A model generated the notes under the pieces. The model was not told the origin of the DNA and ran no database searches. It was given only the letters and a program-made list of their open reading frames with translations. Below, piece after piece: positions 1 to 64,000 of a stretch of 64,000 nt of DNA (positions are counted from its first letter, which is position 1; each line of letters opens with the position of its first letter). Position numbers and translations under genes: made by a program. This DNA comes from Candidatus Eiseniibacteriota bacterium (GTDB lineage Bacteria; ARS69): the NCBI GenBank assembly GCA_052390515.1, contig JBQTGV010000044.1, positions 15,619 through 79,618 of the forward strand. The letters run 5' to 3'.

Positions 1-1
1 C

Positions 2-778
2 TGGACGACGTCCAGCACTTCCTGGGGAACCTGGGTGACGACTGACGACGGCGCTTCCTGGACGCTCGCGAGTTCGTTTCCGTCGGCCGGCTTCGAAACC
101 CAGATCCGCACCCACCCGACGGACGCCGAGACCGCATTCGTGACGTTCGGTGGGTATGCCACCGGCCTTCCCAAGGTCCTGCGCACGACGGACCTCGGGG
201 CGTCCTGGACCGACGTGTCCGGCGATCTGCCCGACGTTCCGGTGAGCACGTTCATCGCCGATCCGGCGAGTCCCGATGCCTGGTTCGTGGGCACGGACGC
301 CGGCGTCTGGACGTCGACGGACGGCGGCGCCTCCTGGACTCCTTTCGGGAGCGACCTCCCGAACATCATCGTCGTCGATCTCGAAATCCAGTCGGATGGC
401 GCCCTGCCTCCCGGCCGGAAGCTCGTCGCGGCGACGTACGGCCGTGGCGTGTGGGAGGTCGACCTGCCGTCGGTAGCAGTCGACGCGCCGGCGCCGGCGC
501 CGCCCCGTTCGCGTTCCCTGATGCTCGACGCGCCGTTCCCGAATCCATCGAGAGGCGAGGCCGTCCTGCGCTGGGCGGCGCGGTCGGCGGCGCCGGCGCG
601 GCTGGAGATCGTCGACGTCACCGGGCGGCGGGTGGCCGTCATCGTAGACCAAGGCAGAGGCGACGGCCTCGTTCGCCGGGCATCGTGGATCGCGGACGAC
701 GTCGCGGCCGGCGTGTACTTCGCGGTTCTGAGCGCCGGCGAGGAGTTCGTGGTCCGGCGGGTCGTGATCGCGCGCTGA
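2..778 (+). CDS. Partial (5'-truncated by window) secreted BNR/sialidase-like repeat protein with a C-terminal T9SS/FlgD-Ig-like sorting domain
   Basis: The frame is open from the window start. There are repeated S-x-D-G-G-x-(S/T)-W motifs (BNR). The C-terminal segment 'PFPNPSRGEAVLRW...LEIVDVTGRRV...AGVYFAVL' matches the Por/T9SS C-terminal domain and FlgD-Ig pattern. Confidence 0.6.
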   Translation, partial: WTTSSTSWGTWVTTDDGASWTLASSFPSAGFETQIRTHPTDAETAFVTFGGYATGLPKVLRTTDLGASWTDVSGDLPDVPVSTFIADPASPDAWFVGTDAGVWTSTDGGASWTPFGSDLPNIIVVDLEIQSDGALPPGRKLVAATYGRGVWEVDLPSVAVDAPAPAPPRSRSLMLDAPFPNPSRGEAVLRWAARSAAPARLEIVDVTGRRVAVIVDQGRGDGLVRRASWIADDVAAGVYFAVLSAGEEFVVRRVVIAR

Positions 779-868
779 CGCGCGCCGGCGACCGGTATCG
801 GACGATTCCGCTCGTGGCCGGATCCGTACTATTCTGCCGGAGACTGCGGTGCCGACAGGGGTACGGGA

Positions 869-2068
869 ATGCTCCGGTGTGCGATGGTGGCGTACACGTA
901 TTACGTCTCGGATCCGCGGGTCCTCCGCGAGGCCGAGGCGCTGGCCGGCCGCGGCGACGAGGTGGAGGTCTTCTGCCTCCGGAAGCCCGGCGAGGCCCCG
1001 GAGGAGACCGTCCAGGGCGTTCGCCTCCGGCGGCTGCCCTTGGCCCGCTATCGCGGCGGGAACAGTCTCCTGTATGTGGGGAGTTACCTCGCGTTCCTGA
1101 TGCTCGCCTTGGTCGCGCTCGGCGGCGCGCACCTGCGCCACCGCTACCGCATCGTGCACGTCCACAACATGCCGGATTTCATGGTGTTCGCGGCGATCGT
1201 GCCGCGGCTGCTGGGCGCGCGCGTCCTTCTCGACATCCACGACACCATGCCGGAGATCTACCGCGGAAAGTTCGGCGTCGGCAACGGCCACCCGCTGATC
1301 CGACTGCTCCGCTTCCAGGAGCGGCTCAGCGCCCACTTCGCCCATCACGTGCTCACCAGCGAACACACCAAGAAGGACGCGTTGATCGCGCACGGGCTGG
1401 ACGGACGGCGCATCGAGGTGGTGCTCAACCTGCCCGACCCGCGGATTTTCGCGGGGGGCGTGGCGCCGGCGGCGGACGGACCGCCGGCAGGGAACACCGG
1501 TCAGGTCGCGTCGGAATTCCGCCTGGTGTTCCACGGAACGCTGGCGAAGCGGCTGGGTGTGGACGTCGCGATCCGCGCGGCAGCCCGCCTGCACGAGGAG
1601 ATGCCACGGCTCCGCTTCGACGTCATCGGAGACGGGGACCAGCGCGAGGCGCTGATCGCCCTGGCGAAGGAGCTCGGTGTCGAGGAGCGCGTCCGCTTCA
1701 GCGAGGGCGTCGTGCCGGTGGAGGAGCTGCCGGCCCTGCTCCGTGGCGTCCACCTCGGCGTGATCCCCACGCGCGAGGAGATCTCCACCCGCTACATGCT
1801 GCCGACCAAACTACTCGAGTACATCGCGCTGGGCATTCCCGCCGTGGTCGCGCCGACGCACACGATCCGCCACTACTTCGACGAGAGTCAGGTGGCGTTC
1901 TTCGTTCCCGGTGACGACGAGTCCCTGGCGAAGGAGATCCGGGCGCTGGCCGGCGATCCCGAACGGCGGCGGAGTCTCGCCCGTGCGGCGTCCCGGTTCC
2001 TGGACACGTACTCGTGGGAGTCGGACCGGCGGGTGTATCTCGATCTCGTGGACCGGCTGGCGCGATGA
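869..2068 (+). CDS. Glycosyltransferase, GT4 (group 1) family
   Basis: N-terminal GT4 fold motifs are present (IVHVHNMPDF..., LLDIHD). The C-terminal nucleotide-sugar binding region is present (FHGTLAKRLGVD..., EGVVPVEELPALL, LPTKLLEYIALGIPAVV). Confidence 0.8.
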   Translation: MLRCAMVAYTYYVSDPRVLREAEALAGRGDEVEVFCLRKPGEAPEETVQGVRLRRLPLARYRGGNSLLYVGSYLAFLMLALVALGGAHLRHRYRIVHVHNMPDFMVFAAIVPRLLGARVLLDIHDTMPEIYRGKFGVGNGHPLIRLLRFQERLSAHFAHHVLTSEHTKKDALIAHGLDGRRIEVVLNLPDPRIFAGGVAPAADGPPAGNTGQVASEFRLVFHGTLAKRLGVDVAIRAAARLHEEMPRLRFDVIGDGDQREALIALAKELGVEERVRFSEGVVPVEELPALLRGVHLGVIPTREEISTRYMLPTKLLEYIALGIPAVVAPTHTIRHYFDESQVAFFVPGDDESLAKEIRALAGDPERRRSLARAASRFLDTYSWESDRRVYLDLVDRLAR

Positions 2069-2808
2069 GTCTGCGGCGGCCGTTCCTCGTGCTTCGCGCG
2101 CGGTGGCTGGCTGCCCGCGGCGAACGGGAGCGGCTGGCCGGGCGCTGGGAATCAGCCGAGCGTTTCCTCCGTCAGGCGCTGGAGCTTTCCGAGAACACCG
2201 GCGGACCCGACGACACCGGGCGCATCCGGGTCCTCAACGCGCTCGGCGTCGTGTGCAAGTATCGGGGCCGCTTCCGCGAGGGCACGCGCGTCTACCTTCG
2301 CGCCTTGCGGGCGGCGCGCCGCCGGCTTGGCCCGGAGCATCCTTGGACCGCCACGCTGTACCATAACCTCGGCGGGCTCGAGCATGCGCGCGGGCGCCAC
2401 GCGCGCGGCGAGCCGTTCGCCCGCCGGTCCGTCGAGCTGCGGGAACGCGCCCTCGGAGTGGATCACCCCGACACCGCTCGGGACGTGGCCGCGCTCGGCG
2501 GGATCCTGGACGGCCTCGGCCGCCATGCGGAGGCGGAAGCGCTGCATCGTCGCGCGCTCGCCGTCTTCGAGCGACGCCTCGGGGCCGGCCACCGCGAGGT
2601 CGGCTACACGCTGGCTAACCTCGCCGCGTGCCTCCACGCGCAGGGGCGAAGCGCGGAAGCGGAGCCGCTGGCGGTGCGTGCGCTGGAGATCCAGGAGCGG
2701 CGCATGGGCCCGCATCATCCGGAGGTGGCGCTCACCTGCTCGAACCTGGCGGTGATCCGAGGCGCGCACCGCGGAGGTGAGGATGCACCCGATCATCGGG
2801 CCGCGTGA
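2065..2808 (+). CDS. TPR-repeat protein (TPR_10/12 type)
   Basis: There are repeated 42-aa units of the form 'HPDTA...NLA..L...GR..EAE.L..RAL.I.E..LG..HP'. The ATG overlaps the upstream stop (ATGA), so the genes are translationally coupled. Confidence 0.65.
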   Translation: MSLRRPFLVLRARWLAARGERERLAGRWESAERFLRQALELSENTGGPDDTGRIRVLNALGVVCKYRGRFREGTRVYLRALRAARRRLGPEHPWTATLYHNLGGLEHARGRHARGEPFARRSVELRERALGVDHPDTARDVAALGGILDGLGRHAEAEALHRRALAVFERRLGAGHREVGYTLANLAACLHAQGRSAEAEPLAVRALEIQERRMGPHHPEVALTCSNLAVIRGAHRGGEDAPDHRAA

Positions 2809-2875
2809 CCCGACGAGAAGAGTCCGATGTACAATGCGCGCGCGGCCGCCGGCCCGGCGCCGCTGGAGCCGCCCG

Positions 2876-5761
2876 ATGAGCGATGATCGCTGGATCCGCC
2901 TGCGCGCTCTCTTCGACGAGATCCAGGAGCTACCCGAGGCGGAGCGCACGTCGTTCCTCGACCGCGAGCTCACCGGGGAGCCCGAGCTCCGCGCGGAGCT
3001 CGCCGTGCTTCTGGCCGACGTGGGATCCACCGCCCGCTTCCTCGCCGAGCCGAGCGACGCGGCCGCCGGCTCGATGGTCGGACCCTATCGGCTTGTCGAG
3101 CGTCTCGGCGAGGGCGGCTTCGGCGTCGTGTACCTGGCCGAGCAAGAGCGGCCGCTCCGTCGCCGCGTGGCGCTCAAACTGATCAAGCCCGGGATGGACT
3201 CCAAGCAGGTGGTGGCCCGCTTCGACGCGGAGCGGCAGGCGCTCGCTCTGATGGATCATCCGGGAATCGCCCAGGTCTTCGACGCCGGCGAGACCGAGAC
3301 GGGGCACCCCTACTTCGCAATGGAGTACGTGCCCGGACTCCCCATCACGAAGTACTGCGACGAGCACCGCCTCGCCGTGCGAGAGCGGCTGGCGCTGCTG
3401 GTCGAAGTGTGCGACGCCGTACAGCACGCGCACCAGAAGGGAGTGATCCACCGCGACATCAAGCCCTCCAACGTGGTGGTCGCCCGCCGCGAAGGCGCCG
3501 CCGCGCCCAAGGTGATCGACTTCGGCATCGCCAAGGCCACGACCAGCCTCGGGTCCGGCGACACGGTGATGACCCACGCGGGCATGATCGTCGGCACGCT
3601 CGACTACATGAGTCCGGAACAGGCCGGCGCGACCGCCGCCGCGATGGACACGCGCTCGGACATCTATTCCCTCGGCGTCCTGCTCTACGAGCTGCTGATC
3701 GGAGAGCTGCCGTTCGACAGCGGGCGCCTTCGGGAGGGCGCGCTCTCCGATGTTCTGCGCGTGATCCGAGAGGAGGATCCACCGCCGCTCACCGTCCGTC
3801 TCGCGCGCAGCGGCGAGGTCGTCGCGCGGGTGGCCGAACGGAGATCCACGGATGCTCGCCGCTTGCTGCGCGATCTGAGAGGCGAGCTGGAGTGGATCAC
3901 ACACCGGGCGCTGGAGAAGGATCCGGAGCATCGCTACCCGTCCGCGGCCGAGCTGGCGGCGGACATCCGCCGGTACCTGGCCGACGAGCCGGTCCTCGCC
4001 GGAGCTCCGACGACGGCGTACAAGATCCGGAAGTTCGTGCGGCGTCACCGCGTGGTCGTTACCGCCGCGGCCGTCGTGCTGCTCAGCATCGTCGCGGGCG
4101 GGATCGCCGCCGCGGTCGGGTTCAGCCGCGCGGTGCGCTCCGAGCAGGTCGCGGTGCGCGCCGAGCAGGCCGCGCGGCGGGAGGCGGAGTCGTCGCAGCG
4201 GGTTGCGGACTTCCTCATCGAGCTGTTCGGCGCCCCGAGTCCGGACCGTTCCAAGGGCGAGACGCTCACCGCGCGCATGCTCCTGGACGAGGGCACGCGC
4301 CGCATCGAGAGCGGACTGAAGGCCGACCCTCAGGTCCGCTCGCGTCTGCTGGGTACGATGGGCGCGTCGTACCTCAATCTCGCGGCGTTCGACGAAGGTG
4401 TACGTCTCCATCGGGAGGCGCTCGCGGCCGCGGAGGCCGCGGAGCCGCCGGACGCCACGGGGATCGGGCGTTCTCTCTTGGGGCTGGCGGTCGGTTTCAA
4501 CATGTCTGGGCAGCAGGACAGTATCCCCGCCGTCATCGATCGGGCGATCTCGCTGCTGGGAGGCACCGAGGGAGCGGACCCGACGCTGCTGGCCCGGTGC
4601 ATCTATCAGAAGGGGCAGTGGTGGAACGCCAAGGGCGACGCTGCGGCCGCGGACTCGTTGGTCTCGGTGGCGCTCCGGATGGAAGAGTCGACTCCTTCGC
4701 CGGAGCCGGCGGTCCTTCTGCCCATGGTCTCCACGAAGGCGAACATCGCGCACCGCCGTTTCGATCTGGATGCCGCGGAGCGTGACTACCTGCGCGTCGT
4801 GCAGCTCGCCGAGGAGGCCGGCCGCCCCTCCTGGGCGGTCTCCGCTCACAGCCGCCTGGCGGCGGTCTACGCTTCGCTGCAGGAGTCCGAGAAGGCCCTG
4901 CACCACGCGCAGGCGGGCTTGGATCTCGCCCGTCGGATCTACGCGCCGGATCACCCCAACGTCGCCGATGCACTCAGCGGTCTGGCCGCGGCCCTGACCG
5001 GCCAGGGAAGCCTCGACGAGGCGATCGCCGCCAGGGAGGAGGCGCTCGGGATCTTGAGGAAGCGGGCACTGCCCGAGGCCGTCGCGTACGAGCTCAACAT
5101 CCTCGCGCGGCTCTGCAGCGCCCTGGGGCGGCACGAGCTGGCGGTCGCCCGCGCCGGCGAGGCGTCCGAGCTCCGTCGCGGCACTCACGGGACGGACCAC
5201 ACCCGCACCGCCGAGTCGCTGGCGACGCTGGGGGCGTGCTGCGTCGCCGCGGGACAACCGGAGCAGGCCGACGCGCCGTTCCGCGAGGCCATCGCGATCT
5301 TCGATCGCCTCGGGGACAAGAGCATCTTCCCGCCCGTGACCTGGGTCGAGTATGCGGACCTCTGCCGCGACCGCGGGCTGTTCGAGCGCGCGGAGAGCTT
5401 GTACACGCGCGCCGAGGCGGCCCTGGACTCGACGAACGCGGGCATGAGGCAGCACGTCGGAGTCTGTCTGGCCGGACACGGCGAGCTCAGGTCGCTGCAG
5501 GGCCGTCACGACGAGGCGGAGTCCATGATGCGCAGCGGATACCCGCTGATACGCGGCGAGACGTCCGACGACGATGCGATCCTCGGTGACGTGCATCTGT
5601 CGTGGGCCGTCGTGCGGATGCGCGCGGGCAATGCCGAGGGGGCGCTCGAAGAGCTGCGCCGCGCGGCCGCCTGCGGGGTGACCTCCGAGGACGTCGCGGG
5701 TCATCCGGAGCTCGCCGCACTCCGTTCGCGGGTCGACTACCCGCGGGACAGCTTCCCGTAG
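2876..5761 (+). CDS. Ser/Thr protein kinase with a conserved N-terminal extension, one TM helix and a C-terminal TPR sensor domain (module 1)
   Basis: Hanks kinase motifs are present: GEGGFGVVY, VALK, HRDIKPSN, DFG, GTLDYMSPEQ. A TM segment VVVTAAAVVLLSIVAGGIAAAVGF follows. The C-terminal half has TPR-like repeats. There are four paralogs in the window. Confidence 0.85.
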   Translation: MSDDRWIRLRALFDEIQELPEAERTSFLDRELTGEPELRAELAVLLADVGSTARFLAEPSDAAAGSMVGPYRLVERLGEGGFGVVYLAEQERPLRRRVALKLIKPGMDSKQVVARFDAERQALALMDHPGIAQVFDAGETETGHPYFAMEYVPGLPITKYCDEHRLAVRERLALLVEVCDAVQHAHQKGVIHRDIKPSNVVVARREGAAAPKVIDFGIAKATTSLGSGDTVMTHAGMIVGTLDYMSPEQAGATAAAMDTRSDIYSLGVLLYELLIGELPFDSGRLREGALSDVLRVIREEDPPPLTVRLARSGEVVARVAERRSTDARRLLRDLRGELEWITHRALEKDPEHRYPSAAELAADIRRYLADEPVLAGAPTTAYKIRKFVRRHRVVVTAAAVVLLSIVAGGIAAAVGFSRAVRSEQVAVRAEQAARREAESSQRVADFLIELFGAPSPDRSKGETLTARMLLDEGTRRIESGLKADPQVRSRLLGTMGASYLNLAAFDEGVRLHREALAAAEAAEPPDATGIGRSLLGLAVGFNMSGQQDSIPAVIDRAISLLGGTEGADPTLLARCIYQKGQWWNAKGDAAAADSLVSVALRMEESTPSPEPAVLLPMVSTKANIAHRRFDLDAAERDYLRVVQLAEEAGRPSWAVSAHSRLAAVYASLQESEKALHHAQAGLDLARRIYAPDHPNVADALSGLAAALTGQGSLDEAIAAREEALGILRKRALPEAVAYELNILARLCSALGRHELAVARAGEASELRRGTHGTDHTRTAESLATLGACCVAAGQPEQADAPFREAIAIFDRLGDKSIFPPVTWVEYADLCRDRGLFERAESLYTRAEAALDSTNAGMRQHVGVCLAGHGELRSLQGRHDEAESMMRSGYPLIRGETSDDDAILGDVHLSWAVVRMRAGNAEGALEELRRAAACGVTSEDVAGHPELAALRSRVDYPRDSFP

Positions 5762-6309
5762 AGCCAGGTCCGGGCGAAGGCCCAATCCCGCATCACCGTG
5801 CGCTTCGAGGACTGCAGAGTCTCGACCACCTCCTCCACGCTCAGCCCTCCATAGAATCGGAGGCGGACGACCTGCGCCGCCCGTTCGTCGCGCTCGGCGA
5901 GCTGCTCGATGGCCCGGTCCAGCGCCAGGATCGTCTCGGGGTCCCCGTCGTCGGCGAGCGCCGCCACCTGGGAGAGGTCCAGGGAGACCTTGTGCGGCGG
6001 TCTCCCTTCGGAATCGCCGCCGCGCTTCGCCCGGCCGCGGGCCCGGGCCCGCTCGATCAGGATCCGGCGCATGGCCACGGCCGCCGCGGCGAAGAACTCG
6101 CGGCGGCTTTGCCAGACGCTCCCGTCCCGGGGACCGAGGCGCAAGTAGGCCTCGTGGACCAGCTCGGTGGACTGAATGGTCTGGCCGCTGCGCTCGCCGC
6201 GCATCCGCGCGTGTGCCAGGGCGCGAAGCTCCTGGTAGACCTCGGCGAAGAAGGCGTCGGAGCCGGCCGGACCGGCGGCATCCGGCTCCTCGGGGGGCTG
6301 GCTGGCCAT
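5737..6309 (-). CDS. ECF sigma factor, kinase-associated type (ECF43/TIGR02999-like)
   Basis: Sigma-70 region 2 and 4 motifs are present (ELVHEAYLRL; LRFYGGLSVEEVAETL). The C-terminal tail is 'DWAFARTWLYGKLSRG'. It converges on the kinase gene with a 25-nt 3' overlap. There are five paralogs. Confidence 0.85.
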   Translation of the reverse strand: MASQPPEEPDAAGPAGSDAFFAEVYQELRALAHARMRGERSGQTIQSTELVHEAYLRLGPRDGSVWQSRREFFAAAAVAMRRILIERARARGRAKRGGDSEGRPPHKVSLDLSQVAALADDGDPETILALDRAIEQLAERDERAAQVVRLRFYGGLSVEEVVETLQSSKRTVMRDWAFARTWLYGKLSRG

Positions 6310-6366
6310 CGCCCGATGGTAGGCGCCGCCGGTCCGCGGCTCAACGGGCAGTTTCCGGTCCGCCGC

Positions 6367-6395
6367 GTGGCACCGTCCCGGCAGTTCCGGCGCAC
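6367..6395 (+). promoter_or_regulatory. Candidate ECF-type promoter GTGGCAC-N17-CGCAC upstream of peptide gene 1
   Basis: This is copy 1 of 7 of the bipartite motif TGTCAC(C)-N17-CGCA(T), with an exact 17-nt spacer in every copy. It lies 63 nt upstream of the peptide ATG. Confidence 0.55.
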
Positions 6396-6458
6396 TGGGG
6401 GGCGGCCGTCTCCCGAGGAGACGGCGGCGGACATCAACCTTCCTTCGGAGGCAACGAC

Positions 6459-6542
6459 ATGATCACCCTCTTCGCGCTCGTCCTGGAACTCGTCGCTGGC
6501 AGGATCGCGGCCAACCACAATCAATCCGGGCTGGCCGGCTGA
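6459..6542 (+). CDS. Small conserved peptide (27 aa) MITLFALVLELVAGRIAANHNQSGLAG; peptide family member 1
   Basis: GGAGG lies 8 nt upstream of the ATG. It is one of six paralogs sharing the LFxLxL(D/E)hhAGRhAANHNQ core. It is divergent from the sigma gene. Confidence 0.6.
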   Translation: MITLFALVLELVAGRIAANHNQSGLAG

Positions 6543-6614
6543 TCCGTGCCTCCGGCGGGCACCCGGGTCTTGCGGTCGCGGGCCTCGATGGAAGCGGCCG
6601 CAACCCCGGGGGCG

Positions 6615-9497
6615 TCACCGCGTCGCCACCGGCCCGAGGTAGCGGTCCAGCCAGTCGAGGGTCTCGCGCACCACGTCGGGCCACGGCGGCACGTGGCCGC
6701 TGTCCAGGACCACGTGGCGCTTGTTCGCCGCCGGCGTTCCCAGCATGCGGAACAGCGGCTGCTGGTTGGTCTCGAACGGCGAGGCGAAATCGTAGCGGCC
6801 GTTGATCATCAGGACCGGGACGCGCACGCGCGGGGCGTAGTTGAACCCGTGCACCTCTTCCGGCGCCGACTCGTCCAGCCCTGCGGCGACGAGCACCAGG
6901 GTGCGCAGCCGGGGCTCCACCGCACCGACGATCGTTCCCTCTTCCGCGCCCATGCTGAGGCCATAGAACGCGATTCGCGTGCGGTCGATGTCGCTCCGAC
7001 TCTCGAGGTAGTCGATTCCGCGTCGCACGTCCAACGCGCGCTGCGTGACCACCTCGCGGAGGAAGCTGGGTCCAACGGCGTCCCGCTTGCGCCGGTGGTA
7101 GGTCTGCTGATAGGCGGGGAACAGGACCGCCCGCCCGCTCCGGACCAGGAATCCGAAATCGCGCTGACCCACTTGGTCGATCGATAAGAGCCACCGGGCA
7201 CTCCCTGGAGGAAAGTAGACGACGGTCTGGTAGGGGGGCGCCGCGTTCTTGGGCAGGAGCAGCCACGCCGGGATGCGCTCGTCGCCATAAGCCGCGGTGA
7301 AGCTGACCTTCTCGGCGCGCCAGAGCGGGGACCGGTCGTCCACCGAGTCCACCTGCGCGCCCAGCTCACCGCGGTCGTAGTCGAACATCCGCCGGTAGAT
7401 CTCGAAGATCCGATCGTCCACCGGTTGCAGACTCGAGAAGTCTCGCACCGGATCCTGGATCTCGCCGAAGCACTCATCGGAAGGGGGCTGCTCGTAAACG
7501 GCGCAGCGCAGGCCCAGGATCGGACCCCGGTCCATGGGATCGAGCGCGTCCGGCCCCGTATACAAGTACGTCGGATCGCTCCAGGCTCCGCCCAGCGTGT
7601 AGCGCCGGTCCCCGTCGGCGTTCCAGGCCCACTCGCGCACGTTGCCGGCCATGTCGTAGTTCCCGAACGCGGTGAGGCTGGGTTGGGCCTCGACGGGGCG
7701 CGGACCCTGGTCGCCGAAATTGCTGAAGCGTAGCAGGTCGGAGAAGATCGACAGGTCGGCCGCGCGGTACCAGTGATGGACGGTCGGCAGGCTCTTGCCG
7801 GCGAACTCGGCGTAGGCCGCCGCTTCGTACCAGCTCACACCGGACACCGGATGGTCTGCGTGCTCCGCGGGAAAGCTGCCCAGCTCCCAGGTCGAAGGCC
7901 CGGGCCGGCCGGTCCGGTCGCGGAACCGCGACATCGCCTCCTCGAAGGACAGAGACTCTCCGTGACTGGCGAAGGGGTGCTTCCACAGCTCGCGGCGTCG
8001 ATACCCGCCGGCGTTCACGAACGCCGCGAACTCTCGGTTGGTGACCTCGTGGCGGTCGAGCCAGTAGTCGCCGAGCACGACCGGTGGTGCCCCCCGGAAC
8101 TGGAAGGAACCTCCGGGAACGCGCACCATGTCGGCGGGTGCCGCGGCGACCGGGGTCAGGCGTACCGGAGCCTGCAGGGCCAGTCTCGACGGAGAGAAGG
8201 CCAACTCCACCGGTGCAAAGCCCGACTTCGCGAGATGGAAGCGCAACAGTGCGAACGGCAACTGCACGCCCTCGAGGGGCGTCATCCCCAGCTCTCTCCA
8301 CGCCGCGTCGGGCTCCGAGTACGGCTTGAAGGAGACCTGCGCACCGGCGGGCTCGCTGAGTAGGGTCAAAGGCGCGATCGTGATGTCGAGCCACGCCCTC
8401 TCGAAGACCGGATCGCCAGCCAGCAGGGGCTGTGCCTTCTCGGCCAGCCGGAATGCGCCGAGGCGGTCGTCCGCCTCGATCAGACGCTGGATCTCGGGCA
8501 GTGCCTCGCGCCTGGCCCAGCGTTCCTGCGCGCCCCGGTGCCACGTCCACACACCGAGCGCGGCGAGCGAGATCACCAGCAGCGCAAGGAGGGTGAGCCC
8601 CGCTGGACTGCGCAGACGTCTCGCCCACGCGGGCAGCCGGTCGGGCGTGGCGCAAGCCTCGAGGTCCGCGAGAAGCGCCACCGCCGAGGCGTAGCGCTCC
8701 GCCGGATCCTTCGCGAGACAGCGGGTCACGATCGCCTCGAGGCGTGGATCTATCTCGGGCCTCGCGCGCCGCAATGGTGTCGGCGCGGCGTTCAGGATCG
8801 CAGCCAGCAGAGCGACACCAGTGTCCCCCTCGAACGGCCGTCGGCCCGCGATCATCTCGTGGAGCGTCACTCCGAACGAAAAGACATCCGAGCGCGCGTC
8901 GACCGTGCGGCCGGTGGCTTGCTCGGGAGACATGTAGGCGGGGGTCCCGACGATCGTGTGCTCTGCGGTCGTGAGCGGGACGCTGATCGTGCTGGTCGTC
9001 GACTCCGTCCCGGGCTCGACGGACGGCGGGCGGCGGGCGAGTCCGAAGTCGAGCACCTTCACCACACCGCTGCGCGTGATCATCACGTTGGCGGGCTTGA
9101 GGTCGCGATGCACCACGCCGGCCGCGTGGGCCGCCGCCAGGCCGCGGGCCACGTCCACCGCGATCCGCAGCGCCTCGGCGAGGGGCAGCGGTCCGCGCGC
9201 GACGCGCTCGCGCAGACTCTCCCCGTCGAGACATTCCATCGCGATCCAGGTGCCGCGGCTGTCGTCTTCGCCAACGTCGTAGACCGTGACGATGTTGGGA
9301 TGGTTGAGCGACGAAAGGGTTCGCGCCTCCTGCACAAGACGCTGCGTACGCTGGGACTCGGCCACCGCGTCGGGGCGCAGCAGCTTGATGGCCACCGTCC
9401 GGCCCAGGCGCGGGTCGCGGGCACGGTAGAGCACGCCCATGCCGCCCTCACCGAGCTTGTCGGTGATCTCGAAACGACCGACGGTCTCTCCGAGCAT
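6615..9497 (-). CDS. Multidomain Ser/Thr kinase - TM - FGE-sulfatase (SUMF1-like) domain - alpha/beta-hydrolase (S9/DLH-like) domain
   Basis: N-terminal kinase motifs are present (GEGGMGVLY, HRDLKPAN, DFG, GTPAYMSPEQ), followed by a TM helix LLALLVISLAALGVW. The middle region is FGE-like (HEVTNREFAAFV...GGAWSDP). The C-terminal region is an alpha/beta hydrolase (GLSMGAEEG nucleophile elbow; ...DSGHVPP). Confidence 0.8.
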   Translation of the reverse strand: MLGETVGRFEITDKLGEGGMGVLYRARDPRLGRTVAIKLLRPDAVAESQRTQRLVQEARTLSSLNHPNIVTVYDVGEDDSRGTWIAMECLDGESLRERVARGPLPLAEALRIAVDVARGLAAAHAAGVVHRDLKPANVMITRSGVVKVLDFGLARRPPSVEPGTESTTSTISVPLTTAEHTIVGTPAYMSPEQATGRTVDARSDVFSFGVTLHEMIAGRRPFEGDTGVALLAAILNAAPTPLRRARPEIDPRLEAIVTRCLAKDPAERYASAVALLADLEACATPDRLPAWARRLRSPAGLTLLALLVISLAALGVWTWHRGAQERWARREALPEIQRLIEADDRLGAFRLAEKAQPLLAGDPVFERAWLDITIAPLTLLSEPAGAQVSFKPYSEPDAAWRELGMTPLEGVQLPFALLRFHLAKSGFAPVELAFSPSRLALQAPVRLTPVAAAPADMVRVPGGSFQFRGAPPVVLGDYWLDRHEVTNREFAAFVNAGGYRRRELWKHPFASHGESLSFEEAMSRFRDRTGRPGPSTWELGSFPAEHADHPVSGVSWYEAAAYAEFAGKSLPTVHHWYRAADLSIFSDLLRFSNFGDQGPRPVEAQPSLTAFGNYDMAGNVREWAWNADGDRRYTLGGAWSDPTYLYTGPDALDPMDRGPILGLRCAVYEQPPSDECFGEIQDPVRDFSSLQPVDDRIFEIYRRMFDYDRGELGAQVDSVDDRSPLWRAEKVSFTAAYGDERIPAWLLLPKNAAPPYQTVVYFPPGSARWLLSIDQVGQRDFGFLVRSGRAVLFPAYQQTYHRRKRDAVGPSFLREVVTQRALDVRRGIDYLESRSDIDRTRIAFYGLSMGAEEGTIVGAVEPRLRTLVLVAAGLDESAPEEVHGFNYAPRVRVPVLMINGRYDFASPFETNQQPLFRMLGTPAANKRHVVLDSGHVPPWPDVVRETLDWLDRYLGPVATR

Positions 9498-9686
9498 CGG
9501 CTGCCTCTCGGTGGTTGAGCCGTCACGCTACGGTGCTCATTCAATCCAGGTCAAGGCTGGGGCGACTCAGTCGCGCGCTCTCGCGAGCGGCGGTGGTGCT
9601 CGCGGCCTAAGCGTGGCGGCGGCCCGGTCGGGCTGGTGTACAATCCGCGCGGTCGCCGCCCCGGCGCCCGTGCCTCGGAGCCGCCC

Positions 9687-12551
9687 ATGGCCGACGAACA
9701 CTGGGATCGCGTCCGCGCGCTCTTCGAGCAGGTCCTGGAGCTGCGGGAGTCCGAGCGCACCGCGTTCCTGGACCGCGAGCTCGCCGGCGAGCCGGCGGTA
9801 CGCGCTGACCTCGTGTCTCTCCTCTCCGCGGGTCAGGCGAGCACCGAGTTCCTGGCCGGCGACTCCACCGGGGACCACGGATCGATCGGGCCGTATCGCC
9901 TCGTCAAGGTGATCGGCGAGGGCGGCTTCGGCGTGGTGTACCTCGCAGAGCAAGAGCGCCCGCTCCGCCGCCGCGTGGCGCTCAAGCTGATCAAGCGCGG
10001 GATGGACACGAAGCAGGTGATCGCGCGCTTCGAGGCGGAGCGGCAGGCGTTGGCGATGATGGACCACCCCGGAATCGCGCAAGTCTTCGACGCCGGCGAG
10101 ACCGAGATGGGGCGGCCCTACTTCGTCATGGAGTACGTGCCGGGCGTTCCCATCACGAGGTTCTGCGACGAGCAACGCCTCACCCTCCGAGACCGTCTGT
10201 CGCTGCTCGCGAACGTGTGCGACGCGGTGCAGCACGCGCACCAGAAGGGTGTGATCCACCGCGACATCAAACCGACGAACGTGGTGGTCGCGCGGCGCGA
10301 CGGAGTGGTCACACCCAAGGTGATCGACTTCGGCATCGCCAAGGCGACCACGGGCTTCCGCGGCGGGACCCTGATGACTCAGGAAGGGGCGATCGTCGGC
10401 ACGCTCGGGTACATGAGTCCGGAGCAGGCCGGCGCTCTGGACGCGCCGGTGGACACCCGTTCGGACATTTACTCGCTGGGGGTGATGCTCTACGAGCTGC
10501 TGATCGGGGCGCTGCCCTTCGACGACGGTCGCCTTCGTCAAGGCGCGCTGTCGGATGCGCTTCGCGTGATCCGGGAGGAGGATCCGCCGGCGCTGACCGT
10601 GCGGCTCGCACGCAGCGGCGGGGACGTGGCGAAGGTCGCGGAGCGGCGCTCCACGGACGCGCGCCGCCTGCTGCGGGACCTGAAGGGCGAGCTGCAGTGG
10701 ATCACGTTGCGCGCGCTGGAGAAGGATCCGGAGCGGCGCTATTCCTCGGCGGCGGAGTTCGCGGCGGACATTCGCCGGCATCTGACCGACGAGCCGGTGC
10801 TCGCCGGGGCGCCGACCGCCACCTACCGCATCCGGAAGTTCGTGCGTCGCCACCGCGGCGGGGTGGCCGCGGCGACACTGGTGCTCGCCGCGATCCTCGC
10901 CGGCGGCATCGCCTCGACCGTCAGCCTCACGCGCGCCGTCCGCGCCGAGCGCGAAACCCGACTCGAAGCGGAGTCTGCTCGACAGGTCGCAGACTTCCTG
11001 GTCGGCCTTTTCAGCGCGTCCACTCCAGACCGCGCGCGGGGCGCGGTCATCACCGCCCAGACGCTGCTCGAAGAGGGGACGCGGCGCATTCGAGACACGG
11101 TGACGGAGGATCCGCGGGTGCGTGCGCGGCTCTTGACGACGTTGGGGCACGCGAACGTGAACCTCGCTCAGTACGACCAGGGCATCGCTCTCCTGCGCGA
11201 GGCGCTGGCGGTGACCGACTCGAGCGCGTCGTCGGAACCGGTGGAGGTCGTCACTCAGCTCTACGCGCTGGCCACCGGCTTGCTGACATCCGGCCGGGGT
11301 GCCGACGACGAAACCGGCGCGACTCTGGACCGCGCGCTGGCGATCTTGCGTGATTCCGGCGCGGACCGGCCCGACCTGCTGTCGGCCTGTCTGCGCGGAA
11401 AGGGGTCGTGGTTCAACGAACGCGGCGAACTGGCGCCTGCCGAGTCGCTGCTCACGCTGGCCATCCGCACGGCGGAGTCGGTCTCCCCTCCGGATACCGC
11501 GAAGCTCGTCCGCATGTACAGCACGCGGGCGAACATCGCGCACCGGCAGTTCCACCTCGAGGACGCGGAGCGCCATTACTTGCACGCGCTCGAACTGGCG
11601 GAGAAGAGCGGGCAGCCGAGCTGGTCGATCAGCATGCACCGGCGGCTGGCCTCGGTCTACGGCGCGCTCGGCGATCCGGAGAAGGCGATTCGACACGCCG
11701 AAGAGGGAGTGCGGCTCGCACGGCAGATCTATTCGCCCGACCATCCCAACCTGGCTGACGCGCTGAGCGGCCTCGCGTCGGCACTCGCCTCGAAGGGTGA
11801 TGACTCGCAAGCGATCACCGTGAGCGAGGAGGTCGTCCGCATCACGCGCCAGAGCGGGAGATCGTTCGACCTCGCGCTGGAGCTGAACAGCCTGGGGCTT
11901 CTGTACCGCAGCAGCGACCAGCCGGAGCGGGCCGTGGCCTGCGCCGAGGAATCCTGGCGAATTCGCAACGAGACCCTCGGCGCGGGAAACGCGCGGACGG
12001 CGGAGTCGCTGGCCAACCTGGCGCGGAGCCTGTTCGCGGCGGGACAGACCGCGCGCGCGGACTCTTCGTTCCAGGCGGCCATCGCGGTGTTCGATCGGCT
12101 GGACGCGACGGGAGTGTTCACCGCGGTGGCCTACGCGAGCTTCGCGAACCTTTGTCGCGACACGAAGCGCCTCGCCCGCGCCGATACACTCTACGCTCAC
12201 GCCCAGGCCCTATTGGACTCCACGAATGCCGGGCTCCGACCCTACGCGGGCGAGTGCCTCATGGACCACGGGTACCTCCGCTCGCTGCAGGGTCGCCACG
12301 CGGAGGCGGAGGCCATGATCGCCGCCGGCTTCCCGTTGCGGCGAGGGGAGACGGCGGAGACGGATCCGGGGCTCGGACAGTGGTACCTGATCTGGGCCGC
12401 CTCGCGCGCAGCCGCCGGCGACGTGGACGGGGCCCTCGGAAAACTCCGGGAAGCGGCCCGCTGCGGTGTCACCTCGGAGGATGCGGAGACGCTCTCGGAG
12501 CTGGCCGCGCTCCGCTCCCGCGCCGACTATCCGCTGGAAGACTCCCGCTGA
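9687..12551 (+). CDS. Ser/Thr protein kinase with TM and TPR domain (module 2 paralog)
   Basis: It has the same architecture and the same N-terminal 'W.RV.ALF...ER.AFLDRE...LRA.L..LL' extension as the other paralogs. HRDIKPTN, DFG and GTLGYMSPEQ are present. Confidence 0.85.
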   Translation: MADEHWDRVRALFEQVLELRESERTAFLDRELAGEPAVRADLVSLLSAGQASTEFLAGDSTGDHGSIGPYRLVKVIGEGGFGVVYLAEQERPLRRRVALKLIKRGMDTKQVIARFEAERQALAMMDHPGIAQVFDAGETEMGRPYFVMEYVPGVPITRFCDEQRLTLRDRLSLLANVCDAVQHAHQKGVIHRDIKPTNVVVARRDGVVTPKVIDFGIAKATTGFRGGTLMTQEGAIVGTLGYMSPEQAGALDAPVDTRSDIYSLGVMLYELLIGALPFDDGRLRQGALSDALRVIREEDPPALTVRLARSGGDVAKVAERRSTDARRLLRDLKGELQWITLRALEKDPERRYSSAAEFAADIRRHLTDEPVLAGAPTATYRIRKFVRRHRGGVAAATLVLAAILAGGIASTVSLTRAVRAERETRLEAESARQVADFLVGLFSASTPDRARGAVITAQTLLEEGTRRIRDTVTEDPRVRARLLTTLGHANVNLAQYDQGIALLREALAVTDSSASSEPVEVVTQLYALATGLLTSGRGADDETGATLDRALAILRDSGADRPDLLSACLRGKGSWFNERGELAPAESLLTLAIRTAESVSPPDTAKLVRMYSTRANIAHRQFHLEDAERHYLHALELAEKSGQPSWSISMHRRLASVYGALGDPEKAIRHAEEGVRLARQIYSPDHPNLADALSGLASALASKGDDSQAITVSEEVVRITRQSGRSFDLALELNSLGLLYRSSDQPERAVACAEESWRIRNETLGAGNARTAESLANLARSLFAAGQTARADSSFQAAIAVFDRLDATGVFTAVAYASFANLCRDTKRLARADTLYAHAQALLDSTNAGLRPYAGECLMDHGYLRSLQGRHAEAEAMIAAGFPLRRGETAETDPGLGQWYLIWAASRAAAGDVDGALGKLREAARCGVTSEDAETLSELAALRSRADYPLEDSR

Positions 12552-13018
12552 CTCCTGGCCAGCCACCACTCGCGGAATTCGCGGAGCCGCGGCAGCGATT
12601 CTCGATCCTTGACTCGCCCCGTGGCCTCCTTGCTCCGGATGATGTCGTCGATGTGGCAGACCGGCAGCCCCTCCACCACCACCGACCGGGCGAGCGCGTC
12701 TGCGAAGGACTCGATTCCGTCCGGGGCGAACACCAAGTCCAGATCGAACGGTCCCTGGCGAAGCTGGACGAAGTCTTTGCCGCGCTCGATTTCGGCCCGC
12801 TCGCGCTCGTTCAGCTCGAAGCCCAGCGCACCGAGCGCGCGGACCGCTGCCGCTCCATTCGGCGGCGTCTTGTCGAGATAGAGGTCGGCGTCCTGGGTCG
12901 TGTCCGGGAATCCGAGTATGACGGCACCCGCCTTGCCGATGAACAGGTAGCGAACACCGAAGCGCCCGAACGCGGAAGCGATCTCCTGCGCCTGCCGGTA
13001 CTCAAACCGCGCGGCCAT
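12527..13018 (-). CDS. Hypothetical nucleotidyltransferase-like protein whose C-terminal ~20 aa resemble the ECF-sigma C-terminal tail (possible sigma gene remnant fusion)
   Basis: The C-terminal 'EFREWWLARSQRESSSG' can be compared with the sigma 'LRDWAFARAWLYGELSGG'. It occupies the same 25-nt convergent overlap with the kinase 3' end that the sigma genes occupy. Confidence 0.4.
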   Translation of the reverse strand: MAARFEYRQAQEIASAFGRFGVRYLFIGKAGAVILGFPDTTQDADLYLDKTPPNGAAAVRALGALGFELNERERAEIERGKDFVQLRQGPFDLDLVFAPDGIESFADALARSVVVEGLPVCHIDDIIRSKEATGRVKDRESLPRLREFREWWLARSQRESSSG

Positions 13019-13220
13019 ATCCGAGCCAGACCGGCAAGTTCTCCTCGCACCATCGGCGGTAATCGGCCATGGTGTCGAACGAGCGGTACCTCGCGTCGTC
13101 GAGAACGGGCTTGTAGGTGCGGATGAACGCGTACTTCAGCCGCAGATCCAGCGGGCGCCGCGCAGCCGCCTCGAAGTCCTGAGTCCACTCGCGCCTCACG
13201 GACGCCGGTATCTCATCCAT
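13002..13220 (-). CDS. Small hypothetical protein (72 aa), co-oriented and overlapping with the downstream NTase-like ORF
   Basis: An ORF with an internal ATG at 13220 overlaps the next gene by ~17 nt, so the two are likely a two-gene operon. No recognisable motifs were found. Confidence 0.3.
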   Translation of the reverse strand: MDEIPASVRREWTQDFEAAARRPLDLRLKYAFIRTYKPVLDDARYRSFDTMADYRRWCEENLPVWLGYGRAV

Positions 13221-13473
13221 GCGTTCAACATAGCATCCCGTTGCGGGGTGAGCCACGACCGCCGAGCTTCGGGCTGTGGCGTTGTGAGCCACCTCCGCGA
13301 CATCGAGCGACAGCTTGGGCTGCGCGACGGCCCGGAGCCCGTCGTAGACCTGGGCGATGAAGGCGTCGGAACTCCCCGGAGGGGTGCCGGAGGCGTGAAC
13401 AGGGGGCTCGCCGCGGGAATCGAGCCCGGATGGGAACGGGCCGCTGCCGTGGCTCGACGGGAGCTTCCGGCAA

Positions 13474-13501
13474 GGGGACGCATGTCACGTGGCGGCCCAC
13501 T
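13474..13501 (+). promoter_or_regulatory. Seventh copy of the TGTCAC-N17-CGCAC motif, immediately followed by a 13-nt remnant (CACAACCAGAACC) of a peptide-gene 3' end
   Basis: The spacing is exactly 17 nt. 'cacaaccagaacc' is identical to the NHNQN-coding segment of peptide gene 2. No intact peptide ORF follows. Confidence 0.4.
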
Positions 13502-13589
13502 CCGGCGCACAACCAGAACCGGGTCGGGGCAGCAGGTCATGGTGATCTCCTCAGACCCTCGAAGGGAGAAACGGACGATGGTCACCCTG

Positions 13590-14002
13590 CTGACGCTACC
13601 TGGAACACGTTCCCCACGGCAAACGGCGACGCGGCGGACGTGGTGCTGGGCTCCGGCAGCTTCGACACCGCCGGTTCGCCCACGCCTTCGGCGACCAGCA
13701 TCGCCTACCCGATGGGCGTCGCCTCCGACGGCACCAGCCTGTTCGTCTCGGACGCCGTCCTGAACCGCGTGCTGATCTTCGCGCCGTTCCCGACCACGAA
13801 CGGAGCAGCGGCCGCCATCGTGCTCGGGCAGAGCAGCTTCGCCAACTCCGCGGGCAACGATCCGAACCAGGACGGCGTCCGCGACGCCGGCCCGACTGCG
13901 CGGACCTTTCTCAGCCCCACCGACGTCAAGATCATCGACGATCGCCTCTTCGTGGCGGACATGGACAACAATCGCGTGCTGGTGTTCGCCCCGAGCCTCT
14001 GA
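13590..14002 (+). pseudogene. Truncated C-terminal fragment (~135 aa) of an NHL-repeat lipoprotein paralog
   Basis: It aligns with the C-terminal third of the 25262..26473 and 33995..35209 proteins (TWNTFPTANGDAADVVLG...NRVLIFAPFPTTNGAAA...NRVLVF). It has no N-terminal signal or lipobox and no in-frame plausible start. The upstream part of the ORF is non-homologous. Confidence 0.5.
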
Positions 14003-14101
14003 TCGAGGGGACCGACGGCGGCGCGGCGGCCATCTGACGAGTGGTTCCGCGCTCGCCGGCCACGCTCCCCCCGGACCATCCGCTGATGGACTCGCTGTGA
14101 G

Positions 14102-14830
14102 TCAGGCGAGCACGACGCGATGGGCTTCCCGCACGAAGAAGCGCGTGCACTCCTCCCAGCGGAAGGGCACCAACGTGGCGACCTGCGGCTCCTGTTCGGC
14201 GTCCTCGAAGTACGTCAGGCTCTTGAGGACGTGGTACGTGTTGACCCGTCCCTCGCCGTACTTGCGGGGAAGCAGGGCGAAGTAGTCCGCGAGCGGCGCG
14301 CCGCCCTGGAGGATGAACCAGAGGTCCACGAAGTCCTTGCGGCTTCCCCGGCCGGAGACCGCCACGAGCTTCATCAGGGCGATGTCGGTCAGGTCCGCGA
14401 CGCGGAACCGGCGGTACTCCCCCGGCACGCGCAGCAGCGGCTCCGGCACCACGAAGAACGACAGCTTGACGCCGAGGACGAGCGCGGTCAGGTCTCTCTC
14501 GCTCTTGCGAAGCAGCTCGAACGGGCCGAGCGCGGCGAGCCGCCGCTCGAGCTCGGCAACGTCGGCTGCATCAGTTCGGAAGAAGTCGAAGTCCTCGGAC
14601 CGGCGATGGCCGATCTGCAGCGCGAGTCCGGTTCCGCCGGCGAGCACCCAGTCTTCCAGCAGCGCGGGGTCCGCCGCGTCTACGACATCCAGCAGCCGTC
14701 GGCTTCCGTCCGGGAGAACCTTGGTGTGCACTTCCGTCCCTCCAGGCGCGCCATCGCTTCCCAGAACGCACGGGTTCTCGGCGACTCGAATCGAAGGCCG
14801 GAGACGACGTCGAGGAACCTGTCGCGCCCG
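14102..14830 (-). CDS. AbiEii/AbiGii-family nucleotidyltransferase toxin (type IV TA-like); 5' boundary uncertain
   Basis: The motifs 'LAGGTGLALQIGHRRSEDFDFF' and 'RKDFVDLWFIL' are characteristic of the AbiEii (DUF1814) NTase fold. It overlaps the upstream HTH gene in another frame. Confidence 0.55.
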   Translation of the reverse strand, partial: RARQVPRRRLRPSIRVAENPCVLGSDGAPGGTEVHTKVLPDGSRRLLDVVDAADPALLEDWVLAGGTGLALQIGHRRSEDFDFFRTDAADVAELERRLAALGPFELLRKSERDLTALVLGVKLSFFVVPEPLLRVPGEYRRFRVADLTDIALMKLVAVSGRGSRKDFVDLWFILQGGAPLADYFALLPRKYGEGRVNTYHVLKSLTYFEDAEQEPQVATLVPFRWEECTRFFVREAHRVVLA

Positions 14831-15207
14831 TAGTACCGCACCAGGGCCTGCACGTCGTCCAGCGATCCCAGGTCCAGCACCCGCCGGACGACCCATGCGG
14901 GGTAGCGCTCCGCGTCGGACGGCCGGAGGTTCCGATCCCAGAAGAGACGGCGAAGCCGGCGGGGAACCCGCCGGCGGATGCGCTGCCCGCGTGGAGTGCG
15001 GCCCGGCTCGAGGAAGCGAACATCCAGAAGGCACCCGAGCGCGGCCGCGAGCTTGCCCAGAGTGGCCACCTCGAATCGCCGCCAGCCGCTCTCGTACCGG
15101 TGGACCGTCGGTGGCGACGTTCCGGCGCGTCGAGCGAGATCCGCCAGGGACCAGCCTCGCTCCAGGCGAAGGCGCCGAATCTCGGGACCGATCTCGTCAG
15201 GACGCAT
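14680..15207 (-). CDS. HTH (XRE-family) DNA-binding protein, putative antitoxin/regulator partner of the AbiEii-like gene
   Basis: The HTH is 'IRRLRLERGWSLADLARRAGTSPPTVHRYESG'. It lies immediately upstream of, and co-oriented with, the NTase toxin-like gene. Confidence 0.5.
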   Translation of the reverse strand: MRPDEIGPEIRRLRLERGWSLADLARRAGTSPPTVHRYESGWRRFEVATLGKLAAALGCLLDVRFLEPGRTPRGQRIRRRVPRRLRRLFWDRNLRPSDAERYPAWVVRRVLDLGSLDDVQALVRYYGRDRFLDVVSGLRFESPRTRAFWEAMARLEGRKCTPRFSRTEADGCWMS

Positions 15208-15265
15208 GTTGCTATCATATGCGATAAACCACCCACGTCCAGGGCCCCCTGGGGTCGAGGGCGCC

Positions 15266-15835
15266 CTATCCGCCGGAAAGCTCACGGTAGAGCCAGGCCC
15301 GGGCGAAAGCCCAGTCCCGCAGCACGGTGCGGGGCGTGATTTCCAGCATCTCGGCCACCTCTTCGACGCTGAGCCCGGCGTAGAAGCGCAGCTTCACGAC
15401 CTTCGCCACCCGCTCCTCCCGGCCGGCCAGCCGATCGACCGCCTGGTCCAGAGCCAGGATGGTCTCGGGGTCGCGGTCGTCCGCCAGTGCGGCCACCTCG
15501 GCGATGTCCAGGGACAGCTTGGGCGCCGGCCGCCCTTCGGAATCCCCGCCGCGCTTCACCCGGCCGCGGGCCCGCGCCCGCTCGATGAGGATCCGGCGCA
15601 TGGCCTCGGCCGCCGCGGCGAAAAACTGGCTCCTGCTCAGCCAGGCGCTGTCGTCCCCAGGGCGAAGCCGGAGGTACGCCTCGTGCACCAGCTCCGTGGA
15701 CTGGAGGGACCGGCTGCTTTCTCCGCGCATCCGCGCGTGGGCGATCGCCCGGAGCTCGTCGTAGACCTGGGCGAAGAAGGCGTCGGACCCGCTTGGGGAG
15801 GGGACGGCAGGGCCGGCGGGGGGCTCGGTCGGCAT
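15266..15835 (-). CDS. ECF sigma factor, kinase-associated type (paralog 2)
   Basis: It has the same motifs as the other sigma paralogs (ELVHEAYLRL, DWAFARAWLYRELSGG). It is divergent from peptide gene 2 and kinase 3. Confidence 0.85.
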   Translation of the reverse strand: MPTEPPAGPAVPSPSGSDAFFAQVYDELRAIAHARMRGESSRSLQSTELVHEAYLRLRPGDDSAWLSRSQFFAAAAEAMRRILIERARARGRVKRGGDSEGRPAPKLSLDIAEVAALADDRDPETILALDQAVDRLAGREERVAKVVKLRFYAGLSVEEVAEMLEITPRTVLRDWAFARAWLYRELSGG

Positions 15836-15891
15836 CGGGGGCCATGGTACGCGGGCGGGACTCCCGGCTCAACGGGGCAACCGGCCCGGGG

Positions 15892-15919
15892 TGTCATGTG
15901 CCGGCCCGTTCCGGCGCAT
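15892..15919 (+). promoter_or_regulatory. TGTCAT-N17-CGCAT candidate ECF-type promoter (copy 2)
   Basis: The conserved bipartite motif lies 31 nt upstream of the peptide 2 ATG. Confidence 0.55.
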
Positions 15920-15950
15920 GGAGGGCTGTCACCCAGGAGGGGTTCCCCAG

Positions 15951-16034
15951 ATGCTCACGCTCTTCGTTCTCGTGCTCGAACTCGTCGCAGGCAGGCTCGT
16001 TGGAAACCACAACCAGAACCTGATCCGGGCGTAG
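15951..16034 (+). CDS. Small conserved peptide (27 aa) MLTLFVLVLELVAGRLVGNHNQNLIRA; family member 2
   Basis: GGAGG lies 10 nt upstream. It is a paralog of the other five peptides. Confidence 0.6.
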   Translation: MLTLFVLVLELVAGRLVGNHNQNLIRA

Positions 16035-16286
16035 GACTGCGCTCGACGTGAGGCACTCGATGGACCCGGCGCCGACGCGGCCACCGGCTGGCGCGAGTGC
16101 CGTCGAACTTCCCTGCCCGGCGCGCTCGGAGAAGATCACGCTGCTCATGTAGGTTGAGTCGGCCGGAAGAGTGTAGTGCGCACCGGGTGTGCCGTCGCGT
16201 TCGGCGACGTCCGTCACGGACTCCCGGGCGGAGCGGTGGACGTGGTGCTGCTCCCGGCGTCGTTCGCGGTCGGCTACACTACGCCC

Positions 16287-19151
16287 ATGGACCCGGAGAG
16301 GTGGAGCCGGTTGCAGGAGCTCTTTGCCGATCTCCTGGATACTCCCGCGCCCGAGCGCCCCGCCTTCCTCGACCGTGAGGTCGGGGCCGACACAGAACTG
16401 CGTGCCGAGCTCGAGCGGCTCCTCGCCCTGACCGGGTCCGCGGGCGGCTTCCTCGCTGCGCCGGTTACGGATTCCCCAGGAGCCGTGGGTCCCTACCGGC
16501 TCCTCGAGGTCCTGGGCGAAGGCGGCTTCGGTGTCGTGTACCTCGCCGAGCAGGAGCGGCCGATCCGCCGCCGTGTCGCGCTCAAGCTGATCAAGCCGGG
16601 CATGGACACGAAGCGGGTGATCGCTCGCTTCGAGGCGGAACGGCAGGCCCTTGCGCTCATGGACCATCCGGGCATCGCCCAGGTTTTCGAAGCCGGCGCG
16701 ACGGAAGCCGGCCGCCCCTACTTCGCGATGGAGTACGTGCCCGGCGTGCCCATCACCACGTATTGCGAGCGCGAGCATCTGCGCATCCGCGACCGACTCG
16801 AGCTGTTCCTCGACGTCTGCGACGCCATCCAGCACGCGCACCAGAAGGGAGTGATCCATCGGGACATCAAGCCGTCGAACGTGCTCGTGGCGCTGCGCAA
16901 CGGCGCGGCCGCGCCGAAGGTGATCGACTTCGGAATCGTCAAGGCCACGACCGAGGCCTTGGCCGGTGGAACCGTGATGACGAGCGAGGGCATGATCGTC
17001 GGGACCCTGGCCTACATGAGCCCCGAACAGGCCGGCGCGGCCGACGCGGTGGATACTCGCTCGGACATCTATTCCCTCGGAGTGGTCCTCTACGAGCTGC
17101 TGGCGGGATCGCCGCCGTTCGACGCCGAGCTCCTGCGTAGCTCGGCGCTCTCGGATGCGGTGCGCGTGATCCGGGAGGAGGAACCGCCCGCCCTCGCCGT
17201 CCGCGTGACCCGCGGCGGCGAAGAGGGAGTGGCGAAGATCGCGCAGGGTCGATCGGTGGAGCCGCGGCGCCTGCTCCGCGAGCTCAGAGGCGAGCTGCAC
17301 TGGATCACGCTCCGAGCGCTGGAGAAGGACCCGGATCGTCGCTATGCGTCCGCGGCGGAGCTCTCGGCGGACATTCGCCGATACCTGGCCAACGAGCCCG
17401 TGCTCGCCGGCCCCCCGAGAACGCTGGTTCGGCTTCGCAAGTACGCGCGAAGGCACCGCGTGGGAGTGACCGCTGCCCTGGTCGTGCTGCTCGCCATCAT
17501 CGCCGGCGGGATCGCGGCGGGAGTCGGATTCCGGCGTTCGCTCCTGTCCGAGCGCAGGGCGCAGCGGGAGGCCACCTCGGCACGCCAGGTCGCGGCATTC
17601 CTGGTCGAGCTGTTCCAGTCGTCCACGCCGGACCGCGCGCGGGGAGAGACGGTCACCGCCCGGAAGCTCTTGGACGAGGGCGCGCGACGCATCCAGGTCA
17701 GCGCCATGGACGATCCGGAGGTGCGGGCGAGCCTGCTGTCGACCCTCGGGAACGCCCACGTAGAGCTCGGGCTTTACGATGAGGGTGTCGCACTCCTGCG
17801 CGAGGCGCTGGTCACGACCCAAGCTGCGGAGCCGCGCGACGAACGGCGCGTCGCCGAGCAAATGGCAGCGCTCGCCGAAGGGTTGGAGCCGATCGGCAAG
17901 GCGGACAGCGCGGGGATCCTGCTGGATGCGGCGATCGCCATCCTGGAAGAGCCTGAGCATGCAGACGCGGATCTCCTGGCCAGGAGCCTGCTGCGGAAGG
18001 GGGATCTCTTCTACGGCCGAGGCGAGTTCGTGGCGGCGGACTCGCTCATCTCGGTAGCGATTGACATGGCAGAAGCACGAGAAGATCCGGACGAAGCACA
18101 CCTCACCGACATGTACGTGATGAAGGCCAGCATCGCGCACCGTCGGTACGACCTGCAGGAGGCGGAAGGCCACTACCTCCGGGCACTTCGCCTCGCGGAG
18201 GATTCGGGCCGCCCCACTGCGTCGGTGAGCATTCATGGAGGCCTGGCGTACGTATACGCCCAGCTCGGGGATACGGAGAATGCGGTGAGGCACGCCGAGG
18301 AAGGCGTCCGCCTGGCGCGCCGCATCTACTCCCCGGATCACCCCGACCTCGCCGGGGCTCTTTCCGGGCAGGCGGCGGCGCTGCAGGCCCGTGGCGATGT
18401 CGAGCAGGCGATCGCCGCGCGCGAAGAAGCGATCGCCATCTTGCGGGCGGGCTCGCCCGAGCAGGAGCGCCTGGCGCACGAGCTCAACACCGCCGGACTC
18501 GTGTATCGATTCACCGGGCAGCTCGATCTGGCCGTCGCCCGCTTCGAGGAAGCCTGCAGCCTGAAGCGCCGGATCTACGGCGACGAGAATCTCCGCACGG
18601 CGGAGAGCGTGGCGAATCTCGCGCGCTGCTACGCGGACGCTGGGCTGAACGTGCGCGCCGACTCGACGTACCGTGCGGCGATTACGGTGCTCGACCGGTT
18701 CGACCCGACGAGCCTGTTCACGGTGTACGCGTACATGGGGTACGCGAACCTCTGCCGGGACGCCGGACGCGCGGACCAAGCCGACACGCTGTACGCGCAC
18801 GCGCTGGCTGACATGGACTCCACCAACGCAGGAATCCGACCGTACTTCGCCGAGTGCCTGCTCGATCGCGCGATGCTCCGTTCCGCTCAGCGCCGGCACG
18901 CGGAAGCGGAGTCCTTGCTGCAGTCCGGCTGTCGGATGCTGCGCGGCGACGCGCCGGAGGACGACGCGAAGCTCGGCGAGGTGTACACCCGCTGGGCCCT
19001 GACGCGGGTCCGGGCCGGGGACGCGGAGGGAGCCGTGGACAGGCTCCAGCTGGCCCTGCGGTGCGGCGTCGCTGCGGACGAGCTGGAGCAGTACCCGGAG
19101 TTCGCCGCGCTCCGCTCCCGGCCGGACTATCCCTTGGACAGCTCGCCGTAG
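16287..19151 (+). CDS. Ser/Thr protein kinase with TM and TPR domain (paralog 3)
   Basis: It has the conserved N-terminal extension plus HRDIKPSN, DFG and GTLAYMSPEQ, followed by a TM helix and TPR repeats. Confidence 0.85.
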   Translation: MDPERWSRLQELFADLLDTPAPERPAFLDREVGADTELRAELERLLALTGSAGGFLAAPVTDSPGAVGPYRLLEVLGEGGFGVVYLAEQERPIRRRVALKLIKPGMDTKRVIARFEAERQALALMDHPGIAQVFEAGATEAGRPYFAMEYVPGVPITTYCEREHLRIRDRLELFLDVCDAIQHAHQKGVIHRDIKPSNVLVALRNGAAAPKVIDFGIVKATTEALAGGTVMTSEGMIVGTLAYMSPEQAGAADAVDTRSDIYSLGVVLYELLAGSPPFDAELLRSSALSDAVRVIREEEPPALAVRVTRGGEEGVAKIAQGRSVEPRRLLRELRGELHWITLRALEKDPDRRYASAAELSADIRRYLANEPVLAGPPRTLVRLRKYARRHRVGVTAALVVLLAIIAGGIAAGVGFRRSLLSERRAQREATSARQVAAFLVELFQSSTPDRARGETVTARKLLDEGARRIQVSAMDDPEVRASLLSTLGNAHVELGLYDEGVALLREALVTTQAAEPRDERRVAEQMAALAEGLEPIGKADSAGILLDAAIAILEEPEHADADLLARSLLRKGDLFYGRGEFVAADSLISVAIDMAEAREDPDEAHLTDMYVMKASIAHRRYDLQEAEGHYLRALRLAEDSGRPTASVSIHGGLAYVYAQLGDTENAVRHAEEGVRLARRIYSPDHPDLAGALSGQAAALQARGDVEQAIAAREEAIAILRAGSPEQERLAHELNTAGLVYRFTGQLDLAVARFEEACSLKRRIYGDENLRTAESVANLARCYADAGLNVRADSTYRAAITVLDRFDPTSLFTVYAYMGYANLCRDAGRADQADTLYAHALADMDSTNAGIRPYFAECLLDRAMLRSAQRRHAEAESLLQSGCRMLRGDAPEDDAKLGEVYTRWALTRVRAGDAEGAVDRLQLALRCGVAADELEQYPEFAALRSRPDYPLDSSP

Positions 19152-19699
19152 AGCCAGGCCCTGGCGAAGGCCCAGATCCGCAGGACCGTCCGGGTCGACG
19201 TTTCCAGCGTCTCGGCCACCTCCTCCACGGAGAGGCCCGCCCAGAAGCGCAGCCGGACGACTTTCGCGGCCCGCTCGTCCTGGAGCGCCAGCCGCTCGAT
19301 GGCCCGATCCAGCGCCAGGATCGTCTCCGGGTCCTGATCGTCGGCCAGGGCCGCCACCTCGTGCAGGTCCAGCGAGACCTTCGGGGCGGGCCGCCCTTCC
19401 GAGTCCCCGCCGCGCTTGATGCTGCCCCGCGCGCGCGCCCGGTCGACGAGGATCCGCCGCATGGCCTGGGCGGCCGCGTAGAAGAAGTGGGCGCGATTCT
19501 TCCACTCGCCTCGGCCTTCGGGACGAAGGCGCAGATACGCCTCGTGCACCAGCTCGGTGGTCTGGAGGCTCAGCCCGGCCGGTTCGGCGCGCATCCTCGC
19601 CCGAGCGATCGAGCGCAACTCCTCGTAGACGCGCGCGAAGAACGCGTCGGAGGTGCCGCCGTCGGGGCCGGCGGTGTCCCCAGGGGTGTGTCCACCCAT
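19127..19699 (-). CDS. ECF sigma factor, kinase-associated type (paralog 3)
   Basis: The sequence MGGHTPGD...ELVHEAYLRL...RIWAFARAWLYGELSKG is present. It has a 25-nt convergent overlap with the kinase. Confidence 0.85.
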   Translation of the reverse strand: MGGHTPGDTAGPDGGTSDAFFARVYEELRSIARARMRAEPAGLSLQTTELVHEAYLRLRPEGRGEWKNRAHFFYAAAQAMRRILVDRARARGSIKRGGDSEGRPAPKVSLDLHEVAALADDQDPETILALDRAIERLALQDERAAKVVRLRFWAGLSVEEVAETLETSTRTVLRIWAFARAWLYGELSKG

Positions 19700-19759
19700 G
19701 AGGCCGATCCTACCCGTCCGGCCCTTCGCTCTCAACCGCCGGGAAAAGTGACTTCTCGG

Positions 19760-19787
19760 TGTCACCTGCCGGTCGGCTCTTCCGCGT
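19760..19787 (+). promoter_or_regulatory. TGTCAC-N17-CGCGT candidate ECF-type promoter (copy 3)
   Basis: The conserved bipartite motif lies upstream of peptide 3. Confidence 0.55.
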
Positions 19788-19844
19788 GTAGGCGGCGCTC
19801 GAAAGAGCGCATGGAGATCTGAACGCCCAACAGGAGGGATTCCG

Positions 19845-19925
19845 ATGATGCTCTTCGTGCTGCTGGTCGACTTCGTGGCCGGCAAGATCGCGATTAACCA
19901 CAACGCGACCCGAATCGGGGGCTGA
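19845..19925 (+). CDS. Small conserved peptide (26 aa) MMLFVLLVDFVAGKIAINHNATRIGG; family member 3 (coordinates +/-1)
   Basis: GGAGGG lies upstream. Its stop is 3 nt before the start of the downstream beta-propeller gene. My manual count and the ORF track disagree by 1 nt in this region. Confidence 0.5.
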   Translation: MMLFVLLVDFVAGKIAINHNATRIGG

Positions 19926-19928
19926 ACG

Positions 19929-22430
19929 ATGTGCCGCCCGCCGCTCCGGAAGCCCGCCCAGGCGCTCGCAACCTGCCGGTCGATGCTGGCTGGCATCTTC
20001 GCCCTCCCCAGCATCGCCTCCGCGCAGATCCTCCGCGAGGATCTGTGGGTCACCGACGGTGCCGTGGAAGCCATCGCGGTTGACACGAACGCGATCTACC
20101 TGGGCGGCTCCTTCACGCGGGTCGGCCCGCTGACCGGGGGAGCGGCGCTTCTCGACGCCGGGACGGGAGTGGCGGTCGGGCCGTATTCCCGTGTCGAAGG
20201 TGTCGTGATGGCCGTGGTGCCGGACGTGAGCGGGGGTTGGTACATCGGCGGAGCGTTCACCGAGGTGGGCGGTCAGCCGCGAGCCAACCTCGCTCAGCTC
20301 GATGCCGCAGGAAACGTCACGCCCTGGAATCCAGGGGCGGACGCGACGGTGCGGGTTCTCGCAATCAGCGGCAGCACGGTGTACGCCGGCGGAGACTTCT
20401 TCTTCGCCGGCGGCCAGCCGCGCAATCGCCTTGCCGAGCTCGACGCGGTGACCGGCGCGACGACGGCGTGGAATCCGGGGGCGAACTGGACGGTCAATGC
20501 GTTGCTGGTGAACGGCGGCACGGTGTACGTGGGCGGCGGCTTCAGCTCGATCGGCGGCCAGGCGCGCAGCCGGATCGCCGCGCTCGACGCCGGCACCGGC
20601 ACCCCGACCGCCTGGGCTCCGGAAGCCGATTCAGATGTGGTCGCGCTGGCTCTGGGAAGCAGCGCGATGTACGCCGGCGGCTACTTCACGAGCATCGGCG
20701 GTCAGGCCCGCGGTGGCATCGCCGCGCTGGATCCCGCCACGGGGGCGGCGACGGGCTGGGCCCCGAATGCAGACGGATCCGTCCTGGCCCTCGGGGTTCA
20801 CGAGGCTTCGACCTTCCCGTTCACCGTCACGGTCTTTGCCGGCGGCTCCTTCACGAACATAGGCGGCCAGGCGCGCAGCTATATCGCCGCCCTCGACGGG
20901 GTGACGGGCTCGGCGACGAGCTGGAACCCCGGTTCGGACAGTGCCGTGAATGCTCTCATCGTGAAAACGAACCGCTTCGGGTCGCTCACATCGATCTGTG
21001 CGGCGGGGAACTTCGGGATCATGGGTGGTCAGGTCCGCAAGTACATCGCCGAGCTCGACGCCGCCGGTGCGGTGACGAGCTGGAATCCGACCGCGAGCGA
21101 GCAGGTCTTCGCCCTGGCCGCGGGGTTCGGCACGGTTCACGCCGGCGGTGTCTTCACCACCATCGGGGGAGTGCCGCGCAACCACATCGCCGCACTGGAC
21201 GCCGGTACGGGAGCCGCGACCTCGTGGAACCCGGACGCGAACGGTCCGGTGCGGGCGCTCGCGGTGTCCGGCGGCACGGTCTACGCGGGCGGCACGTTCT
21301 CCAGCATCGGGGGCAGCTCGGTAGCCATCAATCTCGCCGCGCTGGATGCCGCCACGGGCGCGGCGCTGCCCTCCTGGGACGGGGATGCCTACATGCCCGG
21401 CGACGTGCACGAGCTCGTGCTGCACGGCGGCACGCTGTACGTCGGGGGGGACTTCACCATCCTGGGAGGACAGTTCCGCAACAACCTGGGCGCGCTCGAC
21501 GCCGCCACCGGAGCGGCGACCGGCTGGAACCCCGGCGCGAACGGCGCGGTGTACGCGCTCGCGGTGGCAGAGCGACAGAGCTTCCCGTTCACCGTCACGG
21601 TGTACGCGGGCGGCGAGTTCGCCACGCTCGGCGGCCAGGCCCGACTCAGCCTCGGGGCGGTCGACGGCAACACCGCCGCGGCAACCTCCTGGAATCCGAG
21701 CGCCAGCAGCGACGTGTACGACCTCCTGCTGACGACGGATCCCTTCGGAAACGTCACGTCGGTCTACGCCGCGGGTCTCTTCACAACGATCGGAGGTCAG
21801 CTCCGCAACCACATCGCCGAGGTGGATGCATCCGGCGCCGCCACCGCCTGGAACCCCAACTCGAATCTGAGTGGAACCGTCCACGCCCTCGCGCGAGGCG
21901 GCGACACGATCTACGCGGGCGGGGGGTTCTCCGTGATCGGCGAACAGTGGCGAAGCGCCTTCGCCGCACTCGACGTGGCCACGGGCTTGGCGACGTCCTG
22001 GGATCCTGACGCGCTCGGCACCGTGCTGGCAGTGGCTCTGCACGGAGGCGAGATCTACGCGGGCGGCTCGTTCAACACCATCTCCGGGGTAGCGCGCCCG
22101 AACTTCGCCGGCTTCCAGGACGTGAGCGTCGGTGTCACGGAGCAGCTCCCGGAGCGGCCGTCGGCTCTGCTCCGCGCGGCGCCGAACCCGTTCCGCTCGG
22201 GTGTGACCCTCCGCTTCGCGCTGCAGGAGCCGGCCGACGCGCGCCTCGAGATCTACGACGTCGCCGGGCGGCAGGTGCGAAGCTTGTACTGGAGCGGCCG
22301 GGCCGGCGAGCAAACGGTGGACTGGGATGGCCGCGACGAGGCGGGCGGCGCCGTCGCCGCGGGCGTCTACTTCGTTCGACTCACGACGGGGACACAGCAC
22401 CTGAGCGCGAAGGTGCTGCGCGTGAAGTGA
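19929..22430 (+). CDS. Secreted delta-60-like beta-propeller repeat protein with a C-terminal T9SS/FlgD-Ig-type domain (paralog 1); alternative start at 19983
   Basis: There is an N-terminal signal peptide. There are about 14 tandem ~50-aa repeats of the form 'GG.FT.IGGQ.R..IAALDA.TGA.T.WNP.A...V.AL...G.TVYAGG'. The C-terminus is 'APNPFRSGVTLRF...LEIYDVAGRQV...GVYFVRL'. Confidence 0.65.
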   Translation: MCRPPLRKPAQALATCRSMLAGIFALPSIASAQILREDLWVTDGAVEAIAVDTNAIYLGGSFTRVGPLTGGAALLDAGTGVAVGPYSRVEGVVMAVVPDVSGGWYIGGAFTEVGGQPRANLAQLDAAGNVTPWNPGADATVRVLAISGSTVYAGGDFFFAGGQPRNRLAELDAVTGATTAWNPGANWTVNALLVNGGTVYVGGGFSSIGGQARSRIAALDAGTGTPTAWAPEADSDVVALALGSSAMYAGGYFTSIGGQARGGIAALDPATGAATGWAPNADGSVLALGVHEASTFPFTVTVFAGGSFTNIGGQARSYIAALDGVTGSATSWNPGSDSAVNALIVKTNRFGSLTSICAAGNFGIMGGQVRKYIAELDAAGAVTSWNPTASEQVFALAAGFGTVHAGGVFTTIGGVPRNHIAALDAGTGAATSWNPDANGPVRALAVSGGTVYAGGTFSSIGGSSVAINLAALDAATGAALPSWDGDAYMPGDVHELVLHGGTLYVGGDFTILGGQFRNNLGALDAATGAATGWNPGANGAVYALAVAERQSFPFTVTVYAGGEFATLGGQARLSLGAVDGNTAAATSWNPSASSDVYDLLLTTDPFGNVTSVYAAGLFTTIGGQLRNHIAEVDASGAATAWNPNSNLSGTVHALARGGDTIYAGGGFSVIGEQWRSAFAALDVATGLATSWDPDALGTVLAVALHGGEIYAGGSFNTISGVARPNFAGFQDVSVGVTEQLPERPSALLRAAPNPFRSGVTLRFALQEPADARLEIYDVAGRQVRSLYWSGRAGEQTVDWDGRDEAGGAVAAGVYFVRLTTGTQHLSAKVLRVK

Positions 22431-22531
22431 CACCGCAGGGAACCCCGCCACGGGTGCGGCCGTCCCGGCGGACCTGCACACCGCCGGCAGTCGGCGACAT
22501 CCAGGAGATGCGGGAGCGCGAGCGCCCCCCG

Positions 22532-22559
22532 TGTCACCTGCCTGCTGGTTTCGGAGCGT
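22532..22559 (+). promoter_or_regulatory. TGTCAC-N17-AGCGT candidate ECF-type promoter (copy 4)
   Basis: The conserved motif lies 53 nt upstream of peptide 4. Its -10-like element is the most divergent of the seven copies. Confidence 0.45.
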
Positions 22560-22612
22560 GAAGGGGCGGGCGGCAAGCGTGCCTGCCCCGAACCCGAAAC
22601 CGGAGGAACCAA

Positions 22613-22696
22613 ATGATCGCCCTCTTCGCGCTCGTCCTGGACATCATCGCCGGCAGGCTCGCGGCGAACCACAACCAGACCGCGGTCTCCGGCTGA
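22613..22696 (+). CDS. Small conserved peptide (27 aa) MIALFALVLDIIAGRLAANHNQTAVSG; family member 4
   Basis: GGAGG lies upstream. It lies 12 nt before the second beta-propeller gene. Confidence 0.6.
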   Translation: MIALFALVLDIIAGRLAANHNQTAVSG

Positions 22697-22708
22697 GCCG
22701 GGATTCCC

Positions 22709-25216
22709 ATGCGTCGGCCGCTGCTCCTGCGCCGCCTGCTTGCGAACCGGAGGCTGTTGGTGCTCGCGCTCGCCGGCGTGCAGCTTCCACCGCTTCGAGC
22801 CTCGGGCCAGACCCTCCGCGACGACCTGTGGGTGACGGACGGCTTCGTGGAGGCGGTTGCCGTCTCGGGCGGCGTGATCTACCTGGGCGGGTCCTTCACC
22901 CGGATCAGCCCCGTCGTGGGCCGCTCGGTCTTGCTGGACACGGGGACCGGCTCGGCGCTCCCTCCCTACGCCGACATCGAGGGCATCGTGAGCACCGTGC
23001 TTCCCGACGGGAACGGCGGCTGGTACCTCGGCGGGTCTTTCACTTCCGTTCGCGGCGAGCCCAGGGACAATCTCGCGCAGGTGGACGCGGCCGGGAATCT
23101 CACACCGTGGGATCCCGGCCCGAACGGCCCCGTTCTGGTTCTTCGGGCGAGCCTGACCGCGTTGTACGCCGCTGGCGACTTCACGATGATCGGCGGTCAG
23201 CCGCGCAACCGGATCGCGGCGTTCGACCCGTCGAGCGGGGCGGTGACAGGCTGGGACCCGAACGCGGATCTCACGGTCTACGCACTGGTCGTGAGCGGGA
23301 GCACGGTGTACGCGGGAGGCGGATTCACGCGGATCGGCGGGCAAGCGCGCAACCGGATCGCGGCGCTCGACGCCGGCACCGGCTCGGCCACCGCCTGGAA
23401 CCCGAACGCGGACGTAGACGTTGCCGCGCTGGCGGTGAACGGGGGCACTGTGTACGCCGGAGGGTACTTCTCGACGATCGGTGGCGCGGGTCGCAGCTAT
23501 CTCGCGGCTCTCGACGTCGTGAACGGAGCCGCCACCGCGTGGAACCCGAACCCGAGCTCCCCCGTGCTCGCGCTCGCCGTCCACCAGCGGCCCACGTTTC
23601 CGTTCACCGTGACGGTCTACGCCGGAGGACTTTTCCAGACGGCAGGAGGTCAGCCGCGGAACTACGTCGCCGCACTCGATGGATCGACGGGACTCGCCAC
23701 GAGCTGGAACCCGAACGCGGACTGGAACGTGCGTACGCTGGCTTTCACGACCAACGTCGCCGGACAGGTCAGTGCGGTCTTCGCCGGCGGGGACTTCGCA
23801 ACGATCGGCGGCCAGCCGCGCGCGTACCTCGCAGCACTCGATGGATCCGGCGCGGCGACGAGCTGGAACCCGAAGCCGAACGGTCCGGTCAACACTCTCG
23901 CGCTGGGGATCGGAACCGTCTGTGCCGGAGGGCAGTTCACCAGCGCGGGCGGGCAGGTCCGTAGCAACCTCGCCGCGCTCGACGCGGCGACCGGAGCAGT
24001 CACCGGCTGGAACCCCAACGCGAACGGCATCGTGCGGGCGCTGGCCGTCGGCGGAGGCACGGTCTACGCCGCCGGCACGTTCACCGACATCGGCGGTCAG
24101 ACCCTCGTCCTCAACGTGGCGGCCCTCGACTCCGTCACCGGGGCCGCTCTCGGGACGTGGAACGGTGACGCTCACAACCCCGGCGATGTGCACGAGCTCG
24201 TGCTGCTCGGTGGCACCCTGTACGTGGGCGGCGACTTCGACCTCATCGGCGGCCAGTTCCGGAACAACCTGGCCGCGCTCGACGCCACGACCGGTGCGGC
24301 CACGAGCTGGAATCCTGACGCGAACGGCGCGGTCTACACGCTGGGCATCACCCAACGATTCAGCTTTCCGTTCACGATCACGGTCTACGCCGGCGGCGAG
24401 TTCGCCGTGTTGGGCGCGCAGCCGCGACTCAGCATCGGCGCGGTCGACGGCACCACCGGTCTGGCCACGAGCTGGAATCCCGGCGCCGACAGCGACGTCT
24501 ACGACCTCGCTCTCTCGACCGACCCGCTCGGGAACGAAACGTCGGTCCACGCGGCCGGCCTGTTCACGACGATCGGAGGGCAGTCGCGCGAGTACATCGC
24601 CGAGATCGACGGCTCCGGCGGGGTCACCGCCTGGAACCCCGATGCGAGCAGTCCCGTCAAAGCCCTGGCGCGGTCGGGCGATACGATCTACGCGGGCGGT
24701 GCCTTCTTCAACATCGGCGGGCAGTTTCGCCAGGGACTCGCGGCCCTGGACGTGACTTCCGGCTCCGCGACCGCGTGGAATCCCGACGTGGGCGGTGGGG
24801 GCACCGTGAACGCGCTGACCCTGTCGGGCGGCGAGATCTACGCGGTCGGCAGTTTCCCGAGCATCTCGGGGAAGCCCCATTCCAACGTCGCCGGGTTCGT
24901 CGACCAGGCCGTGGCCGTGCCGGAGCTGCCCCCGGGGCGTGACTCGCGCGGGGTCCACGCGGCCCCGAACCCGTTCCGCTCCGAGGTCGGACTGCGATTC
25001 ATTCCCGCCCGCGCGGGCCGCGTCATGGTGGGGGTGTACGACCTCTCCGGACGCCGTGTGCGTAGCGTCGAGCTGTTCGCGCGCAGCACGGGAGAGCACC
25101 ACGTGACCTGGGACGGGCGGGACGAAGCGGGGCGAAGCGTGGCGGCCGGTGTCTACTTCGTCCGGGTGCTGAGCGAGGGGCTCGATCTCGATGGCAAGCT
25201 GATCCGGATGAGATAG
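22709..25216 (+). CDS. Secreted delta-60-like beta-propeller repeat protein with a C-terminal T9SS/FlgD-Ig-type domain (paralog 2)
   Basis: It has the same repeat architecture as 19929..22430 and a signal peptide (LVLALAGVQLPPLRASGQ). The C-terminus is 'APNPFRSEVGLRF...VYDLSGRRV...GVYFVRV'. Confidence 0.65.
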   Translation: MRRPLLLRRLLANRRLLVLALAGVQLPPLRASGQTLRDDLWVTDGFVEAVAVSGGVIYLGGSFTRISPVVGRSVLLDTGTGSALPPYADIEGIVSTVLPDGNGGWYLGGSFTSVRGEPRDNLAQVDAAGNLTPWDPGPNGPVLVLRASLTALYAAGDFTMIGGQPRNRIAAFDPSSGAVTGWDPNADLTVYALVVSGSTVYAGGGFTRIGGQARNRIAALDAGTGSATAWNPNADVDVAALAVNGGTVYAGGYFSTIGGAGRSYLAALDVVNGAATAWNPNPSSPVLALAVHQRPTFPFTVTVYAGGLFQTAGGQPRNYVAALDGSTGLATSWNPNADWNVRTLAFTTNVAGQVSAVFAGGDFATIGGQPRAYLAALDGSGAATSWNPKPNGPVNTLALGIGTVCAGGQFTSAGGQVRSNLAALDAATGAVTGWNPNANGIVRALAVGGGTVYAAGTFTDIGGQTLVLNVAALDSVTGAALGTWNGDAHNPGDVHELVLLGGTLYVGGDFDLIGGQFRNNLAALDATTGAATSWNPDANGAVYTLGITQRFSFPFTITVYAGGEFAVLGAQPRLSIGAVDGTTGLATSWNPGADSDVYDLALSTDPLGNETSVHAAGLFTTIGGQSREYIAEIDGSGGVTAWNPDASSPVKALARSGDTIYAGGAFFNIGGQFRQGLAALDVTSGSATAWNPDVGGGGTVNALTLSGGEIYAVGSFPSISGKPHSNVAGFVDQAVAVPELPPGRDSRGVHAAPNPFRSEVGLRFIPARAGRVMVGVYDLSGRRVRSVELFARSTGEHHVTWDGRDEAGRSVAAGVYFVRVLSEGLDLDGKLIRMR

Positions 25217-25261
25217 CTGACCCGCGAAGGATGGTGCTCTTCTCTGAGCAAGGAAGCGGAG

Positions 25262-26473
25262 ATGAATGCGATGCGGAACCGATCGATCCCCCTGTGGCCC
25301 ACGTTCGTTCTGGTCCTGACCGTGAGCTGCGGCGACGACAACCCTGCGGATCCCGGGGATGACCCAGGGCCAGCGGGCGGCCTTCAGCTCGACAACTTTC
25401 AACCAGCCGCGATGGTCATCGGACAGGCCGACAAGGTGTCGGGCACGGCGAATGCGGGTGGCGGCACGACGAACGCATTCGGACTGACGCAGCCCGATGC
25501 AGCCGGGTGCGGAACGCTGTACCTCCCGGACGACCTCAACCACCGCGTTCTGGGTTTCGCGGGGGTGCCGACGACCGATGGCGCCGCCGCCAGCTTCGTG
25601 CTCGGTCAACCGGACTTCACGTCGTCCGCGCAAGGCACCACTGCCGAGAACTTTCGTCACCCGGGCGACTGCGCGGTGGCCGACGGGAAGCTGTTCGTCC
25701 TGGACAGTGGGAACGAGCGAGTCCTGATCTGGAACTCCCTGCCGACGGGTAACGTGCCGGCCGATGTGGTCGTGGGGCAACCCGACTTCACGTCCTCAGC
25801 GCCCGCGACGACCCGGACGGGTCTCGCCGGCCCGTTCCGCGTGGCGGTCGGCGGCGGCCGGATGTTCGTCAGCGACACCGCGAATTCCCGGGTTCTGATC
25901 TGGAACACCATACCCACGGCGAACGGCGCGCCGGCCAGCGTGGTCCTCGGACAGACCGATTTCACGACGTCCGTCCCGGGCCTGACCGCCTCGACGTTCC
26001 GATCTCCGACGGCCCTCTGGACGGACGGCACGCGCCTCGTGGTCGGCGACCTGGGGAATCGCCGCGTTCTGATCTGGAACACGATTCCCACGACGAACGG
26101 TGCTGCGGCGGACGTGGTCGTGGGTGCCCCGGACTTCACGACCGCGGGTTCGAGCACGCCCTCCGCGACGAGCATCGACTTCCCCCTCGGTGTGACCTCC
26201 GACGGCACGAGCCTCTTCGTGGCGGACGTGAACTTCAATCGAGTGCTGATCTTCACGCCGTTCCCGACGGTGAACGGGGCGGCCGCTACGGGCGTGCTCG
26301 GCCAGGACAGCTTCACGAGTTCGGCTCTCAACGACGACGACCAGGACGGAACGCCGGACGGTCAGCCGACTGCGCGGACGTTCTTCGGACCCAGGGACGT
26401 GAGGGTTCTCGGGGACCGCCTGTTCGTCGCGGACGAGCTCAACAACCGGGTGATGGTCTTCGACGGCAAGTAG
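25262..26473 (+). CDS. NHL-repeat (six-bladed beta-propeller) putative lipoprotein
   Basis: The signal peptide ends ...LTVSCGDDNPA. Six repeats carry '(N/S)xRVLIWN(T/S)(I/L)PT.N..A(D/S)VVLGQ.DFTS'. Confidence 0.6.
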   Translation: MNAMRNRSIPLWPTFVLVLTVSCGDDNPADPGDDPGPAGGLQLDNFQPAAMVIGQADKVSGTANAGGGTTNAFGLTQPDAAGCGTLYLPDDLNHRVLGFAGVPTTDGAAASFVLGQPDFTSSAQGTTAENFRHPGDCAVADGKLFVLDSGNERVLIWNSLPTGNVPADVVVGQPDFTSSAPATTRTGLAGPFRVAVGGGRMFVSDTANSRVLIWNTIPTANGAPASVVLGQTDFTTSVPGLTASTFRSPTALWTDGTRLVVGDLGNRRVLIWNTIPTTNGAAADVVVGAPDFTTAGSSTPSATSIDFPLGVTSDGTSLFVADVNFNRVLIFTPFPTVNGAAATGVLGQDSFTSSALNDDDQDGTPDGQPTARTFFGPRDVRVLGDRLFVADELNNRVMVFDGK

Positions 26474-26488
26474 CGTCACACTGGGTCG

Positions 26489-29347
26489 ATGAACGGGGAA
26501 CAGTGGCGCCGGCTGAAGGACCTCTTCGTCGACCTCCAGGGAATGCCGGAGGGCGAGCGAAGCGCTCATCTCGACCGGGAGGCCGCCGGTGATCCGGAGG
26601 TGCGCGCCGAGCTCCATCGATTGCTCGCCGTCGACAGATTCGCCGCCGACTTCCTCGCCGCCGCACACTCCGCTTCCAGCCACGGCTCCATCGGACCCTA
26701 CCGGCTCCTCGAGATCCTGGGCGAAGGCGGCTTCGGCGTGGTGTATCTGGCCGAGCAGGAGCGCCCCATCCGCCGCCGCGTCGCGCTCAAGCTGATCAAG
26801 CCGGGGATGGACACGAAGCAGGTGATCGCCCGCTTCGAGGCCGAGCGGCAAGCCCTGGCTCTCATGGACCATCCCGGCATCGCCCAGGTTCACGACGCGG
26901 GCGAAACGGAGGCGGGCCGGCCGTACTTCGTCATGGAGTACGTGCCCGGGGAGCCCATCACCACGTTTTGCGACCGCGAGCGGCTGCGCATCCCCGAACG
27001 GCTCGAGCTCTTCCTCGAGGTCTGCGACGCGATCCAGCACGCCCACCACAAGAGCGTGATCCACCGGGACATCAAACCCTCCAACGTGCTCGTCGCGCTG
27101 CGCGACGGTGTGCCCGCGCCGAAGGTGATCGACTTCGGCATCGTCAAGGCGACCACGGCGGGGGCGGCCGGTCAAACCCTGATGACGCGCGAGGGGATGA
27201 TCGTCGGGACGCTGGGATACATGAGCCCGGAGCAGGCCGGGGCGGCCGAGACGGTGGACACGCGCTCCGACATCTACTCGCTGGGGGCTCTTCTGTACGA
27301 GCTGCTGGCGGGCTCACCGCCCTTCGACGCCGACCGGCTGAAGAGCGCCGCGCTCTCGGATGCCGTGCGCGTCGTCCGGGAAGAAGAGCCGCCGGCGCTC
27401 GCTGCGCGGGTGGCGCGAGGCGGGGAGGAGGAAGCGGCGGTGGTCGCCGAGCGGCGCTCCGCGGATGCCCGGCACCTTCTCCGCGAGCTGAAGGGCGAGC
27501 TGCAGTGGATCACGCTGCGCGCGCTGGAGAAGGACCCGAGCCGGCGTTACACGTCGGCGGCGGAGCTGGCGGCCGACATCCGCCGGCACCTCGCGAACGA
27601 GCCCGTGCTGGCCGTTGCTCCGAGCACGGCCTACCGGATGCGCAAGTTCGCCCGGAGGCACCGGGTCGGCGTCGTCGCTGCGACCGTCGTGCTGGCCACG
27701 ATCGTGGTCGGGGGAATCGCCGCGGGAATCGGCTTCGGCCGGGCGGTTCGTGCCGAGCACAAGGCACAACGCGAAGCGGAATCCCTACAGCGCGTCACCG
27801 ACTTTCTGGTCGAGTTGTTTCGCACGTCGAGCCCGGATCAATCCCGCGGAGAGACCATCACCGCGCGGACCCTCCTCGACGAGGGCACACGTCGCATCGA
27901 GGCCGACCTCGAGGCGGACGCGCACATCCGTGCGCGCCTGCTGGCGACGCTGGGCGACGCACATGTGAACCTGGCGCTCTACGATGACGGCCTTCGCCTG
28001 CTGCGCGAAGCGGTGGCGACGAGCGAAGCTGCGGAACCGCGCGACGACCTGGAGATCGCCGAGCAGCTTCGCCGATTGGCCTACGGCCTCAGAATGGCGG
28101 GACAGCTCGACAGCGTCGGGGTCCTCCTCGATCGCGCGATGGAGCTCGGACGCGACGCTGGGGCGCGCTCTCGCTGGATGGCGGGGTGCCTGTCGAACAA
28201 GGCTTCCTGGCTGAACAGCCTGGGCCAGCTCGCGCCGGCAGATTCGCTCGTGACGCTGGCGATCGAGATGGGTGAGTCCGAGCCGGAGCCGGATCGCCCT
28301 CAGCTCATGCGCATGTACTACACGAAGGGAAACATCGCCCACCGTCGGTTCGAGCTGCCGGATGCCGAGCGTCACTACCTCCGGGCGCTGGAGCTTTGCG
28401 AAAGCGGGGGAACCGAACCGACCTGGTCGGCGATGCTCCATCGCAGCCTGGCGTCCCTCTACGCCGCCCTCGGCGATCCGGAGAGGGCGGTGAGTCATGC
28501 GGAGCAGGGCGTGCGTCTCGCCCGGCGGCTCTATGCCTCCGACCATCCCAACCTCGCCTACGCGCTGGGCGGCCACGCGGCGGCCCTGGCCGGCAAAGGA
28601 GATTACTCGGGGGCGCTCGCTGTGCGGGAGGAGGCGCTGGGCATTTGGCGTGCGACCGGGGCGCAGACCGACCTCGCCCGCGAGCTGAACAGCGTAGGAA
28701 TCCTGCACCGGGCTGCCGGTCAACTCGATCTCGCTATCGCCTGCACGGAAGAAGCGTGCGCGCTGTACCGCGCGTCATTCGGTCAGGAAAGCGGCCGAAC
28801 CGCGGAGGCGGTCGCCAACCTGGCGCGGCTGTATGCGGAGAAGGGGCAGCTCCATCGCGCCGACTCGACGTACCGCGCAGCCGTTCCCGTGTTCGATCGG
28901 CTGCGCGACGGAAGCATCTTCGCCACCTATGCCTCCATGGGCTTCGCCAACGTGTGTCGGGATCTCGGGCGCTCGGCTCAGGCCGAGAGCCTCTATTCGC
29001 GGGTGGAGTCCGCGCTGGACTCCACCGAGGCGGGCCTGCGGGGCTATTTCGGCGAGTGCCTGGTGGATCACGCTTACCTGCGGTCGCGGCAGGGGAGGCA
29101 CGACGAGGCGGAGTCCATGATGCGGATCGGGCTCCCCATGCAACGCGGCGACGCCGCCGAGGATGCTCGAAGTCTGGGTGCCGCGTACCTCACGTGGGCA
29201 GCGGCGCGCGCGCTGGCCGGGGACGCCGCCGGCGCCATCGAGAAGCTCCAGCAGGCCGCCCGCTGCGGCGTGACGGTGCAGGACGCCGCCCGATATCCCG
29301 AGCTCGCCGCGCTCCCGGCCGACTACCCCCTGGAGAGCTCTCCGTAG
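26489..29347 (+). CDS. Ser/Thr protein kinase with TM and TPR domain (paralog 4)
   Basis: It has the conserved N-terminal extension, the kinase motifs, a TM helix and TPR repeats. It starts 16 nt after the NHL gene stop. Confidence 0.85.
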   Translation: MNGEQWRRLKDLFVDLQGMPEGERSAHLDREAAGDPEVRAELHRLLAVDRFAADFLAAAHSASSHGSIGPYRLLEILGEGGFGVVYLAEQERPIRRRVALKLIKPGMDTKQVIARFEAERQALALMDHPGIAQVHDAGETEAGRPYFVMEYVPGEPITTFCDRERLRIPERLELFLEVCDAIQHAHHKSVIHRDIKPSNVLVALRDGVPAPKVIDFGIVKATTAGAAGQTLMTREGMIVGTLGYMSPEQAGAAETVDTRSDIYSLGALLYELLAGSPPFDADRLKSAALSDAVRVVREEEPPALAARVARGGEEEAAVVAERRSADARHLLRELKGELQWITLRALEKDPSRRYTSAAELAADIRRHLANEPVLAVAPSTAYRMRKFARRHRVGVVAATVVLATIVVGGIAAGIGFGRAVRAEHKAQREAESLQRVTDFLVELFRTSSPDQSRGETITARTLLDEGTRRIEADLEADAHIRARLLATLGDAHVNLALYDDGLRLLREAVATSEAAEPRDDLEIAEQLRRLAYGLRMAGQLDSVGVLLDRAMELGRDAGARSRWMAGCLSNKASWLNSLGQLAPADSLVTLAIEMGESEPEPDRPQLMRMYYTKGNIAHRRFELPDAERHYLRALELCESGGTEPTWSAMLHRSLASLYAALGDPERAVSHAEQGVRLARRLYASDHPNLAYALGGHAAALAGKGDYSGALAVREEALGIWRATGAQTDLARELNSVGILHRAAGQLDLAIACTEEACALYRASFGQESGRTAEAVANLARLYAEKGQLHRADSTYRAAVPVFDRLRDGSIFATYASMGFANVCRDLGRSAQAESLYSRVESALDSTEAGLRGYFGECLVDHAYLRSRQGRHDEAESMMRIGLPMQRGDAAEDARSLGAAYLTWAAARALAGDAAGAIEKLQQAARCGVTVQDAARYPELAALPADYPLESSP

Positions 29348-29895
29348 AGCCAGGTCCTGGCGAAGGCCCAATCCCGGAGCACGGTACGCTTCGACGCTTC
29401 CAGCGTCTCCGCCACCTCCTCGACGCTCAGGCCCGCGTAGAAGCGCAGCCGAACGATCTGCGCCGCCCGCTCGTCCTGCACCGCCAGCCGCTCGATGGCA
29501 CGGTCCAGGGCGAGGATCGTCTCCGGGTCCCTGTCGTCGGCGATCGCGGCGACCTCCTCGAGGTCGAGCGACACCTTGGGCGCCGGTCGGCCCTCGGAAT
29601 CGCCGCCGCGCTTGACTCGCCGCCGGGCGCGGGCCCGGTCGATGAGGATCCGCCGCATGGCCTCGGCCGCCGCGGCGAAGAACTCCGCGCGGCCCTGCCA
29701 ATCGCCTGCCCCCTCGGGGCGAAGGCGCAGGTAGGCCTCGTGCACGAGCTCGGTGGTCTGGAGGCTCTGGCCCGCGTTCTCGCCCCGCATCCGCGCGTGC
29801 GCGATCGTGCGGAGCTCGTCGTAGACGCGGGCGAAGAACGCGTCGGAACCGGCCGGGCCGGGCTCGTCGGGTTGGGCAGGGGGCTCGGTGGACAT
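29323..29895 (-). CDS. ECF sigma factor, kinase-associated type (paralog 4)
   Basis: It has the same motifs as the other sigma paralogs. It has a 25-nt convergent overlap with kinase 4 and is divergent from kinase 5. Confidence 0.85.
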   Translation of the reverse strand: MSTEPPAQPDEPGPAGSDAFFARVYDELRTIAHARMRGENAGQSLQTTELVHEAYLRLRPEGAGDWQGRAEFFAAAAEAMRRILIDRARARRRVKRGGDSEGRPAPKVSLDLEEVAAIADDRDPETILALDRAIERLAVQDERAAQIVRLRFYAGLSVEEVAETLEASKRTVLRDWAFARTWLYGELSRG

Positions 29896-30079
29896 GCAGG
29901 GCGATGGTAAGGGGACGCCGTCCCGAGCTCAACCCGCCGGTTCCCAACCCACGGTGGCCGCCCCCGGCCGTCCACCGCTTCGCTGCCGCCGGACTCCGGC
30001 CTGGACGTACTTCGCCCGGCTCCGGACGGCCACGTCGGTCCGCCAAGCCCATCCGGCTGCGGTCGGCTAAACTGCGCCG

Positions 30080-32944
30080 ATGAACCGGGAGCAGTGGAGC
30101 CGACTCCGGGACCTCTACGCCGAGGCCGACGAGATGCCGGAGGGCGAGCGTCGCGCCTTCCTGGACCGTGAGGCGCGGGACGACCCCGAGCTCCGCGCCG
30201 AGCTGGACCGGCTCTTCGCCGCCGGCGCGGCCGCGACGACCTTCTTCGCACCATCCCCATCCGACGCCGGGCAGGGCTCGATCGGGCCGTACCGTCTCCT
30301 CCGCATCCTCGGCGAGGGCGGCTTCGGTGTCGTGTACCTCGCCGAGCAGGAGCGGCCCATCCGGCGCCGCGTGGCGCTCAAGCTGATCAAGCCGGGCATG
30401 GACACGAGGCAGGTGATCGCCCGCTTCCAGGCGGAGCGTCAGGCGCTCGCGGTGATGGACCACCCCGGCATCGCGCAGGTGCACGACGCCGGCGAGACGG
30501 AGACGGGCCGTCCCTACTTCGTCATGGAGTACGTGCCCGGCGCTCCGGTCACGGCGTTCTGCGACCGCGAGCGGCTGAGCGTACGCCAGCGGCTGGAGCT
30601 CTTCCTGCACATTTGTGACGCCATTCAGCACGCGCACCAGAAGGGAGTCATCCACCGGGACATCAAGCCGTCCAACGTGCTCGTCGCACTGCGGGACGGC
30701 GTGGCGGCACCGAAGGTGATCGACTTCGGCATCGTCAAGGCGACGACGGAGTTCGCAGCGGCGGGCACCCTGATGACCCGCGAGGGCATGATCGTCGGGA
30801 CGCTGGGGTACATGAGCCCGGAGCAGGCCGGGTCGTCGGAGAGCGTGGACACGCGCTCGGACATCTACTCGCTGGGGGTGCTGCTCTACGAGCTGCTGAC
30901 CGGCGCGCTGCCATTCGACGCGGAGCGGCTGCGCCAGGCGGCGCTGTCGGACGCCGTGCGGGTCATCCGCGAGGAGGAGCCGCCCGCCCTGGCCGCGAGA
31001 CTGTCCCGGAGTCGCGAGGCGTCCGCTGCCGCGGCCGAGCGGCGCTCGACCGACGTGCGCCGGCTCCTGCGCGACCTGAAGGGCGAGCTCTCCTGGATTA
31101 CGCTGCGCGCGACCGAGAAGGACCCGAACCGGCGCTACGCGTCGGCCGCGGAGCTGGCGGCGGACGTCCGGCGGCACCTCGACAACGAGCCCGTGCTCGC
31201 CGGCGCGCCGAGCACCATGTACAGACTGCGCAAGTACGCGCGGCGGCACCGCGCCGGCGTGATCGCCGCGGTGGTCGTGCTGGCCTCCATCGTGGCCGGC
31301 GGCGTCGCCGCGGGAATCGGTTTCCGCCGAGCGGTGCTGGCCGAGCAGGACGCGCGCCGCGAGGCGGAGTCGTCGAAGCGCGTCTCCGATTTCCTGGTGG
31401 AGCTGTTCCGCGCATCCAGCCCGGACGTGTCACAAGGCGAAGTGCTCACCGCGCGCATGCTCCTGGACGAGGGCACGCGCCGGATCGAGAGCGCGCTCGA
31501 GGAGGACCCGCTGGTGCGCGCTCGGGTCCTCGACGCGATGGGGGCGTCGTACGTGAACCTGGGCCACTTCGAGGAGGGGATCCGCGTCCGGCGCGAGGCG
31601 GTGACCGCCGCCGAGTCGGTCGAGCCGCGGGACGACGTGGAGGTCTCCAAACGGCTCGTCGGTCTCGCTCTGGCGCTGACCATGGGCGGCCAGCGCAACG
31701 ACGCGCGCCCGCTTCTCGAGCGGGCGAACGCGCTCTGCCAGGCCTCGGCGGACGCCGAACCGGATGTGCGCGCGGCGTGCCTCCAGCAGTTGGGACAGTG
31801 GTGGAACGAAGAGGGCGAGACCACCAAGGCAGACTCCCTGCTCACGCAGGCGCTCGAGATCGCGGAGTCCGCGGCCGAACCGAACGCCGTGCGGCTCATG
31901 CGCATCTGTTCGAGCAAGGCGAACATCGCTCACCGCCGGCTCGACCTGCAGGAGGCGGAGCGGCACTACCGGAGGGTGCTGGCCCTCGCGCGGGAGACGG
32001 AGACCCCTTCCGCCGCCATCAGCGCCCATCGCGGTCTGGCGTCGATGTTCGCAACGCTCGACGAGCCGGACAGCGCGCTGGCGCACGCCGAGGAGGGCGT
32101 CCGCCTCGCGCGGCAGATCTACGCGCCCGACAATCCCCAGCTCGCGACTGCGCTCGGCGGTCAGGCGAACGCGCTCACCGCCCGCGGTCGGTACCCCGAG
32201 GCGATCGCCGTCCTGGAAGAGGCGCTGGCCATCCTGCGGACTAAGGGGGCGCCGGAGCTTGCGGCCGGCGCGGCAAACCTGGCCGGCTCCGTCTACTTGG
32301 CGGACGGCCAGGTCGACTCCGCGATCGCCCGCACCGAAGAAGCCCATCGGATCTTCGTCGGGCAGAAGGGTCCGGAGAACGCCCGCGTGGCGGAGGTCGT
32401 GGCCAACCTGGGGCGCTGCTACGCCGCAGCGGGGCAGACCCAGCGGGCCGACGCGTCCTTCCGCGATGCCATCGCCGTGTTCGACCGAGTCGGGGACGAG
32501 ACCATCCTCCCGCCGCTGGCATGGATGAGCTACGCGAACCTCTGCCGCGACGACGGGCGGATGGAGCGGGCGGATTCGTTGTACGCGCGCGCGGCTGCCG
32601 CCCTGGACTCGACGAACGCCGGGATGCGGTCGTACGCCTGGGAGTGCCTGATGGACTGGGGCCGCCTGCGGTCTCTTCAAGACAGGCACGACGAGGCGGA
32701 GGCGCTGCTGCGGGGGAGCTACTCCATCAGGCGGAGCAGCGCGGAGGGCGACACCGATCCCTCCCTGGGCGGTGTGTACCTCGTGTGGGCGGCGGCCCGA
32801 TCGCGCGCCGGGGATGTCGAAGGCGCCGTCGAGAAGCTCCGCCTGGCCGCGGCGAGTGAGGTGGACCCGAGGGACGTCGAGGGCTTCCCGGAGCTCGCCG
32901 CCCTCCGGGACCATCCGGAGTACCCGTTCCGAGGAACTCGCTGA
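30080..32944 (+). CDS. Ser/Thr protein kinase with TM and TPR domain (paralog 5)
   Basis: It has the conserved N-terminal extension, the kinase motifs, a TM helix and TPR repeats. Confidence 0.85.
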   Translation: MNREQWSRLRDLYAEADEMPEGERRAFLDREARDDPELRAELDRLFAAGAAATTFFAPSPSDAGQGSIGPYRLLRILGEGGFGVVYLAEQERPIRRRVALKLIKPGMDTRQVIARFQAERQALAVMDHPGIAQVHDAGETETGRPYFVMEYVPGAPVTAFCDRERLSVRQRLELFLHICDAIQHAHQKGVIHRDIKPSNVLVALRDGVAAPKVIDFGIVKATTEFAAAGTLMTREGMIVGTLGYMSPEQAGSSESVDTRSDIYSLGVLLYELLTGALPFDAERLRQAALSDAVRVIREEEPPALAARLSRSREASAAAAERRSTDVRRLLRDLKGELSWITLRATEKDPNRRYASAAELAADVRRHLDNEPVLAGAPSTMYRLRKYARRHRAGVIAAVVVLASIVAGGVAAGIGFRRAVLAEQDARREAESSKRVSDFLVELFRASSPDVSQGEVLTARMLLDEGTRRIESALEEDPLVRARVLDAMGASYVNLGHFEEGIRVRREAVTAAESVEPRDDVEVSKRLVGLALALTMGGQRNDARPLLERANALCQASADAEPDVRAACLQQLGQWWNEEGETTKADSLLTQALEIAESAAEPNAVRLMRICSSKANIAHRRLDLQEAERHYRRVLALARETETPSAAISAHRGLASMFATLDEPDSALAHAEEGVRLARQIYAPDNPQLATALGGQANALTARGRYPEAIAVLEEALAILRTKGAPELAAGAANLAGSVYLADGQVDSAIARTEEAHRIFVGQKGPENARVAEVVANLGRCYAAAGQTQRADASFRDAIAVFDRVGDETILPPLAWMSYANLCRDDGRMERADSLYARAAAALDSTNAGMRSYAWECLMDWGRLRSLQDRHDEAEALLRGSYSIRRSSAEGDTDPSLGGVYLVWAAARSRAGDVEGAVEKLRLAAASEVDPRDVEGFPELAALRDHPEYPFRGTR

Positions 32945-32955
32945 GGCACGCGAGA

Positions 32956-33537
32956 CTAGGCGCCGTCCCCGGAGAGCTCTCCGTAGAGCCACGCCCGGGC
33001 GAAGGCCCAGTCGCGGAGGACGGTCCGGGTCGACGCGCCCATCGCCTCGGCCACCTCCTCGACGGAGAGCCCTCCGTAGAAGCGCAGCCGCACCACCTTC
33101 GCCGCGCGCTCGTCCTTCTCCGCCAGGCGCTCGATGGCGCGGTCGACGGCCAGGATGGTCTCCGGATCGCCGTCGTCGGCGAGCGCGGCCACCTCTTCCA
33201 GGTTGAGCGAGACCCTCGGCGGGGGCCGGCCTTCCGCGTCGCCGCCGCGCTTCATCCGCCCCTTCGCGCGGGCCCGCTCGATCAGGATCCGGCGCATGGC
33301 CTCGGCGGCGGCGGAGAAGAAGTGGCCGCGGTTGTCCCAGCGGCCGCCGCCCGGCGGGCGAAGGCGCAGGTAGGCCTCGTGCACCAGCTCGGTGGATTGG
33401 AGGGTCTGCCCGGTGCGTTCGCCCTGCATCCGGGCGTGCGCGATGGCCCGGAGCTCGTCGTAGACCTGGGCGAAGAACGTGTCCGAGCCCTTCGGGCCGG
33501 GTCCGGGGGGGTCGGGGGCGGGCCGTTCCTCGGTCAT
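32956..33537 (-). CDS. ECF sigma factor, kinase-associated type (paralog 5)
   Basis: The sequence MTEERPAPD...ELVHEAYLRL...DWAFARAWLYGELSGDGA is present. It is convergent with kinase 5 without overlap. Confidence 0.8.
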   Translation of the reverse strand: MTEERPAPDPPGPGPKGSDTFFAQVYDELRAIAHARMQGERTGQTLQSTELVHEAYLRLRPPGGGRWDNRGHFFSAAAEAMRRILIERARAKGRMKRGGDAEGRPPPRVSLNLEEVAALADDGDPETILAVDRAIERLAEKDERAAKVVRLRFYGGLSVEEVAEAMGASTRTVLRDWAFARAWLYGELSGDGA

Positions 33538-33625
33538 GGAGCCGATGCTAACGGGCCTCCCGGAGTGTCTCAACCGGCTTCTCGAAAGCCGCCGTCCTCC
33601 GCGTCCGCCCTGCCCTTCCGGCCCG

Positions 33626-33653
33626 CTGTCACCCTCCGCCCGCCTCCGTCGCA
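33626..33653 (+). promoter_or_regulatory. TGTCAC-N17-CGCAT candidate ECF-type promoter (copy 5)
   Basis: The conserved motif lies 60 nt upstream of peptide 5. Confidence 0.55.
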
Positions 33654-33713
33654 TGCAGCCGCGACCGTCACCGTGCAGGCGGCGGACGAACCAATCACCC
33701 GGAGGGGAAGGCC

Positions 33714-33797
33714 ATGATCACCCTGTTCACGCTGGTTCTGGACCTGGTTCTGGGCAGGATCGCTGCCAACCATAACCAGACCGTTCGGTCCGCGTAG
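33714..33797 (+). CDS. Small conserved peptide (27 aa) MITLFTLVLDLVLGRIAANHNQTVRSA; family member 5
   Basis: GGAGGGGAAGG lies upstream. It is a paralog of the other peptides. Confidence 0.6.
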   Translation: MITLFTLVLDLVLGRIAANHNQTVRSA

Positions 33798-33843
33798 CTC
33801 GGGAGTTTCCGCGGCGGGCGAGGGACCTTCGCCCGCCGCCCCG

Positions 33844-33871
33844 TGTCACCTCCGGGGTGACTTCGGCGCAG
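33844..33871 (+). promoter_or_regulatory. TGTCAC-N17-CGCAG candidate ECF-type promoter (copy 6)
   Basis: The conserved motif lies 31 nt upstream of peptide 6. Confidence 0.55.
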
Positions 33872-33902
33872 GGAGGATCAGAACCTCTGCCGGAGGAACC
33901 CG

Positions 33903-33995
33903 ATGCCGACCCTCTTCGCCCTCTTGCTCGATCTCGTCGCCGGCAGGCGCGCCGCCAACCATGGTCAGACGCGGCTCTTCGAGGAAAGGGCCTGA
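33903..33995 (+). CDS. Small conserved peptide (30 aa) MPTLFALLLDLVAGRRAANHGQTRLFEERA; family member 6
   Basis: GGAGG lies upstream. Its stop overlaps the start of the NHL lipoprotein gene (TGATG), so the two are translationally coupled. Confidence 0.6.
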   Translation: MPTLFALLLDLVAGRRAANHGQTRLFEERA

Positions 33996-42329: not shown

Positions 42330-44216
42330 ATGCCGAGCCCACGGTCGCTGCTCTGCCTCGCGGCACTGCTCGTGCCCGCCGCGGTTCCGGCCGAGGAGTG
42401 GACCGACACGCGGCCCGCGGATCTCTCGCGCTTCAGCCTGGAATCGGTTTCCTTCGAGGGCGAGTTCGACTTCCCGGAATCCGAGGTTCGCGAGAACGTC
42501 CGCTCGTCCACCTCGGGGCTGCTGCGCTTCCGGCCCGTCGACCTGGAGCGCATCGAGGGCGACGTCATCCGCATCCGCAACCACGTGCGCCGGCTGGGCT
42601 ACTGGAACGTCCAGGTCGACCGCCGGCTGCTCTTCGACGTCGAGCGGCGCCGGACGAAGGTCGTCTTCGTGATCGAGCCCGGGCCGCGCCGCGAGGTGGG
42701 ACGCGTCTCGGTGAGCGGGCACTCCACCTTCTCGGAGGAGGAGATCCTCTCCTGGACGGAACTGGCCCAGGGCGCCCCCTTCGACATCGCGCTGGCCGAC
42801 CGCGCCCGCAACGCCATCGAGAACGCCTACGCGAACCGCGGGTTCTACGAGGTGCGCGTCGTCGCCGACATCCAGCCCGCCGCGAACGAGGAGTCACCGA
42901 TCGTGCACGATCTCGTCTACCGGGTGGAGGAGGGCACCCGTTTCTTCGTGGGCGAGATCCGTCTGGAGGGCAACGAGGTGACCCACGGCTCGATCCTCCG
43001 CCGGGAGCTGACCATCGAGACCGGCGACATCATGAACCGGGACGCGATCGCGGAGAGCCGGGCCCGCCTCTACGGCACCGGATACTTCCAGCGGGTCGAG
43101 TTTGTCGCCGAGGATCCGGATCCCGAGAAGGGAACGGTCGACCTGGTGATCCGCGTGGTCGAGCGCAAGATGCGCTTCGTCGGCGCCGGCCTGGGCTACG
43201 GCACGCGGGATCAGCTGCGCATCTCCACCGAATGGGGGCACCGCAATCTGTGGGGGCGGGGGAAGCGCGCCACGATTCGCGGCATCCTCGCGACGGAGCT
43301 GTTCCCGGTGGATCTGGTCCGCTCCCGAATCGAGGGGCGCTACGTGGAGCCGTGGCTGTTCGGCACCCGCACCCAGGGAACTCTGGAACTGTTCTACGAA
43401 CGCAGCCGCGAGCTCTTCAACTCGGGCGTGGACGAGTACGACCTCAACCTCGTCGGACTGGGGCTGAACGCAAACCGGCGGCTCACGCGCCACACGCGCG
43501 GACGGCTCACTCTGCAGAACGAGTGGGCGGACGTGGACGCGGGCGACATCCCGCCGCCCGACAACGCTGCACCGGACGTGACGCGCTCGGTCTCGTTGAC
43601 CGTGGAGCGGGACCGCCGCGATGACTACTTCGATGCGCACGAGGGCTTCCTGAACCGCGGGTTCGGTCGCGTCTCCGGAGGGATCCTCGGTGGGGACAAC
43701 GACTTCTGGAAGACCTACGTGGAGTCGAGCTGGTTCCGCGGGGCCGGTCCGCTGACGCTCGCCGGGCGCGTCCGCGTCGGTTGGGAGCGGCCCTTCGGGC
43801 GATCCGAGAGCATTCCCGACCGCGAGCGCTTCAAGCTCGGCGGCGCGACGAGCGTGCGCGGCTACAAGGAGCAGGAGATCGGTCCCGGTGACTTCCTGAT
43901 CCTCGCGAACGTCGAGACGCGCATCCCGCTGTTCTGGCTGCTCGACGCCGCGGTCTTCCTGGACGCGGGCAACGCGTGGGACGAGCCTGACGACGTGAGC
44001 CTGGCGGACTTCCGGCCGGCCAGCACCAAGAGCGATCCCACGCTCGCGGCCGAGACCGAGGTACGCTACGGCGTCGGCGCCGGACTCCGGCTGGCGACGC
44101 CGGTCGGGCCGGTCCGACTGGACTGGGGCCGCAAGCTGAAGATCCTGCCGGTGCCGCCGGACGCACCCGAAGAGGAGAAGTGGCGCCTGCACCTTTCCCT
44201 GGGGCACGTCTTCTGA
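42330..44216 (+). CDS. tamA: Translocation and assembly module outer-membrane protein TamA (Omp85 family, POTRA domains plus beta-barrel)
   Basis: It has a signal peptide, POTRA-like segments and a C-terminal surface-antigen (D15) barrel. Its size (628 aa) and its position immediately upstream of a TamB/DUF490 gene support the call. Confidence 0.75.
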   Translation: MPSPRSLLCLAALLVPAAVPAEEWTDTRPADLSRFSLESVSFEGEFDFPESEVRENVRSSTSGLLRFRPVDLERIEGDVIRIRNHVRRLGYWNVQVDRRLLFDVERRRTKVVFVIEPGPRREVGRVSVSGHSTFSEEEILSWTELAQGAPFDIALADRARNAIENAYANRGFYEVRVVADIQPAANEESPIVHDLVYRVEEGTRFFVGEIRLEGNEVTHGSILRRELTIETGDIMNRDAIAESRARLYGTGYFQRVEFVAEDPDPEKGTVDLVIRVVERKMRFVGAGLGYGTRDQLRISTEWGHRNLWGRGKRATIRGILATELFPVDLVRSRIEGRYVEPWLFGTRTQGTLELFYERSRELFNSGVDEYDLNLVGLGLNANRRLTRHTRGRLTLQNEWADVDAGDIPPPDNAAPDVTRSVSLTVERDRRDDYFDAHEGFLNRGFGRVSGGILGGDNDFWKTYVESSWFRGAGPLTLAGRVRVGWERPFGRSESIPDRERFKLGGATSVRGYKEQEIGPGDFLILANVETRIPLFWLLDAAVFLDAGNAWDEPDDVSLADFRPASTKSDPTLAAETEVRYGVGAGLRLATPVGPVRLDWGRKLKILPVPPDAPEEEKWRLHLSLGHVF

Positions 44217-47200
44217 TGACTGTCAGGCATGGGCTCCGGCTGGCCTCCGTGTTCCTCGGTCTCGGCGTCGCCGCGCTGGTGTTCGCGGCGGTGGTCGTGC
44301 TGGAGACCGGAGTGCTCACGGACCGGATCATCGCCCGCGTCAACCAGCGCCTCGAGCCGGCCGCGGACCTCACGCTCACCACCTCGGCGATCTACTTCCG
44401 GCCGTGGCGCGGTCTCGCTCTGAAGGATGTGCGTGTCGCGCGCGTGTCCCGGACCGACGCGGTCGATGGGCCCGGGGCCGCCGACTACGTGCTCTCCGTC
44501 GGCGACGCTTCCGTGGGGTACCACTTCCTCGGGCTCCTCGGCAGCCGGCCGAACCTCGACCAGCTTCGCCTCAGCCGGCCGGACCTCGACATCGGCGAGC
44601 TGACGCGCTGGCGCGAGGGACGTCTGGCGGCTCAGGAACCGGCCCCCGCGCAGCCCGCGGCCTCGACCGGCGGCGGCGTGCGAATCGGCGACCTGCGCAT
44701 CGACGAGGGGATGATCCGCGACGACCGGATCGCGCTCGTGCAGGGAATCGACGTACACGCGTCGCTGGAGCGGACCAACGGCTCGTGGGCCCTGGACCTG
44801 ACCTCGGCCGAGGCGAAGGTGACGGTCGGGCGATTCGACGAGCCGCTGGAAATGACCGGCGAAGCGACGCTCACCGGCGGCACCACGCGGGTGGACGAGC
44901 TGCACCTCGGGGTAGCCGGCGGCCGCGTGACGCTGCGGGGGGAGATCGGCGCGCAGAGCAGCCTCCTCGCGAGCGGCTTCGCCATTCCGCTGGAGAGGAT
45001 CGGCGCCTGGCTCGGAGTCGAGCATCCCGCGCTCGCGGGAGCGCTGGAGTTCCGGCTGCTCGCCACGGGCCGCACTGACTCGCTGCGCGTGGAGGGAGGG
45101 CTCCGCGGTCTCGCTCCGGACGGAACCGACCGGGAGATCCGCCTCGCCGCGACACGCGTCGGCGACGACGTGACCGTGGAGACGCTCCAGGCCAGGACGG
45201 GAACCTCCACGGTGGAGGTGGCCGGGCGGTGCACGATGACGTCGCCGCCGCGCCTCGAGGGGGTGGCCGCCTTCAGAGACCTCGACCCGGCGGCACTCCT
45301 CGGCGATCCCGATCTGGCGCGGGTGACGGGGCTCACCGGCGCCGTCCGCTTCGAGGGCACCGGCACGACGCGGAGCACGTTCGACGGTTCGCTCCATCTC
45401 GACGTCCGGGCGGCGCGGGTCTTCGGCCTCGTCCTCGACGCCGCCACGCTGCACGCCACCCTGCGCGACGGAGGCGTCACGCTGGAGCAGGCGCGGCTCG
45501 CGCGCGGCGAGTCCTCGGTCAGCGGGGTCGCCTCGATCACCGCCGACAACCACGTGGCCGCGGAGTTCACCGGCACGATCGCGGACCTGAGTCACCTCGG
45601 CGCGGTCGCCGGCGGCAGCGCCCTCGAAGGACACGCCACGGCGGAGGTCTCCGTGGACGGGCCGCTCGCCGGACCGTCGCTCGAGGCTGTGCTGCACTTC
45701 GAGGACGCGCGCGTGCTCGGTGCGAGCGCGCGCAAGCTCTACCTCACGCTCGCCTCCGAAGGGCTCAGTGAGGGAGGCGAGATCGCCTTCGACGTGCTCG
45801 GACACGACGTGGGCTACGGCAGCCGCCAGGTCCCGCTGGCCGTCGCGGCGGGCACGTGGGGCGGCGGCACGCTCACCATCCGGGACCTCGAGCTGCGCAG
45901 CGCGCGCGGCGCGCAGCTTCGCCTGCGCGGCGACCTCCTCGTGGGCGAAGGCGGCGACCTCTCCGGCGAAGTCACCCGCCTCGAGGTCGATGAACCGAAC
46001 GGAAGCGCGCGCTGGACGAACACGGGTCCCGTCCGGGTGGTTCGGAGCGCGGAGACGCTGACCGTGTCCGGCCTCGATCTGAACAGCCGGTCGGGGACCA
46101 TTCGGGGGGACGTCGCGGTGGCGGCCGGCAGAACGACCGTGCACGCGGTGGGTCGGAACGTGGACCTCTCCGTGTTCTCGCCGTTCCTGCCCGTGTCGGA
46201 GGAGCTGGAGGGAACACTCGAGTTCGGCGCGGACGCGGTCATCAGCGCCGACACGCTGGCCATCGACGTGAACGTCGAGCTGGCCGGCGGACGCTTCGGC
46301 GAGGACGTGCTGGAGGACGCGCACGGGCGGTTCCAAGTCCGCGACGATCGCATCGTCTTCGAGGACGTGTCCCTGCGCTCGACCTTCGCCACCGCGGACG
46401 TCGACGGCGAGGCGCGGCTCGTGGACGGTTCCTTCCGCGAGGCGCTGGCGGACTCGGCGGGAAGGCGTGGGGCGGCGAGCAAGCTCGAGTTCCGGGACAT
46501 GCGCGTCACGTTCCACACGCCGGACGCGGACCGCATGAAGCAGGTGTTCCCCTGGTTTCCCTCTCCGGGCGGGAGAGTGAGCCTCGACGCCGACGTGGCA
46601 GGTCGTTCGCCTTCGCCGTCGCTGGCGCTCACGCTCGGGATTGCCGCCGGCCGTGTCGGCGACGCGACGCTCGATTCGCTCTCCGCCGTGGGGACGTACG
46701 ACGGTTCCATGCTCTCGGTGAAGTCCGCGCGGCTCGCATCCCAGGGCGGGGTGCTCGAGGCGCAGGGCACGGTCCCGGTGACGTGGAGCATCCTCGAGCC
46801 CAAGCCTCGGCTCGCCCCCGGCGGCGAGGTCGACGTGCGCTTCGAGGCGGCCGCGCTGCCCGCCCGCGCGCTCACCGTGCTCACGTCGATCTTCGAGATG
46901 GGCGAAGGTCCGGTGTGGTCCTCGGGTCGTCTGGTCGGCGTGGTGGACTCCCTGCTGTGGCTGGAGGGCGAGTTCCGAACCGAGGGCTCGCGGATCACCA
47001 TCCCGGAGTTCGAGGATCCGCTCGTCGACGGCGTGGTCACCGGCACCTACGACCGCGAAGGCATTCGGTTCGACGGCATCCGTTTCTCCGACGGGCAGGG
47101 CGGGACGGTGACCGGTGGCGGCGTCGTCCGCCTGCCGAACCTCGAGTTCGCCGGCATGGACATCCGGCTGGACGGACGGGACTTCCACTACCGCAGCGCG

Positions 47201-48226
47201 CGCGGCGTGTCCGGGACCGGCGACGGATTCGTCCGCATCACCGAGAAGGCGCGCTCGGACGGGAAGCTCGTCGGGCTCTTCGCCGGCAAGTTCGACGTCG
47301 AGCGGGCCGATCTCGACGAGCGCATTTTCCTGCAGGCCGAGGCGGCCGCAGCGGCCGTTCCGGACATGCCCGCGGGCGTGCAGCTTCCAGAGGAGGCCAA
47401 GGAGGCTCCCGGAGAGGCGCCTTCGCTCGAGGAGACGCCGCCGGCTCCGCTCTTCCTGGAGATGCGCTTCCTGGGGAAGAAGAACGTGTGGTTGAAGACC
47501 GAGGAGATGGAGGTGGAGCTCGCCGGCGACGCGACGTTCCACATCAACGAGGAGTACGTCGGCCTCTCCGGCGAGACGCACACGCTGCGCGGCCGGTACG
47601 CGGTGCTGAACACCGACTTCGACGTGGAGCGCGCGGAGGTGAGCTTCGTGGATCCCTCCGACGTGCTGGCCAGCGTGATCGACGCGCAGGCCTCGTGCCG
47701 AGTGCTCGACGAGAACGTCACGTTCGAGGTCAGCGGGACCATCGGCACGCCGATCGTCGTGGGGCGAACGGAGAGCGGCATGTCCGAGGCGGAGATCTAC
47801 GAGCTCCTGGCCCTCCGGCAGAAGAGAGACCCGGACACCGAGGAGGACAGCGCGACGGGTGTGGTGAGCGGCGCGTTCCTGGAGTCCTGGGGCGCGCTGA
47901 TCGCCACGCGCTTCGGCCGGGGAATCGGGCGAGAGCTCGGGATCGACACGTTCGACGTGGAGACGGTGGAGCGGGAAGGAGGCTCCCAGAGCGTCGTCGG
48001 CGTGGGCAAGTACATCGGCTCCGACGTGTTCGTCCGCTACCGCGAGCGGATCGGAGGTTCGGATCTGGCGGACCAGACGTCGACGATCGAGAGCCTGGAG
48101 ACGCCCGAGCGCCAGCTCCTGCTGGAGTACCGCCTCTCCGAGATCCTGCAGCTCCAGGGCGAGACGGGGGTCATCCTCGACGATCCGTACGTGAACGTGG
48201 ATCTCAAAGCGGAGTGGGGCTATTGA
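44216..48226 (+). CDS. tamB: Translocation and assembly module protein TamB (DUF490 C-terminal domain)
   Basis: It has an N-terminal signal-anchor, a long beta-rich repetitive body and a C-terminal DUF490-like region (LEMRFLGKKNVWLKTEEMEVELAGDATFHI...). Its ATG overlaps the tamA stop. Confidence 0.75.
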   Translation: MTVRHGLRLASVFLGLGVAALVFAAVVVLETGVLTDRIIARVNQRLEPAADLTLTTSAIYFRPWRGLALKDVRVARVSRTDAVDGPGAADYVLSVGDASVGYHFLGLLGSRPNLDQLRLSRPDLDIGELTRWREGRLAAQEPAPAQPAASTGGGVRIGDLRIDEGMIRDDRIALVQGIDVHASLERTNGSWALDLTSAEAKVTVGRFDEPLEMTGEATLTGGTTRVDELHLGVAGGRVTLRGEIGAQSSLLASGFAIPLERIGAWLGVEHPALAGALEFRLLATGRTDSLRVEGGLRGLAPDGTDREIRLAATRVGDDVTVETLQARTGTSTVEVAGRCTMTSPPRLEGVAAFRDLDPAALLGDPDLARVTGLTGAVRFEGTGTTRSTFDGSLHLDVRAARVFGLVLDAATLHATLRDGGVTLEQARLARGESSVSGVASITADNHVAAEFTGTIADLSHLGAVAGGSALEGHATAEVSVDGPLAGPSLEAVLHFEDARVLGASARKLYLTLASEGLSEGGEIAFDVLGHDVGYGSRQVPLAVAAGTWGGGTLTIRDLELRSARGAQLRLRGDLLVGEGGDLSGEVTRLEVDEPNGSARWTNTGPVRVVRSAETLTVSGLDLNSRSGTIRGDVAVAAGRTTVHAVGRNVDLSVFSPFLPVSEELEGTLEFGADAVISADTLAIDVNVELAGGRFGEDVLEDAHGRFQVRDDRIVFEDVSLRSTFATADVDGEARLVDGSFREALADSAGRRGAASKLEFRDMRVTFHTPDADRMKQVFPWFPSPGGRVSLDADVAGRSPSPSLALTLGIAAGRVGDATLDSLSAVGTYDGSMLSVKSARLASQGGVLEAQGTVPVTWSILEPKPRLAPGGEVDVRFEAAALPARALTVLTSIFEMGEGPVWSSGRLVGVVDSLLWLEGEFRTEGSRITIPEFEDPLVDGVVTGTYDREGIRFDGIRFSDGQGGTVTGGGVVRLPNLEFAGMDIRLDGRDFHYRSARGVSGTGDGFVRITEKARSDGKLVGLFAGKFDVERADLDERIFLQAEAAAAAVPDMPAGVQLPEEAKEAPGEAPSLEETPPAPLFLEMRFLGKKNVWLKTEEMEVELAGDATFHINEEYVGLSGETHTLRGRYAVLNTDFDVERAEVSFVDPSDVLASVIDAQASCRVLDENVTFEVSGTIGTPIVVGRTESGMSEAEIYELLALRQKRDPDTEEDSATGVVSGAFLESWGALIATRFGRGIGRELGIDTFDVETVEREGGSQSVVGVGKYIGSDVFVRYRERIGGSDLADQTSTIESLETPERQLLLEYRLSEILQLQGETGVILDDPYVNVDLKAEWGY

Positions 48227-48397
48227 GCCGCCTCGCGAGGCCGGAGCGCAACGAGTACGCCGAGTACTACGCCCGCTACATCGATCGCGTTCCCGACGAC
48301 CCGATCCTCGACGCGCTGGCGCGGCAGCTGGAGGAGTCCCTGCGGCTGCTGGCCGGCGTCGAAAGACACCACGTGTCCGCTCTCCGCGAGAAGTATC

Positions 48398-49444
48398 TCA
48401 CCTCCTCACGGTGATCTTCGCCGTCGAGGTCTCCCCGCCGGACCGCACCCGCGCGAAGTAGATTCCTGCGGGCAGCCCGCCGGCTCTCCACGCCACGTGT
48501 TCGGTTCCGCCGGTCGCCGCCGCATCGTGGACCCCGCCGACGAGCCGGCCGCGTACGTCGAAGAGCTGGACGAGAGCTCTCTGGCCGGCCGGCGCACGGA
48601 AGGAGATGACCGTGTCGTCGCGGGATGGGTTGGGGAAAGCGCTCACCGCCAGCGGGGACGGCCGCTCAGCGGCGAGCGGCGCAGAGGTCGGATCCTGCGT
48701 GTAGATTGCCAGCTCGACGTGCCCGACGCTGCCCATGTGGAACGTCGCCGGAGCGGTCATGCAGCCGAGGATGCAGACGGTCTGCATGACTATGCCCTGG
48801 GCGCGAAACCAATACGTCGCCGCGAGCGAGTACCTCTCGGAGCCGACCAGGATCTCCGTCGTGGTGAAGCCGCTGCGGACGAGGACGTCGTCCACCGGGA
48901 GGGAAGCCACGCCGCCGTAGTTCACGGTCAGCGTGCTGTCGCAGAAGGTCGGGATGGAGGAGCCGTTCACCGGCTGCAGCGACCCCGGCGCGCCCCCGAG
49001 CCGCGAGGCGTCGAGGATCCCGTCACGGTCCATACGGAGGTGGTACTGGGTGTTCGTGTTCCCACGGACGTACACCTCCACGGCCAGCTCGTTGAAGGTC
49101 TCGTGCCAGACGCCGGTCCGCGCCTGGATGTCCATGGTCGAGGTCAGGTCCGCGGTGAAGAGCCCGCCGTCGGCGAGGAACGTGGACGAGGTCGTCGCGC
49201 TCCCGTGGACCGTGCTGGTGTCGTGCGAGGCGGAGAAGGCCAGGGACGTGCCCTCGAGATCCTGGGCTTCCCACGTCACGACGTCGGTCGCGAACACGTA
49301 CCACTTGAAGCGCTGATCGACGTGGACCTTGTAGTACACGTCGCCGGGAGCGGCGGTCTGCGCCGAGGCGCTCCGGGCACCGAACAGCGACAGCCCGAGC
49401 GCCAGGCCGAGCCACAGCCACGAAACAAGGCGACGCGTCATCTT
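48398..49444 (-). CDS. Secreted hypothetical protein with a C-terminal T9SS/FlgD-Ig-type domain
   Basis: The signal peptide is WLWLGLALGLSLFGARSASAQ. The C-terminus is 'AFPNPSRDDTVISFRA...VQLFDVRGRLV...GIYFARV'. Confidence 0.55.
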   Translation of the reverse strand, partial: KMTRRLVSWLWLGLALGLSLFGARSASAQTAAPGDVYYKVHVDQRFKWYVFATDVVTWEAQDLEGTSLAFSASHDTSTVHGSATTSSTFLADGGLFTADLTSTMDIQARTGVWHETFNELAVEVYVRGNTNTQYHLRMDRDGILDASRLGGAPGSLQPVNGSSIPTFCDSTLTVNYGGVASLPVDDVLVRSGFTTTEILVGSERYSLAATYWFRAQGIVMQTVCILGCMTAPATFHMGSVGHVELAIYTQDPTSAPLAAERPSPLAVSAFPNPSRDDTVISFRAPAGQRALVQLFDVRGRLVGGVHDAAATGGTEHVAWRAGGLPAGIYFARVRSGGETSTAKITVRR

Positions 49445-49711
49445 CTCACTCCGGTGGGTTCGGCTCGCCCGTGCGCCGCGGCCGACCTGCCCCGGACTCT
49501 CCGAGGGGCGACGCGAAGCCGGCGAGTGATCCACCGATAGAGGCGACAACGGCCGGCCGAGTTGGACATCGACCGCCGGCAGGTCTCCGGCGCCGGTGGG
49601 TCGGATCGGCGGGGCCGGTCCGGAAGTGCCAGCCCCGCGTCCCCCCGGTCAATCCTGGCCCGGTTCCAGCCGATCCTCCCGAAGATCCCCCCACCGGCCG
49701 GGAGTCCGCTC

Positions 49712-52642
49712 GTGTCACAGACCCCTTCGCTCCGGCTGCTGGCGGGGCTCGGCTTGCTCCTCGGCCCGCTGCTGGCCGACGCCCACGGGTTCGGCCGGAA
49801 CAAGGTCCAGTACGACACCTTCGACTGGCGGGTCCTCGAGACCGAGCATCTGGAGATCCATTACTATCCGGAGGAGGAGGCGCTCGCCCGGCGTGCGGCC
49901 GACTACGGCGAGGACGCCTGCCGCAAGCTCGACGCGGCCCTCGGCCACAAGCTCTCCAAGAAGATCCCGCTGATCGTCTACGGTTCGCACTACCACTTCC
50001 GCCAGAACAACGTGACCCGCTCGCTCGTGGGCGAGAGTACGGGCGGCTTCACCGAGATCTTCCGCACGCGCGTGGCGCTTCCCTACGCCGGATCGGAATC
50101 CGAGTTCCGCCACGTAGTACACCACGAGCTGGTACACGCCTACGTCTTCGACCGGCTCTACGGTGGCCCGATCCGTTCGCTCTTCGTCCTGCAATACGCG
50201 TTCTACGTGCCGCTGTGGTTCCAGGAGGGGATCGCCGAGTACTACTCGAACTGCTGGGACTCCGAGTCGGAGATGATGCTGAGAGACGCGGCGATCTCGG
50301 GGGCACTTCCCCCGTTCGACCAGGTGCACGGCGGCTACTTCGTCTACAAGGCGGGATGGTCGGCCGTCGGCTGGCTCGCCGACCGGCACGGCGACGACGT
50401 GGTCCGGCGCATTCTGGAGTCGCTCGAGGAGAACCGCGATCTGCGCGCGGCGATCCGCGAAGTCACCGGAGAAGAGCCGACGAAGCTCGCGCAGGAGTGG
50501 CTGCTCGACGTGCGCCGCCACGCTTGGCCGAGCTTCGCGCACCTCGATTCGCCGGAGCGCGCCGGCCGCCTGCTGACCAGCCACGTCGGAGGCGACGGCG
50601 CGTTGAACGCGAACGCCGTGCTTTCGCCCTCGGGCAAACGCGCCGCGTTCCTCTCGAACCGCAGCGGGACGCCGGACCTCTGGGTGATGGACGTGGATTC
50701 CCCCGCGGAGCCTCGCGTCCTGGTGCGTGGAGCGCGCGGCGGGAAGTTCGAATCGCTGCACCCGCTGCGCAGCTCGGTCGGGTGGTCTCCCGACGAGCGC
50801 CTCCTGGTTTGCGCTGCACAGAAAGGCGCGCGCGACGCGCTCTACGTACTCGACGCTGGCACGGGCCGGACGGTCGCCGAGTTCGTGCCGGATCTGGACG
50901 CGCTGGAGAGGCCGGACTGGTCGTCGGCCGACGCGCGCTTCGTCTTCACCGGCATGAAAAGCGGCCAGGTCGACCTGTGGACCATGGAAGCGGACGGCAC
51001 CCGCCTCGCGCGGCTCACCGACGATCTCGCGCGGGAGGAGGCGCCGCGGTTCAGCCCGGACGGACGTCGCGTCGTGTACGCCTCCGACGCGGCGGACTCG
51101 ACCGGCCTGGACCTGTGGATCCTGGACCTCGCGCGCGGCGAAGCCCGCCCGCTGCGCGTCGCCGAGGGCGATCAGTGGGATCCGTGCTGGAGCGCCGACG
51201 GCACGCGGATCTTCCACGTCAGCGACGAGAACGGAACGCGGGATCTCGTCTCCTGCTCGATCGAAGGCGACGACGTCCGCCGCCTGACCGCGCTGGTCGG
51301 CGGCGCGGACTCGCCCACCGCCGCTCGGGAGAGCGGCCGCCTCGTGTTCACGGCGTACCACGAGGGGGGATGGGATCTCGTGCTGGTGGAGGACGCCGAC
51401 ACGCTCCGGGCGGAGGACGCGCCGGCGGTGGAGCTTCCCGAGATTCCCTGGGCCGGCCACACGGTCAGGGACTCCGTGGCTGTAGCATCGGTGCCGGCGG
51501 ATTCGCTCGGGGTCGTGGCGGCCCAGCCGGCAGAGGCGGAGTCGCTCGCTGTCGTGGCGGCGGGGGAAGCCGAGGCCGAGTCGAGGGGCGTCGCGCCGCC
51601 CACCGAGGCTCCGTACCGCCTGCGCTTCCGCAGCGAGTGGATCACCGGCGCCTTCCTCTACGACGGATTCGGGCCGAGCGCACAGGTCGCGTCGTCGATC
51701 AGCGACGTGCTCGGGAACCACCGCTTCCAGATCGGGGCGAACCTGTTCCGCTCCATGGCGAACGCCGACGCGTTCCTGACCTACTCGTATCTGCCCGGGC
51801 GCCTCGACTGGACCGTGGGGATGTTCCACCTCCGCGACCAGATCCTCGATGACCGCACCTCCCTCGGGCAGCCCCTGGGGGAGGAGGGTGACGAAGCATT
51901 CTTCTCCGAGCGAAGGTGGGGGCTGCTCGCCAACGCCTCGTATCCCTTCCACACGTTCCGCCGGGTCGGGCTCGAGGTGACCGCCCTGGAGATGGAGCGC
52001 GAGGTGTCCGCTGCCGACGCCTCCGCATCGGTGCGCAACTTCCGCGGGCGGGTCGTCATCCCGCGCCTGCATCACTCGTTCGACAACACGCTCTGGGGCT
52101 GGACGGGTCCGGTGCAGGGCCGGCGCTCGCTGCTCTCCGTCGAGCACTCCGTGCCGGTCGGGGGCGAGCCCCTCTCGTTCGGCACGGTGATCGCGGACGC
52201 GCGCTGGTACGGCCGGTTCGGCGGCGAGTACGTCGCCGCGCTGCGCACCTTCGCGGCATCCTCGTTCGGCGCGGATCCGCAGGAGTTCCAGATCGGCGGC
52301 CCCAGCTCGATCCGCGGCTATCCCCGTCAGGTCTTCCACGGCCGTCACGCGGCGCTCGTGTCGGCCGAGTTCCGCTATCCGTTCCTCGAGTACGTGAAGC
52401 TCGGGTGGCCCTTCCGCTCGGCCTTCGGTGGCGTGCGCGGGGATCTCTTCGTGGACGCCGGCACTGCGGTCGGCGATCCGGCCTCGTTCCACGGCGCCCG
52501 CCGGGATCTGCACGTCGGCTTCGGCGTCGGGGCGAGGGCCCGGCTCGCGTACCTGCCCTTCCGCGTCGACGTCGGATGGCCCACCGACTTCGGCTCCGTG
52601 GGCGAACCGGTGTGGCACGTGACCATCGCGCCGGAGTTCTGA
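49712..52642 (+). CDS. Large outer-membrane multidomain protein: HExxH zinc-metalloprotease-like domain + TolB-like (PD40) beta-propeller + C-terminal Omp85/ShlB-type beta-barrel; start uncertain (GTG 49712 versus ATG 49562)
   Basis: The motif 'VVHHELVHAY' is present. PD40-like repeats are present (SPDGRRVVYASDA...LDLWILDL; WSADGTRIFHVSDENGTRDL). The C-terminus ends '...WHVTIAPEF' with a terminal Phe typical of outer-membrane barrels. A signal peptide is present. Confidence 0.55.
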   Translation: MSQTPSLRLLAGLGLLLGPLLADAHGFGRNKVQYDTFDWRVLETEHLEIHYYPEEEALARRAADYGEDACRKLDAALGHKLSKKIPLIVYGSHYHFRQNNVTRSLVGESTGGFTEIFRTRVALPYAGSESEFRHVVHHELVHAYVFDRLYGGPIRSLFVLQYAFYVPLWFQEGIAEYYSNCWDSESEMMLRDAAISGALPPFDQVHGGYFVYKAGWSAVGWLADRHGDDVVRRILESLEENRDLRAAIREVTGEEPTKLAQEWLLDVRRHAWPSFAHLDSPERAGRLLTSHVGGDGALNANAVLSPSGKRAAFLSNRSGTPDLWVMDVDSPAEPRVLVRGARGGKFESLHPLRSSVGWSPDERLLVCAAQKGARDALYVLDAGTGRTVAEFVPDLDALERPDWSSADARFVFTGMKSGQVDLWTMEADGTRLARLTDDLAREEAPRFSPDGRRVVYASDAADSTGLDLWILDLARGEARPLRVAEGDQWDPCWSADGTRIFHVSDENGTRDLVSCSIEGDDVRRLTALVGGADSPTAARESGRLVFTAYHEGGWDLVLVEDADTLRAEDAPAVELPEIPWAGHTVRDSVAVASVPADSLGVVAAQPAEAESLAVVAAGEAEAESRGVAPPTEAPYRLRFRSEWITGAFLYDGFGPSAQVASSISDVLGNHRFQIGANLFRSMANADAFLTYSYLPGRLDWTVGMFHLRDQILDDRTSLGQPLGEEGDEAFFSERRWGLLANASYPFHTFRRVGLEVTALEMEREVSAADASASVRNFRGRVVIPRLHHSFDNTLWGWTGPVQGRRSLLSVEHSVPVGGEPLSFGTVIADARWYGRFGGEYVAALRTFAASSFGADPQEFQIGGPSSIRGYPRQVFHGRHAALVSAEFRYPFLEYVKLGWPFRSAFGGVRGDLFVDAGTAVGDPASFHGARRDLHVGFGVGARARLAYLPFRVDVGWPTDFGSVGEPVWHVTIAPEF

Positions 52643-52706
52643 GGGCACCGAACACCGCACCGCCGCGACGCGTGCTAGACTCTTCGTCCTCTGCCAAGGA
52701 GAGACG

Positions 52707-54947
52707 GTGATCGCCACGGACGCGTCCGCCATCTTCACGGGACTGAATCCTCCCCAGCGGGAGGCGGTGGAGCACGACGGCGGGCCGCTGCTCGTCCTGG
52801 CCGGTGCCGGCTCCGGCAAGACGCGCGTGCTGACCCGCCGCGTCGCCTTCCTGGTGGCGGCGCGCGGCGTCTTCCCGGGCTCCATCCTCGCGGTGACGTT
52901 CACGAACAAGGCCGCCGGGGAAATGAAGGACCGGATCATCGGCCTGGTCGGTGAGGCGGGCAGGAACGCGTGGATCGGCACATTCCACTCGATCGGGGCG
53001 CGGCTCCTTCGCCGCGAGTCCGACCGCATCGGCATCTCCAGGGACTTCTCCATCTTCGACCGCGACGACTCCGTCTCGGCGTTGCGAAGGGTGCTCGCCG
53101 CGCTCGGCATCTCTCCCAAGGAGAACTCGCCGGAGTCCCTGCTCTCCCTCGTGTCCCGGGCGAAGAACGAGATGAAGTCCCCCGGAGATCTGGAGCGGGA
53201 GGCGCGCGGCCCCTACGACCGTCTCGTCGCGCAGGTCTACGCGAATTACGAGGTTTCCCTCCGCGAGCAGAACGCCCTCGACTTCGACGACCTTCTGGTG
53301 CGCCCGGTGCAGCTGCTGCGCGATCCCGACGTCCGCCTGCGCTGGTCGAGGCTCTTCCGTCAGGTGCTCGTCGACGAGTACCAGGACACGAACCGCTGCC
53401 AGTACGAGTTCCTGCGCTCCGTGACCGAGGAGCATCGCCAGCTCTTCGTCGTCGGCGACGACGATCAGTCCATCTACCGCTGGCGCGGCGCGGACCTGTC
53501 CAACATCCTCGATTTCGAGCGCGATCACCCGGACGCGCGCATCGTGCGGCTGGAGCAGAACTACCGCTCGACCTCCCGGATCCTGGGTGCGGCGAACAGC
53601 GTCATCCGCAAGAACGTCGGCCGGAAAGGGAAGGAGCTGTGGACCGAGAACGGCGAGGGTGCGCCTGTGCTCGTGCTGGACGTGGCCGACGAGCAGGACG
53701 AGGCGATGGCCGTGCTCAAGACGGTCAAGGCCAGCATCGAGTCGGAGAGCCGCACGCCGTCGGACTTCGTGGTGCTGTACCGGACGAACTCGCAGAGCCG
53801 CGTGCTGGAGAACGCGTTCCAGCTCGGCGGCGTGCCTTACCAGGTCGTCGGCGGCGTCCGGTTCTACGAGCGCCGCGAGATCAAGGACGTGATCGCGTAC
53901 CTGCGGGTGCTGGCCAATCCCGGCGACGACGTCGCCGCGCGGCGGATCGTGAACACTCCGGCGCGGGGCATCGGCAAGAAGAGCCTGGAGGACCTGGAGC
54001 AGGCGGCGCGCGCGGCCGGCGTGCCGATCCTGGAAGCCATGCGCCGCGCGGTGGACGGCCGCCTGCCCGAGGTGCGGCCGGCGGTGCGCGCGAAGCTCTC
54101 CGAGCTGGTCCGGGTTCTGGACGATTCCGCGGCCCAGCTCGCCACGCTTCCCGTGGCCGAGCTCACCGAGCGGCTGCTCGAGGACATCGGCTACGAGGAG
54201 CACCTCCGGCAGGAGTCGGACCGCGAGGCGGCGGCGCGCTGGGACAACGTCACCGAGCTGCTCGCGGCCATGCAGGAGTTCGCGGACTCGCGGGAGAACG
54301 GAGAAGCGTCGGTGGCGGCGTTCCTGCAGGAAGTCTCGCTCGCGTCGGAAATCGACGACTGGGAGGAGGCCGCGCCGCGCGTGACCTTGATGACGCTGCA
54401 CAACGCGAAAGGTCTGGAGTTCCCCTGGGTGTTCATCACCGGGCTGGAGGACGGGCTCTTCCCTCACGCGAACTCGATCCTGGAGCCCGAGGGCATCGAA
54501 GAGGAGCGCCGCCTTTTCTACGTGGGCCTGACCCGTGCCCGCGAGCGTGTGGTTCTCCTGTGGGCTCAGGCCCGCCGGCGCTTCGGCGGCTTCAATCTGT
54601 GTGCACCCTCGCAGTTCCTGGAGGAAATCGACCCCGAGTTCGTGGAGCGCCGCTCCCTCGCCGTCCGTCCGGCGACCGCGTACCGCAAGAGCTTCCCGCC
54701 GCAGCCCCGCAGCGTGCGGCCTTCCGCGCCTCCTCCTCCGACGGACTTCCTCCCGCGCTACGAGGACGAGACCCAGGAGGTCGCGGCGCTCGAGCCCGGA
54801 ATGCGCGTGCGCCATCCGAGCTGGGGCGAAGCGGTGATCGAGGCGGTCGAGGGCCGCGGCGAACGGATGAAGCTGACCCTTCGCTTCCGCGGCGGCGTGC
54901 TCAAGAAAGTGCTCGCGGTGTACGCGAAGCTCGAGCTGCTCGGGTGA
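52707..54947 (+). CDS. uvrD: ATP-dependent DNA helicase UvrD/PcrA (SF1)
   Basis: Walker A 'AGAGSGKTRVLTRRVAFLV', motifs Ia to VI (TFTNKAAGEM, VDEYQDTN, TLMTLHNAKGLEFPWVFI, VGLTRARERV) and the C-terminal UvrD_C region are present. It has a GTG start with an AAGGAGA Shine-Dalgarno. Confidence 0.9.
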   Translation: MIATDASAIFTGLNPPQREAVEHDGGPLLVLAGAGSGKTRVLTRRVAFLVAARGVFPGSILAVTFTNKAAGEMKDRIIGLVGEAGRNAWIGTFHSIGARLLRRESDRIGISRDFSIFDRDDSVSALRRVLAALGISPKENSPESLLSLVSRAKNEMKSPGDLEREARGPYDRLVAQVYANYEVSLREQNALDFDDLLVRPVQLLRDPDVRLRWSRLFRQVLVDEYQDTNRCQYEFLRSVTEEHRQLFVVGDDDQSIYRWRGADLSNILDFERDHPDARIVRLEQNYRSTSRILGAANSVIRKNVGRKGKELWTENGEGAPVLVLDVADEQDEAMAVLKTVKASIESESRTPSDFVVLYRTNSQSRVLENAFQLGGVPYQVVGGVRFYERREIKDVIAYLRVLANPGDDVAARRIVNTPARGIGKKSLEDLEQAARAAGVPILEAMRRAVDGRLPEVRPAVRAKLSELVRVLDDSAAQLATLPVAELTERLLEDIGYEEHLRQESDREAAARWDNVTELLAAMQEFADSRENGEASVAAFLQEVSLASEIDDWEEAAPRVTLMTLHNAKGLEFPWVFITGLEDGLFPHANSILEPEGIEEERRLFYVGLTRARERVVLLWAQARRRFGGFNLCAPSQFLEEIDPEFVERRSLAVRPATAYRKSFPPQPRSVRPSAPPPPTDFLPRYEDETQEVAALEPGMRVRHPSWGEAVIEAVEGRGERMKLTLRFRGGVLKKVLAVYAKLELLG

Positions 54948-54961
54948 AACGGGTGAGGCGC

Positions 54962-55738
54962 ATGGCGGCGCTCGCCGCAAGCCTCGCGCTGGCGGTGCCG
55001 GCGACGGCCGCCCCCGGATGGGAGAAGCTCGAGGACGGACTGGAGCACGCGAAGTTCGATGGCGGGGCGATCACCGTGCTGCGCATCGATCCGTCCGAGT
55101 GGGAGCTCCGCGTCGCGTCGACCCGGGGCGATGACCCGGCGGCGAACGTCACCGTGCGGGCGTGGTGCGAGCGAGAGAAGTTCGCCGCCGCCGTGAACGC
55201 CGGAATGTTCGCCGAGGATCTGCTGACCCACATCGGATACCTGGGCTGCGGCGGGGCGCGCAGCGCGCGCGCGAACAAGTACCAGTCGGCGGCGGCGTTC
55301 GGCCCGCGCGGGCGGGGGCTCGCTGCGTTCCGCATCTTCGATCTGGACGTGACGCCGCTCGCCGGCGTGCGTGACGACTACGAGTGCGTGGTGCAGAACC
55401 TGCGGCTGATCAAGCGCCCGCGCGAGAACCGCTGGTCCCCGCAGGAGCGCCGCTGGAGCGAGACCGCGCTCGGCGAGGACTCCTCCGGCCGCATCCTCTT
55501 CATTCACTGCACCGAGCCGAGGTCGATGCACGACCTGAACGAGGCGTTGCTCGCCCTGCCGATCGACCTCGTGTGCGCGCAGCACCTGGAGGGCGGGCCG
55601 CAGGCGCAGCTCGTCTTCCGCGACGGAGCGGGAGGCACGGAGCTCGTGGGCGGCCGCGAGGTGCGCTTCGAGAAGACGGGGACGCCTTCCTCGGGGTGGC
55701 CGGTGCCGAGCGTGATCGGCATCGTGCGGCGCCGCTGA
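54962..55738 (+). CDS. Secreted phosphodiester-glycosidase-like (DUF2233/NAGPA-domain) protein
   Basis: The signal peptide is LAASLALAVPATAAPG. The motifs 'GRILFIHCTEPRSMHDLNEAL' and 'GGPQAQLVF' are typical of the DUF2233 family. Confidence 0.5.
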   Translation: MAALAASLALAVPATAAPGWEKLEDGLEHAKFDGGAITVLRIDPSEWELRVASTRGDDPAANVTVRAWCEREKFAAAVNAGMFAEDLLTHIGYLGCGGARSARANKYQSAAAFGPRGRGLAAFRIFDLDVTPLAGVRDDYECVVQNLRLIKRPRENRWSPQERRWSETALGEDSSGRILFIHCTEPRSMHDLNEALLALPIDLVCAQHLEGGPQAQLVFRDGAGGTELVGGREVRFEKTGTPSSGWPVPSVIGIVRRR

Positions 55739-55757
55739 GCGAGCGCGCCGGCCCGCG

Positions 55758-56780
55758 TCACCAACCTTCGGGCAAAGGAACGACGACCGCTTCCTGAGGA
55801 TCCACCGCCCGCGCCGCGACCCTCTCGTCGTACACGAGCACGAGGCTTCGCTCCGGCTCGAACCAGGCGAGCCCTTCCCAGTTCACCGTACGCAGCGGCT
55901 CGGGCAGAGCGTTCTCCAGGTCGAACGGCTCGCCGACGCGCGCGCCCTCTGCCGTGAAGCGCTGCAGCCACTTGTGACACCAGCGCAGCGGCCTCCCGTC
56001 GGGGCCGCTCGTCCGGCACTCTTCGATCGAGCCGGGAGCGGGCGGTACGGCCCAGCCCGAGCTGAGCAGCACGATGAACCCCCACGACTCCGGATCGTCG
56101 CTGCGCAGCCGGTGCCAGACGAGATCGGGCGCGCGGAAGCGCTGCGCGGTCGGTTCTTCGCCCGGGGGTCGCGGTACGTCGAGCTGGACGAGCCGTGCTT
56201 CCGCACCGACCTCGACGGATCGCGCGCCGGCGGGCAGATCGTGGACGACGATCAGCGGGAGCATGGCCACTCCCTTGGCGCGCTCACGGAGCGCCGCGGG
56301 CAAGATGGCGACCTCCGGGTAGCCGCCCTCCCAGAGCACCGCCACTCTCGACGCTGCGCCGGGCAGCGCGCGCACCGCGACCCCCTCGACGCCGCGGCCA
56401 CCGAGCTCGGCGACATCCCGGCCGTAGCCGGCGACGAGCCCGCGCGCATCGAGGAGCGCGGCGAGCCGCTCGGAGAGGACGACGAGGCGCCCGTCCGCGA
56501 GGACGCCGATCGCCTCGAGGTCGGCGGCGAAGGCGCCTGGCCCGACGGAACGACGCTCCAACCGCTCCGGTGAGAGGCGGATGCGCCCCCCTTCGCCCGG
56601 AGCGAGCCTCACCCGGTAGTACGTGTCGGACTCGTGGTCGCCGACGACGAAGAGATCGTCGCCCAGGCGGACGACGCCGGAGGCCTCCTCGATGCCGAGG
56701 ACCGGACCCTGCGCCGGAACGACGGCACAACCGGCCACGGGTACGGAGGCGAGAACCAGCAGCAGGCGAACGTCCACGCG
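55758..56780 (-). CDS. Hypothetical lipoprotein/secreted protein; start uncertain
   Basis: It is a long ORF with the signal-like segment '[15 protein letters not shown]' and no recognisable catalytic motifs. Confidence 0.35.
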
Positions 56781-56895
56781 GCCGATACTACCGCAGGGGA
56801 CGCGGGCCGCCAGCCCGAACCCAAAGGCCGGGGCGAATGCGCTAGAATGGCTGCACGACTCACGAGAGACCGACGAACCCTCGAAGGAGAGGAAC

Positions 56896-57969
56896 ATGGC
56901 GACCGTCCTGGAGCGCAATCTGATCGGAACCGTTCGCGAGCGCCTCGGCCAGGACGCGGCGCTCCTGGATCACCGCTGCCGCACCATCCCGAAGGAGCGG
57001 CTCGCGCTGCCGGGTCCCGATTTCGTCGACCGGGTGATGACCGCGAGCGACCGTCCGGTGGCGGTGAACCGCGCGTACCAGCAGTTGCTCGACCACGGCC
57101 GGCTCGCCGGCACCGGCTACGTCTCCATCCTGCCCGTGGACCAGGGAATCGAGCACGCCGCGGGGGCATCGTTCGCCCCGAACCCCGACTATTTCGATCC
57201 CGAGAACATCGTGAAGCTGGCCATCGACGGCGGCTGCAACGGAGTCGCCTCGACGCTCGGCGTACTCGGGATCGTGGCGCGGAAGTACGCGCACCGCATT
57301 CCCTTCATCATGAAGTTCAACCACAACGAGCTCCTGTCGTACCCGAACCGCTACGACCAGACCATGTTCGGCAACGTCCGCCAGGCGTTCGACATGGGGG
57401 CCGTCGGCGTCGGCGCGACGATCTACTGGGGCTCCGAGGAATCCCAGCGGCAGCTGCAGGAGGTCTCGGACGCGTTCCACGTGGCGCACGAGCTGGGGAT
57501 GATCACCGTGCTGTGGTGCTACCTGCGCAACTCCGGCTTCAAGAAGGACGGCGTCGACTACCACGCCGCCGCGGATCTGACCGGCCAGGCGAACCACCTC
57601 GGCGCGACGATCCAGGCCGACATCGTGAAGCAGAAGCTGCCCGAGAACAACGGCGGCTTCAAGGCGATCAACTTCGGCAAGACGCACGAGAAGGTCTACA
57701 CCGAGCTGACCACCGACAACCCCATCGACCTGTGCCGCTACCAGGTGGCGAACTGCTACATGGGCCGCATCGGGTTGATCAATTCCGGCGGCGCGTCGGG
57801 CAAGAACGACCTGCAGGAAGGCACCATGACGGCCGTCGTGAACAAGCGCGCCGGCGGCATGGGACTCATCTCCGGACGCAAGGCGTTCCAGAAGCCGTTG
57901 AAGGACGGTATCGCGCTGCTGCACGCCATCCAGGACGTGTACCTGTGTCCTGACGTGACGGTGGCCTAG
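56896..57969 (+). CDS. fbaB: Fructose-bisphosphate aldolase, class I (FbaB/DhnA-type)
   Basis: '[13 protein letters not shown]' matches the FbaB 'ILPLDQGFEHGP' active-site region. Its length of ~357 aa fits. An AAGGAGAGG Shine-Dalgarno is present. Confidence 0.75.
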
Positions 57970-58640
57970 GCCGCGGGACTGCGGTCGATCCGGAAGTTGC
58001 GCAGGTCCGCGGTCAGGCGCGTGGGACAGCGCTCCCGCTGCACCCACGCGCGAAGGACGCTGCCCACGAGGGAAGCGGCGAAGAGCGGCCCGTAGGCGAT
58101 CATCCGCCGTGTGCACGGCTCCTCGTGCGCTTCGCCCTCGAGATCCTGCTCGTACTCCGCCTGGCCCGGGCCGCGCGGTTCCACCGTCCACACCTCGACG
58201 ACCTCGGCTCCCGCCCGCGCGTCGATCACGACGCGCACGTCGTCCCGCGCGCGCAGGTTGGACCAGATGCGACGGCGTTCCTGAAGGCTGTCGACCGCCA
58301 GGATGACGATGGGGCCGAGTTGCCGCTCCTCGGCGCCGGTGAATCGGGCGGAGACGGTCGTGATCTCCCGGTCGGTGATCCACGCGGCGAGGTCGGCGAG
58401 CGCGTCGACCTTGAGACGCTCCAATCTCACGTCCGTCTCCCGGAACCACTGCGTGGGCAGGTTGTGCAGCTCGCAGCGGTCGAAGTCCGTCAGCGTGATC
58501 CGGCTGAAGATCCCGAACCCCATGCGGCAGAGACAGAGCAGAATAGCGCCGCCGAGTGCGCCCGCTCCCGCGAGGTCCAGGTCCAGGTGGTCCAGACTTT
58601 TCGGGTGGAGAAGGTCACGCTGTCGCTCGAACGGGTCCAC
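57966..58640 (-). CDS. E1-like ThiF/MoeB/HesA-family adenylyltransferase (short, 224 aa)
   Basis: The Rossmann motif '[21 protein letters not shown]' and the '[14 protein letters not shown]' (DxDxxExSNLxRQ-like) motif are present. A Cys precedes the conserved '[15 protein letters not shown]' segment, in a crossover-loop-like position. It is the last gene of the Ubl operon. Confidence 0.65.
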
Positions 58641-58663
58641 GGATCGTCCTCCTTCCGAGTTTG

Positions 58664-59713
58664 TCAGAAGCCCCTGAAGATCGTACCGAGGGCGGGTCGC
58701 TCGCCGTACGCCGCGACGCCGATGGAGTTCGTTTCGGTGAAGTTCAGCACCGCGTCGACGACCCCGAACAAGTCCCGGGAGTCCCCGAGACGCGGGAGCA
58801 CGGTCGATCCTGATCCCGGGCAGGGGATGCGGTACTCGTCGCTCGGCGGATCGGGATTCCAGTAGCGCAGCGCGACGCCCTGCCGGGGATCCCGCAGCCG
58901 GACGCCGAACATCAGGGGAGCGCGCCGCCGTCCCTCCGCGACGGCCGCCGGCTGGATCAGGCCGATCACCTCGTCTTCCCCGAAGCGAAGGAGGCCGACC
59001 GCCCGGCTGCGGACGAGCTGCACGAGCCTCGCCACTTCGCGGCTCGCGTCGGGCAGCGGCGGCACCTCCGGCGTCCGGGCGAGAGCCTGCTCCAGCTCCT
59101 CGAGCCGCGACGCGAGCGCGCCGTGGACGGCGCCGGCTTCCTGCTCACGGATGCGCCGGAGGAAGACGAGCTCCCGCTCCATGCCGGCTCGCCAGCCGCC
59201 GCCGCGATTGGCCAGGGTACGGGCGCGCACCTCGACGTCCGGTCCAATCGAGACCTCGTCGCCCGCCGCCGCGAGGATGGCGGACAGCGGCCGCTCGAAC
59301 AGCGCCTCTGCTACCGCGCCGAGCGGATCCGGGCCGTGGCCTTCCTCGAGCGAGGATCGCGACAGCTCGACCAGCAGATGGACCGTGGCCGTGTCCGGAT
59401 CGGCGCACGCCACCGGCACCCGCGCGCCGTTCGTGTCCCGCGCGAGCGAAACGTGCATCGGCGAGGCGACCGACGGCGCGCTCCGGACCCGGCAGAGCAG
59501 CGTGGCGCCGGAACCTGCGCCGTCGAAGCGGATGCGCGCGCGTCGGCCGGAGTACCCCCCGGCCCCGGAGTCCAGCAGCGCGAGTGGGACTTTCGGGCGA
59601 ATGGTTGCGTCGTCGGCTGCCAGCGGCCAGGTCCCGACCGGCGGACAGGTGATCCGATTCGCGGCCTCCAGGCGGTCCTTCCTCTCGATCAACAGCTCCT
59701 TCACCGAACGCAT
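58664..59713 (-). CDS. Hypothetical protein (349 aa) encoded between the Ubl and E1-like genes
   Basis: It is co-oriented with 60-nt and 23-nt intergenic gaps. No canonical motifs were found. C-terminal 'ALRYWNPDPPSDEYRIPCPGSG' is weakly reminiscent of an E2 HPN-x-Cys region; this is speculative. Confidence 0.35.
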   Translation of the reverse strand: MRSVKELLIERKDRLEAANRITCPPVGTWPLAADDATIRPKVPLALLDSGAGGYSGRRARIRFDGAGSGATLLCRVRSAPSVASPMHVSLARDTNGARVPVACADPDTATVHLLVELSRSSLEEGHGPDPLGAVAEALFERPLSAILAAAGDEVSIGPDVEVRARTLANRGGGWRAGMERELVFLRRIREQEAGAVHGALASRLEELEQALARTPEVPPLPDASREVARLVQLVRSRAVGLLRFGEDEVIGLIQPAAVAEGRRRAPLMFGVRLRDPRQGVALRYWNPDPPSDEYRIPCPGSGSTVLPRLGDSRDLFGVVDAVLNFTETNSIGVAAYGERPALGTIFRGF

Positions 59714-59773
59714 GGCCAGCCTCCAGGTGGTGGCGGGGAGAGCGAAGCTGCTCCCCCCGCCGGGGAGTGGCGG

Positions 59774-60007
59774 TCAGCCGCCTTGAATGCGCGGAACGAC
59801 GGTGAGCTCGTCGCCCTCGCGGACCGGTTCCGTCGCCGTCGCCGGATTCCCGTTCCGCGCGAGACGATGCTCGCCGGGCTCCACTCCGTGGCCGCGCAGC
59901 ACGTCGCCGATGGTCATGCTCGGTTCGGAGACTCGGGCTCGGCGCCTCTCGGCGCCGAACACGCTCAGCGTCACCTCGGCTTCTTTCGTCACCGTGTTCG
60001 CGATCAT
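59774..60007 (-). CDS. Ubiquitin-like beta-grasp protein (ThiS/MoaD-like) ending in Gly-Gly
   Basis: It is 77 aa. The C-terminal 'EGDELTVVPRIQGG*' matches the MoaD/ThiS/Ubl diglycine tail pattern. It is the first gene of a three-gene operon ending in the E1-like gene. Confidence 0.6.
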   Translation of the reverse strand: MIANTVTKEAEVTLSVFGAERRRARVSEPSMTIGDVLRGHGVEPGEHRLARNGNPATATEPVREGDELTVVPRIQGG

Positions 60008-60289
60008 GCTCGTCCTCCTTCGTGCTCCTCAGACTGCCGCGCGCGAGCGATTCGCGCCGGCCACTCCCGTTTGCCAGAACCACGCGCACCGACGCAAGGC
60101 AGAGGGCCGTTCGCGACCCTCCTTGCCGGCACTACCGACACTCCCGACATCGTGCTCGTCGTCGCGGGGAAATCCGGAAAACCCGGTGCGCAACGCTCCG
60201 TAGCGGAGAATTCGCCCTGCACGCGGTGCTGGTTCGCGCGCCGTCGGCGTCCCGCGCCGTTTCCCTTCGCACAGAGCGCCGTTCCGACT

Positions 60290-60298
60290 TGGTAGAAT
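60290..60298 (+). promoter_or_regulatory. Extended -10 (TGgTAGAAT) candidate promoter for the 60330 gene
   Basis: TG-n-TAGAAT lies 32 nt upstream of the ATG, with a strong AGGAGGGGG Shine-Dalgarno between them. Confidence 0.35.
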
Positions 60299-60329
60299 CC
60301 GCAGGCTCGGCACAGGAGGGGGTGACGGT

Positions 60330-61700
60330 ATGCGCGCCAGGAAACGAGTGGATGCGGTGCAGCGGTTCTTCCGGGTGCTCTTCGAGTCGGGTCGAGTCCA
60401 GATCCTCGGGCTGGCGTCGGCGGGCGAGCACATCCGCGACGGCATGGCCCTCGCCCGGATCGTGTGGTTGCTGGCGTCGAAGCAGCTGCCCCGCATCGTG
60501 GTCGAGCCGAGCCGCTCGCGCGCGCTGCTGGAGGAGAACGTCGTGTTCATCGGAGCGACGCTGCTGTTCGTGGAACCGGGACCCTCGGGTACTCCGCAGC
60601 CGGCCGAGGCGCAGATCCGGATCCTGCCGCGCTCGAAGATCGGCAAGAGACTCGACGACCTGCACCAGCGATGTTGCTACCGGCTGGTGAAGCGGGGAGG
60701 GCGCATCATCGTCAACTCGGTCACGGGAGAGGTGTACCGCCCGGTGGTGAACCGGGTGGACCGCGTGGTCGAGGACTACGCGGTCATCCGCCGCACGTTC
60801 CGGAACCACCACGGGAACACCATCACGTTCGAAGGCGTGCACCGGCTCGGAACGTATGCCGCGGTGAAGTTCGCCACCGACCCGATCTACCTGAAGCAGG
60901 TCTGGGACGCGGTGAGCGAGCTGGACGTGTTCGACGAGTCCGTGCCGCTGGAGATCCTCGTGAAGGCGACGTTCCACGACGACGGCGACGAGGGTGTGTA
61001 CGCACACGACGACGTGATCGTGACCCCGATGCAGGTCGTCTACGACAGGCGCTGGATCTACGACCTCGGCGCGAGGGACCGATGGCGCGACCAGGGACCG
61101 TGGGACGTGCAGCTGGCCGTGGAGGGCCGAGGGCGGCCGCAGGTGCTGCGCCCAGGCACGGGCCCGCGGAACGCCGCGTCGCTGGAGCTCGAGGCGGATC
61201 TGTCCGAGCTCGGCCAGGCGGCGCGCGAGCGCGTGCGGCGCGTCTTCGCGGTGCCCGACGGCAAGGCGCGCGTCGGTGTGATGGCGACGGAGGCCGCGAG
61301 CGTCGTCGAGACGCTGGTGGCCGAGGCGGAGCGCTTCGGAGCGGGTCTGGTCGATGGGCAGGAGTACACGAGGCTCCCCGAGAGAGGCGCGGAGAGTCGC
61401 GACGTCCGCAAGAAGTTCGTGGTGCATCTGGCGCTGTGCCGCATGCTGGGGATCGGCGTGCCGTGTGATGCCGCAGCGATCCGCCGGTGCTATCCGGAGC
61501 TCTCCGGTAAGCTGTCCGACGCCGAACTGGAGGGCGCGTTCAAGCTGCAGGTTCGTGGAAGGATCGAGCGCGGATTCGGAGCAGTGTTCGCCAACCGGGG
61601 TGGAGCGGGCCCGTGCGCGGTGATCGAGCTCTCCCGCCGAAGCCAGATCTATCAGCTTCGTCTGGAAGCGGCCGCGCTCGTCCTTCGCCTGCGACTCTGA
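60330..61700 (+). CDS. Hypothetical protein (456 aa), divergent from the Ubl/E1 operon
   Basis: It is a clean ORF with a strong Shine-Dalgarno. No recognisable motifs were found. Confidence 0.4.
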   Translation: MRARKRVDAVQRFFRVLFESGRVQILGLASAGEHIRDGMALARIVWLLASKQLPRIVVEPSRSRALLEENVVFIGATLLFVEPGPSGTPQPAEAQIRILPRSKIGKRLDDLHQRCCYRLVKRGGRIIVNSVTGEVYRPVVNRVDRVVEDYAVIRRTFRNHHGNTITFEGVHRLGTYAAVKFATDPIYLKQVWDAVSELDVFDESVPLEILVKATFHDDGDEGVYAHDDVIVTPMQVVYDRRWIYDLGARDRWRDQGPWDVQLAVEGRGRPQVLRPGTGPRNAASLELEADLSELGQAARERVRRVFAVPDGKARVGVMATEAASVVETLVAEAERFGAGLVDGQEYTRLPERGAESRDVRKKFVVHLALCRMLGIGVPCDAAAIRRCYPELSGKLSDAELEGAFKLQVRGRIERGFGAVFANRGGAGPCAVIELSRRSQIYQLRLEAAALVLRLRL

Positions 61701-61858
61701 GACTTCACCACGTTCTGCAAGACCTGCCCGCATCCGACACGAATCACCGAACGCTCCCTGCCGCCTTGCTTCGACGTGCGCGTCCGCATGCTATGATCGA
61801 TCCGCTTCGAGAACCGCGGTCGCGCCTCGGCCGACCGTTCATCCCTGGGAGTGCATCC

Positions 61859-62335
61859 ATGACTACGGTTCGTCCCCTCGCGGCCGCCGCCCTGCTCGTC
61901 GCGGTCGCGGCCGTCCCCTCGTTCGCCACCGTCATCAACACGCCGGGCACGTACTCGGTGAGCGTGGCGGTGGACACGTCGCTTCTGCCCGTTCCCGTGC
62001 CGGGGCTCCCGACCCTCGGGCCGAGCGTGTACTCCGGCACGGTGATCATCGCGTCGCGCAGCTTCGGGCTTTCCGCGCAGTTCCGCGGGACCTCGGCCAC
62101 CGGCGACGAGCTGGTCATCAAGTCCCGCTTCGCGCACGGCTGGTTCGGACTCACCGTTTCGCCGCTCGTCATCGGCGGGCAGGTCGTTCCCAACGCCGTG
62201 ATCGGCGTGGACGGCGCGAGCATGATCTCCATGGAGATCCTCGGCGTCGGCCTGGTCGACGGCATCCGGTCCGACGTCAAGGCGAAGGTCGGCGCGGGCC
62301 CGGTCCTCAAGCAGTTCGTCGTCACGCCGCTCTAG
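61859..62335 (+). CDS. Small secreted hypothetical protein (159 aa)
   Basis: The signal peptide is LAAAALLVAVAAVPSFA. The protein is beta-rich. Confidence 0.4.
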   Translation: MTTVRPLAAAALLVAVAAVPSFATVINTPGTYSVSVAVDTSLLPVPVPGLPTLGPSVYSGTVIIASRSFGLSAQFRGTSATGDELVIKSRFAHGWFGLTVSPLVIGGQVVPNAVIGVDGASMISMEILGVGLVDGIRSDVKAKVGAGPVLKQFVVTPL

Positions 62336-62418
62336 ATCCGCTCGCGGCTGCACCTCGGAGAGCCCCGGCCGCGCGGCCGGGGCTTTCGCGTTTCAGGCCG
62401 GCGCGGTTCAATGGGGTC

Positions 62419-64000: not shown

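Follow-up and report, generated by a model that had tools for sequence, protein, structure and literature searches.

The 64-kb stretch of DNA analyzed here (the window), part of a MAG contig of Candidatus Eiseniibacteriota, a soil-type uncultured bacterium, likely carries a tandem array of PknS/EcfK-type (ECF43-like) modules with the mechanism and regulon proposed below. Five intact ECF sigmas of the TIGR02999/PF07638 type and five paralogous Hanks kinases (~955 aa) are present, next to one decayed sigma gene and one unrelated sixth kinase (Kx). Pfam and TIGR02999 profile matches and end-to-end alignments thus confirm the five sigma and five kinase genes of the first-pass annotation. Among paralogues, amino acid identity is 67 to 78% for the sigmas and 58 to 64% for the kinases (end-to-end alignment), which makes a chance origin impossible. 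The original number of modules is six, with five sigmas and five kinases still intact. Judged by homology to PknS, including its N-terminal extension, and by an EcfK-like Q-[S/T]-T-E motif, the array is of a known kind, that of PknS/EcfK and PknT/EcfP. Three details are new: a convergent 25-nt 3' overlap, a TGTCAC-N17-CGCAT motif, and an unannotated small-peptide family. The earlier description of the array as unusually compact holds in that related loci hold a single intact sigma each, but the base of this comparison is only six related loci.

The kinase genes are as follows.

2876-5761, + strand: K1, PknS-type Ser/Thr kinase with N-terminal extension, kinase domain, TM helix, and extracytoplasmic TPR domain
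9687-12551, + strand: K2, PknS-type kinase whose converging sigma partner is destroyed
16287-19151, + strand: K3, PknS-type kinase with promoter motif and sORF2 upstream
26489-29347, + strand: K4, PknS-type kinase starting 15 nt past an NHL gene
30080-32944, + strand: K5, PknS-type kinase

Each of K1 to K5 has Pfam matches to Pkinase and TPR_12/TPR_10/TPR_MalT. The predicted lengths of ~960 to 990 aa were not upheld: from the conserved start codons the five proteins measure 952 to 961 aa, and lengths of 991 to 994 aa result from in-frame GTG codons upstream. Their identical architecture was borne out, consisting of an N-terminal helical extension, a kinase domain, one TM helix, and an extracytoplasmic TPR domain of ~530 aa. 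The single hydrophobic helix lies at approximately residues 391 to 413, preceded by RKFxRRHR, in a positive-inside topology. The GxGxFGxV, VALK, HRDIKPxN, DFG, and SPE motifs are intact in all five. Identity among the paralogues is 78% in the kinase core, 51% in the sensor domain, and 47% in the N-terminal extension. For residues 1 to 400 of K4, the best match among solved structures is PknS (PDB 9EED; alignment over residues 5 to 368, 206 bits), compared to 168 bits for PknB.

The intact sigma genes are all encoded on the opposite strand.

5737-6309, - strand: S1, TIGR02999 ECF sigma converging on K1 with a 25-nt 3' overlap
15266-15835, - strand: S2, TIGR02999 ECF sigma without converging kinase
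19127-19699, - strand: S3, ECF sigma with a 25-nt 3' overlap with K3
29323-29895, - strand: S4, ECF sigma with a 25-nt overlap with K4, divergent from K5; no small ORF was found upstream
32956-33537, - strand: S5, ECF sigma converging on K5 across an 11-nt gap

All five match PF07638 (E values of 1e-45 to 2e-49) and TIGR02999 (175.7 to 186.3 bits; cut-off, 126.15 bits). None therefore falls outside the ECF43-like group on HMM classification, the outcome named beforehand as counting against this assignment; the label as used here refers to TIGR02999/PF07638, the motif, and the PknS link rather than to ECF Hub group models. Of the two signatures reported previously, ELVHEAYLRL is exact in all five sigmas, but DWAFARAWLYGELS is exact in S5 only and differs at one or two positions in S1 to S4. 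Region 2.2 reads LQ[S/T]TELVHEAY where a DxxD patch would stand. Within it, the Thr of Q-[S/T]-T-E is invariant and the next Glu is kept, as in EcfK (QATE), so the sequence corresponds to the ECF43 phospho-threonine motif as it occurs in EcfK-like sigmas. In the GGD[S/A]EG linker, Ser is replaced by Ala in S5. As anticipated, no anti-sigma factor is encoded with the sigmas; with a converging kinase gene overlapping their 3' ends, the sigma genes are each monocistronic.

The closest parallel is PknS/EcfK of Xanthomonas citri (ECF43; PDB 9EED; PMC13147305), in which PknS phosphorylates EcfK. PknS matches the array kinases in its architecture: a helical N-terminal extension of ~80 aa is followed by a Hanks domain, a single TM helix, and a TPR domain in the periplasm. 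The homology spans the whole cytoplasmic region, extension included. EcfK likewise has Q-x-T-E with the Glu kept and no encoded anti-sigma factor. However, PknS has three TPR repeats, in contrast to the ~530-aa ectodomain of the array kinases, and X. citri has one pair, controlling a T6SS (PMC13147305), whereas the window has five, with small NHNQ peptides and secreted beta-propeller proteins as apparent output. The genes of the window array converge with overlapping 3' ends. In PknT/EcfP of Vibrio parahaemolyticus (ECF43; PMC8999054), the sigma lacks an acidic DAED patch, its region 2.2 Thr is phosphorylated by the adjacent membrane Hanks kinase, and its regulon confers polymyxin resistance. 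EcfP reads STTA, with no acidic residue, while the array sigmas keep Glu (Q[ST]TE) and may therefore bind core without phosphorylation and be not fully inactive when unphosphorylated; EcfK T51A is still functional in X. citri (PMC13147305). The literature on EcfP Thr63 and EcfK T51/T106 backs a role of the motif Thr, and by homology the array kinases would phosphorylate their sigmas. TIGR02999 pairs of Planctomycetota, Acidobacteriota, and Gemmatimonadaceae (L002-L006, L010, L021, L025) share the sigma family and kinase N-terminal extension with the window; their sigma motifs are QTTA, QTSA, or QPTA. They differ in having sigma and kinase genes co-directional and adjacent, unlike the convergent, 25-nt overlap of the window clade.

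This overlap joins K1/S1, K3/S3, and K4/S4 and recurs in the related loci L011, L017-19, and L020, which suggests that kinase and sigma are inherited as a unit. Sigma and kinase distances do not co-vary (9 pairs; r = 0.02, p = 0.5), so the co-diversification of pairs proposed earlier is absent or unresolvable and pair specificity is unsupported.

The first-pass annotation also described putative target operons interspersed in the array. This is supported and made more precise by a conserved promoter motif, TGTCAC-N17-CGCAT, followed by small ORFs of 26 to 30 aa with the core AG[RK]xxxNHNQT (six intact, one decayed), some of them ahead of secreted beta-propeller genes or a kinase gene.

6368-6395, + strand: promoter-like motif TGGCAC-N17-CGCAC (PWM 26.2), divergent from S1
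6459-6542, + strand: sORF1, MITLFALVLELVAGRIAANHNQSGLAG, with a GGAGG ribosome-binding site ahead of it
13483-13510, + strand: promoter motif (PWM 30.3) ahead of the decayed small ORF
ATG at 13578, + strand: decayed small ORF running into an NHL-like gene fragment; motif and fragment span 13483-14002
15892-15919, + strand: promoter motif (PWM 33.5) ahead of sORF2
15951-16034, + strand: sORF2, upstream of K3
19760-19787, + strand: promoter motif ahead of sORF3
19845-19925, + strand: sORF3, 3 nt ahead of a DUF5122 gene
19929-22430, + strand: secreted DUF5122 beta-propeller with FlgD_ig and T9SS C-terminal sorting domain, 3 nt after the sORF3 stop
22532-22559, + strand: promoter motif (PWM 21.6) ahead of sORF4
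22613-22696, + strand: sORF4, ahead of the second DUF5122 gene
22709-25216, + strand: second DUF5122/FlgD_ig beta-propeller gene, co-directional with K4
25262-26473, + strand: NHL-repeat lipoprotein gene, co-directional with K4, which follows directly
33627-33654, + strand: promoter motif ahead of sORF5
33714-33797, + strand: sORF5, with a 13-bp GC hairpin downstream (33811-33839)
33844-33871, + strand: promoter motif ahead of sORF6
33903-33995, + strand: sORF6, NHGQT variant
33995-35209, + strand: NHL-repeat lipoprotein gene whose ATG overlaps the sORF6 stop codon

A PWM scan of the 64 kb gives seven sites scoring at least 19.8, all on the + strand and within the array, two of which (22532-22559 and 33844-33871) were outside the first training set. 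Base-shuffled sequence of the same mononucleotide content yields 0 to 2 matches of at least 12. All seven sites are followed, 31 to 67 nt downstream, by GGAGG and the ATG of a small ORF. None precedes K1, K2, or K5; given its start only 15 nt after the NHL gene, K4 probably closes the sORF4 operon. With a matrix built from window sites only, motif sites in related MAGs were found ahead of small ORFs (L001, L015), FG-GAP/SBBP/FlgD_ig secreted proteins (two in L012; L017, L020), and kinase genes (L011, L015). Given their co-localization, the motif is presumed to be read by the array sigmas.

Taken together, the membrane Hanks kinase would sense a cue outside the cytoplasmic membrane via its TPR domain, engage the sigma via the conserved three-helix N-terminal extension, and phosphorylate the invariant Thr of Q-[S/T]-T-E, perhaps also the GGD[S/A]EG linker. 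As in EcfP and EcfK, phosphorylation of the Thr would supply negative charge for RNA polymerase core binding. The activated sigma would then transcribe from TGTCAC-N17-CGCAT promoters, which lie back to back with the sigma genes. In the proximal regulon, every promoter would drive an NHNQ peptide gene; some would in addition drive genes for beta-propeller proteins that are secreted or lipoproteins (DUF5122, NHL; FlgD_ig/T9SS tail) and for a kinase (K3, K4), the latter giving positive feedback. Kinase transcripts necessarily extend antisense into the sigma gene, which may act as negative feedback. The sensor domain and extension are the most divergent parts, whereas the paralogues hardly differ in the kinase core, the sigma DNA-binding helices, or the promoters; most likely, the array feeds several inputs into one kind of output.

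The small ORFs have a pN/pS of 0.31 to 0.36 and a strong ribosome-binding site in every copy, which argues that they are coding, and we assign them to an unannotated, previously undescribed peptide family. The tiny peptide may be the real output or the signal of the system. As a signal, it would close an autoinduction (quorum-sensing-like) loop per module: the peptide gene would be transcribed by the sigma, its product would get outside, and the TPR ectodomain of the kinase would bind it and activate the sigma, a ComC/ComAB/ComDE parallel with a Hanks kinase and an ECF sigma. Peptide binding is common among TPR domains, and promoter and small ORF occur one to one. In addition, the window small-ORF profile retrieves multi-repeat VKAGG..NHNQT proteins (E down to 2e-13), precursors from Acidobacteriota-type loci with a double-glycine-like AGG in the repeats; the AlphaFold model of one repeat protein is unstructured (pLDDT 46). 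Four of the seven loci found via the peptide alone (L010, L021, L022, L025) have a PF07638 sigma and an extension-bearing kinase within 8 kb, and a HlyD-like gene plus a Peptidase_C39 ABC exporter are also encoded in L022 and L025/L026. These Acidobacterial relatives resemble double-glycine pheromone/bacteriocin circuits of the ComC-ComAB-ComDE type in having AGG precursors beside HlyD-like and Peptidase_C39 ABC genes and an adjoining sensor/regulator pair. However, a Hanks kinase and an ECF sigma take the place of the histidine kinase and response regulator, the peptides are repeat arrays, and the likeness is a functional analogy only. The signal role appears unlikely for the array: no exporter or C39 peptidase occurs anywhere in the 64-kb window, its small ORFs have AG[RK], not GG, with a hydrophobic rather than leader-like N terminus, the L021 kinases have beta-propeller sensors instead of TPR, and L024 and L029 carry peptides without a sigma/kinase pair.

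It is also improbable that the peptide, rather than being exported as a signal, sits in the membrane and exerts feedback on the kinase as MgrB does on PhoQ. Residues 1 to 18 have a mean Kyte-Doolittle value of ~2.0 in five of the six copies, with conserved Asp/Glu10 and Arg/Lys15, and the peptide gene always adjoins a single-pass membrane kinase, behind a presumed sigma-dependent promoter. Nevertheless, a stretch of 18 residues that includes two charges is poorly suited to be a TM helix, and the Acidobacterial relatives are basic, not hydrophobic, and lie beside exporters.

For the kinase itself, we give little credence to an anti-sigma-like tether, in which the N-terminal extension holds the sigma and release, not phosphorylation, activates it. 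The extension is the one feature common to the sigma-linked kinases across phyla, being present in every sigma-adjacent kinase of the Planctomycetota, Acidobacteriota, and Gemmatimonadota loci regardless of the type of sensor. AlphaFold models it in K4 (residues 1 to 400) as a small helical bundle (H3-17, H21-31, H36-57; pLDDT 68 to 82) in an otherwise poor prediction (mean pLDDT 40), and the acidic residue kept in sigma region 2.2 would fit. However, the extension has no anti-sigma domain match in Pfam or PDB, its sole PDB match being PknS (profile alone, residues 8 to 55, E 9e-10), catalytic residues are conserved in all five paralogues, and both studied systems require kinase activity and phospho-sites (PMC13147305, PMC8999054).

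The sigma genes themselves appear to be transcribed constitutively. They are preceded by a sigma-70-like TTGAG(C/A)-N17-TA(C/G)(C/G)AT element 6 to 9 nt before the ATG, which implies leaderless mRNAs; those of S3 (TTGAGA-17-TAGGAT) and S5 (TTGAGA-17-TAGCAT), both 7 nt ahead of the ATG, were also picked by an independent sigma-70 scan. That the PF07638 sigmas instead autoregulate here through the TTGAG-N17-TAxxAT element ahead of their own genes, leaving TGTCAC-N17-CGCAT to another regulator or sigma, is very unlikely: ECF sigmas usually autoregulate (PMC7826278) and TTGAG..TAxxAT is kept before every window sigma gene and in L001, L012, L017, and L020, but this element looks housekeeping and occurs only ahead of sigma genes, so the sigmas would have no regulon, and the TGTCAC motif accompanies the modules in six related MAG loci, with no site elsewhere in the window or in distant loci.

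The remaining features are the decayed module and neighboring genes.

12527-13292, - strand: two small ORFs (163 aa and 96 aa) at the place of K2's sigma gene
13269-13409, - strand: sigma remnant (tblastn with S4, E 5e-6)
14102-15285, - strand: HTH_3/DUF6922 and AbiEii nucleotidyltransferase genes, toxin-antitoxin-like, at the expected place of S2's converging kinase
6615-9497, - strand: Kx, with Pkinase, TM, FGE-sulfatase, and hydrolase-like regions, upstream of S1 on the same strand
2065-2808, + strand: small soluble TPR_10/TPR_12 protein directly upstream of K1 (Pfam TPR_12, E 4e-51)

The 163-aa ORF shares 25 nt with the 3' end of K2, and neither it nor the 96-aa ORF has a family match. In the translated remnant, N-terminal residues are joined straight to the linker (..SDAFIAQVYDGLRAVAQPKLSLDVAEVA..), with an internal deletion and sigma-4 missing. 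Opposite the last codons of S2, a kinase-type tail is still readable (PYPPESSR-stop). Kx lacks the N-terminal extension of the sigma-adjacent kinases, and its membership in the system is doubtful. The TPR protein upstream of K1 is orthologous to TPR genes found behind the small ORF in related loci, with identities of 53% to L011 9108-9815 and 64% to L015 9083-9796.

The window has approximately 70% G+C throughout, and real genes were told apart from the many overlapping ORFs by codon-position G+C. All five ECF sigma genes (S1 to S5) and all five long, paralogous TPR-sensor Hanks kinase genes (K1 to K5) named in the first-pass annotation are present, between 2.0 and 35.2 kb. That inventory has to be extended by a sixth kinase of other architecture (Kx).

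2876-5761 (+), K1, Pkinase and TPR kinase
5737-6309 (-), S1, ECF sigma factor
6615-9497 (-), Kx, kinase domain, TM helix, FGE-sulfatase domain (EgtB/GldK-like) and alpha/beta-hydrolase-like tail, without the N-terminal extension of K1 to K5
9687-12551 (+), K2, Pkinase and TPR kinase
15266-15835 (-), S2, ECF sigma factor
16287-19151 (+), K3, Pkinase and TPR kinase
19127-19699 (-), S3, ECF sigma factor
26489-29347 (+), K4, Pkinase and TPR kinase
29323-29895 (-), S4, ECF sigma factor
30080-32944 (+), K5, Pkinase and TPR kinase
32956-33537 (-), S5, ECF sigma factor

The array is bounded on the left by a glycosyltransferase gene (869-2068) and on the right by FeoB and by a gene in which the C-terminal domain of an iron-dependent repressor is fused to FeoA domains (35295-38534, -). 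Outside it, the window contains ordinary genes, such as FeoAB, a polysaccharide exporter, TamA/TamB and UvrD. The region 42330-52642, encoding Omp85/POTRA (TamA-like), TamB, T9SS-tailed and PD40-Omp85 fusion proteins, is devoted to envelope biogenesis and is unrelated to the array. Kx shares the strand of S1 and is located upstream of it, with its 3' end facing the first small peptide gene described below (sORF1).

K1 to K5 match Pkinase and several TPR families and align end to end with 58-64% identity. The shared architecture proposed for them, an N-terminal extension followed by a kinase domain, a TM helix and a TPR domain, is found in all five, although their length is 952-961 aa rather than the ~960-990 aa first given. 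The catalytic motifs GxGxFGxV, VALK, HRDIKPxN, DFG and SPE are intact in each. A single hydrophobic helix lies near residues 391-413, with RKFxRRHR just before it; by the positive-inside rule, the kinase domain would face the cytoplasm and the ~530-aa TPR part the exterior, suggesting that the TPR sensor is extracytoplasmic.

The best solved relative of K4 residues 1-400 is PDB 9EED (residues 5-368 aligned, 206 bits; PknB, 168 bits), which represents PknS(1-364) of Xanthomonas citri. A profile of the N-terminal ~58 residues of 17 sigma-adjacent kinases (A3) matches residues 8-55 of PknS in this entry (E 9e-10) and nothing else in the PDB. The extension, with the pattern W..L..LF....L....R.AFLD.....D..LR.EV..LL, is present in K1 to K5 and in 15 other sigma-adjacent kinases, which is every one retrieved, and is absent from Kx. 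It also occurs in sigma-adjacent kinases with a beta-propeller sensor in place of TPR. An AlphaFold model of K4 residues 1-400, built from the five paralogues, predicts three helices for the extension (pLDDT 68-82; the rest of the model is unusable), in agreement with the helical N-terminal extension reported for PknS.

All five sigma factors match PF07638 (E 1e-45 to 2e-49; 156-168 bits versus a cut-off of 21.1), and HMM classification, suggested earlier as a check, places each of them above the curated TIGR02999 cut-off (175.7-186.3 bits versus 126.15). Their pairwise identity is 67-78%. More than 7,800 relatives of S4 were retrieved at E<1e-20, many of them 70-85% identical. They are thus more similar than the window paralogues among themselves, so the duplications are old rather than recent. 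S4 has no match in the PDB at E<=1e-3. Two signatures had been assigned to the sigma genes, and the second is exact in S5 only. Region 2.2 of all five contains LQ[S/T]TELVHEAY, in which the Thr is invariant and the DAED/DxxD acidic patch is absent. The linker GGD[S/A]EG is likewise conserved, with Ser replaced by Ala in S5.

In X. citri, PknS phosphorylates T51 in region 2.2 of the ECF43 sigma factor EcfK, as well as linker residues (PMC13147305). In EcfP of Vibrio parahaemolyticus, phosphorylation of the equivalent Thr activates the protein and stands in for the missing beta'-contacting acidic patch (PMC8999054). S1 to S5 keep a Glu directly after the invariant Thr (Q-[S/T]-T-E), as in EcfK (QATE); the ECF43 consensus is QTTA, and the fourth position is acidic in 15.8% of members. 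Given the PknS homology of the kinases and this EcfK-like Thr-Glu motif, we filed the locus as PknS/EcfK-like. Membership of ECF43, as opposed to ECF59-62, 217, 267 or 283, is putative, with indirect support from the cognate kinases, which are PknS homologues. By analogy, each sigma factor is predicted to be phosphorylated by the adjoining kinase and to depend on it for activity. The earlier observation is real, with small corrections, and its interpretation is borne out: judged from sequence, the locus appears to be a multi-copy, rearranged instance of a phosphorylation-controlled ECF43-type sigma system.

Each sigma gene has a Hanks-type kinase gene beside it; four converge on theirs, and S2 is divergent from K3. 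The converging genes of K1/S1, K3/S3 and K4/S4 share exactly 25 nt at their 3' ends, and K5/S5 are separated by an 11-nt gap. We compared these pairs with loci retrieved from related MAGs to distant phyla through sigma homologues or peptide searches (L001 to L029). The 25-nt overlap recurs in the related MAG loci L011, L017-L019 and L020, and the pair in L001 is convergent too. Sigma and kinase genes are co-directional in distant relatives from Planctomycetota, Phycisphaerae, Chloracidobacterium and Gemmatimonadaceae, and likewise in L015. Overlapping convergent 3' ends make the sigma genes monocistronic, leave no space for an anti-sigma gene and point to duplication of the pair as a unit. They also mean that each transcript runs antisense into the partner gene, which may have a regulatory effect. 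The expected lack of anti-sigma factors is matched by the neighbourhood, as none of the neighbours scanned contains an anti-sigma domain.

The description of the array as unusually compact agrees with six related 20-kb loci found from sigma homologues, each with one intact sigma gene and one or two kinase genes; against this small sample, an array of five or six modules within 31 kb is atypical. In L001, a Gemmatimonadales-labelled MAG locus, two kinase genes, one sigma gene and four copies of the small ORF described below (one inverted) lie within 8 kb (6268-14367). One of these kinase genes is seemingly frameshifted, probably by an assembly error.

Besides the five intact sigma genes there is a remnant of a further one, not counted earlier. 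The sigma gene expected 3' of K2 is replaced by a 163-aa ORF without a family match, which overlaps the K2 end. Upstream of this ORF lies a sigma remnant (tblastn, E 5e-6) in which the N-terminus continues straight into the linker. It is followed in order by a promoter motif, a disrupted small ORF, an NHL-like fragment, an HTH_3/DUF6922 and AbiEii pair, and S2. S2 itself has no converging kinase gene, and the strand opposite its final codons still encodes a kinase-type tail. The simplest reading is that there were probably six original modules, of which one sigma and one kinase gene were lost to insertions. The gap between K2 and S2 is filled by two toxin-antitoxin-like pairs:

12527-13292 (-), 163-aa and 96-aa ORFs, no family match
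14102-15285 (-), HTH_3/DUF6922 and AbiEii

Neither the 163-aa nor the 96-aa ORF has a Pfam or PADLOC match, and the former has no NCBIfam match. In L012, a 49-aa sigma remnant (19730-19879; ..ILIERARAKGRGNRSGDLEALNAWTRTVLRDWAFARAWLYGELARG) converges on a kinase gene and has an internal deletion like that at 13269-13409 of the window, suggesting that these sigma genes have decayed repeatedly.

Two promoter-like elements accompany the modules. The first, TTGAG(C/A)-N17-TA(C/G)(C/G)AT, is sigma-70-like and ends 6-9 nt before the ATG of each sigma gene, which indicates leaderless sigma mRNAs; those of S3 and S5 were recovered by an independent consensus scan. K3 and K5 are similarly preceded by TACACT/TAAACT, 6-7 nt before the ATG. 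The second, TGTCAC-N17-CGCAT, is seen upstream of the sigma genes on the opposite strand.

6313-6352, 15839-15880, 19707-19735, 29899-29940 and 33545-33573 (-), sigma gene promoters
6368, 13483, 15892, 19760, 22532, 33627 and 33844 (+), TGTCAC-N17-CGCAT sites found by weight matrix

These seven near-identical sites are the only ones in 64 kb scoring at least 19.8; all are on the forward strand inside the array, and two of the seven were outside the training set. Base-shuffled sequence of the same mononucleotide content gave 0-2 hits at or above 12. With a matrix built from the window only, the motif was also found before small ORFs in L001 and L015, before genes for FG-GAP, SBBP or FlgD_ig secreted proteins in L012 (twice), L017 and L020, and before kinase genes in L011 and L015. 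Distant loci gave no match of at least 14 except a weak one in L005 (14.1), which we discarded as a false positive together with a match inside a G6PD gene in L020 (3245-3272; 16.3). On the basis of co-localisation, TGTCAC-N17-CGCAT is taken as the candidate cognate promoter of this sigma clade; PMC6653060 states no promoter for EcfK. In L011 and L015, the sigma promoter has a -35 hexamer that equals the divergent promoter's TGTCAC/TGTCAT hexamer in reverse complement.

Downstream of every one of the seven motifs, at a distance of 31-67 nt, lie GGAGG and an ATG-initiated ORF of 26-30 aa. Six of these are intact (sORF1 to sORF6):

6459-6542, sORF1
13578, broken copy
15951-16034, sORF2, precedes K3
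19845-19925, sORF3
22613-22696, sORF4
33714-33797, sORF5, followed by a hairpin
33903-33995, sORF6, missed by eye and found by HMM

The peptide (for example MITLFALVLELVAGRIAANHNQSGLAG) has the consensus M-I-T-L-F-A-L-V-L-[DE]-L-V-A-G-[RK]-[IL]-A-A-N-H-N-Q-T, with NHNQ in its C-terminal part. The copies differ mostly by synonymous changes (pN/pS 0.31-0.36), which indicates that the small ORF is protein-coding. None matches Pfam or NCBIfam at E<=1, and Rfam has no match anywhere in the window. DUF5122/FlgD_ig beta-propeller genes start 3-13 nt downstream of sORF3 and sORF4. The product of the first (19929-22430) ends in a TIGR04183 T9SS sorting domain (38 bits versus a cut-off of 23), and that of 22709-25216 scores just under this cut-off (22 bits). 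The sORF4 operon runs via an NHL lipoprotein gene into K4, and another NHL lipoprotein gene has an ATG that overlaps the stop codon of sORF6. The hairpin, between sORF5 and the next promoter (33811-33839, +), has 13 GC-only base pairs (-34 kcal/mol, z -3.6) and lacks a T-tract; intrinsic terminators were not found above the shuffled background.

The small ORF accompanies sigma/kinase pairs elsewhere: four copies in L001, an NHHQ variant in L011 and two copies in L015/L016. Scanning metagenomes for the peptide pattern gave 156 matches; because the query is only 27 aa long, just one locus (L010, 61% G+C) passed confirmation by tblastn. This locus has a sigma-kinase operon, with QPTA as the sigma motif, facing a row of small genes, for example MKTLKVRSSVRAGGIRQNHNQSSILR, including one for an 82-aa protein made of four LRVKAGVKAGG...NHNQT units. 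This protein has 854 database matches (E<=10). None of them has a Pfam domain, and the sole functional name among them is a JGI label that is evidently spurious; a taxon is named for two, both Acidobacteriota, including Blastocatellia. An independent profile, built from the six window small ORFs only, was searched against 1.84 billion representatives and gave 99 matches at E<=1e-3. About twenty of these are single-unit peptides of the window type. The others are multi-repeat proteins aligned via AG.xxxNHNQT, five of them already known from L010. The loci found by peptide alone include:

L021, peptide divergent from a PF07638 sigma gene (QTSA) and a kinase gene
L022, kinase, sigma, peptide, TPR protein, two more peptides, HlyD-like gene and Peptidase_C39 ABC exporter
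L023, peptide adjoining a kinase fragment
L024, peptide adjoining a B12-radical-SAM gene
L025/L026, sigma (QTTA), kinase (TPR), two peptides, TPR protein, HlyD-like gene, C39-ABC exporter and ABC gene
L029, peptide adjoining a two-component system

Four of the seven loci found in this way have a sigma/kinase pair within 8 kb, which we roughly judge, rather than calculate, to be far above chance. The peptide gene of L021 is flanked by sigma-linked kinases (4238-11236) that have the same N-terminal extension and Tricorn/PD40/WD40 beta-propeller sensors.

Among the readings of the peptide, we rank first that it is a regulon member, its role left general. A secreted signal and a membrane feedback peptide are both live alternatives. 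AlphaFold predicts no fold for the repeat peptide (pLDDT 46), which may suit a precursor or signal slightly better than a structural protein. GG motif and C39-ABC exporter occur together solely in the acidobacterial loci L022 and L025; the window has no such exporter in 64 kb, and its small ORFs carry AG[RK], not the GG/GA of a double-glycine leader. A beta-solenoid is not supported for the repeat peptides, the model having no secondary structure. A Sec signal peptide and an N-glycosylation sequon were rejected for the small ORF, which has no N-terminal positive charge and occurs in NQN, NQP and HGQ variants.

A more specific and, in our estimate, rather improbable reading is that ECF43-type kinase/sigma pairs are receptor and regulator of a previously undescribed NHNQ(T/S) ribosomal peptide family in Eisenbacteria/Gemmatimonadota-like bacteria and Acidobacteriota. 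The sigma factor would transcribe the peptide genes, the products would be released via C39-ABC exporters where present, and the kinase ectodomain or an accompanying soluble TPR protein would sense them. A soluble TPR_10/12 protein is encoded beside the peptides in L010, L011, L015, L022 and L025, and the window copy (2065-2808) shares 53-64% identity with the L011 and L015 proteins. Such a circuit, if real, would signal by peptide through a Hanks kinase and a sigma factor activated by phosphorylation, with the array as five parallel channels.

Identity among K1 to K5 is 78% in the kinase domain, 62% in the TM region, 51% in the ectodomain and 47% in the N-terminal extension. Among S1 to S5 it is 39% in the first 16 residues and 77-84% in region 2.2, the linker and the sigma-4 recognition helix. 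Diverged sensors together with near-identical promoters suggest that several sensors feed one promoter type, and the array looks like such a system, possibly with subtle specificity, rather than five insulated channels. Co-diversification of sigma and kinase, proposed earlier, gave no signal in a mirror-tree analysis of nine pairs (r=0.02, Mantel p=0.5), in which the distances are star-like; this outcome is uninformative and does not contradict it. Of 120 pairings within the window, the positional one ranks 6th, solely because S4 and K4 are closest to all others.

Direct activation of sigma factors by Ser/Thr phosphorylation has so far been described in few proteobacterial cases, with a single pair each and a poorly defined signal. 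Five diverged yet alignable pairs, in which sensor and docking regions have drifted (~50% identity) and catalytic and DNA-binding regions have not, form a natural experiment on specificity versus cross-talk, and the locus supplies a sharply defined candidate promoter with a minimal regulon. Two features go beyond the searchable literature, the convergent overlapping gene pair and, more importantly, the conserved promoter and NHNQ peptide gene in at least two phyla. Full-text searches yielded nothing relevant on NHNQ or VKAGG peptides or on Eisenbacteria sigma factors. A conserved tiny peptide gene accompanying these systems across phyla is a candidate missing link. If the peptide is a ligand or feedback element, it would be the first defined input for ECF43 systems and would provide an annotation for at least ~100 hypothetical small-protein clusters (99 at E<=1e-3; 854 weaker ones at E<=10).

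Some members of the peptide family depart from the common form. In L024, where sigma/kinase pairs are absent within 8 kb, the gene for an NHNR repeat peptide is convergent with that for a B12-binding radical SAM protein (8001-10339), which hints at enzymatic modification of some family members. L010 contains three copies of a Cys and extra-His variant (MKTMKIKSAVRCGGFRHNHNHS...; 1998-2420, +), each with its own ribosome-binding site and preceded by a repeated upstream element, GTGATC-N17-TCACAC.

What the first reader, a model, noticed from the sequence alone, without database searches (positions are those of the whole stretch)
5737..5761. Conserved 25-nt convergent overlap in which the kinase C-terminus is encoded antisense to the sigma C-terminus
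In four modules the kinase gene on the plus strand and the sigma gene on the minus strand overlap by exactly 25 nt. These overlaps are at 5737-5761, 19127-19151, 29323-29347 and, with a sigma-remnant ORF, 12527-12551. The same DNA encodes the kinase tail DYP(L/R)(D/E)S(S/F)P* on one strand and the sigma tail (Y)G(E/K)LS(K/R)G* on the other. The kinase stop TAG is complementary to a Leu codon within the WLYGELS motif. This constrains both tails. It also implies obligate convergent transcription, meaning possible antisense or transcriptional-interference regulation between each kinase and its sigma.
Basis: seen in the sequence. Interest (0 to 1): 0.55.

Follow-up and report, generated by a model that had tools for sequence, protein, structure and literature searches.

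The report
Conserved 25-nt sigma/kinase tail-to-tail overlap
Several sigma-factor genes and their partner kinase genes face each other and share their last 25 bases; this is real and conserved across related uncultured bacteria, but it looks like a frozen by-product of genome compaction, not a dedicated regulatory device.

Summary
At 5737-5761, 19127-19151 and 29323-29347, a Ser/Thr kinase gene (+) and an ECF sigma gene (-) overlap by exactly 25 nt.

The fourth case (12527-12551) is a kinase overlapping a nucleotidyltransferase-like gene, not a sigma.

The same 25-nt overlap occurs in 14 further loci from other MAGs and metagenomes. More distant relatives have the usual sigma-then-kinase operon (106 of 109).

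The geometry is an interlock. The sigma stop is antisense to the kinase's conserved Asp|Tyr codons. The kinase stop is antisense to the sigma's invariant Leu|Tyr junction, not to a Leu codon. Third codon positions coincide.

The overlap evolves at the sigma's rate, and the kinase's last five residues are largely a read-out of the sigma tail. Internal wobble sites vary freely, and I found no conserved RNA structure or terminator.

Best reading: an ECF43-type phospho-activated sigma/kinase pair, inverted in one clade, compacted, then held by dual coding. Convergent transcription is implied by geometry. Any regulatory role is untested.

The parts
2876..5761 (+). K1: Hanks-type Ser/Thr kinase. Layout is an N-terminal helical region, the kinase domain, one TM helix and a C-terminal TPR domain. 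The ORF is open from 2777; the probable start is ATG 2876.
   Evidence: Pkinase 4e-40, TPR_12 3e-36. The HRDIKPSN and DFG motifs and the TM stretch VVVTAAAVVLLSIVAGGIAAAVGF were read directly from the sequence.
5737..6309 (-). S1: ECF sigma factor of the TIGR02999 / PF07638 (ECF43-type) family. It has QSTE in sigma2.2 in place of DAED.
5737..5761 (.). The 25-nt tail-to-tail overlap of K1 and S1. The sigma stop is rc(CTA) at 5737-5739. The kinase stop is TAG at 5759-5761.
9687..12551 (+). K2: paralogous kinase with tail DYPLEDSR* (TGA).
12527..13018 (-). Nucleotidyltransferase-like gene, not a sigma. It overlaps K2 by 25 nt, and its last ~7 codons lie in overlap-derived DNA.
   Evidence: The same arrangement is seen in L161 and L162.
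13269..13409 (-). Degenerate remnant of a sigma N-terminus: S1 residues 4-57, 33% identity, E = 2e-4. The promoter-like motif sits upstream of it at 13508-13482.
15266..15835 (-). S6: intact fifth ECF sigma of the same family, tail WLYRELSGG*. About 2.7 kb separates it from K2; that stretch holds an AbiEii-like gene and the NTase-like gene.
16287..19151 (+). K3: paralogous kinase.
19127..19699 (-). S3: paralogous sigma. It overlaps K3 by 25 nt at 19127-19151.
26489..29347 (+). K4: paralogous kinase.
29323..29895 (-). S4: paralogous sigma. It overlaps K4 by 25 nt at 29323-29347.
30080..32944 (+). K5: paralogous kinase with tail EYPFRGTR*. It does not overlap its sigma.
32956..33537 (-). S5: paralogous sigma with tail WLYGELSGDGA*, 11 nt from K5. 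The overlap has been resolved here by ~42 extra nt.

Best explanation
**What the genes are**
- Each module is an ECF43-type signalling pair.
- One partner is a membrane Hanks-type Ser/Thr kinase with an extracytoplasmic TPR sensor.
- The other is an ECF sigma that lacks the acidic DAED patch in sigma2.2 and carries Q(S/T)TE there.
- By analogy with EcfP/PknT and EcfK/PknS, the kinase would activate the sigma by phosphorylating it. This step is inferred from the family, not shown here.

**How the overlap arose (inferred from comparison)**
- The ancestral gene order is sigma followed by kinase on the same strand.
- In one clade the kinase gene was inverted, so the two genes face each other. The clade's members are labelled Eiseniibacteriota, Krumholzibacteriota, Gemmatimonadota or unclassified MAGs.
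- A later loss of the short spacer and of the variable tails brought the two conserved C-terminal motifs back to back. These are WLYGEL(S) in the sigma and (R)PDYP in the kinase.
- Each ORF then runs on to the first stop it meets.
- The sigma stop is the antisense of the kinase's Asp|Tyr codons (gaC TAc). The kinase stop is the antisense of the sigma's Leu|Tyr codons (ctC TAc). The distance between the two is 25 nt.

**Why it persists (shown by substitution patterns)**
- The two frames are in the phase where third codon positions coincide (123:213). That is the phase in which the two wobble positions coincide.
- Changing either stop usually changes a conserved residue of the partner, or it lengthens the protein. 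Losing the kinase stop would add 30 residues in 14 of 17 loci.
- An indel would shift both tails at once.
- The overlap evolves at the sigma's rate. The kinase's last five residues are essentially the antisense read-out of the sigma tail.

**Consequence**
The two genes are separate, converging transcription units with no room for an intergenic terminator. The overlap is best seen as a frozen, interlocked by-product of compaction, not as a purpose-built regulatory element. Any interference between the two transcripts would be a side effect.
For: **Family identity**
- PF07638 and TIGR02999 score above their cutoffs; the kinase has Pkinase plus TPR.
- QSTE/QTTE sits at the sigma2.2 position, matching the ECF43 description in PMC13147305 and PMC8999054.

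**Gene order**
- Outgroup loci, with sigma at most 53% identical: 106 co-directional, 3 convergent.
- In-clade loci, 64-80% identical: 17 convergent with exactly 25 nt, 8 convergent with other spacing, 1 co-directional.
- The clade sits on a long stem in the NJ tree. Non-overlapping members with long sigma tails tend to branch near its base.
- L005 versus L012 shows a clean inversion of the kinase gene between collinear flanks.

**The interlock**
- The kinase stop is TAG in 17 of 17 overlap loci.
- The sigma stop is TAG in 15, TAA in 1 and TGA in 1. In the TGA case the kinase Tyr has become Gln, as the dual code predicts.

**Rates of change (entropy at codon positions 1/2/3)**
- Overlap: 0.47/0.29/0.87.
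- Sigma-only flank: 0.48/0.31/1.06.
- Kinase-only flank: 0.82/0.86/1.36.
- By BLOSUM conservation, the sigma's YGEL and the kinase's DYP are high. Kinase positions +4 and +5 score only 0.21 and 0.11.
- DYP is kept in kinases that do not overlap a sigma: L002, L006, L092 and K2. L089 has DFP and K5 has EYP.
- WLYxE(L/I) is the family-wide end of the sigma.

**No extra nucleotide-level constraint**
- Internal shared wobble sites have 0.98-1.76 bits of entropy.
- The RNAalifold consensus is -2.35 kcal/mol with no covariation.
- The scans found no terminator-like or sigma-70-type promoter-like sites, and there were no Rfam hits.

**The overlap is dispensable**
- Related pairs have overlaps or gaps of -14, +7, +11, +18, +34, +100 and +124 nt.
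- The window's own M5 has lost it.

**Background**
- Convergent overlaps are a known class, commonly explained by stop-codon loss. Phase 123:213 was reported as very abundant in Pseudomonas aeruginosa (PMC2174442). This window is 70% G+C.
- The window holds another convergent overlap, of 4 nt, between unrelated genes at 57966-57969.
Against: - An exact 25-nt overlap kept while the kinases diverged to ~40-57% identity could also reflect selection for something the overlap does. This was not excluded.
- The sigma Leu codon is CTC in 17 of 17 overlap loci. The only two CTG cases in the clade are non-overlapping. That is compatible with selection to keep the kinase stop, but it is not significant, and CTC also predominates in basal non-overlapping members.
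- The ancestral-state inference rests on an unbootstrapped NJ tree and on a partial sample, namely the best 80 loci from each collection.
- No transcript data were available.
- Phosphorylation of these sigmas by these kinases is inferred from the family only.
Confidence: 0.66

Rival explanations
1. Regulatory overlap. The tail-to-tail overlap is kept because convergent transcription couples the two genes negatively. The coupling could act through RNA polymerase collision, or through complementary mRNA 3' ends that form double-stranded RNA and are cleaved. For example, it could damp kinase levels when the sigma gene is induced, or the reverse.
For: - Geometry forces each mRNA to contain at least 25 nt complementary to the other.
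- No intergenic or conserved intragenic terminator was found.
- Both genes have their own -10-like hexamers near the start: 20 of 27 sigmas and 15 of 19 kinases, against ~0.2 per 90 nt elsewhere.
- A bipartite motif lies upstream of many sigmas and of some kinases, so both could be induced together.
- The exact overlap is kept in 17 of 26 pairs across deep divergence.
- The convergent orientation is kept in 25 of 26 in-clade pairs.
Against: - Eight in-clade pairs have other spacings, and one has re-inverted to an operon-like order. The 25-nt overlap itself is therefore dispensable.
- No extra conservation is seen at shared wobble sites.
- Coding constraints alone explain the conservation.
- There are no expression data.
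Confidence: 0.2
2. Linkage lock. In a lineage with many paralogous sigma/kinase pairs (five in 34 kb here), physically fusing the 3' ends keeps each cognate pair together through duplication and recombination. On this view the overlap is selected because it limits cross-talk between mismatched partners.
For: - Modules are duplicated as K+S units. K4-S4-K5-S5 stand in tandem, and L161 carries a kinase/sigma pair next to a kinase/NTase-like pair.
- The K2 junction suggests that splitting a pair needs duplication of the shared segment: overlap-derived sequence sits at both K2 and S6, on either side of the 2.7-kb stretch.
Against: - A co-directional operon gives equally tight linkage and is the norm in the wider family (106 of 109).
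- Pairs with small gaps persist.
- I made no test of cognate specificity.
Confidence: 0.08
3. Artefact. One of the two ORF ends is not the real protein end, so no true dual coding exists. The kinase might end earlier, or the region might hold sequencing or assembly errors.
For: High-GC genomes produce long spurious ORFs in the wobble-matched antisense frame; an example is the 951-aa shadow ORF at 2930-5785.
Against: - Both ends are defined by stop codons of genes with strong family matches. The sigma profile match runs to residue 187 of 190.
- The same geometry appears in 14 independent assemblies.
- No in-frame stop lies earlier in either gene.
Confidence: 0.02

Closest known systems
ECF43-type sigma factors activated by a co-encoded Hanks-type Ser/Thr kinase (EcfP/PknT of Vibrio parahaemolyticus; EcfK/PknS of Xanthomonas citri)
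   Same: - The sigma matches PF07638 and TIGR02999.
- Sigma2.2 lacks DAED and carries Q(S/T)TE. This compares with the ECF43 consensus QTTA and with QATE in EcfK.
- A transmembrane Hanks kinase with a large extracytoplasmic domain is encoded next to the sigma.
- No anti-sigma gene lies within the module.
   Different: - The gene order is tail-to-tail with a 25-nt shared 3' end, instead of the usual sigma-then-kinase same-strand arrangement (106 of 109 outgroup loci here).
- The pair is expanded to at least five paralogous modules in 34 kb.
- Phosphorylation has not been shown for these proteins.
Convergent (tail-to-tail) overlapping gene pairs in prokaryotes, usually explained by stop-codon loss (Lillo & Krakauer 2007, PMC2174442)
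   Same: - Two real genes on opposite strands share their 3' ends.
- The phase is 123:213, one of the three convergent-overlap phases described there.
- The origin is consistent with loss of the original stops or spacer and read-through to the next stop.
   Different: - The overlap is longer than the modal 4 nt.
- Its exact length is conserved across many species and paralogues.
- Both stops are anchored in the partner's conserved Tyr codon, which forms a reciprocal interlock.
Convergent gene pairs regulated by overlapping 3' ends (antisense RNA or transcriptional interference; reviewed in PMC3389743, and see arfA/mscL in PMC10070815)
   Same: The geometry would yield complementary 3' mRNA ends and converging polymerases.
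   Different: No transcript, expression or structure evidence exists here. The resemblance is a lead, not a finding.

Membership tests
ECF43-type / TIGR02999 (Sig-70_X6) ECF sigma factors | The profile HMM match is above the curated cutoff. | tested here: met
   TIGR02999 scores 177.2 bits against a cutoff of 126.15. PF07638 gives 7e-46 and covers residues 16-187 of 190. S5 and S6 match likewise.
ECF43-type / TIGR02999 (Sig-70_X6) ECF sigma factors | Sigma2.2 lacks the acidic DAED motif and has a Ser/Thr phospho-acceptor (consensus QTTA). | tested here: met
   QSTE is present in S1 and S5, and QTTE in S3 and S4, directly before LVHEAY. The motif definition comes from PMC13147305 and PMC8999054. 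The fourth residue stays acidic, as in EcfK (QATE).
ECF43-type / TIGR02999 (Sig-70_X6) ECF sigma factors | A Hanks-type Ser/Thr kinase is encoded next to the sigma, with no anti-sigma factor. | tested here: met
   A kinase is adjacent to four of the five window sigmas and in 26 of 30 in-clade loci. There is no ORF between the partners. Anti-sigma absence was judged only from the immediate neighbours.
ECF43-type / TIGR02999 (Sig-70_X6) ECF sigma factors | The sigma is inactive until phosphorylated by the cognate kinase. | not testable with these tools
   This needs in vitro phosphorylation or a phosphomimetic assay.
ECF43-type / TIGR02999 (Sig-70_X6) ECF sigma factors | Assignment by the ECF classification's own group HMMs (Casas-Pastor et al. 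2021). | not tested
   Those models were not available. 'ECF43-type' here rests on TIGR02999, PF07638, the sigma2.2 motif and kinase linkage.
Hanks-type transmembrane receptor Ser/Thr kinases | A Pkinase domain with catalytic HRD and DFG motifs, one TM helix and an extracytoplasmic sensor domain. | tested here: met
   Pkinase scores 4e-40 and TPR_12 3e-36. HRDIKPSN, DFGIAK and a 23-residue hydrophobic stretch were read. The topology is inferred.
Conserved convergent overlapping gene pair | Both ORFs are real genes, and each stop codon lies inside the other's coding sequence. | tested here: met
Conserved convergent overlapping gene pair | The overlap is retained in orthologues. | tested here: met
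   Among the 26 in-clade pairs, 17 have exactly 25 nt, 14 of them outside the window, plus L161.
Antisense / transcriptional-interference regulated convergent pair | Both genes are transcribed from their own promoters, with overlapping transcripts. | tested here: inconclusive
   -10-like hexamers are enriched near both starts. No transcript data are available.
Antisense / transcriptional-interference regulated convergent pair | Expression of one partner depends on transcription of the other. | not testable with these tools
   This needs RNA-seq or reporter constructs.
Bidirectional intrinsic terminator between convergent genes | A GC-rich hairpin with flanking U/A tracts, conserved across orthologues. 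| tested here: not met
   There were no terminator-like sites in 5200-6700. The consensus fold of 15 orthologous junctions is -2.35 kcal/mol with no compensatory pairs.

The most novel reading that the evidence does not exclude
The shared 3' end may be a working part of the signalling circuit. Sigma and kinase are transcribed towards each other with no terminator between them. Induction of one, for example autoregulated sigma transcription from the GCGmCGGAA-N11-GTGACAC motif, would then lower the other through polymerase collision or through cleavage of the complementary mRNA ends, which removes the stop codons. That would give an RNA-level negative feedback or toggle, which the operon-type ECF43 systems lack.
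Probability: 0.15. Interest if true: 0.55.

Novelty: new variant of a known kind. Interest (0 to 1): 0.3.

Why it matters
- It documents a clade-wide rearrangement of a known signalling module, the phospho-activated ECF sigma with its Hanks kinase, from an operon to converging and physically interlocked genes.
- It gives a clean natural example of how two conserved C-terminal motifs can lock a gene overlap in place. Each stop is the antisense of the partner's Tyr codon, and the wobble positions coincide.
- For annotation, the ~5-residue kinase tail should not be read as a functional motif.
- For regulation, kinase expression in this clade is uncoupled from the sigma's promoter and may be opposed to it. 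That is testable.
- It does not reveal a new kind of system.

Tried and rejected
- **Source contig.** Exact-sequence look-ups of S1 and of P0001 found nothing on record. The origin comes only from the NCBI name of the 100%-identical protein P0001, a Candidatus Eiseniibacteriota MAG.
- **Promoter and terminator scan.** The scan around module 1 found nothing.
- **RNA.** The consensus fold of 15 orthologous junctions showed no structure and no covariation. A local hairpin in the PELAALR codons of the window copies is not conserved. Rfam and tRNA scans were empty.
- **Invertible switch.** I looked for inverted repeats flanking the kinase gene. Only weak GC-rich pairs turned up. L005 has 29-nt arms that are 72% complementary and coincide with the promoter-like motif. 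I did not pursue this as a switch.
- **Leu-codon test for selection on the kinase stop.** CTC occurs in 17 of 17 overlap loci, 11 of 13 other in-clade loci and 15 of 35 high-GC outgroup loci. This is inconclusive, because CTC predates the overlap.
- **ORF 12527-13018 as a sigma remnant.** Rejected. Its 'EWWLA' stretch is a conserved part of its own family.
- **K5 tail as a diverged copy of the overlap.** No significant similarity was found: 306 of 500 shuffles scored as high.
- **PADLOC.** Only weak AbiEii hits for the ORFs of the inserted stretch.
- **Literature.** I found no description of a convergent ECF43/kinase arrangement in the papers read.
Full report
**1. What is in the sequence**

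The window is 70% G+C. ORF listing and translation show five paralogous pairs. Each pair has a ~950-990-aa protein on the + strand and a ~190-aa protein on the - strand.

- The large proteins have a Pkinase domain, one hydrophobic helix and C-terminal TPR repeats.
- The small proteins match PF07638 (Sigma70_ECF) and TIGR02999 (Sig-70_X6) above the curated cutoff. The profile match reaches residue 187 of 190.

At K1/S1 (5737-5761), K3/S3 (19127-19151) and K4/S4 (29323-29347), the two stop codons lie 25 nt apart, each inside the other gene. Both ends are defined by stops, so gene-start uncertainty is irrelevant.

**2. Corrections to the observation**

*The fourth overlap.* The overlap at 12527-12551 is between K2 and a 163-aa ORF that is not a sigma.
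- The ORF has no Pfam hit. It belongs to a very large family of ~158-aa nucleotidyltransferase-like proteins, with more than 7800 hits.
- Its 'FREWWLA' stretch is native to that family, and the family's C-termini vary in length.
- Only its last ~7 codons lie in DNA homologous to the junction of the other modules.
- A related metagenome contig (L161) shows the same NTase/kinase 25-nt overlap next to a regular sigma/kinase 25-nt overlap. It also carries a 64-aa sigma fragment.

*Around K2 in the window.* Three features lie nearby:
- a degenerate sigma N-terminal remnant at 13269-13409;
- an AbiEii-like gene at 14102-15034;
- a fifth intact sigma, S6, at 15266-15835.

Overlap-derived sequence sits on both sides of this 2.7-kb stretch.

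There, ~42 extra nt separate the tails, leaving an 11-nt gap. The S5 side keeps the junction sequence. The K5 tail is new.

*The stop codon.* The kinase TAG is antisense to ctC|TAc, the Leu|Tyr junction. It is not antisense to a Leu codon.

**3. Conservation elsewhere**

A profile of the four sigmas retrieved 80 loci from species-representative genomes and 80 from metagenomes. I measured stop-to-stop geometry in all of them.

- Identity to S1 falls into two classes: 64-80% ('in-clade') and 53% or less.
- Among in-clade pairs, 17 are convergent with exactly 25 nt of overlap. Three are in the window and 14 are elsewhere.
- Eight are convergent with other spacing: -14, +7, +11, +18, +34, +100, +124 and +594 nt.
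- One is co-directional, and four have no kinase nearby.
- Among outgroup loci from many phyla, 106 have the kinase co-directional just downstream of the sigma. Only 3 are convergent.
- In-clade record titles name Gemmatimonadota, Krumholzibacteriota or just 'bacterium'.
- The window itself matches a protein of a Candidatus Eiseniibacteriota MAG at 100%.

An NJ tree puts the clade on a long stem. Members with long sigma tails and no overlap lie mostly near its base. The tree is unbootstrapped, so this is tentative.

L005 and L012 have closely similar sigmas (83% DNA identity over the sigma gene) and collinear flanks, but oppositely oriented kinase genes. This is a clean inversion.

The parsimonious history is:
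- an operon-type ancestor;
- inversion of the kinase at the base of the clade;
- later compaction to the 25-nt state;
- occasional secondary loss, as in M5, L002 and L005.

**4. Anatomy of the overlap**

Kinase codon position 1 pairs with sigma position 2, position 2 with position 1, and position 3 with position 3. This is phase 123:213 in the terms of PMC2174442, which reports it as very abundant in Pseudomonas aeruginosa.

- The first two bases of each sigma codon therefore fix the first two bases of a kinase codon.
- Sigma Y-G-E-L-S-x-G-stop reads in antisense as kinase stop-P-S-S-(D/E/V)-(L/F/R)-P-Y.
- The sigma stop is the antisense of the kinase's D|Y. The kinase stop is the antisense of the sigma's L|Y.
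- Across 17 overlap loci the kinase stop is always TAG. The sigma stop is TAG in 15, TAA in 1 and TGA in 1.
- In the TGA case the kinase Tyr becomes Gln, exactly as the dual code requires.
- If the kinase TAG were lost, the ORF would run on for 30 codons in 14 of 17 loci. Loss of the sigma stop would add 7-159 codons.

**5. Which tail is selected**

Column entropy by codon position:

| Region | pos 1 | pos 2 | pos 3 |
|---|---|---|---|
| Overlap (sigma frame) | 0.47 | 0.29 | 0.87 |
| Sigma-only flank | 0.48 | 0.31 | 1.06 |
| Kinase-only flank | 0.82 | 0.86 | 1.36 |

- The overlap evolves like the sigma gene.
- By BLOSUM-based conservation, the sigma's W-L-Y-G-E-L and the kinase's D-Y-P are high. 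Kinase positions +4 and +5 score 0.21 and 0.11.
- Conservative sigma changes, such as S to T or L to I, go with radical kinase changes, such as D/E to V or S to I.
- DYP is kept in kinases that do not overlap a sigma, and WLYxE(L/I) is the family-wide end of the sigma.
- So two independently constrained motifs abut. The kinase's last five residues are mostly a by-product.
- The seven internal shared wobble sites carry 0.98-1.76 bits. That is as variable as the flanks, so nothing beyond coding constrains the DNA or RNA there.

**6. Regulation**

- The scan found no terminator-like or sigma-70-type promoter-like sites.
- There is no conserved fold or covariation at the junction, and no Rfam hit.
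- Both genes carry -10-like TAnnnT hexamers close to their starts: 20 of 27 sigmas and 15 of 19 kinases, against ~0.2 per 90 nt elsewhere.
- Many sigma genes look leaderless, with TTGAG-N17-TAssAT lying 6-9 nt before the ATG.
- A bipartite motif, GCGmCGGAA-N11-GTGACAC, is enriched: 26 hits against 2-5 (mean 4) in shuffles. It lies upstream of sigmas and of some kinases.

Independent, converging transcription is therefore likely, and the geometry forces at least 25 nt of mRNA complementarity. Whether this has any regulatory effect cannot be decided here. The overlap itself is dispensable in nine related pairs, which argues that it is not essential.

**7. Comparison with known systems**

- The pair fits the ECF43-type sigma/Hanks-kinase systems. 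It has the HMM membership and Q(S/T)TE in place of DAED in sigma2.2. It also has an adjacent transmembrane kinase and no anti-sigma factor.
- It differs in gene order and in the shared 3' end.
- As an overlap, it belongs to the known class of convergent overlaps attributed to stop loss. It is unusual only in its exact conservation and its reciprocal Tyr/stop anchoring.
- The window has at least one unrelated convergent overlap, of 4 nt, at 57966-57969. Tail-to-tail overlaps are therefore not special in this genome.

**8. Verdict**

The feature is real and conserved and has a clear structural explanation. The interpretation as a regulatory device is possible but unsupported. Interest is modest.

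Noticed in passing
About 42 extra nt between the tails replace the overlap with an 11-nt gap and give both proteins new ends (FRGTR* and SGDGA*).
   Followed up: yes
window 12527-15835: About 2.7 kb lies between K2 and an intact sigma (S6, 15266-15835). It holds a widespread NTase-like gene (12527-13018), a degenerate sigma N-terminal remnant (13269-13409) and an AbiEii-like toxin gene (14102-15034). Overlap-derived sequence sits at both ends. L161 has a similar composite with a 64-aa sigma fragment.
   Followed up: partly
window 6393-6367(-), 15917-15891(-), 33652-33626(-), 33869-33843(-), 13508-13482(-), 22557-22531(-); also L003, L005, L012, L082-L084, L086, L090, L091: A bipartite motif, GCGmCGGAA-N11-GTGACAC, with 26 hits in in-clade loci against 2-5 (mean 4) in shuffles. 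It lies 20-100 nt upstream of sigma genes and of some kinase genes. It is possibly the sigma's own target promoter or a regulator site. One copy (22557-22531) has no obvious downstream gene.
   Followed up: partly
window 6310-6360, 15836-15880, 19700-19750, 29896-29940, 33538-33580: Sigma genes have a TTGAG-N17-TA(C/G)(C/G)AT promoter-like pair ending only 6-9 nt before the ATG, which suggests leaderless mRNAs. Kinase genes have TGTAnAAT-like extended -10 elements.
   Followed up: partly
window 6615-9497 (-): A sixth, different Ser/Thr kinase (Kx). It carries an FGE-sulfatase domain and a C-terminal hydrolase-like region. It lies on the same strand as S1, directly upstream of it, and is divergent from K2.
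   Followed up: no
L005 5023-8572 versus L012 5050-8020: Two Gemmatimonadota MAGs have similar sigmas (83% DNA identity over the sigma gene) and collinear flanks, but the kinase gene is inverted. L005 has the operon-like order and a CTG Leu codon in WLY. The L005 kinase is flanked by inverted copies of the promoter-like motif (29 nt, 72% complementary).
   Followed up: partly
window 19929-26473 and 33857-35209: Between the modules lie genes for large secreted-looking proteins. Two are ~830-aa proteins with DUF5122 beta-propeller, FlgD_ig and Por_Secre_tail (T9SS sorting) domains. Two are NHL-repeat proteins. They are possible targets of the sigmas.
   Followed up: no
window 57966-57969 and 41765-41799: Other convergent overlaps occur in the same window. 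One is 4 nt, between a DeoC-like aldolase gene and a ThiF-family gene. A possible 35-nt overlap involves a 113-aa ORF with no family match.
   Followed up: partly
whole window: The protein of ORF 12527-13018 is 100% identical to an NCBI entry from a Candidatus Eiseniibacteriota MAG (80-kb contig). None of the species-representative genomes searched had a sigma more than 80% identical to S1.
   Followed up: partly

Follow-up and report, generated by a model that had tools for sequence, protein, structure and literature searches.

A candidate ECF-type promoter beside TIGR02999 sigma factor and kinase genes of a Candidatus Eiseniibacteriota bacterium

Background

The target promoters of ECF41 sigma factors have been validated as TGTCACA-n16-CGTC (Wecke et al. 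2012, PMC3426412), and those of the group IV (ECF) factors sigmaE and sigmaW read GGAAC-N16/17-CGT(C/A) (Lane & Darst 2006, PMC1540707). Within group IV, sigmaE S172 reads position -34, and it correlates with that base across the group (PMC1540707). Pairs of an ECF43-type sigma factor and a Hanks kinase that activates it are described from V. parahaemolyticus (EcfP/PknT; PMC8999054) and X. citri (EcfK/PknS; PMC13147305).

We analysed a window, i.e. the whole stretch of 64,000 nucleotides from the MAG of an uncultured, Eisenbacteria-like bacterium, in which a motif of the form TGTCAC-N17-CGCA recurs. A preliminary description had read it as an ECF sigma promoter; architecture, orientation, association with one sigma clade and covariation with the sigma factors support this view. 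In our interpretation of the sequence, with a probability of roughly 0.8, the motif serves as an ECF-type promoter and is recognised by the TIGR02999, ECF43-like sigma factors encoded beside it, as part of the circuit proposed below.

With ECF41 the motif shares the -35 TGTCAC, for which the preliminary description had rightly cited the ECF41 sequence TGTCACA, as well as the register, with 17 nt separating TGTCAC from the 4-nt -10 block; here, too, the promoter would drive genes directly beside the sigma gene and not a large regulon. The -10, however, is CGCA (extended TyCGG-CGCA) instead of CGTC. Moreover, the sigma factors lack a C-terminal SnoaL-like extension, are members of TIGR02999/PF07638 and have Ser/Thr kinases as partners, and COE targets (carboxymuconolactone decarboxylase, oxidoreductase, epimerase) are missing; an assignment of the window sigma factors to ECF41 was rejected in favour of TIGR02999, ECF43-like. 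Group IV promoters resemble the motif in being bipartite, with a -35 ending in xAC, a -10 beginning with CG and a spacer of ~17 nt, and in that the residue equivalent to sigmaE S172 appears to set the upstream half of the -35; they differ in having GGAAC in place of TGTCAC and in driving the sigma genes themselves.

The genetic arrangement is closest to EcfP/PknT and EcfK/PknS: the gene of a minimal sigma2-sigma4 ECF neighbours that of a transmembrane Hanks kinase, a search nearby revealed no anti-sigma domain, and the acidic DAED of region 2.2 is replaced, here by Q(S/T)TE, whose Thr corresponds to the residue phosphorylated in those systems. In contrast to these systems, the sigma and kinase genes converge and overlap at their 3' ends by a conserved 25 nt, the kinase sensor is a large TPR array, five paralogous modules lie within 35 kb, and the outputs would be micropeptides and T9SS/lipoprotein propellers, not T6SS or polymyxin-resistance genes.

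Sigma factor genes and their own promoters

The window contains the following sigma factor genes and sigma70-like elements.

5737..6309, minus strand: ECF sigma factor, TIGR02999 / PF07638; sigma2.2 QSTE, sigma4.2 helix RTVMRDWAFARTWLY
15266..15835, minus strand: ECF sigma factor; TIGR02999 score 175.7 bits (cut-off 126.15)
15844..15872, minus strand: sigma70-like promoter TTGAGC-N17-TACCAT (sequence match), 8 nt before the ATG of sigma 15266
19127..19699, minus strand: ECF sigma factor, variant class; sigma2 FFYAAAQAMRR, sigma4.2 RTVLRIWAF
29323..29895, minus strand: ECF sigma factor; upstream region lacks a TGTCAC-type promoter
32956..33537, minus strand: ECF sigma factor
6316-6344, 19707-19735, 29904-29932 and 33545-33573: the same sigma70-like element, hence at 5/5 window sigma genes

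These sigma factors are 189-193 aa long and 70-77% identical to each other. For sigma 15266, NCBI has a 100% identical protein from a Candidatus Eiseniibacteriota MAG; among solved sigma structures, no significant sequence match to the window factors was found. The general form of the sigma70-like element is TTGAGN-N17-TAnnAT, 6-8 nt before the ATG at each gene, and two of the elements were recovered by a second, independent search. Because the promoter lies only 8 nt before the ATG, the sigma mRNA is probably leaderless. The TGTCAC motif is divergent from the sigma genes, and given their own leaderless promoter these genes, as judged from sequence, are not autoregulated through it.

Motif copies and their conservation

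A scan of the window located seven motif sites, all on the plus strand, as the preliminary description had counted them.

6368..6394, plus strand: TGGCAC-N17-CGCA (one hexamer mismatch); foreign-PWM score 15.0, window rank 6; divergent to sigma gene 5737-6309, 58 bp from its start
13483..13509, plus strand: exact TGTCAC-N17-CGCA (motif match), in a decayed cassette
15892..15918, plus strand: TGTCAT-N17-CGCA; score 18.6, rank 2; divergent to sigma gene 15266-15835
19760..19786, plus strand: variant class, TGTCAC-N17-CGCG (sequence match); divergent to sigma gene 19127-19699
22532..22558, plus strand: variant class, TGTCAC-N17-AGCG; score 16.2, rank 4; no adjoining sigma gene
33627..33653, plus strand: exact match; score 19.6, rank 1; divergent to sigma gene 32956-33537
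33844..33870, plus strand: exact match; score 17.2, rank 3

Four positions (15892, 19760, 22532, 33844) agree with those given before; 6367 and 33626 are shifted to 6368 and 33627, and the remnant copy, formerly placed at 13474, was 9 nt off and starts at 13483. The consensus proposed earlier, TGTCAC-N17-CGCA, is exact in three of the seven sites (0.19 expected by chance), but the other four carry one mismatch each. The constant 17-nt spacer holds for all seven, with no N18 variant among them, and the (T)TCGG said to precede the -10-like block often is found, as T(C/T)CGG directly ahead of that block, at 5/7 sites. Within the window, no site lies outside the cluster. The distance from the motif to the start codon is 32-64 nt, and longer in other genomes.

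The weight matrix was built from eight sites, all from other genomes. Scored with it, six of the seven window sites take the first six ranks among about 128,000 window positions, and four reach at least 16.2 (0.2 in Markov shuffles); site 19760 scores lower because of its TCTTC-CGCG. Across 15 contigs, namely the window plus 14 foreign ones, 33 sites were compiled; they have the 17-nt spacer throughout (33/33) and refine the consensus to TGTCAC-N12-TyCGG-CGCA-tG.aGGGG. Per position, the two blocks hold 1.0-2.3 bits of information, the flanks ~0.1 and the spacer mostly 0.1-0.6, in line with the earlier remark that the spacer sequence is not conserved.

At least 12 other genomes or metagenomes conserve the motif next to close homologs of the window sigma factors. 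Exact copies number 11 in the 126 kb that surround sigma genes of at least 67% identity, and zero in the 768 kb that surround those of 40-50% identity. Motif-bearing loci always have an adjoining sigma gene of the TIGR02999, ECF43-like kind. Every site points in the same direction as a downstream gene, and these genes are non-homologous: they encode peptides, kinases (L004, L005, L008) or signal-peptide proteins (L001, L002, L006, L008, L009).

Covariation of sigma factors and promoter blocks

The exchange R173Y in sigma4.2 accompanies a -35 of the form xTxCAC: T occupies hexamer position 2 in 7/7 against 0/26 sites (Fisher p = 2e-7), and a sigma2 helix FFAAAA(E/V)AMRR changed to Q accompanies a non-CGCA -10 in 8/10 against 0/23 (p = 3e-6), p-values that overstate independence because both covariations are probably traceable to one or two evolutionary events. 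The Y173 factors come from three species (L007, L083, L091) and have a -35 of GTGCAC, TTGCAC or GTTCAC; in the same subclade, the R-type sigma of L089 retains TGTCAC. An ungapped manual alignment pairs R173 with S172 of E. coli sigmaE, and the equivalents of sigmaE R171 and R176 are not conserved, being Leu and Phe in the window factors. Since both blocks covary with changes in sigma4.2 and sigma2, the motif is tied to these sigma factors.

The sites were assigned to sigma factors by proximity, and 22532 was assigned as a tandem duplicate of the 19760 cassette. A private promoter type for each sigma paralogue is not borne out: four window paralogues have an identical sigma4.2 core, LRDWAFAR, with CGCA-type promoters, and only 19127 is a distinct class (E-to-Q in sigma2, D-to-I in sigma4.2). 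It is grouped with the promoters that carry CGCG (19760) or AGCG (22532), and the orthologous cassette of 19760 in L089 likewise has CGCG.

Alternative explanations

We regard it as unlikely that the motif is a genuine promoter read by another alternative sigma factor encoded elsewhere, e.g. an ECF41-like one, with the TIGR02999 genes merely co-located. The -35, identical to the ECF41-specific TGTCAC(A) and in the same register, would suit such a factor, and local sigma genes without the motif on their own strand are unusual for ECF sigma factors (PMC7826278). Yet the -10 is CGCA, whereas ECF41 has CGTC, the variants of both blocks follow substitutions in the local sigma helices 4.2 and 2, and the motif tracks this sigma clade across genomes and is missing near distant homologs.

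Somewhat less probable still is an operator for a transcription factor or other DNA-binding protein. Two conserved blocks at fixed spacing are also typical for dimeric regulators; however, the blocks form no palindrome and do not repeat one another directly, and their sequences and 17-nt spacing match ECF -35/-10 geometry. An inverted repeat GTCACC..GGTGAC does occur within two copies (33844 and L004 -9502), but in just these two of 33 sites. Furthermore, the blocks covary with sigma residues, and besides the sigma and kinase genes no regulator gene is conserved next to the sites.

By a narrow step less probable again, the likeness could be a by-product of recent cassette duplication or reflect a structured 5' leader RNA with no promoter function. 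The cassettes are clearly paralogous (sigma factors 70-77% identical, intergenic regions alignable), and GC-rich hairpins follow several copies. Nevertheless, the blocks were kept while flanks and spacer diverged to background, and identical blocks precede non-homologous genes in other genomes; the hairpins vary in sequence, length and presence, RNAalifold predicts no structure common to the 33 sites (consensus energy 0.0), and a search of Rfam gave no match.

That the opposite strand (TGCG-N17-GTGACA with embedded CCGGAAC) is an autoregulated sigma-gene promoter is the most remote reading: autoregulation is usual among ECF sigma factors (PMC7826278) and GGAAC, the classical ECF -35 core, appears in the reverse complement of several copies, but only of some, no sigma gene lies opposite 22532, 33844 and many foreign sites, and the element would be too distant from the start of the sigma gene and beyond the wrong end of the TTGAGN-N17-TAnnAT promoter that the window sigma genes already have.

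Genes downstream of the motif

Hydrophobic, conserved and previously unannotated micropeptide genes follow the sites; no relatives of this peptide family were detected outside the clade.

6459..6542, plus strand: peptide gene MITLFALVLELVAGRIAANHNQSGLAG, 27 aa, SD sequence GGAGG upstream (peptide HMM E = 4e-15)
15951..16034, plus strand: peptide gene MLTLFVLVLELVAGRLVGNHNQNLIRA (peptide HMM), followed by kinase gene 16176-19151 on the same strand
19845..19925, plus strand: peptide gene MMLFVLLVDFVAGKIAINHNATRIGG, 26 aa (peptide HMM); stop codon 3 nt ahead of the propeller gene start
19929..22430, plus strand: secreted DUF5122 beta-propeller with FlgD-Ig and T9SS C-terminal sorting domain (Pfam; TIGR04183 Por_Secre_tail score 38 bits, cut-off 23)
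22613..22696, plus strand: peptide gene MIALFALVLDIIAGRLAANHNQTAVSG (peptide HMM)
22709..25216, plus strand: second DUF5122 propeller with FlgD-Ig, followed on the same strand by NHL gene 25262-26473 and kinase gene 26489-29347
33714..33797, plus strand: peptide gene MITLFTLVLDLVLGRIAANHNQTVRSA (peptide HMM), with a strong GC hairpin after it
33903..33995, plus strand: degenerate peptide ORF MPTLFALLLDLVAGRRAANHGQTRLFEERA (HMM E = 1e-11); its stop overlaps the start of an NHL lipoprotein gene (ATGA)
End 35209, plus strand: this NHL lipoprotein gene

The statement that the motif stands ahead of every peptide gene applies to the five intact genes of 27/26 codons (starts 6459, 15951, 19845, 22613, 33714) and to the degenerate sixth at 33903, downstream of the 33844 site, which was missing from the earlier list. 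The propeller gene 19929 is a likely co-transcribed target of the 19760 promoter. To the regulon of sigma, peptide and propeller suggested previously, relatives add kinase and other secreted-protein genes.

The remnant copy noted earlier does lie among the debris of a cassette:

13269..13409, minus strand: sigma pseudogene fragment (tblastn: sigma residues 4-56, 43% identity, E = 4e-8)
13601..13987, plus strand: truncated NHL-repeat gene fragment, 68% identical to residues 272-400 of NHL protein 25262-26473

This cassette has lost its 5'UTR along with most of the peptide gene, and the CGCAC of the promoter copy is joined to 13 nt (from 13508) identical to 16008-16020, the 3' part of peptide gene 15951.

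Kinases and the proposed circuit

16176..19151, plus strand: Hanks-type Ser/Thr kinase with one TM helix and a predicted extracytoplasmic TPR region
2777-5761, 9636-12551, 26489-29347 and 30080-32944: kinase paralogues

Kinase 16176 is convergent with sigma 19127, the 3' ends overlapping by 25 nt. Translation of the kinases probably begins at an M(x)D(D/E)RW motif, as much as ~110 nt downstream of where the longest ORF opens. Upstream of three window kinase genes the promoter motif is absent. The stretch Q(S/T)TELVHEAY occurs in 5/5 window sigma factors and 137/138 database relatives, and its Thr corresponds to the phospho-Thr position of QATE in EcfK (PMC13147305) and of STTA in EcfP (PMC8999054). 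Because this Thr sits at the ECF43 phospho-site, gating of the sigma factor by its partner kinase is plausible by analogy.

We propose the following model. The sigma genes would be expressed constitutively from their sigma70-like promoters as leaderless mRNAs. The sigma factor would probably stay inactive until its partner, a Hanks kinase that spans the membrane and has a TPR domain predicted outside the cytoplasm, phosphorylates the Thr of Q(S/T)TE in region 2.2. This stretch takes the place of the acidic DAED patch, which contacts the beta' subunit of RNA polymerase; the phosphorylation step is modelled on EcfP/PknT and EcfK/PknS. RNA polymerase with the active sigma factor would then read the motif, whose two asymmetric blocks and fixed-length spacer of free sequence form an ECF-type layout, with TGTCAC as -35 and (TyCGG)CGCA as -10 element, and transcription would probably start a few nt downstream, within the conserved purine-rich tG.aGGGG. 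The regulon would be small, comprising the genes of the 27-aa hydrophobic peptides, of the T9SS-secreted beta-propellers and of the NHL lipoproteins; in several genomes it would extend to the gene of the kinase. Since four paralogues share one sigma4.2 core and CGCA promoters, several kinase inputs would converge on one output set, and sigma 19127 with the promoters at 19760 and 22532 would represent a second specificity class.

Small membrane proteins or peptides that feed back on sensors are known from MgrB-PhoQ and from the RRNPP TPR receptors with their secreted peptides. The functional analogy lies in a tiny hydrophobic peptide output encoded beside a TPR-array sensor; the kinase here is, however, of the Hanks type, and neither a histidine kinase nor an RRNPP regulator. 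The motif itself would be an ordinary kind of element, but the regulon that it would define has not been described before.

Motif copies and organization of the gene cluster

The bipartite motif TGTCAC-N17-CGCA (extended consensus TGTCAC-N12-TyCGG-CGCA-tG.aGGGG) is real, and its interpretation in the preliminary description, as the target promoter of paralogous ECF sigma factors that define a dedicated regulon, is supported in silico by conservation, gene context and covariation with the sigma factors. The seven copies first described all exist on the plus strand (6368, 13483, 15892, 19760, 22532, 33627 and 33844), each with a spacer of 17 nt. Three are exact, versus 0.19 expected by chance; four were counted as single-mismatch copies (TGGCAC at 6368, TGTCAT at 15892, CGCG at 19760, AGCG at 22532).

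The genes of the window (70% G+C) were mapped by a GC3-based approach together with Pfam and NCBIfam searches. Kinase, sigma, peptide and propeller genes form a cluster that spans about 2.8-35 kb and also includes two NHL lipoproteins.

Features of the cluster (kinases of about 950-990 aa and ECF sigma genes according to Pfam/NCBIfam)
2777-5761, + strand, Hanks-type Ser/Thr kinase
5737-6309, - strand, ECF sigma gene
6316-6344, - strand, sigma70-like promoter of a sigma gene
6459-6542, peptide gene
9636-12551, + strand, Hanks-type Ser/Thr kinase
15266-15835, - strand, ECF sigma gene
15844-15872, - strand, sigma70-like promoter of a sigma gene
15951-16034, peptide gene
16176-19151, + strand, Hanks-type Ser/Thr kinase
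19127-19699, - strand, ECF sigma gene
19707-19735, - strand, sigma70-like promoter of a sigma gene
19845-19925, peptide gene
19929-22430, DUF5122 beta-propeller protein with FlgD-Ig and T9SS sorting domains
22613-22696, peptide gene
22709-25216, DUF5122 beta-propeller protein with FlgD-Ig and T9SS sorting domains
26489-29347, + strand, Hanks-type Ser/Thr kinase
29323-29895, - strand, ECF sigma gene
29904-29932, - strand, sigma70-like promoter of a sigma gene
30080-32944, + strand, Hanks-type Ser/Thr kinase
32956-33537, - strand, ECF sigma gene
33545-33573, - strand, sigma70-like promoter of a sigma gene
33714-33797, peptide gene

As had been proposed, a motif copy lies ahead of every peptide gene: five are intact (26-27 codons, with GGAGG ribosome-binding sites), and a sixth, degenerate gene (33903) lies behind the 33844 site and directly adjoins the start of an NHL lipoprotein gene. 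In the window, CGCA and the start codon are separated by 32-64 nt, elsewhere by as much as about 95 nt, and the motif is always oriented like the downstream gene, in the window as well as at the foreign sites examined. The copy at 13483 is indeed a remnant: its -10 block runs directly into 13 nt that recur unchanged in the 3' part of peptide gene 15951, and the copy lies between a sigma pseudogene fragment and a truncated NHL gene. Within this decayed module (12527-13018 on the minus strand plus 13269-13987), the promoter copy is intact and continues straight into the last part of a peptide gene. The ORF 12527-13018 (minus strand) holds the place of a sigma gene and has no family match; it was rejected as a sixth sigma factor, being unrelated apart from a retained 3' tail, whose 25 nt overlap kinase gene 9636-12551.

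In each of the five kinases, an N-terminal kinase domain is followed by a single transmembrane helix (near residues 390-450) and then by a TPR array about 500 aa long. They share the stretch M(x)D(D/E)RWxRLxxLF...LDRE...LRAEL..LL ahead of the kinase domain, and their true starts probably lie up to about 110 nt inside the longest ORFs. The helix, at about residues 390-454 (e.g. in kinase 16176-19151), reads ...(I/V)(A/V)GG(I/V)A(A/S)... and precedes the TPR array. A sixth kinase of another architecture (6615-9497, minus strand) is located inside the cluster, convergent with the stand-alone peptide gene 6459; it combines a kinase domain, a transmembrane helix, an FGE-sulfatase-like domain and a hydrolase-like C-terminus.

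Four of the five sigma genes are convergent with Pkinase-TPR genes, a pairing repeated in relatives. In many genomes the 3' ends of the convergent genes share an overlap of exactly 25 nt, the sigma tail ...WLYGELSxG* lying opposite the kinase tail ...DYPL(D/E)SxP*. The same overlap appears in the gene tables of three contigs from relatives (P0059, P0018, P0024). It could allow antisense or transcriptional-interference coupling. As an exception, the two genes are co-directional in L005 (labels of this kind denote foreign loci with homologous sigma genes), with a promoter copy between them.

The 25-nt 3' overlaps of convergent sigma and kinase genes
Window: 5737-5761, 19127-19151, 29323-29347, also 12527-12551
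L083: 1783-1807
L084: 2070-2094
L089: 5549-5573
L091: 1008-1032

The cluster is bordered by a FeoB ferrous-iron transporter gene (35295-37505, minus strand). FeoB is also encoded at 25-2235 of L089, adjoining an orthologous propeller and sigma cassette; this adjacency may be conserved synteny or may be a hint about signal or function.

Distribution of the motif across genomes

A search of the sigma alignment against 185,579 species genomes yielded 80 loci. In 12 of these, from MAGs labelled Gemmatimonadota, Krumholzibacteriota or 'bacterium', the sigma genes are 67-79% identical to those of the window; best-segment identities in the other 68 are 37-53%, mostly 43-51%. A peptide HMM detected homologous genes of 24-38 aa in four close loci, each after xxxCAC-N17-(C/A)GCA. 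When a matrix was built from only these eight foreign sites, its top six positions in the window were six of the seven window sites, and shuffles gave 0.2 matches at the score of the fourth-ranked one. A combined matrix revealed further strong sites in 9 of the 12 close loci. The sites of the close loci precede three kinds of genes, i.e. peptide genes, kinase genes (L004, L005, L008) and genes of signal-peptide proteins. In 126 kb of close loci there are 11 exact copies of the motif; 768 kb of distant sigma loci contain none.

Extra loci obtained by protein look-ups added sites, and the final set comprises 33 sites on 15 contigs. The bipartite architecture that had been claimed, two blocks at a fixed distance with a spacer of free sequence, is confirmed in this set: the spacer measures 17 nt at all 33 sites, within the spacing of about 16-17 nt between the asymmetric blocks of ECF promoters. 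Information per position amounts to 1.0-2.3 bits in the hexamer and 1.1-2.2 bits in CGCA, versus mostly 0.1-0.6 bits in the spacer, except for T and cGg directly before the second block, and about 0.1 bits in the upstream flanks. A purine-rich tG.aGGGG follows CGCA, and conservation vanishes beyond it. The location of the sites, upstream of and co-oriented with genes at variable distance, is likewise that of ECF promoters. RNAalifold predicted no consensus RNA fold over the 33 sites, and no Rfam family was matched. An inverted repeat GTCACC-N(2-5)-GGTGAC, which includes the -35 hexamer, is present at 33844-33866 and at about 9502 (minus strand) of L004; it is absent in the other 31 of the 33 sites.

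Sigma factors and their own promoters

The five sigma factors of the window are 70-77% identical to one another and belong to the family TIGR02999 (Sig-70_X6), with a score of 175.7 bits against a curated cut-off of 126.15; all five also match PF07638 (E-values 1e-45 to 2e-49). One of them shares 100% identity with an NCBI protein of a Candidatus Eiseniibacteriota MAG. With 189-193 aa, they end directly after region 4.2 and carry no additional Pfam domain.

The motif faces away from the sigma genes and therefore does not serve them as an autoregulatory promoter. In all five, a sigma70-like promoter, TTGAG(C/A)-N17-TA(C/G)(C/G)AT, ends 6-8 nt before the ATG, so that their mRNAs would be leaderless; its -35 element and the TGTCAC block lie back to back at a distance of 18-45 bp. 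A generic promoter scan independently recovers two of these five promoters; of 16 foreign sigma genes, 7 conform to the strict pattern (L007, L010, L083, L084, L085, L089, L091). This arrangement suggests constitutive, leaderless expression of the sigma genes and no autoregulation.

Covariation between sigma factors and promoters

The recognition helix of sigma4.2 has a nearly invariant core, LRDWAFAR. In three species (L007, L083, L091), Y replaces R173, and all seven promoters of these R173Y sigma factors have GTGCAC, TTGCAC or GTTCAC in place of TGTCAC. Position 2 of the hexamer is thus changed from G to T in 7/7 promoters with R173Y versus 0/26 others, and the R-type sigma factor of L089, which lies inside the same subclade, is accompanied by TGTCAC. 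Without gaps and with TV...AR as the anchor, R173 aligns with S172 of sigmaE; this alignment was made by hand because searches of PDB sequences with the sigma factor gave no usable match. S172 of sigmaE contacts position -34, and throughout group IV sigma factors the base there is correlated with the identity of this residue (PMC1540707). The changes linked to R173Y affect the upstream half of the hexamer, whereas the CAC half, the counterpart of the AAC core, is constant.

A second covariation concerns the sigma2 helix FFAAAAEAMRR, in which Q replaces E/V in the window sigma factor 19127 as well as in L007, L083, L089 and L091. Eight of ten sites beside Q-type sigma factors depart from CGCA (AGCA, CGCG, AGCG), versus 0/23 others. 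Both covariations involve DNA-reading residues and are what a cognate sigma-promoter pair predicts, even if they probably reflect few evolutionary events. Sigma 19127 and the promoters at 19760 and 22532 form a second class. The other four window sigma factors have an identical sigma4.2 core (LRDWAFAR) and CGCA-type promoters, which favours a convergence of several inputs on shared outputs over five circuits insulated from one another.

Comparison with known systems and proposed mechanism

A known promoter close to the motif is that of ECF41, TGTCACA-n16-CGTC (PMC3426412), which has the same -35 block in the same register. The -10 block of the window is CGCA and not CGTC, COE genes are missing from the targets (peptide, propeller and NHL genes), and the sigma factors lack a C-terminal SnoaL-like extension. 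A sigma54 promoter (TGGCAC-N5-TTGC, i.e. GG at -24 and GC at -12 with 10-nt spacing) was rejected: among the window copies, TGGCAC is found only at 6368, where CGTCC-CGGC follows and not TTGC, and in the 33-site set the GG dinucleotide (TGGCAx) is confined to 6368 and one foreign site (L012 -9462). A reverse-strand reading of the motif was also rejected.

The system would work like ECF43, to judge by analogy with EcfP/PknT and EcfK/PknS: Hanks kinases are co-encoded, and no anti-sigma Pfam domain was found among the neighbours examined. Phosphorylation of EcfP (STTA; PMC8999054) and of EcfK (QATE; PMC13147305) restores an acidic patch for contact with the beta' subunit. The sequence Q(S/T)TELVHEAY occupies region 2.2 of all five paralogues, and 137 of the 138 database relatives at 65% identity or above have it too. 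In an alignment made by eye to DAED, the patch of region 2.2 that gives way to uncharged residues in ECF43-type sigma factors, the Thr of Q(S/T)TE is invariant and the Glu is retained as in QATE, and this Thr would sit at the position phosphorylated in EcfP and EcfK. The sigma factors would be activated by their partner kinases. Because the TPR arrays are predicted beyond the single transmembrane helix, outside the cytoplasm, the signal is presumably sensed there. The predicted transcription start lies just downstream of CGCA, at a distance of a few nucleotides.

A conserved 27-aa peptide family

Among the targets of the promoter, the peptide gene is the most constant, with homologues in L001, L004, L005, L007, L083, L085 and L089. 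All 14 full-length copies compared have 27 codons; variants of 26, 24 and 38 aa exist. A dN/dS of about 0.38 indicates that these genes evolve as coding sequence. The peptide has a hydrophobic N-terminal half with one Asp or Glu, followed by (G/Q)(R/K)-x3-NHN-x-x-R-L-x-G, and its conserved part is the C-terminal tail (R/K)-x3-NHN-x-x-R-L-x-G. In the 38-aa homologue of L001, a classical cleavable signal peptide precedes this tail, and in L085 three tandem copies follow one promoter. No relatives were found around the distant sigma homologues. A DNA-pattern scan of metagenomes for the peptide gene was uninformative, with only two low-GC chance matches. Genes of 84 nt (with stop codon) are below the length that common gene callers report; the peptide gene is absent in the gene tables returned for relatives.

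A conserved, unannotated 27-aa peptide as main output is the most unusual aspect of the system. One might imagine that the peptide is the signalling output of the module, which inserts into or crosses the membrane and acts back on the TPR domain or the transmembrane helix of the Hanks kinase, closing an autoinducing or autoinhibitory loop comparable to RRNPP quorum sensing or MgrB-PhoQ feedback. We consider this unlikely; the constant target, fixed length, conserved tail, signal peptide of L001, tandem copies of L085 and extracytoplasmic TPR arrays are hints only, and such feedback on the kinase, though possible, is unsupported. Mimicry of the kinase transmembrane helix (LVAGRIAA resembling IVAGGIAA) is not supported either, as the peptide HMM misses the kinase transmembrane segments even at E = 10. 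An N-x-S/T sequon was rejected: most of the first dozen copies have NQT, NAT or NQS, but L085 has NQN or NPN, and the tail at 15951 reads NQN.

Implications

Kinase-activated sigma factors of the ECF43 type are numerous, and few have known target promoters; in the available literature we found none stated for ECF43 or other kinase-linked ECF groups. One reason is that published motif prediction relies on autoregulation (PMC7826278), which is inapplicable here, so that a divergent promoter of this kind would be missed. For one such clade, from an uncultured, Eisenbacteria-like phylum, our analysis provides a promoter and a regulon that can be tested, and a circuit wiring in which several paralogous kinase and sigma inputs act on shared outputs. 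The natural specificity pairs, R173Y with TGTCAC to GTGCAC and E-to-Q in sigma2 with CGCA to AGCA/CGCG, could be reused as orthogonal ECF switches. The promoter also exposes the peptide family, and if the peptide loop were true, a peptide, a TPR-kinase and an ECF sigma factor would form a circuit in an uncultured phylum of the FCB group.

Follow-up and report, generated by a model that had tools for sequence, protein, structure and literature searches.

The window, i.e. the whole 64-kb stretch of DNA analysed here, holds exactly six mini-ORFs of one peptide family, all of which lie on the plus strand and encode 26–30 aa (Table 1). Their starts are those given in the initial annotation. A back-translated pattern matched the window six times against 0.00 expected (100 shuffles), and a family profile run on the window ORFs recovered exactly the six at E 1e-15 to 1e-17, the next ORF having an E of 1.2. 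M1, L4, F5, L7, G14, N19, and H20 are invariant in the six peptides. NHNQ, which had been described as invariant, is replaced by NHNA in copy 3 and by NHGQ in copy 6. A GGAGG sequence is present upstream of every ATG as claimed, at a spacing of 6–10 nt instead of 7–12 nt.

Peptide genes 1, 2, 3, and 5 are divergent from the genes of sigma factors 1, 2, 3, and 5, respectively. Downstream of gene 2, kinase 4 starts after ca. 250 nt, and the stop codon of gene 3 is separated by 3 nt from the ATG of a beta-propeller gene. Gene 4 heads a string of DUF5122 propeller, NHL, and kinase genes, with 12 nt between its stop codon and the next ATG. The promoter block of copy 6 comes next after gene 5, and the stop codon of gene 6 overlaps the start of an NHL-repeat gene (TGATG), as had been noted. 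These arrangements agree with the description of the peptide genes as divergent from kinase-associated ECF sigma genes or leading propeller or NHL operons, with the refinement that no gene lies downstream of copy 1, which is convergent on the 3′ end of kinase 2.

Table 1. Positions of the peptide genes, upstream blocks, and neighbouring genes in the window.
Feature	Position	Strand	Length	Remarks
Peptide gene 1	6459..6542	+	27 aa	MITLFALVLELVAGRIAANHNQSGLAG
Peptide gene 2	15951..16034	+	27 aa	MLTLFVLVLELVAGRLVGNHNQNLIRA
Peptide gene 3	19845..19925	+	26 aa	MMLFVLLVDFVAGKIAINHNATRIGG
Peptide gene 4	22613..22696	+	27 aa	MIALFALVLDIIAGRLAANHNQTAVSG
Peptide gene 5	33714..33797	+	27 aa	MITLFTLVLDLVLGRIAANHNQTVRSA
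Peptide gene 6	33903..33995	+	30 aa	MPTLFALLLDLVAGRRAANHGQTRLFEERA
Block of copy 1	6365..6405	+		GTGGCACC-N16-CGCAC, promoter-like; nhmmer E 5.7e-5
Block of copy 2	15890..15927	+		GTGTCATG...TTCCGGCGCATGGAGGG; E 2.8e-7
Block of copy 3	19757..19794	+		E 3.7e-5
Block of copy 4	22529..22569	+		E 8.4e-8
Block of copy 5	33625..33664	+		E 3.1e-4
Block of copy 6	33841..33880	+		E 1.4e-6
Weak seventh block	13483..13509	+		E 0.023
Small kinesin-light-chain-like TPR protein	2065..2805	+	246 aa	378 bits on partner HMM
ECF sigma factor 1	5737..6309	-		PF07638, TIGR02999 above cut-off; LQSTELVHEAY
ECF sigma factor 2	15266..15835	-		PF07638/TIGR02999
ECF sigma factor 3	19127..19699	-		Start inferred by homology
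ECF sigma factor 4	29323..29895	-		Start inferred; no peptide gene facing
ECF sigma factor 5	32956..33537	-		Start inferred
Ser/Thr kinase 1	2876..5761	+		One TM helix, periplasmic TPR; 3′ end overlaps sigma 1 by 25 nt
Ser/Thr kinase 2	6615..9497	-		One TM helix, FGE-sulfatase + hydrolase ectodomain
Ser/Thr kinase 3	9687..12551	+		One TM helix, periplasmic TPR domain
Ser/Thr kinase 4	16287..19151	+		One TM helix, periplasmic TPR domain
Ser/Thr kinase 5	26489..29347	+		One TM helix, periplasmic TPR domain
Ser/Thr kinase 6	30080..32944	+		One TM helix, periplasmic TPR domain
Secreted DUF5122 beta-propeller	19929..22430	+		FlgD_ig / Por_Secre_tail; downstream of copy 3
Secreted DUF5122 beta-propeller	22709..25216	+		FlgD_ig; downstream of copy 4
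NHL-repeat protein	25262..26473	+		
NHL-repeat protein	33995..35209	+		Signal-like N-terminus; downstream of copy 6

The conserved promoter-like motif reported upstream of the six copies proved to be a 38-nt block with the geometry of an ECF promoter (TGTCAC-N17-CGCA). The block precedes all 15 hydrophobic-leader peptides (window and loci L117, L118, and L163), and its HMM predicted an uncalled peptide gene at 3097–3180 of L118. The experimentally defined ECF41 promoter (TGTCACA-n16-CGTC; PMC3426412) has the same −35-like element (TGTCAC), followed at the same distance by a −10-like element beginning with CG. The block differs in having CGCA(T) as its −10-like element and in the conservation of part of the 'spacer' (GGTTCCGG). 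Since the window sigma factors have no fused C-terminal domain and match TIGR02999, they are not ECF41. Judging from position and geometry only, the block may be read by the neighbouring ECF43-like sigma factors.

The six ORFs are real protein-coding genes under constraint at the peptide level. Among the 15 hydrophobic-leader peptides, which come from four genomes, pN was lower than pS in 101 of 105 pairs, and entropy was highest at the third codon position, followed by the first and the second. Conservation begins at the ATG and stops a few codons short of the stop codon. Nine more copies in three other genomes retain both the peptide and the upstream block, and homologous peptides in other phyla, at 53–74% G+C, have entirely different codons, leaders, and promoters. 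These data, together with the Shine-Dalgarno (SD) sites, corroborate the earlier view that the peptide genes are genuine. An Rfam search of the peptide loci gave no match, and their RNA folding was not unusual (z-scores −1.2 to +1.8). That the copies are a repeated DNA element (promoter plus spacer) containing an open frame by chance is extremely improbable, since, although they are short, adjoin a conserved non-coding block, and come from a genome of 70% G+C, in which spurious ORFs are abundant, this view is already refuted by the codon-level and cross-phylum comparisons, in addition to the SD sites found throughout.

The six peptides belong to a widespread family that is uncurated and undescribed, here named NHNQT peptides, which comprises at least 144 peptides. 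Its members consist of one to six units of [RK]-[LI]-A-A-N-H-N-Q-T-[LV]-V-R (consensus of 321 units), in 89% of which NHNQ is followed by Thr or Ser. A profile search of 1.84 billion representatives yielded 99 proteins at E ≤ 1e-3, and all 28 loci found by searching metagenomes with the core DNA pattern were true members. In most members, the motif ends 5–6 residues ahead of the stop codon. The peptides matched nothing in Pfam, NCBIfam, or Rfam, in line with the earlier failure to recognise a named family, and the motif was not mentioned in the literature searched. The initial annotation had missed this broader family and also the small TPR protein of the window.

The segment ahead of the unit varies across the family, being hydrophobic, a Sec signal, basic (VKAG), or acidic. 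In the window, a short hydrophobic leader, M-x-T-L-F-x-L-V-L-[DE]-L-V-A-G, precedes a C-terminal half of 12–16 residues, [RK]-h-A-A-N-H-N-Q-[TS]-x-x-x-[GA]. L158, P0031, and P0061 have classical signal peptides ending in ALA|K or VLA|K exactly where the core begins. Relatives with the basic VKAG leader sit in clusters with C39-peptidase ABC exporters; in L154 and L160, arrays of precursor genes lie beside HlyD, a C39-peptidase ABC transporter in which the catalytic Cys motif is present, and a second ABC transporter. These alternative leader types indicate an exported product of ca. 13 residues, and the NHNQT peptides are small and probably exported. The functional unit appears to be the C-terminal half, not the hydrophobic N-terminal half that had been stressed. 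The window leader, with 14 residues, no basic n-region, and an acidic residue, does not conform to a canonical Sec signal or double-glycine leader, and neither an exporter nor an oligopeptide importer was visible in the 64-kb window. Among the four functions suggested earlier, 'signalling ligand' and 'RiPP-like precursor' are closest to the evidence of the leaders, C39 exporters, multi-unit precursors, and TPR partner, whereas the absence of any hydrophobic segment from most relatives weakens the case for a membrane-active role.

The steadiest neighbour of the NHNQT peptides is a small TPR protein, which is often translationally coupled to the peptide. It was found directly downstream of about half of the peptides with enough flanking sequence (245–574 bits with its own HMM), as against none of 116 control loci. 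In the reverse test starting from TPR homologues, four of five loci, three of them independent, carried family peptides 0.1–1.7 kb upstream. The closest solved relatives of the protein are the peptide-binding TPR domains of kinesin light chains (E 1e-30). When a frameshift-fused TPR-peptide protein was modelled with AlphaFold2, the pLDDT over the motif was only about 50–66. The small TPR protein is predicted to be cytoplasmic, having neither a signal peptide nor a TM helix. A ligand that is exported would need to re-enter the cell, unless the TPR protein acts before export.

The proposed tie of the peptides to ECF sigma/kinase modules was also upheld. All five window sigma factors contain LQ[ST]TELVHEAY, the ECF43 phospho-threonine site (PMC13147305). 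TPRs are present in five of the six window kinases, and the single TM helix of each kinase places the TPR part in the periplasm. Pairs of ECF43-like sigma factors and membrane Ser/Thr kinases with periplasmic TPRs flank the peptides in seven independent loci (window, L117, L118, L123, L131, L151, and L163), although the genomes with these peptides are rich in such pairs anyway and the counts are raw. The co-occurrence does not extend to L154, L158, and L160, which have no such pair within 10 kb. The module of L163 stands isolated in an unrelated neighbourhood; its sigma and kinase-TPR genes are divergent from the block, a peptide gene, and the small TPR gene, and a second peptide gene is convergent on the kinase gene.

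ECF43-type sigma factors are activated by Hanks-type Ser/Thr kinases, as in EcfP-PknT (Vibrio) and EcfK-PknS (Xanthomonas; PMC13147305). According to that paper, it is unknown which signal such a kinase senses through its periplasmic TPR region. The window modules resemble these systems in the TIGR02999/PF07638 sigma factor with the Q-[ST]-T phospho-threonine site and in the kinase, whose kinase domain is cytoplasmic and linked by one TM helix to TPRs in the periplasm. Neither a small peptide gene nor a small TPR protein is mentioned in the consulted passages of PMC13147305, whereas both are present here. The modules also differ in being multiplied, with five sigma factors and six kinases in 35 kb and peptide genes with the conserved promoter facing them (except sigma 4). 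To our knowledge, no small peptide gene or small TPR protein belongs to the known ECF43/Hanks-kinase systems.

By analogy with Rap-Phr, we propose, at a probability of roughly 0.4, that the NHNQT peptides are sigma-driven exported ligands of TPR modules. The ECF43-like sigma factors would be switched on through phosphorylation by the partner membrane Ser/Thr kinase and would then read the ECF-type promoter (TGTCAC-N17-CGCA) that each peptide gene has of its own. The N-terminal half would serve as an export or processing leader, cut after a small-residue pair (A-G here, A-x-A in relatives), and the C-terminal half, as the functional product, would end up in the periplasm or outside the cell. 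The core peptide may bind kinesin-light-chain-like TPR modules there or once it has been taken up again, the candidate targets being the TPR sensor in the periplasmic part of the kinases and the small TPR protein of the cytoplasm. The outcome would be a peptide feedback or cell-cell signalling loop that also induces the co-transcribed secreted beta-propeller proteins, and the NHNQT peptides may be the unknown signal of the TPR kinases. The core is nearly identical across phyla, which is unusual for pheromones, as these normally diversify.

In the Rap-Phr/RRNPP cassettes of Firmicutes (PMC3601965, PMC7055314), as here, the peptide gene adjoins and often overlaps a cytoplasmic TPR gene, and the pro-peptide has an N-terminal export signal and a C-terminal active part; one Phr pentapeptide, ARNQT, is loosely similar to A-N-H-N-Q-T. 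Several features set the NHNQT loci apart. Their TPR protein, which lacks an HTH domain, belongs to the kinesin-light-chain type (TPR_12/TPR_10) instead of being a Rap/NprR/PlcR homologue; the peptide gene is upstream, not downstream, of the TPR gene; the core hardly varies between phyla, with no strain specificity; the loci occur in diderm phyla (Eiseniibacteriota, Planctomycetota, and others); and the module is joined to an ECF sigma factor and a Hanks kinase, with no Opp importer seen.

An unlikely alternative is that the peptides are secreted natural products (RiPPs or unmodified bacteriocin-like peptides), the NHNQT units being cores or recognition sequences of precursors that are cut by the C39-peptidase ABC exporter, possibly modified, and directed at other cells instead of serving as a self-signal, with the TPR protein as an immunity, scaffold, or recognition factor. 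The one to six tandem units per precursor and the gene arrays of L154 and L160 are consistent with this reading, and the best NCBIfam matches of the exporters there are to the NHLP bacteriocin export cassette, although these are far under the cut-offs (e.g. 167 vs 853 bits). The pre-peptides are short like double-glycine-leader peptides (ComC-ComAB, class II bacteriocins, and NHLP/Nif11); the leader ends in A-G, position −4 is hydrophobic (as is −7 in the types with hydrophobic or acidic leaders), and the HlyD, C39-ABC, and ABC cassette of three genes is likewise shared. The acidic leaders of P0014 and P0020 resemble the ends of NHLP/Nif11 leaders, and no match to the NHNQT peptides was obtained with the NHLP/Nif11 and bacteriocin leader models. 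The window leader differs in its shortness and in having no acidic −8/Leu −12 pattern, and other relatives use Sec signal peptides. The stretch from KAG to NHNQT is variable and sometimes Cys-rich (P0026 and P0055), whereas the conserved part is the presumed core; in RiPPs and bacteriocins, it is usually the core that varies. Among NCBIfam models, the window TPR protein is matched best by the TPR protein of the FxSxx-COOH RiPP system (NF040586), at 101.7 bits against a cut-off of 300. That system likewise encodes small peptides with a C-terminal motif together with a kinesin-light-chain-like TPR protein; the NHNQT system differs in its motif, in lacking a radical SAM/SPASM maturase, and in the far smaller size of its TPR protein (246 aa vs an 830-position model). 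While a Cu2_monoox_C protein is encoded in the L154 cluster, no conserved maturase (radical SAM, YcaO, LanM/KC, ATP-grasp, P450, or methyltransferase) was detected with Pfam in the examined loci and the window, and the window genes sit in sigma/kinase signalling modules, not in biosynthetic clusters.

It is unlikely that the peptides are cis-acting leaders in which A-G-[RK]-h-A-A-N-H-N-Q-T arrests the ribosome and controls translation of the coupled downstream gene, with arrest relieved by an export signal (SecM/VemP/MifM-type) or sensing a metabolite as in TnaC and SpeFL. As with those arrest peptides, the ORFs are tiny and directly upstream of a coupled gene, with stop and start codons overlapping or 1–15 nt apart for copies 3, 4, and 6 and in L117, L123, L150, and L163; the conserved C-terminal motif lies near the stop codon, some relatives add an N-terminal export signal, and near-identity across phyla would be natural if the ribosome were the partner. 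However, copy 1 and peptide A of L163 have no downstream gene and are convergent on a kinase gene in two different genomes, and all that comes after copy 5 is another promoter and peptide. A purely cis-acting role, suggested earlier, is weakened because of these stand-alone copies, the units present two to six times in tandem or as arrays of separate genes, and the lack of structured RNA, i.e. no stable or conserved mRNA structure masking the downstream start was found in the folding analysis. The copies also have separate promoters, and the association with C39-peptidase ABC exporters is left unexplained. We know of no arrest peptides with tandem units or gene arrays, and NHNQT is unlike any arrest motif known to us (SecM, VemP, MifM, or RAPP-type).

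Intracellular or membrane-associated modulation of the kinase/sigma pair, with the cytoplasmic TPR protein as the binding partner, is very unlikely. The peptide could regulate the sensor kinase as MgrB does PhoQ, for which the hydrophobic N-terminal half followed by Arg or Lys in the window peptides might speak; however, the hydrophobic stretch of 12–14 residues with Asp or Glu is too short for a normal TM helix, and such a segment is missing from most family members. Alternatively, it could be a substrate or pseudo-substrate, because Q-T-h-h, with the frequent Thr/Ser after NHNQ, resembles the sigma phospho-acceptor Q-[ST]-T-E-L-V (LQ[ST]TELV), although the register of Q-T-L-V differs from that of Q-T-T-A-L-V. 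The cytoplasmic location and translational coupling of the TPR protein fit both forms, whereas the cleavable Sec signals or C39-peptidase ABC exporters of other members place the core outside the cytoplasm.

The block HMM also had a match in L118, immediately ahead of a DUF5122 propeller gene. In the window, a ..PAHNQNRVG.. remnant and a fragment of an NHL-like ORF come after the weak seventh block, and this site is probably a decayed module.

The six mini-ORFs are genes and not a DNA repeat. They lie on the + strand at the positions given by the initial annotation and encode 26-30 residues each. The pattern L-F-x-L-x-x-[DE]-x-[VI]-x-G-[RK]-x-x-x-N-H, when back-translated, had six matches in the window (G+C 70.3%) against 0.00 expected, and a profile of 15 peptides run over all stop-to-stop frames of the window retrieved exactly these six ORFs (E 1e-15 to 1e-17; next best E 1.2). 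Every ATG was preceded by GGAGG, as had been described, but at a measured distance of 6-10 nt and not of 7-12 nt; the overlap between copy 6 and the next gene was indeed TGATG. In the DNA alignment, conservation sets in at the ATG and declines a few codons 5' of the stop, and little conservation is seen between the SD site and a shared promoter-like block farther upstream. The initial annotation had made the peptides depend on an ORF that persists at related loci and on a Ka/Ks that is not near 1. Nine more peptides of the same type were found in three other genomes (loci L117, L118 and L163; G+C up to 74%), and dN/dS among the six window paralogues was mostly 0.1-0.3. Both tests thus speak for a real peptide. 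Of the 105 pairs among these 15 hydrophobic-leader peptides, 101 have pN below pS; the entropies at the three codon positions were 14.5, 9.1 and 19.6.

The six peptides belong to a wider family, here called NHNQT peptides. Neither Pfam nor NCBIfam has a model for the peptides or the motif, and no paper on the motif was found in the literature searched. Among 1.84 billion representatives, a profile matched 99 proteins at E<=1e-3. Doubled peptides, used as queries against a word index, brought up 34 proteins, and a tight DNA pattern for A-G-[RK]-[LI]-A-A-N-H-N-Q-[ST] returned 28 metagenome loci, all 28 of them true members and many with uncalled peptides of 20-22 residues (e.g. MKTKTRVKAGRLAANHNQTVR). 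Indeed, most family members, with 20-30 residues, are missed by gene callers. Each of the 144 pooled peptides has one to six units, 321 in all, with the consensus V-K-T-x-V-K-A-G-[RK]-[LI]-A-A-N-H-N-Q-T-[LV]-[VL]-R; RIAANHNQSGLAG is an example of the 13-mer form of the core, and the peptide usually ends 5-6 residues past NHN, in NHNQTxxx[GAR]. The segment before the unit depends on the lineage and is of four types: short and hydrophobic, as in this window; basic and beta-strand-like (MK(T/V)KTxVKAG); acidic (..EE(I/V)E.VIAP); or a full Sec signal peptide whose end (ALA|K, VLA|K or AVA|K) coincides exactly with the core start (loci L158, from Candidatus Eisenbacteria, and L162; protein records P0031 and P0061). 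Genes of the basic-leader type stand in clusters with HlyD, a C39-peptidase ABC transporter and a second ABC transporter (L154, L160), in which several precursor genes can stand in a row. The C39-peptidase exporter, with its catalytic Cys motif, was found in L154/L146 and L160 and is absent from the 64-kb window, L117, L118 and L163. Since interchangeable export leaders precede one constant core, the product is probably an exported peptide of ~12-16 residues; this is the strongest argument for export, and the window's peptides may likewise be exported with their own 14-residue leader.

The C39-peptidase exporter clusters and the multi-unit precursors would also suit a secreted natural product or bacteriocin, but no conserved maturase was found: the window and the annotated related loci hold no radical SAM, YcaO, lanthipeptide synthetase, ATP-grasp or similar gene. 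The NHLP (TIGR03793), Nif11 (TIGR03798) and bacteriocin leader models had no NCBIfam/Pfam match at E<=10 to the six window peptides and gave noise only with ten relatives. Double-glycine leaders are cleaved at GG, GA or AG, with hydrophobic residues at -4 and -7 and usually an acidic residue at -8 and Leu at -12. Judged by sequence, the window peptides resemble them in A-G|R, L/V at -4 and V/L at -7, but misfit at -8 and -12. A natural product is considered unlikely, being weakened by the lack of a conserved maturase. A cis-acting arrest or leader peptide, to which the motif position and the coupling to downstream genes would point, was rated lower still: copies 3, 4 and 6 lie immediately 5' of a possible regulated gene, but copies 1 and 5 and peptide A of L163 do not, and stand-alone copies such as copy 1, convergent with the 3' end of kinase 6615-9497, weaken the reading. 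The tandem units also speak against it, as does the failure to find RNA structure, with no Rfam family anywhere in the window and mRNA folding no better than that of shuffles (z-scores +0.1, -0.1, +1.8 and -1.2). That the peptides are intracellular modulators or pseudo-substrates is the least probable of these readings.

Several candidate properties of the motif were rejected. Across the family loci with DNA, the conserved Arg before the core is AGG or AGA in 22 of 29 cases, versus 5.5% AGR among the Arg codons of window genes; rare-codon pausing at an invariant AGG was set aside because K/R toggling between AAR and AGR by single transitions explains the bias more simply, although the rare codon may still play a part. 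An N-x-T motif occurs in most family peptides, but as an N-glycosylation sequon it has no consistent support and is broken in several members. Peptide amidation was considered in view of the C-terminal Gly, the NHL/PAL-like neighbour and Cu2_monoox_C in L154, but a C-terminal Gly is present in only ~1/5 of the members, and the window has no PHM-like gene. Intein-like H-N cleavage was likewise left without consistent support.

All 15 hydrophobic-leader peptides share one upstream block, cCGTGTCACCTgCCGGccGgTTCCGGCGCAtGgAGGGG, located 25-55 nt 5' of the SD site. An nhmmer model of the block recovered every copy and a few extra sites. The strongest of these led to an uncalled peptide gene in L118 (3097-3180; MITLFAIALEFVLGKLSANHNSTPLRG, an NHNST variant), which together with its block (3007-3180) lies 5' of a sigma gene on the same strand; a weaker match falls in the sigma-kinase spacer of L163. 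Since another match (L118 6876-6908) lies directly 5' of a DUF5122 propeller gene without a peptide, the block appears to mark a small regulon and not only peptide genes. In geometry, TGTCAC-N17-CGCA is like the experimentally defined ECF41 promoter, TGTCACA-n16-CGTC (PMC3426412), and its position and geometry suggest that the neighbouring sigma factors read the block. Scans for sigma-70 promoters and intrinsic terminators around copies 1, 2, 5 and 6 found none on the + strand. Reading the block as a sigma-54 promoter fails since GT stands in place of GG: the invariant GG is broken in 13 of 14 aligned blocks (mostly TGTCAC; TGGCAC only in window copy 1). Its reverse strand was also considered as a GGAAC-type promoter of the sigma gene, but the spacing misfits and the block occurs without an adjacent sigma gene as well (copies 4 and 6; copies in L117 and L118).

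Layout of the peptide region of the window (large ORFs assigned with Pfam)
Feature	Coordinates	Strand	Remark
Small TPR protein	2065-2805
Kinase-TPR	2876-5761	+
Sigma factor 1	5737-6309	-	followed by peptide 1
Peptide 1	6459-6542	+
Kinase-FGE	6615-9497	-
Kinase-TPR	9687-12551		followed by decayed region with toxin-antitoxin pair
Sigma factor	15266-15835	-	followed by peptide 2
Peptide 2	15951-16034	+
Kinase-TPR	16287-19151	+
Sigma factor	19127-19699	-	followed by peptide 3
Peptide 3	19845-19925	+	followed by DUF5122 propeller
Peptide 4	22613-22696	+	followed by DUF5122 propeller and NHL protein
Kinase-TPR	26489-29347	+
Sigma factor	29323-29895	-
Kinase-TPR	30080-32944
Sigma factor	32956-33537	-	followed by peptide 5
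Peptide 5	33714-33797	+
Peptide 6	33903-33995	+	followed by NHL protein

The remainder of the window consists of ordinary chromosomal genes (Feo, TamA/TamB, UvrD), and its UvrD shows 100% identity to a protein from a Candidatus Eiseniibacteriota MAG. All five window sigma factors matched PF07638 (E 1e-46 to 1e-49), and sigma factor 1 scored 177 bits with TIGR02999 (cut-off 126); an exact look-up of the sigma protein returned no record. LQ[ST]TELVHEAY, present in five of five, corresponds to the ECF43 phospho-threonine site in region 2.2, for which PMC13147305 gives the consensus QTTA. The kinases consist of a Pkinase domain, one predicted TM helix after it and a C-terminal TPR (or FGE-sulfatase) region, and the single helix places the TPR part in the periplasm. 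According to the same paper, PknS has this architecture and its input signal is unknown (PMC13147305). Sigma type, phospho-threonine motif and an adjacent predicted-membrane kinase with an extracytoplasmic domain thus all match ECF43-like sigma/Hanks kinase modules. One of the six kinases, 6615-9497, has no TPRs and instead carries an extramembrane FGE-sulfatase (SUMF1-like) domain and an alpha/beta-hydrolase (PETase-like) region. Family peptides lie between or next to sigma/kinase pairs in the window and in L117, L118, L123, L131 and L151. The link is clearest in L163, an isolated module among unrelated genes: sigma and kinase-TPR genes lie on one strand, the block, an uncalled peptide and a small TPR protein are divergent from sigma, and a second peptide converges on the kinase 3' end as copy 1 does in the window. 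Since the L154, L158 and L160 loci have no such pair within 10 kb, the small TPR protein is the tighter association.

An all-against-all comparison of neighbouring ORFs showed that one protein recurs directly 3' of the peptide with all leader types. This partner is a TPR protein of 240-400 residues with the motif YHNLGGLEHARGR and 35-70% identity between loci, and its start often lies 1-15 nt from the peptide stop. The window member is 70% identical to that of L117. With an HMM of the partner family, partners scored 245-574 bits and the TPR regions of the kinases 66-133 bits; none of 116 control loci, which were chance matches of a loose back-translated peptide pattern (~36 bits) reused as random, reached 100 bits. 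Where 900 nt or more of sequence follows the peptide, about one in two distinct peptides has a partner immediately behind it (three cases corrected by eye). Searching the other way, with TPR homologues as the starting point, brought up peptides 0.1-1.7 kb 5' of the TPR gene in L158, L159 and L160/L161, and a Sec-type peptide 9.5 kb away in L162. In the protein record P0188 (NCBI, 411 aa), a small TPR gene is fused to a downstream acidic-leader peptide gene (..KLEERIAPALTVNHNETLL..), which looks like a frameshifted gene call; the fusion extends the TPR-peptide adjacency to the acidic-leader type, in the opposite gene order. By pLDDT, an AlphaFold2 model of P0188 was confident in the TPR part but reached only ~50-66 in the motif. 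The partner has no signal peptide and no TM segment, and its Pfam matches are only TPR_12, TPR_10, TPR_NPHP3 and TPR_MalT. Its closest solved relatives in the PDB are cargo-peptide-binding TPR domains, those of kinesin light chains (E 1e-30). In the window, a GT4 glycosyltransferase gene (779-2068) overlaps the start of the partner gene by ATGA; a link between GT4 and the peptides is doubtful, since no glycosyltransferase lies beside the TPR gene in L117, L118 and L163.

On these grounds we favour, with a probability of about 0.4, a reading in which the peptide genes would be transcribed from the block by the neighbouring sigma factor, the peptide would be exported and cleaved, and its conserved core would bind kinesin-light-chain-like TPR modules. 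The outcome would be a loop comparable to Rap-Phr, serving feedback or signalling between cells. Against it stand the cytoplasmic location of the partner, the near-invariance of the core across phyla and the atypical leader of the window. More tentatively, diderm bacteria (Eiseniibacteriota, Planctomycetota and further lineages from soil and sediment) may make and export the NHNQT peptides as signals of their own, which would be sensed both by the periplasmic TPR part of the kinase and by the small cytoplasmic TPR receptor, so that a pheromone pathway would lead into a phosphorylation-activated sigma factor.

The system resembles known exported-peptide and TPR-receptor systems in kind and is a member of none; as far as homology searches go, the features of RRNPP, NHLP/Nif11, RiPP and FxSxx systems that were tested fail. 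As in RRNPP systems (Rap/NprR/PlcR/PrgX), a cytoplasmic TPR gene adjoins a small peptide gene. However, RRNPP receptors have their own TPR type, usually with an HTH or a Rap N-terminal bundle, and the partner is not homologous to Rap, NprR, PlcR or PrgX in Pfam, PDB or NCBIfam comparisons. In RRNPP systems the pro-peptide is secreted and its C-terminal part, the mature signal, is re-imported by Opp. Relatives of the L158/L162 type have Sec-type signal peptides, the window leaders are atypical, and the loci showed no Opp genes. A literature search for Gram-negative RRNPP-like systems turned up only Gram-positive RRNPP systems among the papers listed. The best NCBIfam match of the partner was NF040586 (FxSxx_TPR), below the cut-off of that model (101.7 bits against 300). 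The radical SAM gene (FxsB) of the FxSxx-COOH system is absent too, and the peptides end in NHNQTxxx[GAR] and not in FxSxx.

The peptide family, the block and the four-part module of ECF43-like sigma factor, TM kinase with periplasmic TPR, NHNQT peptide and small TPR protein are absent from the curated libraries and the literature searched. Planctomycetota, Acidobacteriota, Gemmatimonadota-like and related phyla have many kinase-coupled ECF sigma factors. Activation of these factors by the kinase has been worked out only recently, and the kinase input is still unknown according to PMC13147305. A testable candidate for this input is offered by the conserved peptide gene that faces the sigma gene, with its apparent sigma promoter and its link to TPRs of the kinase-sensor type. 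There is a substantial chance, though less than even, that the peptides are the first peptide input described for such sigma factors. If true, this would name a long-unknown input and extend Rap-Phr-like peptide signalling far outside Firmicutes. Should the peptides instead act in ribosome arrest or as natural products, a motif of 9 residues that spans phyla and has no known relative would be a new entry either way. The family also shows how much gene callers miss, and a peptide or block profile reliably reveals new copies.

Some further features of the loci were observed. The 3' ends of convergent kinase (+) and sigma (-) genes overlap by exactly 25 nt at 5737-5761, 19127-19151 and 29323-29347 of the window, and twice in L117 (1978-2002 and 5497-5521); such a fixed overlap is unusual, a hint that the two genes are expressed in a coupled or mutually interfering way. 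At 13430-14002, a weak block copy (remnant 13483-13509) is followed by ..PAHNQNRVG.., a peptide-gene tail, and an NHL-like ORF fragment; the remnant adjoins an AbiEii/HTH-type toxin-antitoxin pair (14102-15285), as is also seen in L117, and the whole resembles the remains of a peptide module close to an inserted toxin-antitoxin cassette. In L158, L159, L160 and L161, which have no ECF sigma/kinase pair, a Sigma54_activat gene adjoins the exporter/peptide cluster (~8 kb upstream of the peptides in L158), a sign that regulation in those lineages may have another input. In L160 and L159 (~11200-18000), the TPR gene is followed by ~7 kb without called genes and with short ORFs only, possibly an rRNA operon. 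Secreted beta-propeller proteins (SBBP/DUF7948, HZS_alpha, DUF5122, NHL, and CBM96 with FlgD_ig) recur beside the peptides or the TPR partner in L131 (1339-6578), L158 (11188-15641) and L162 (6265-8781), as in the window, and in L131 a di-haem peroxidase-like protein is encoded between the kinase and the peptide.
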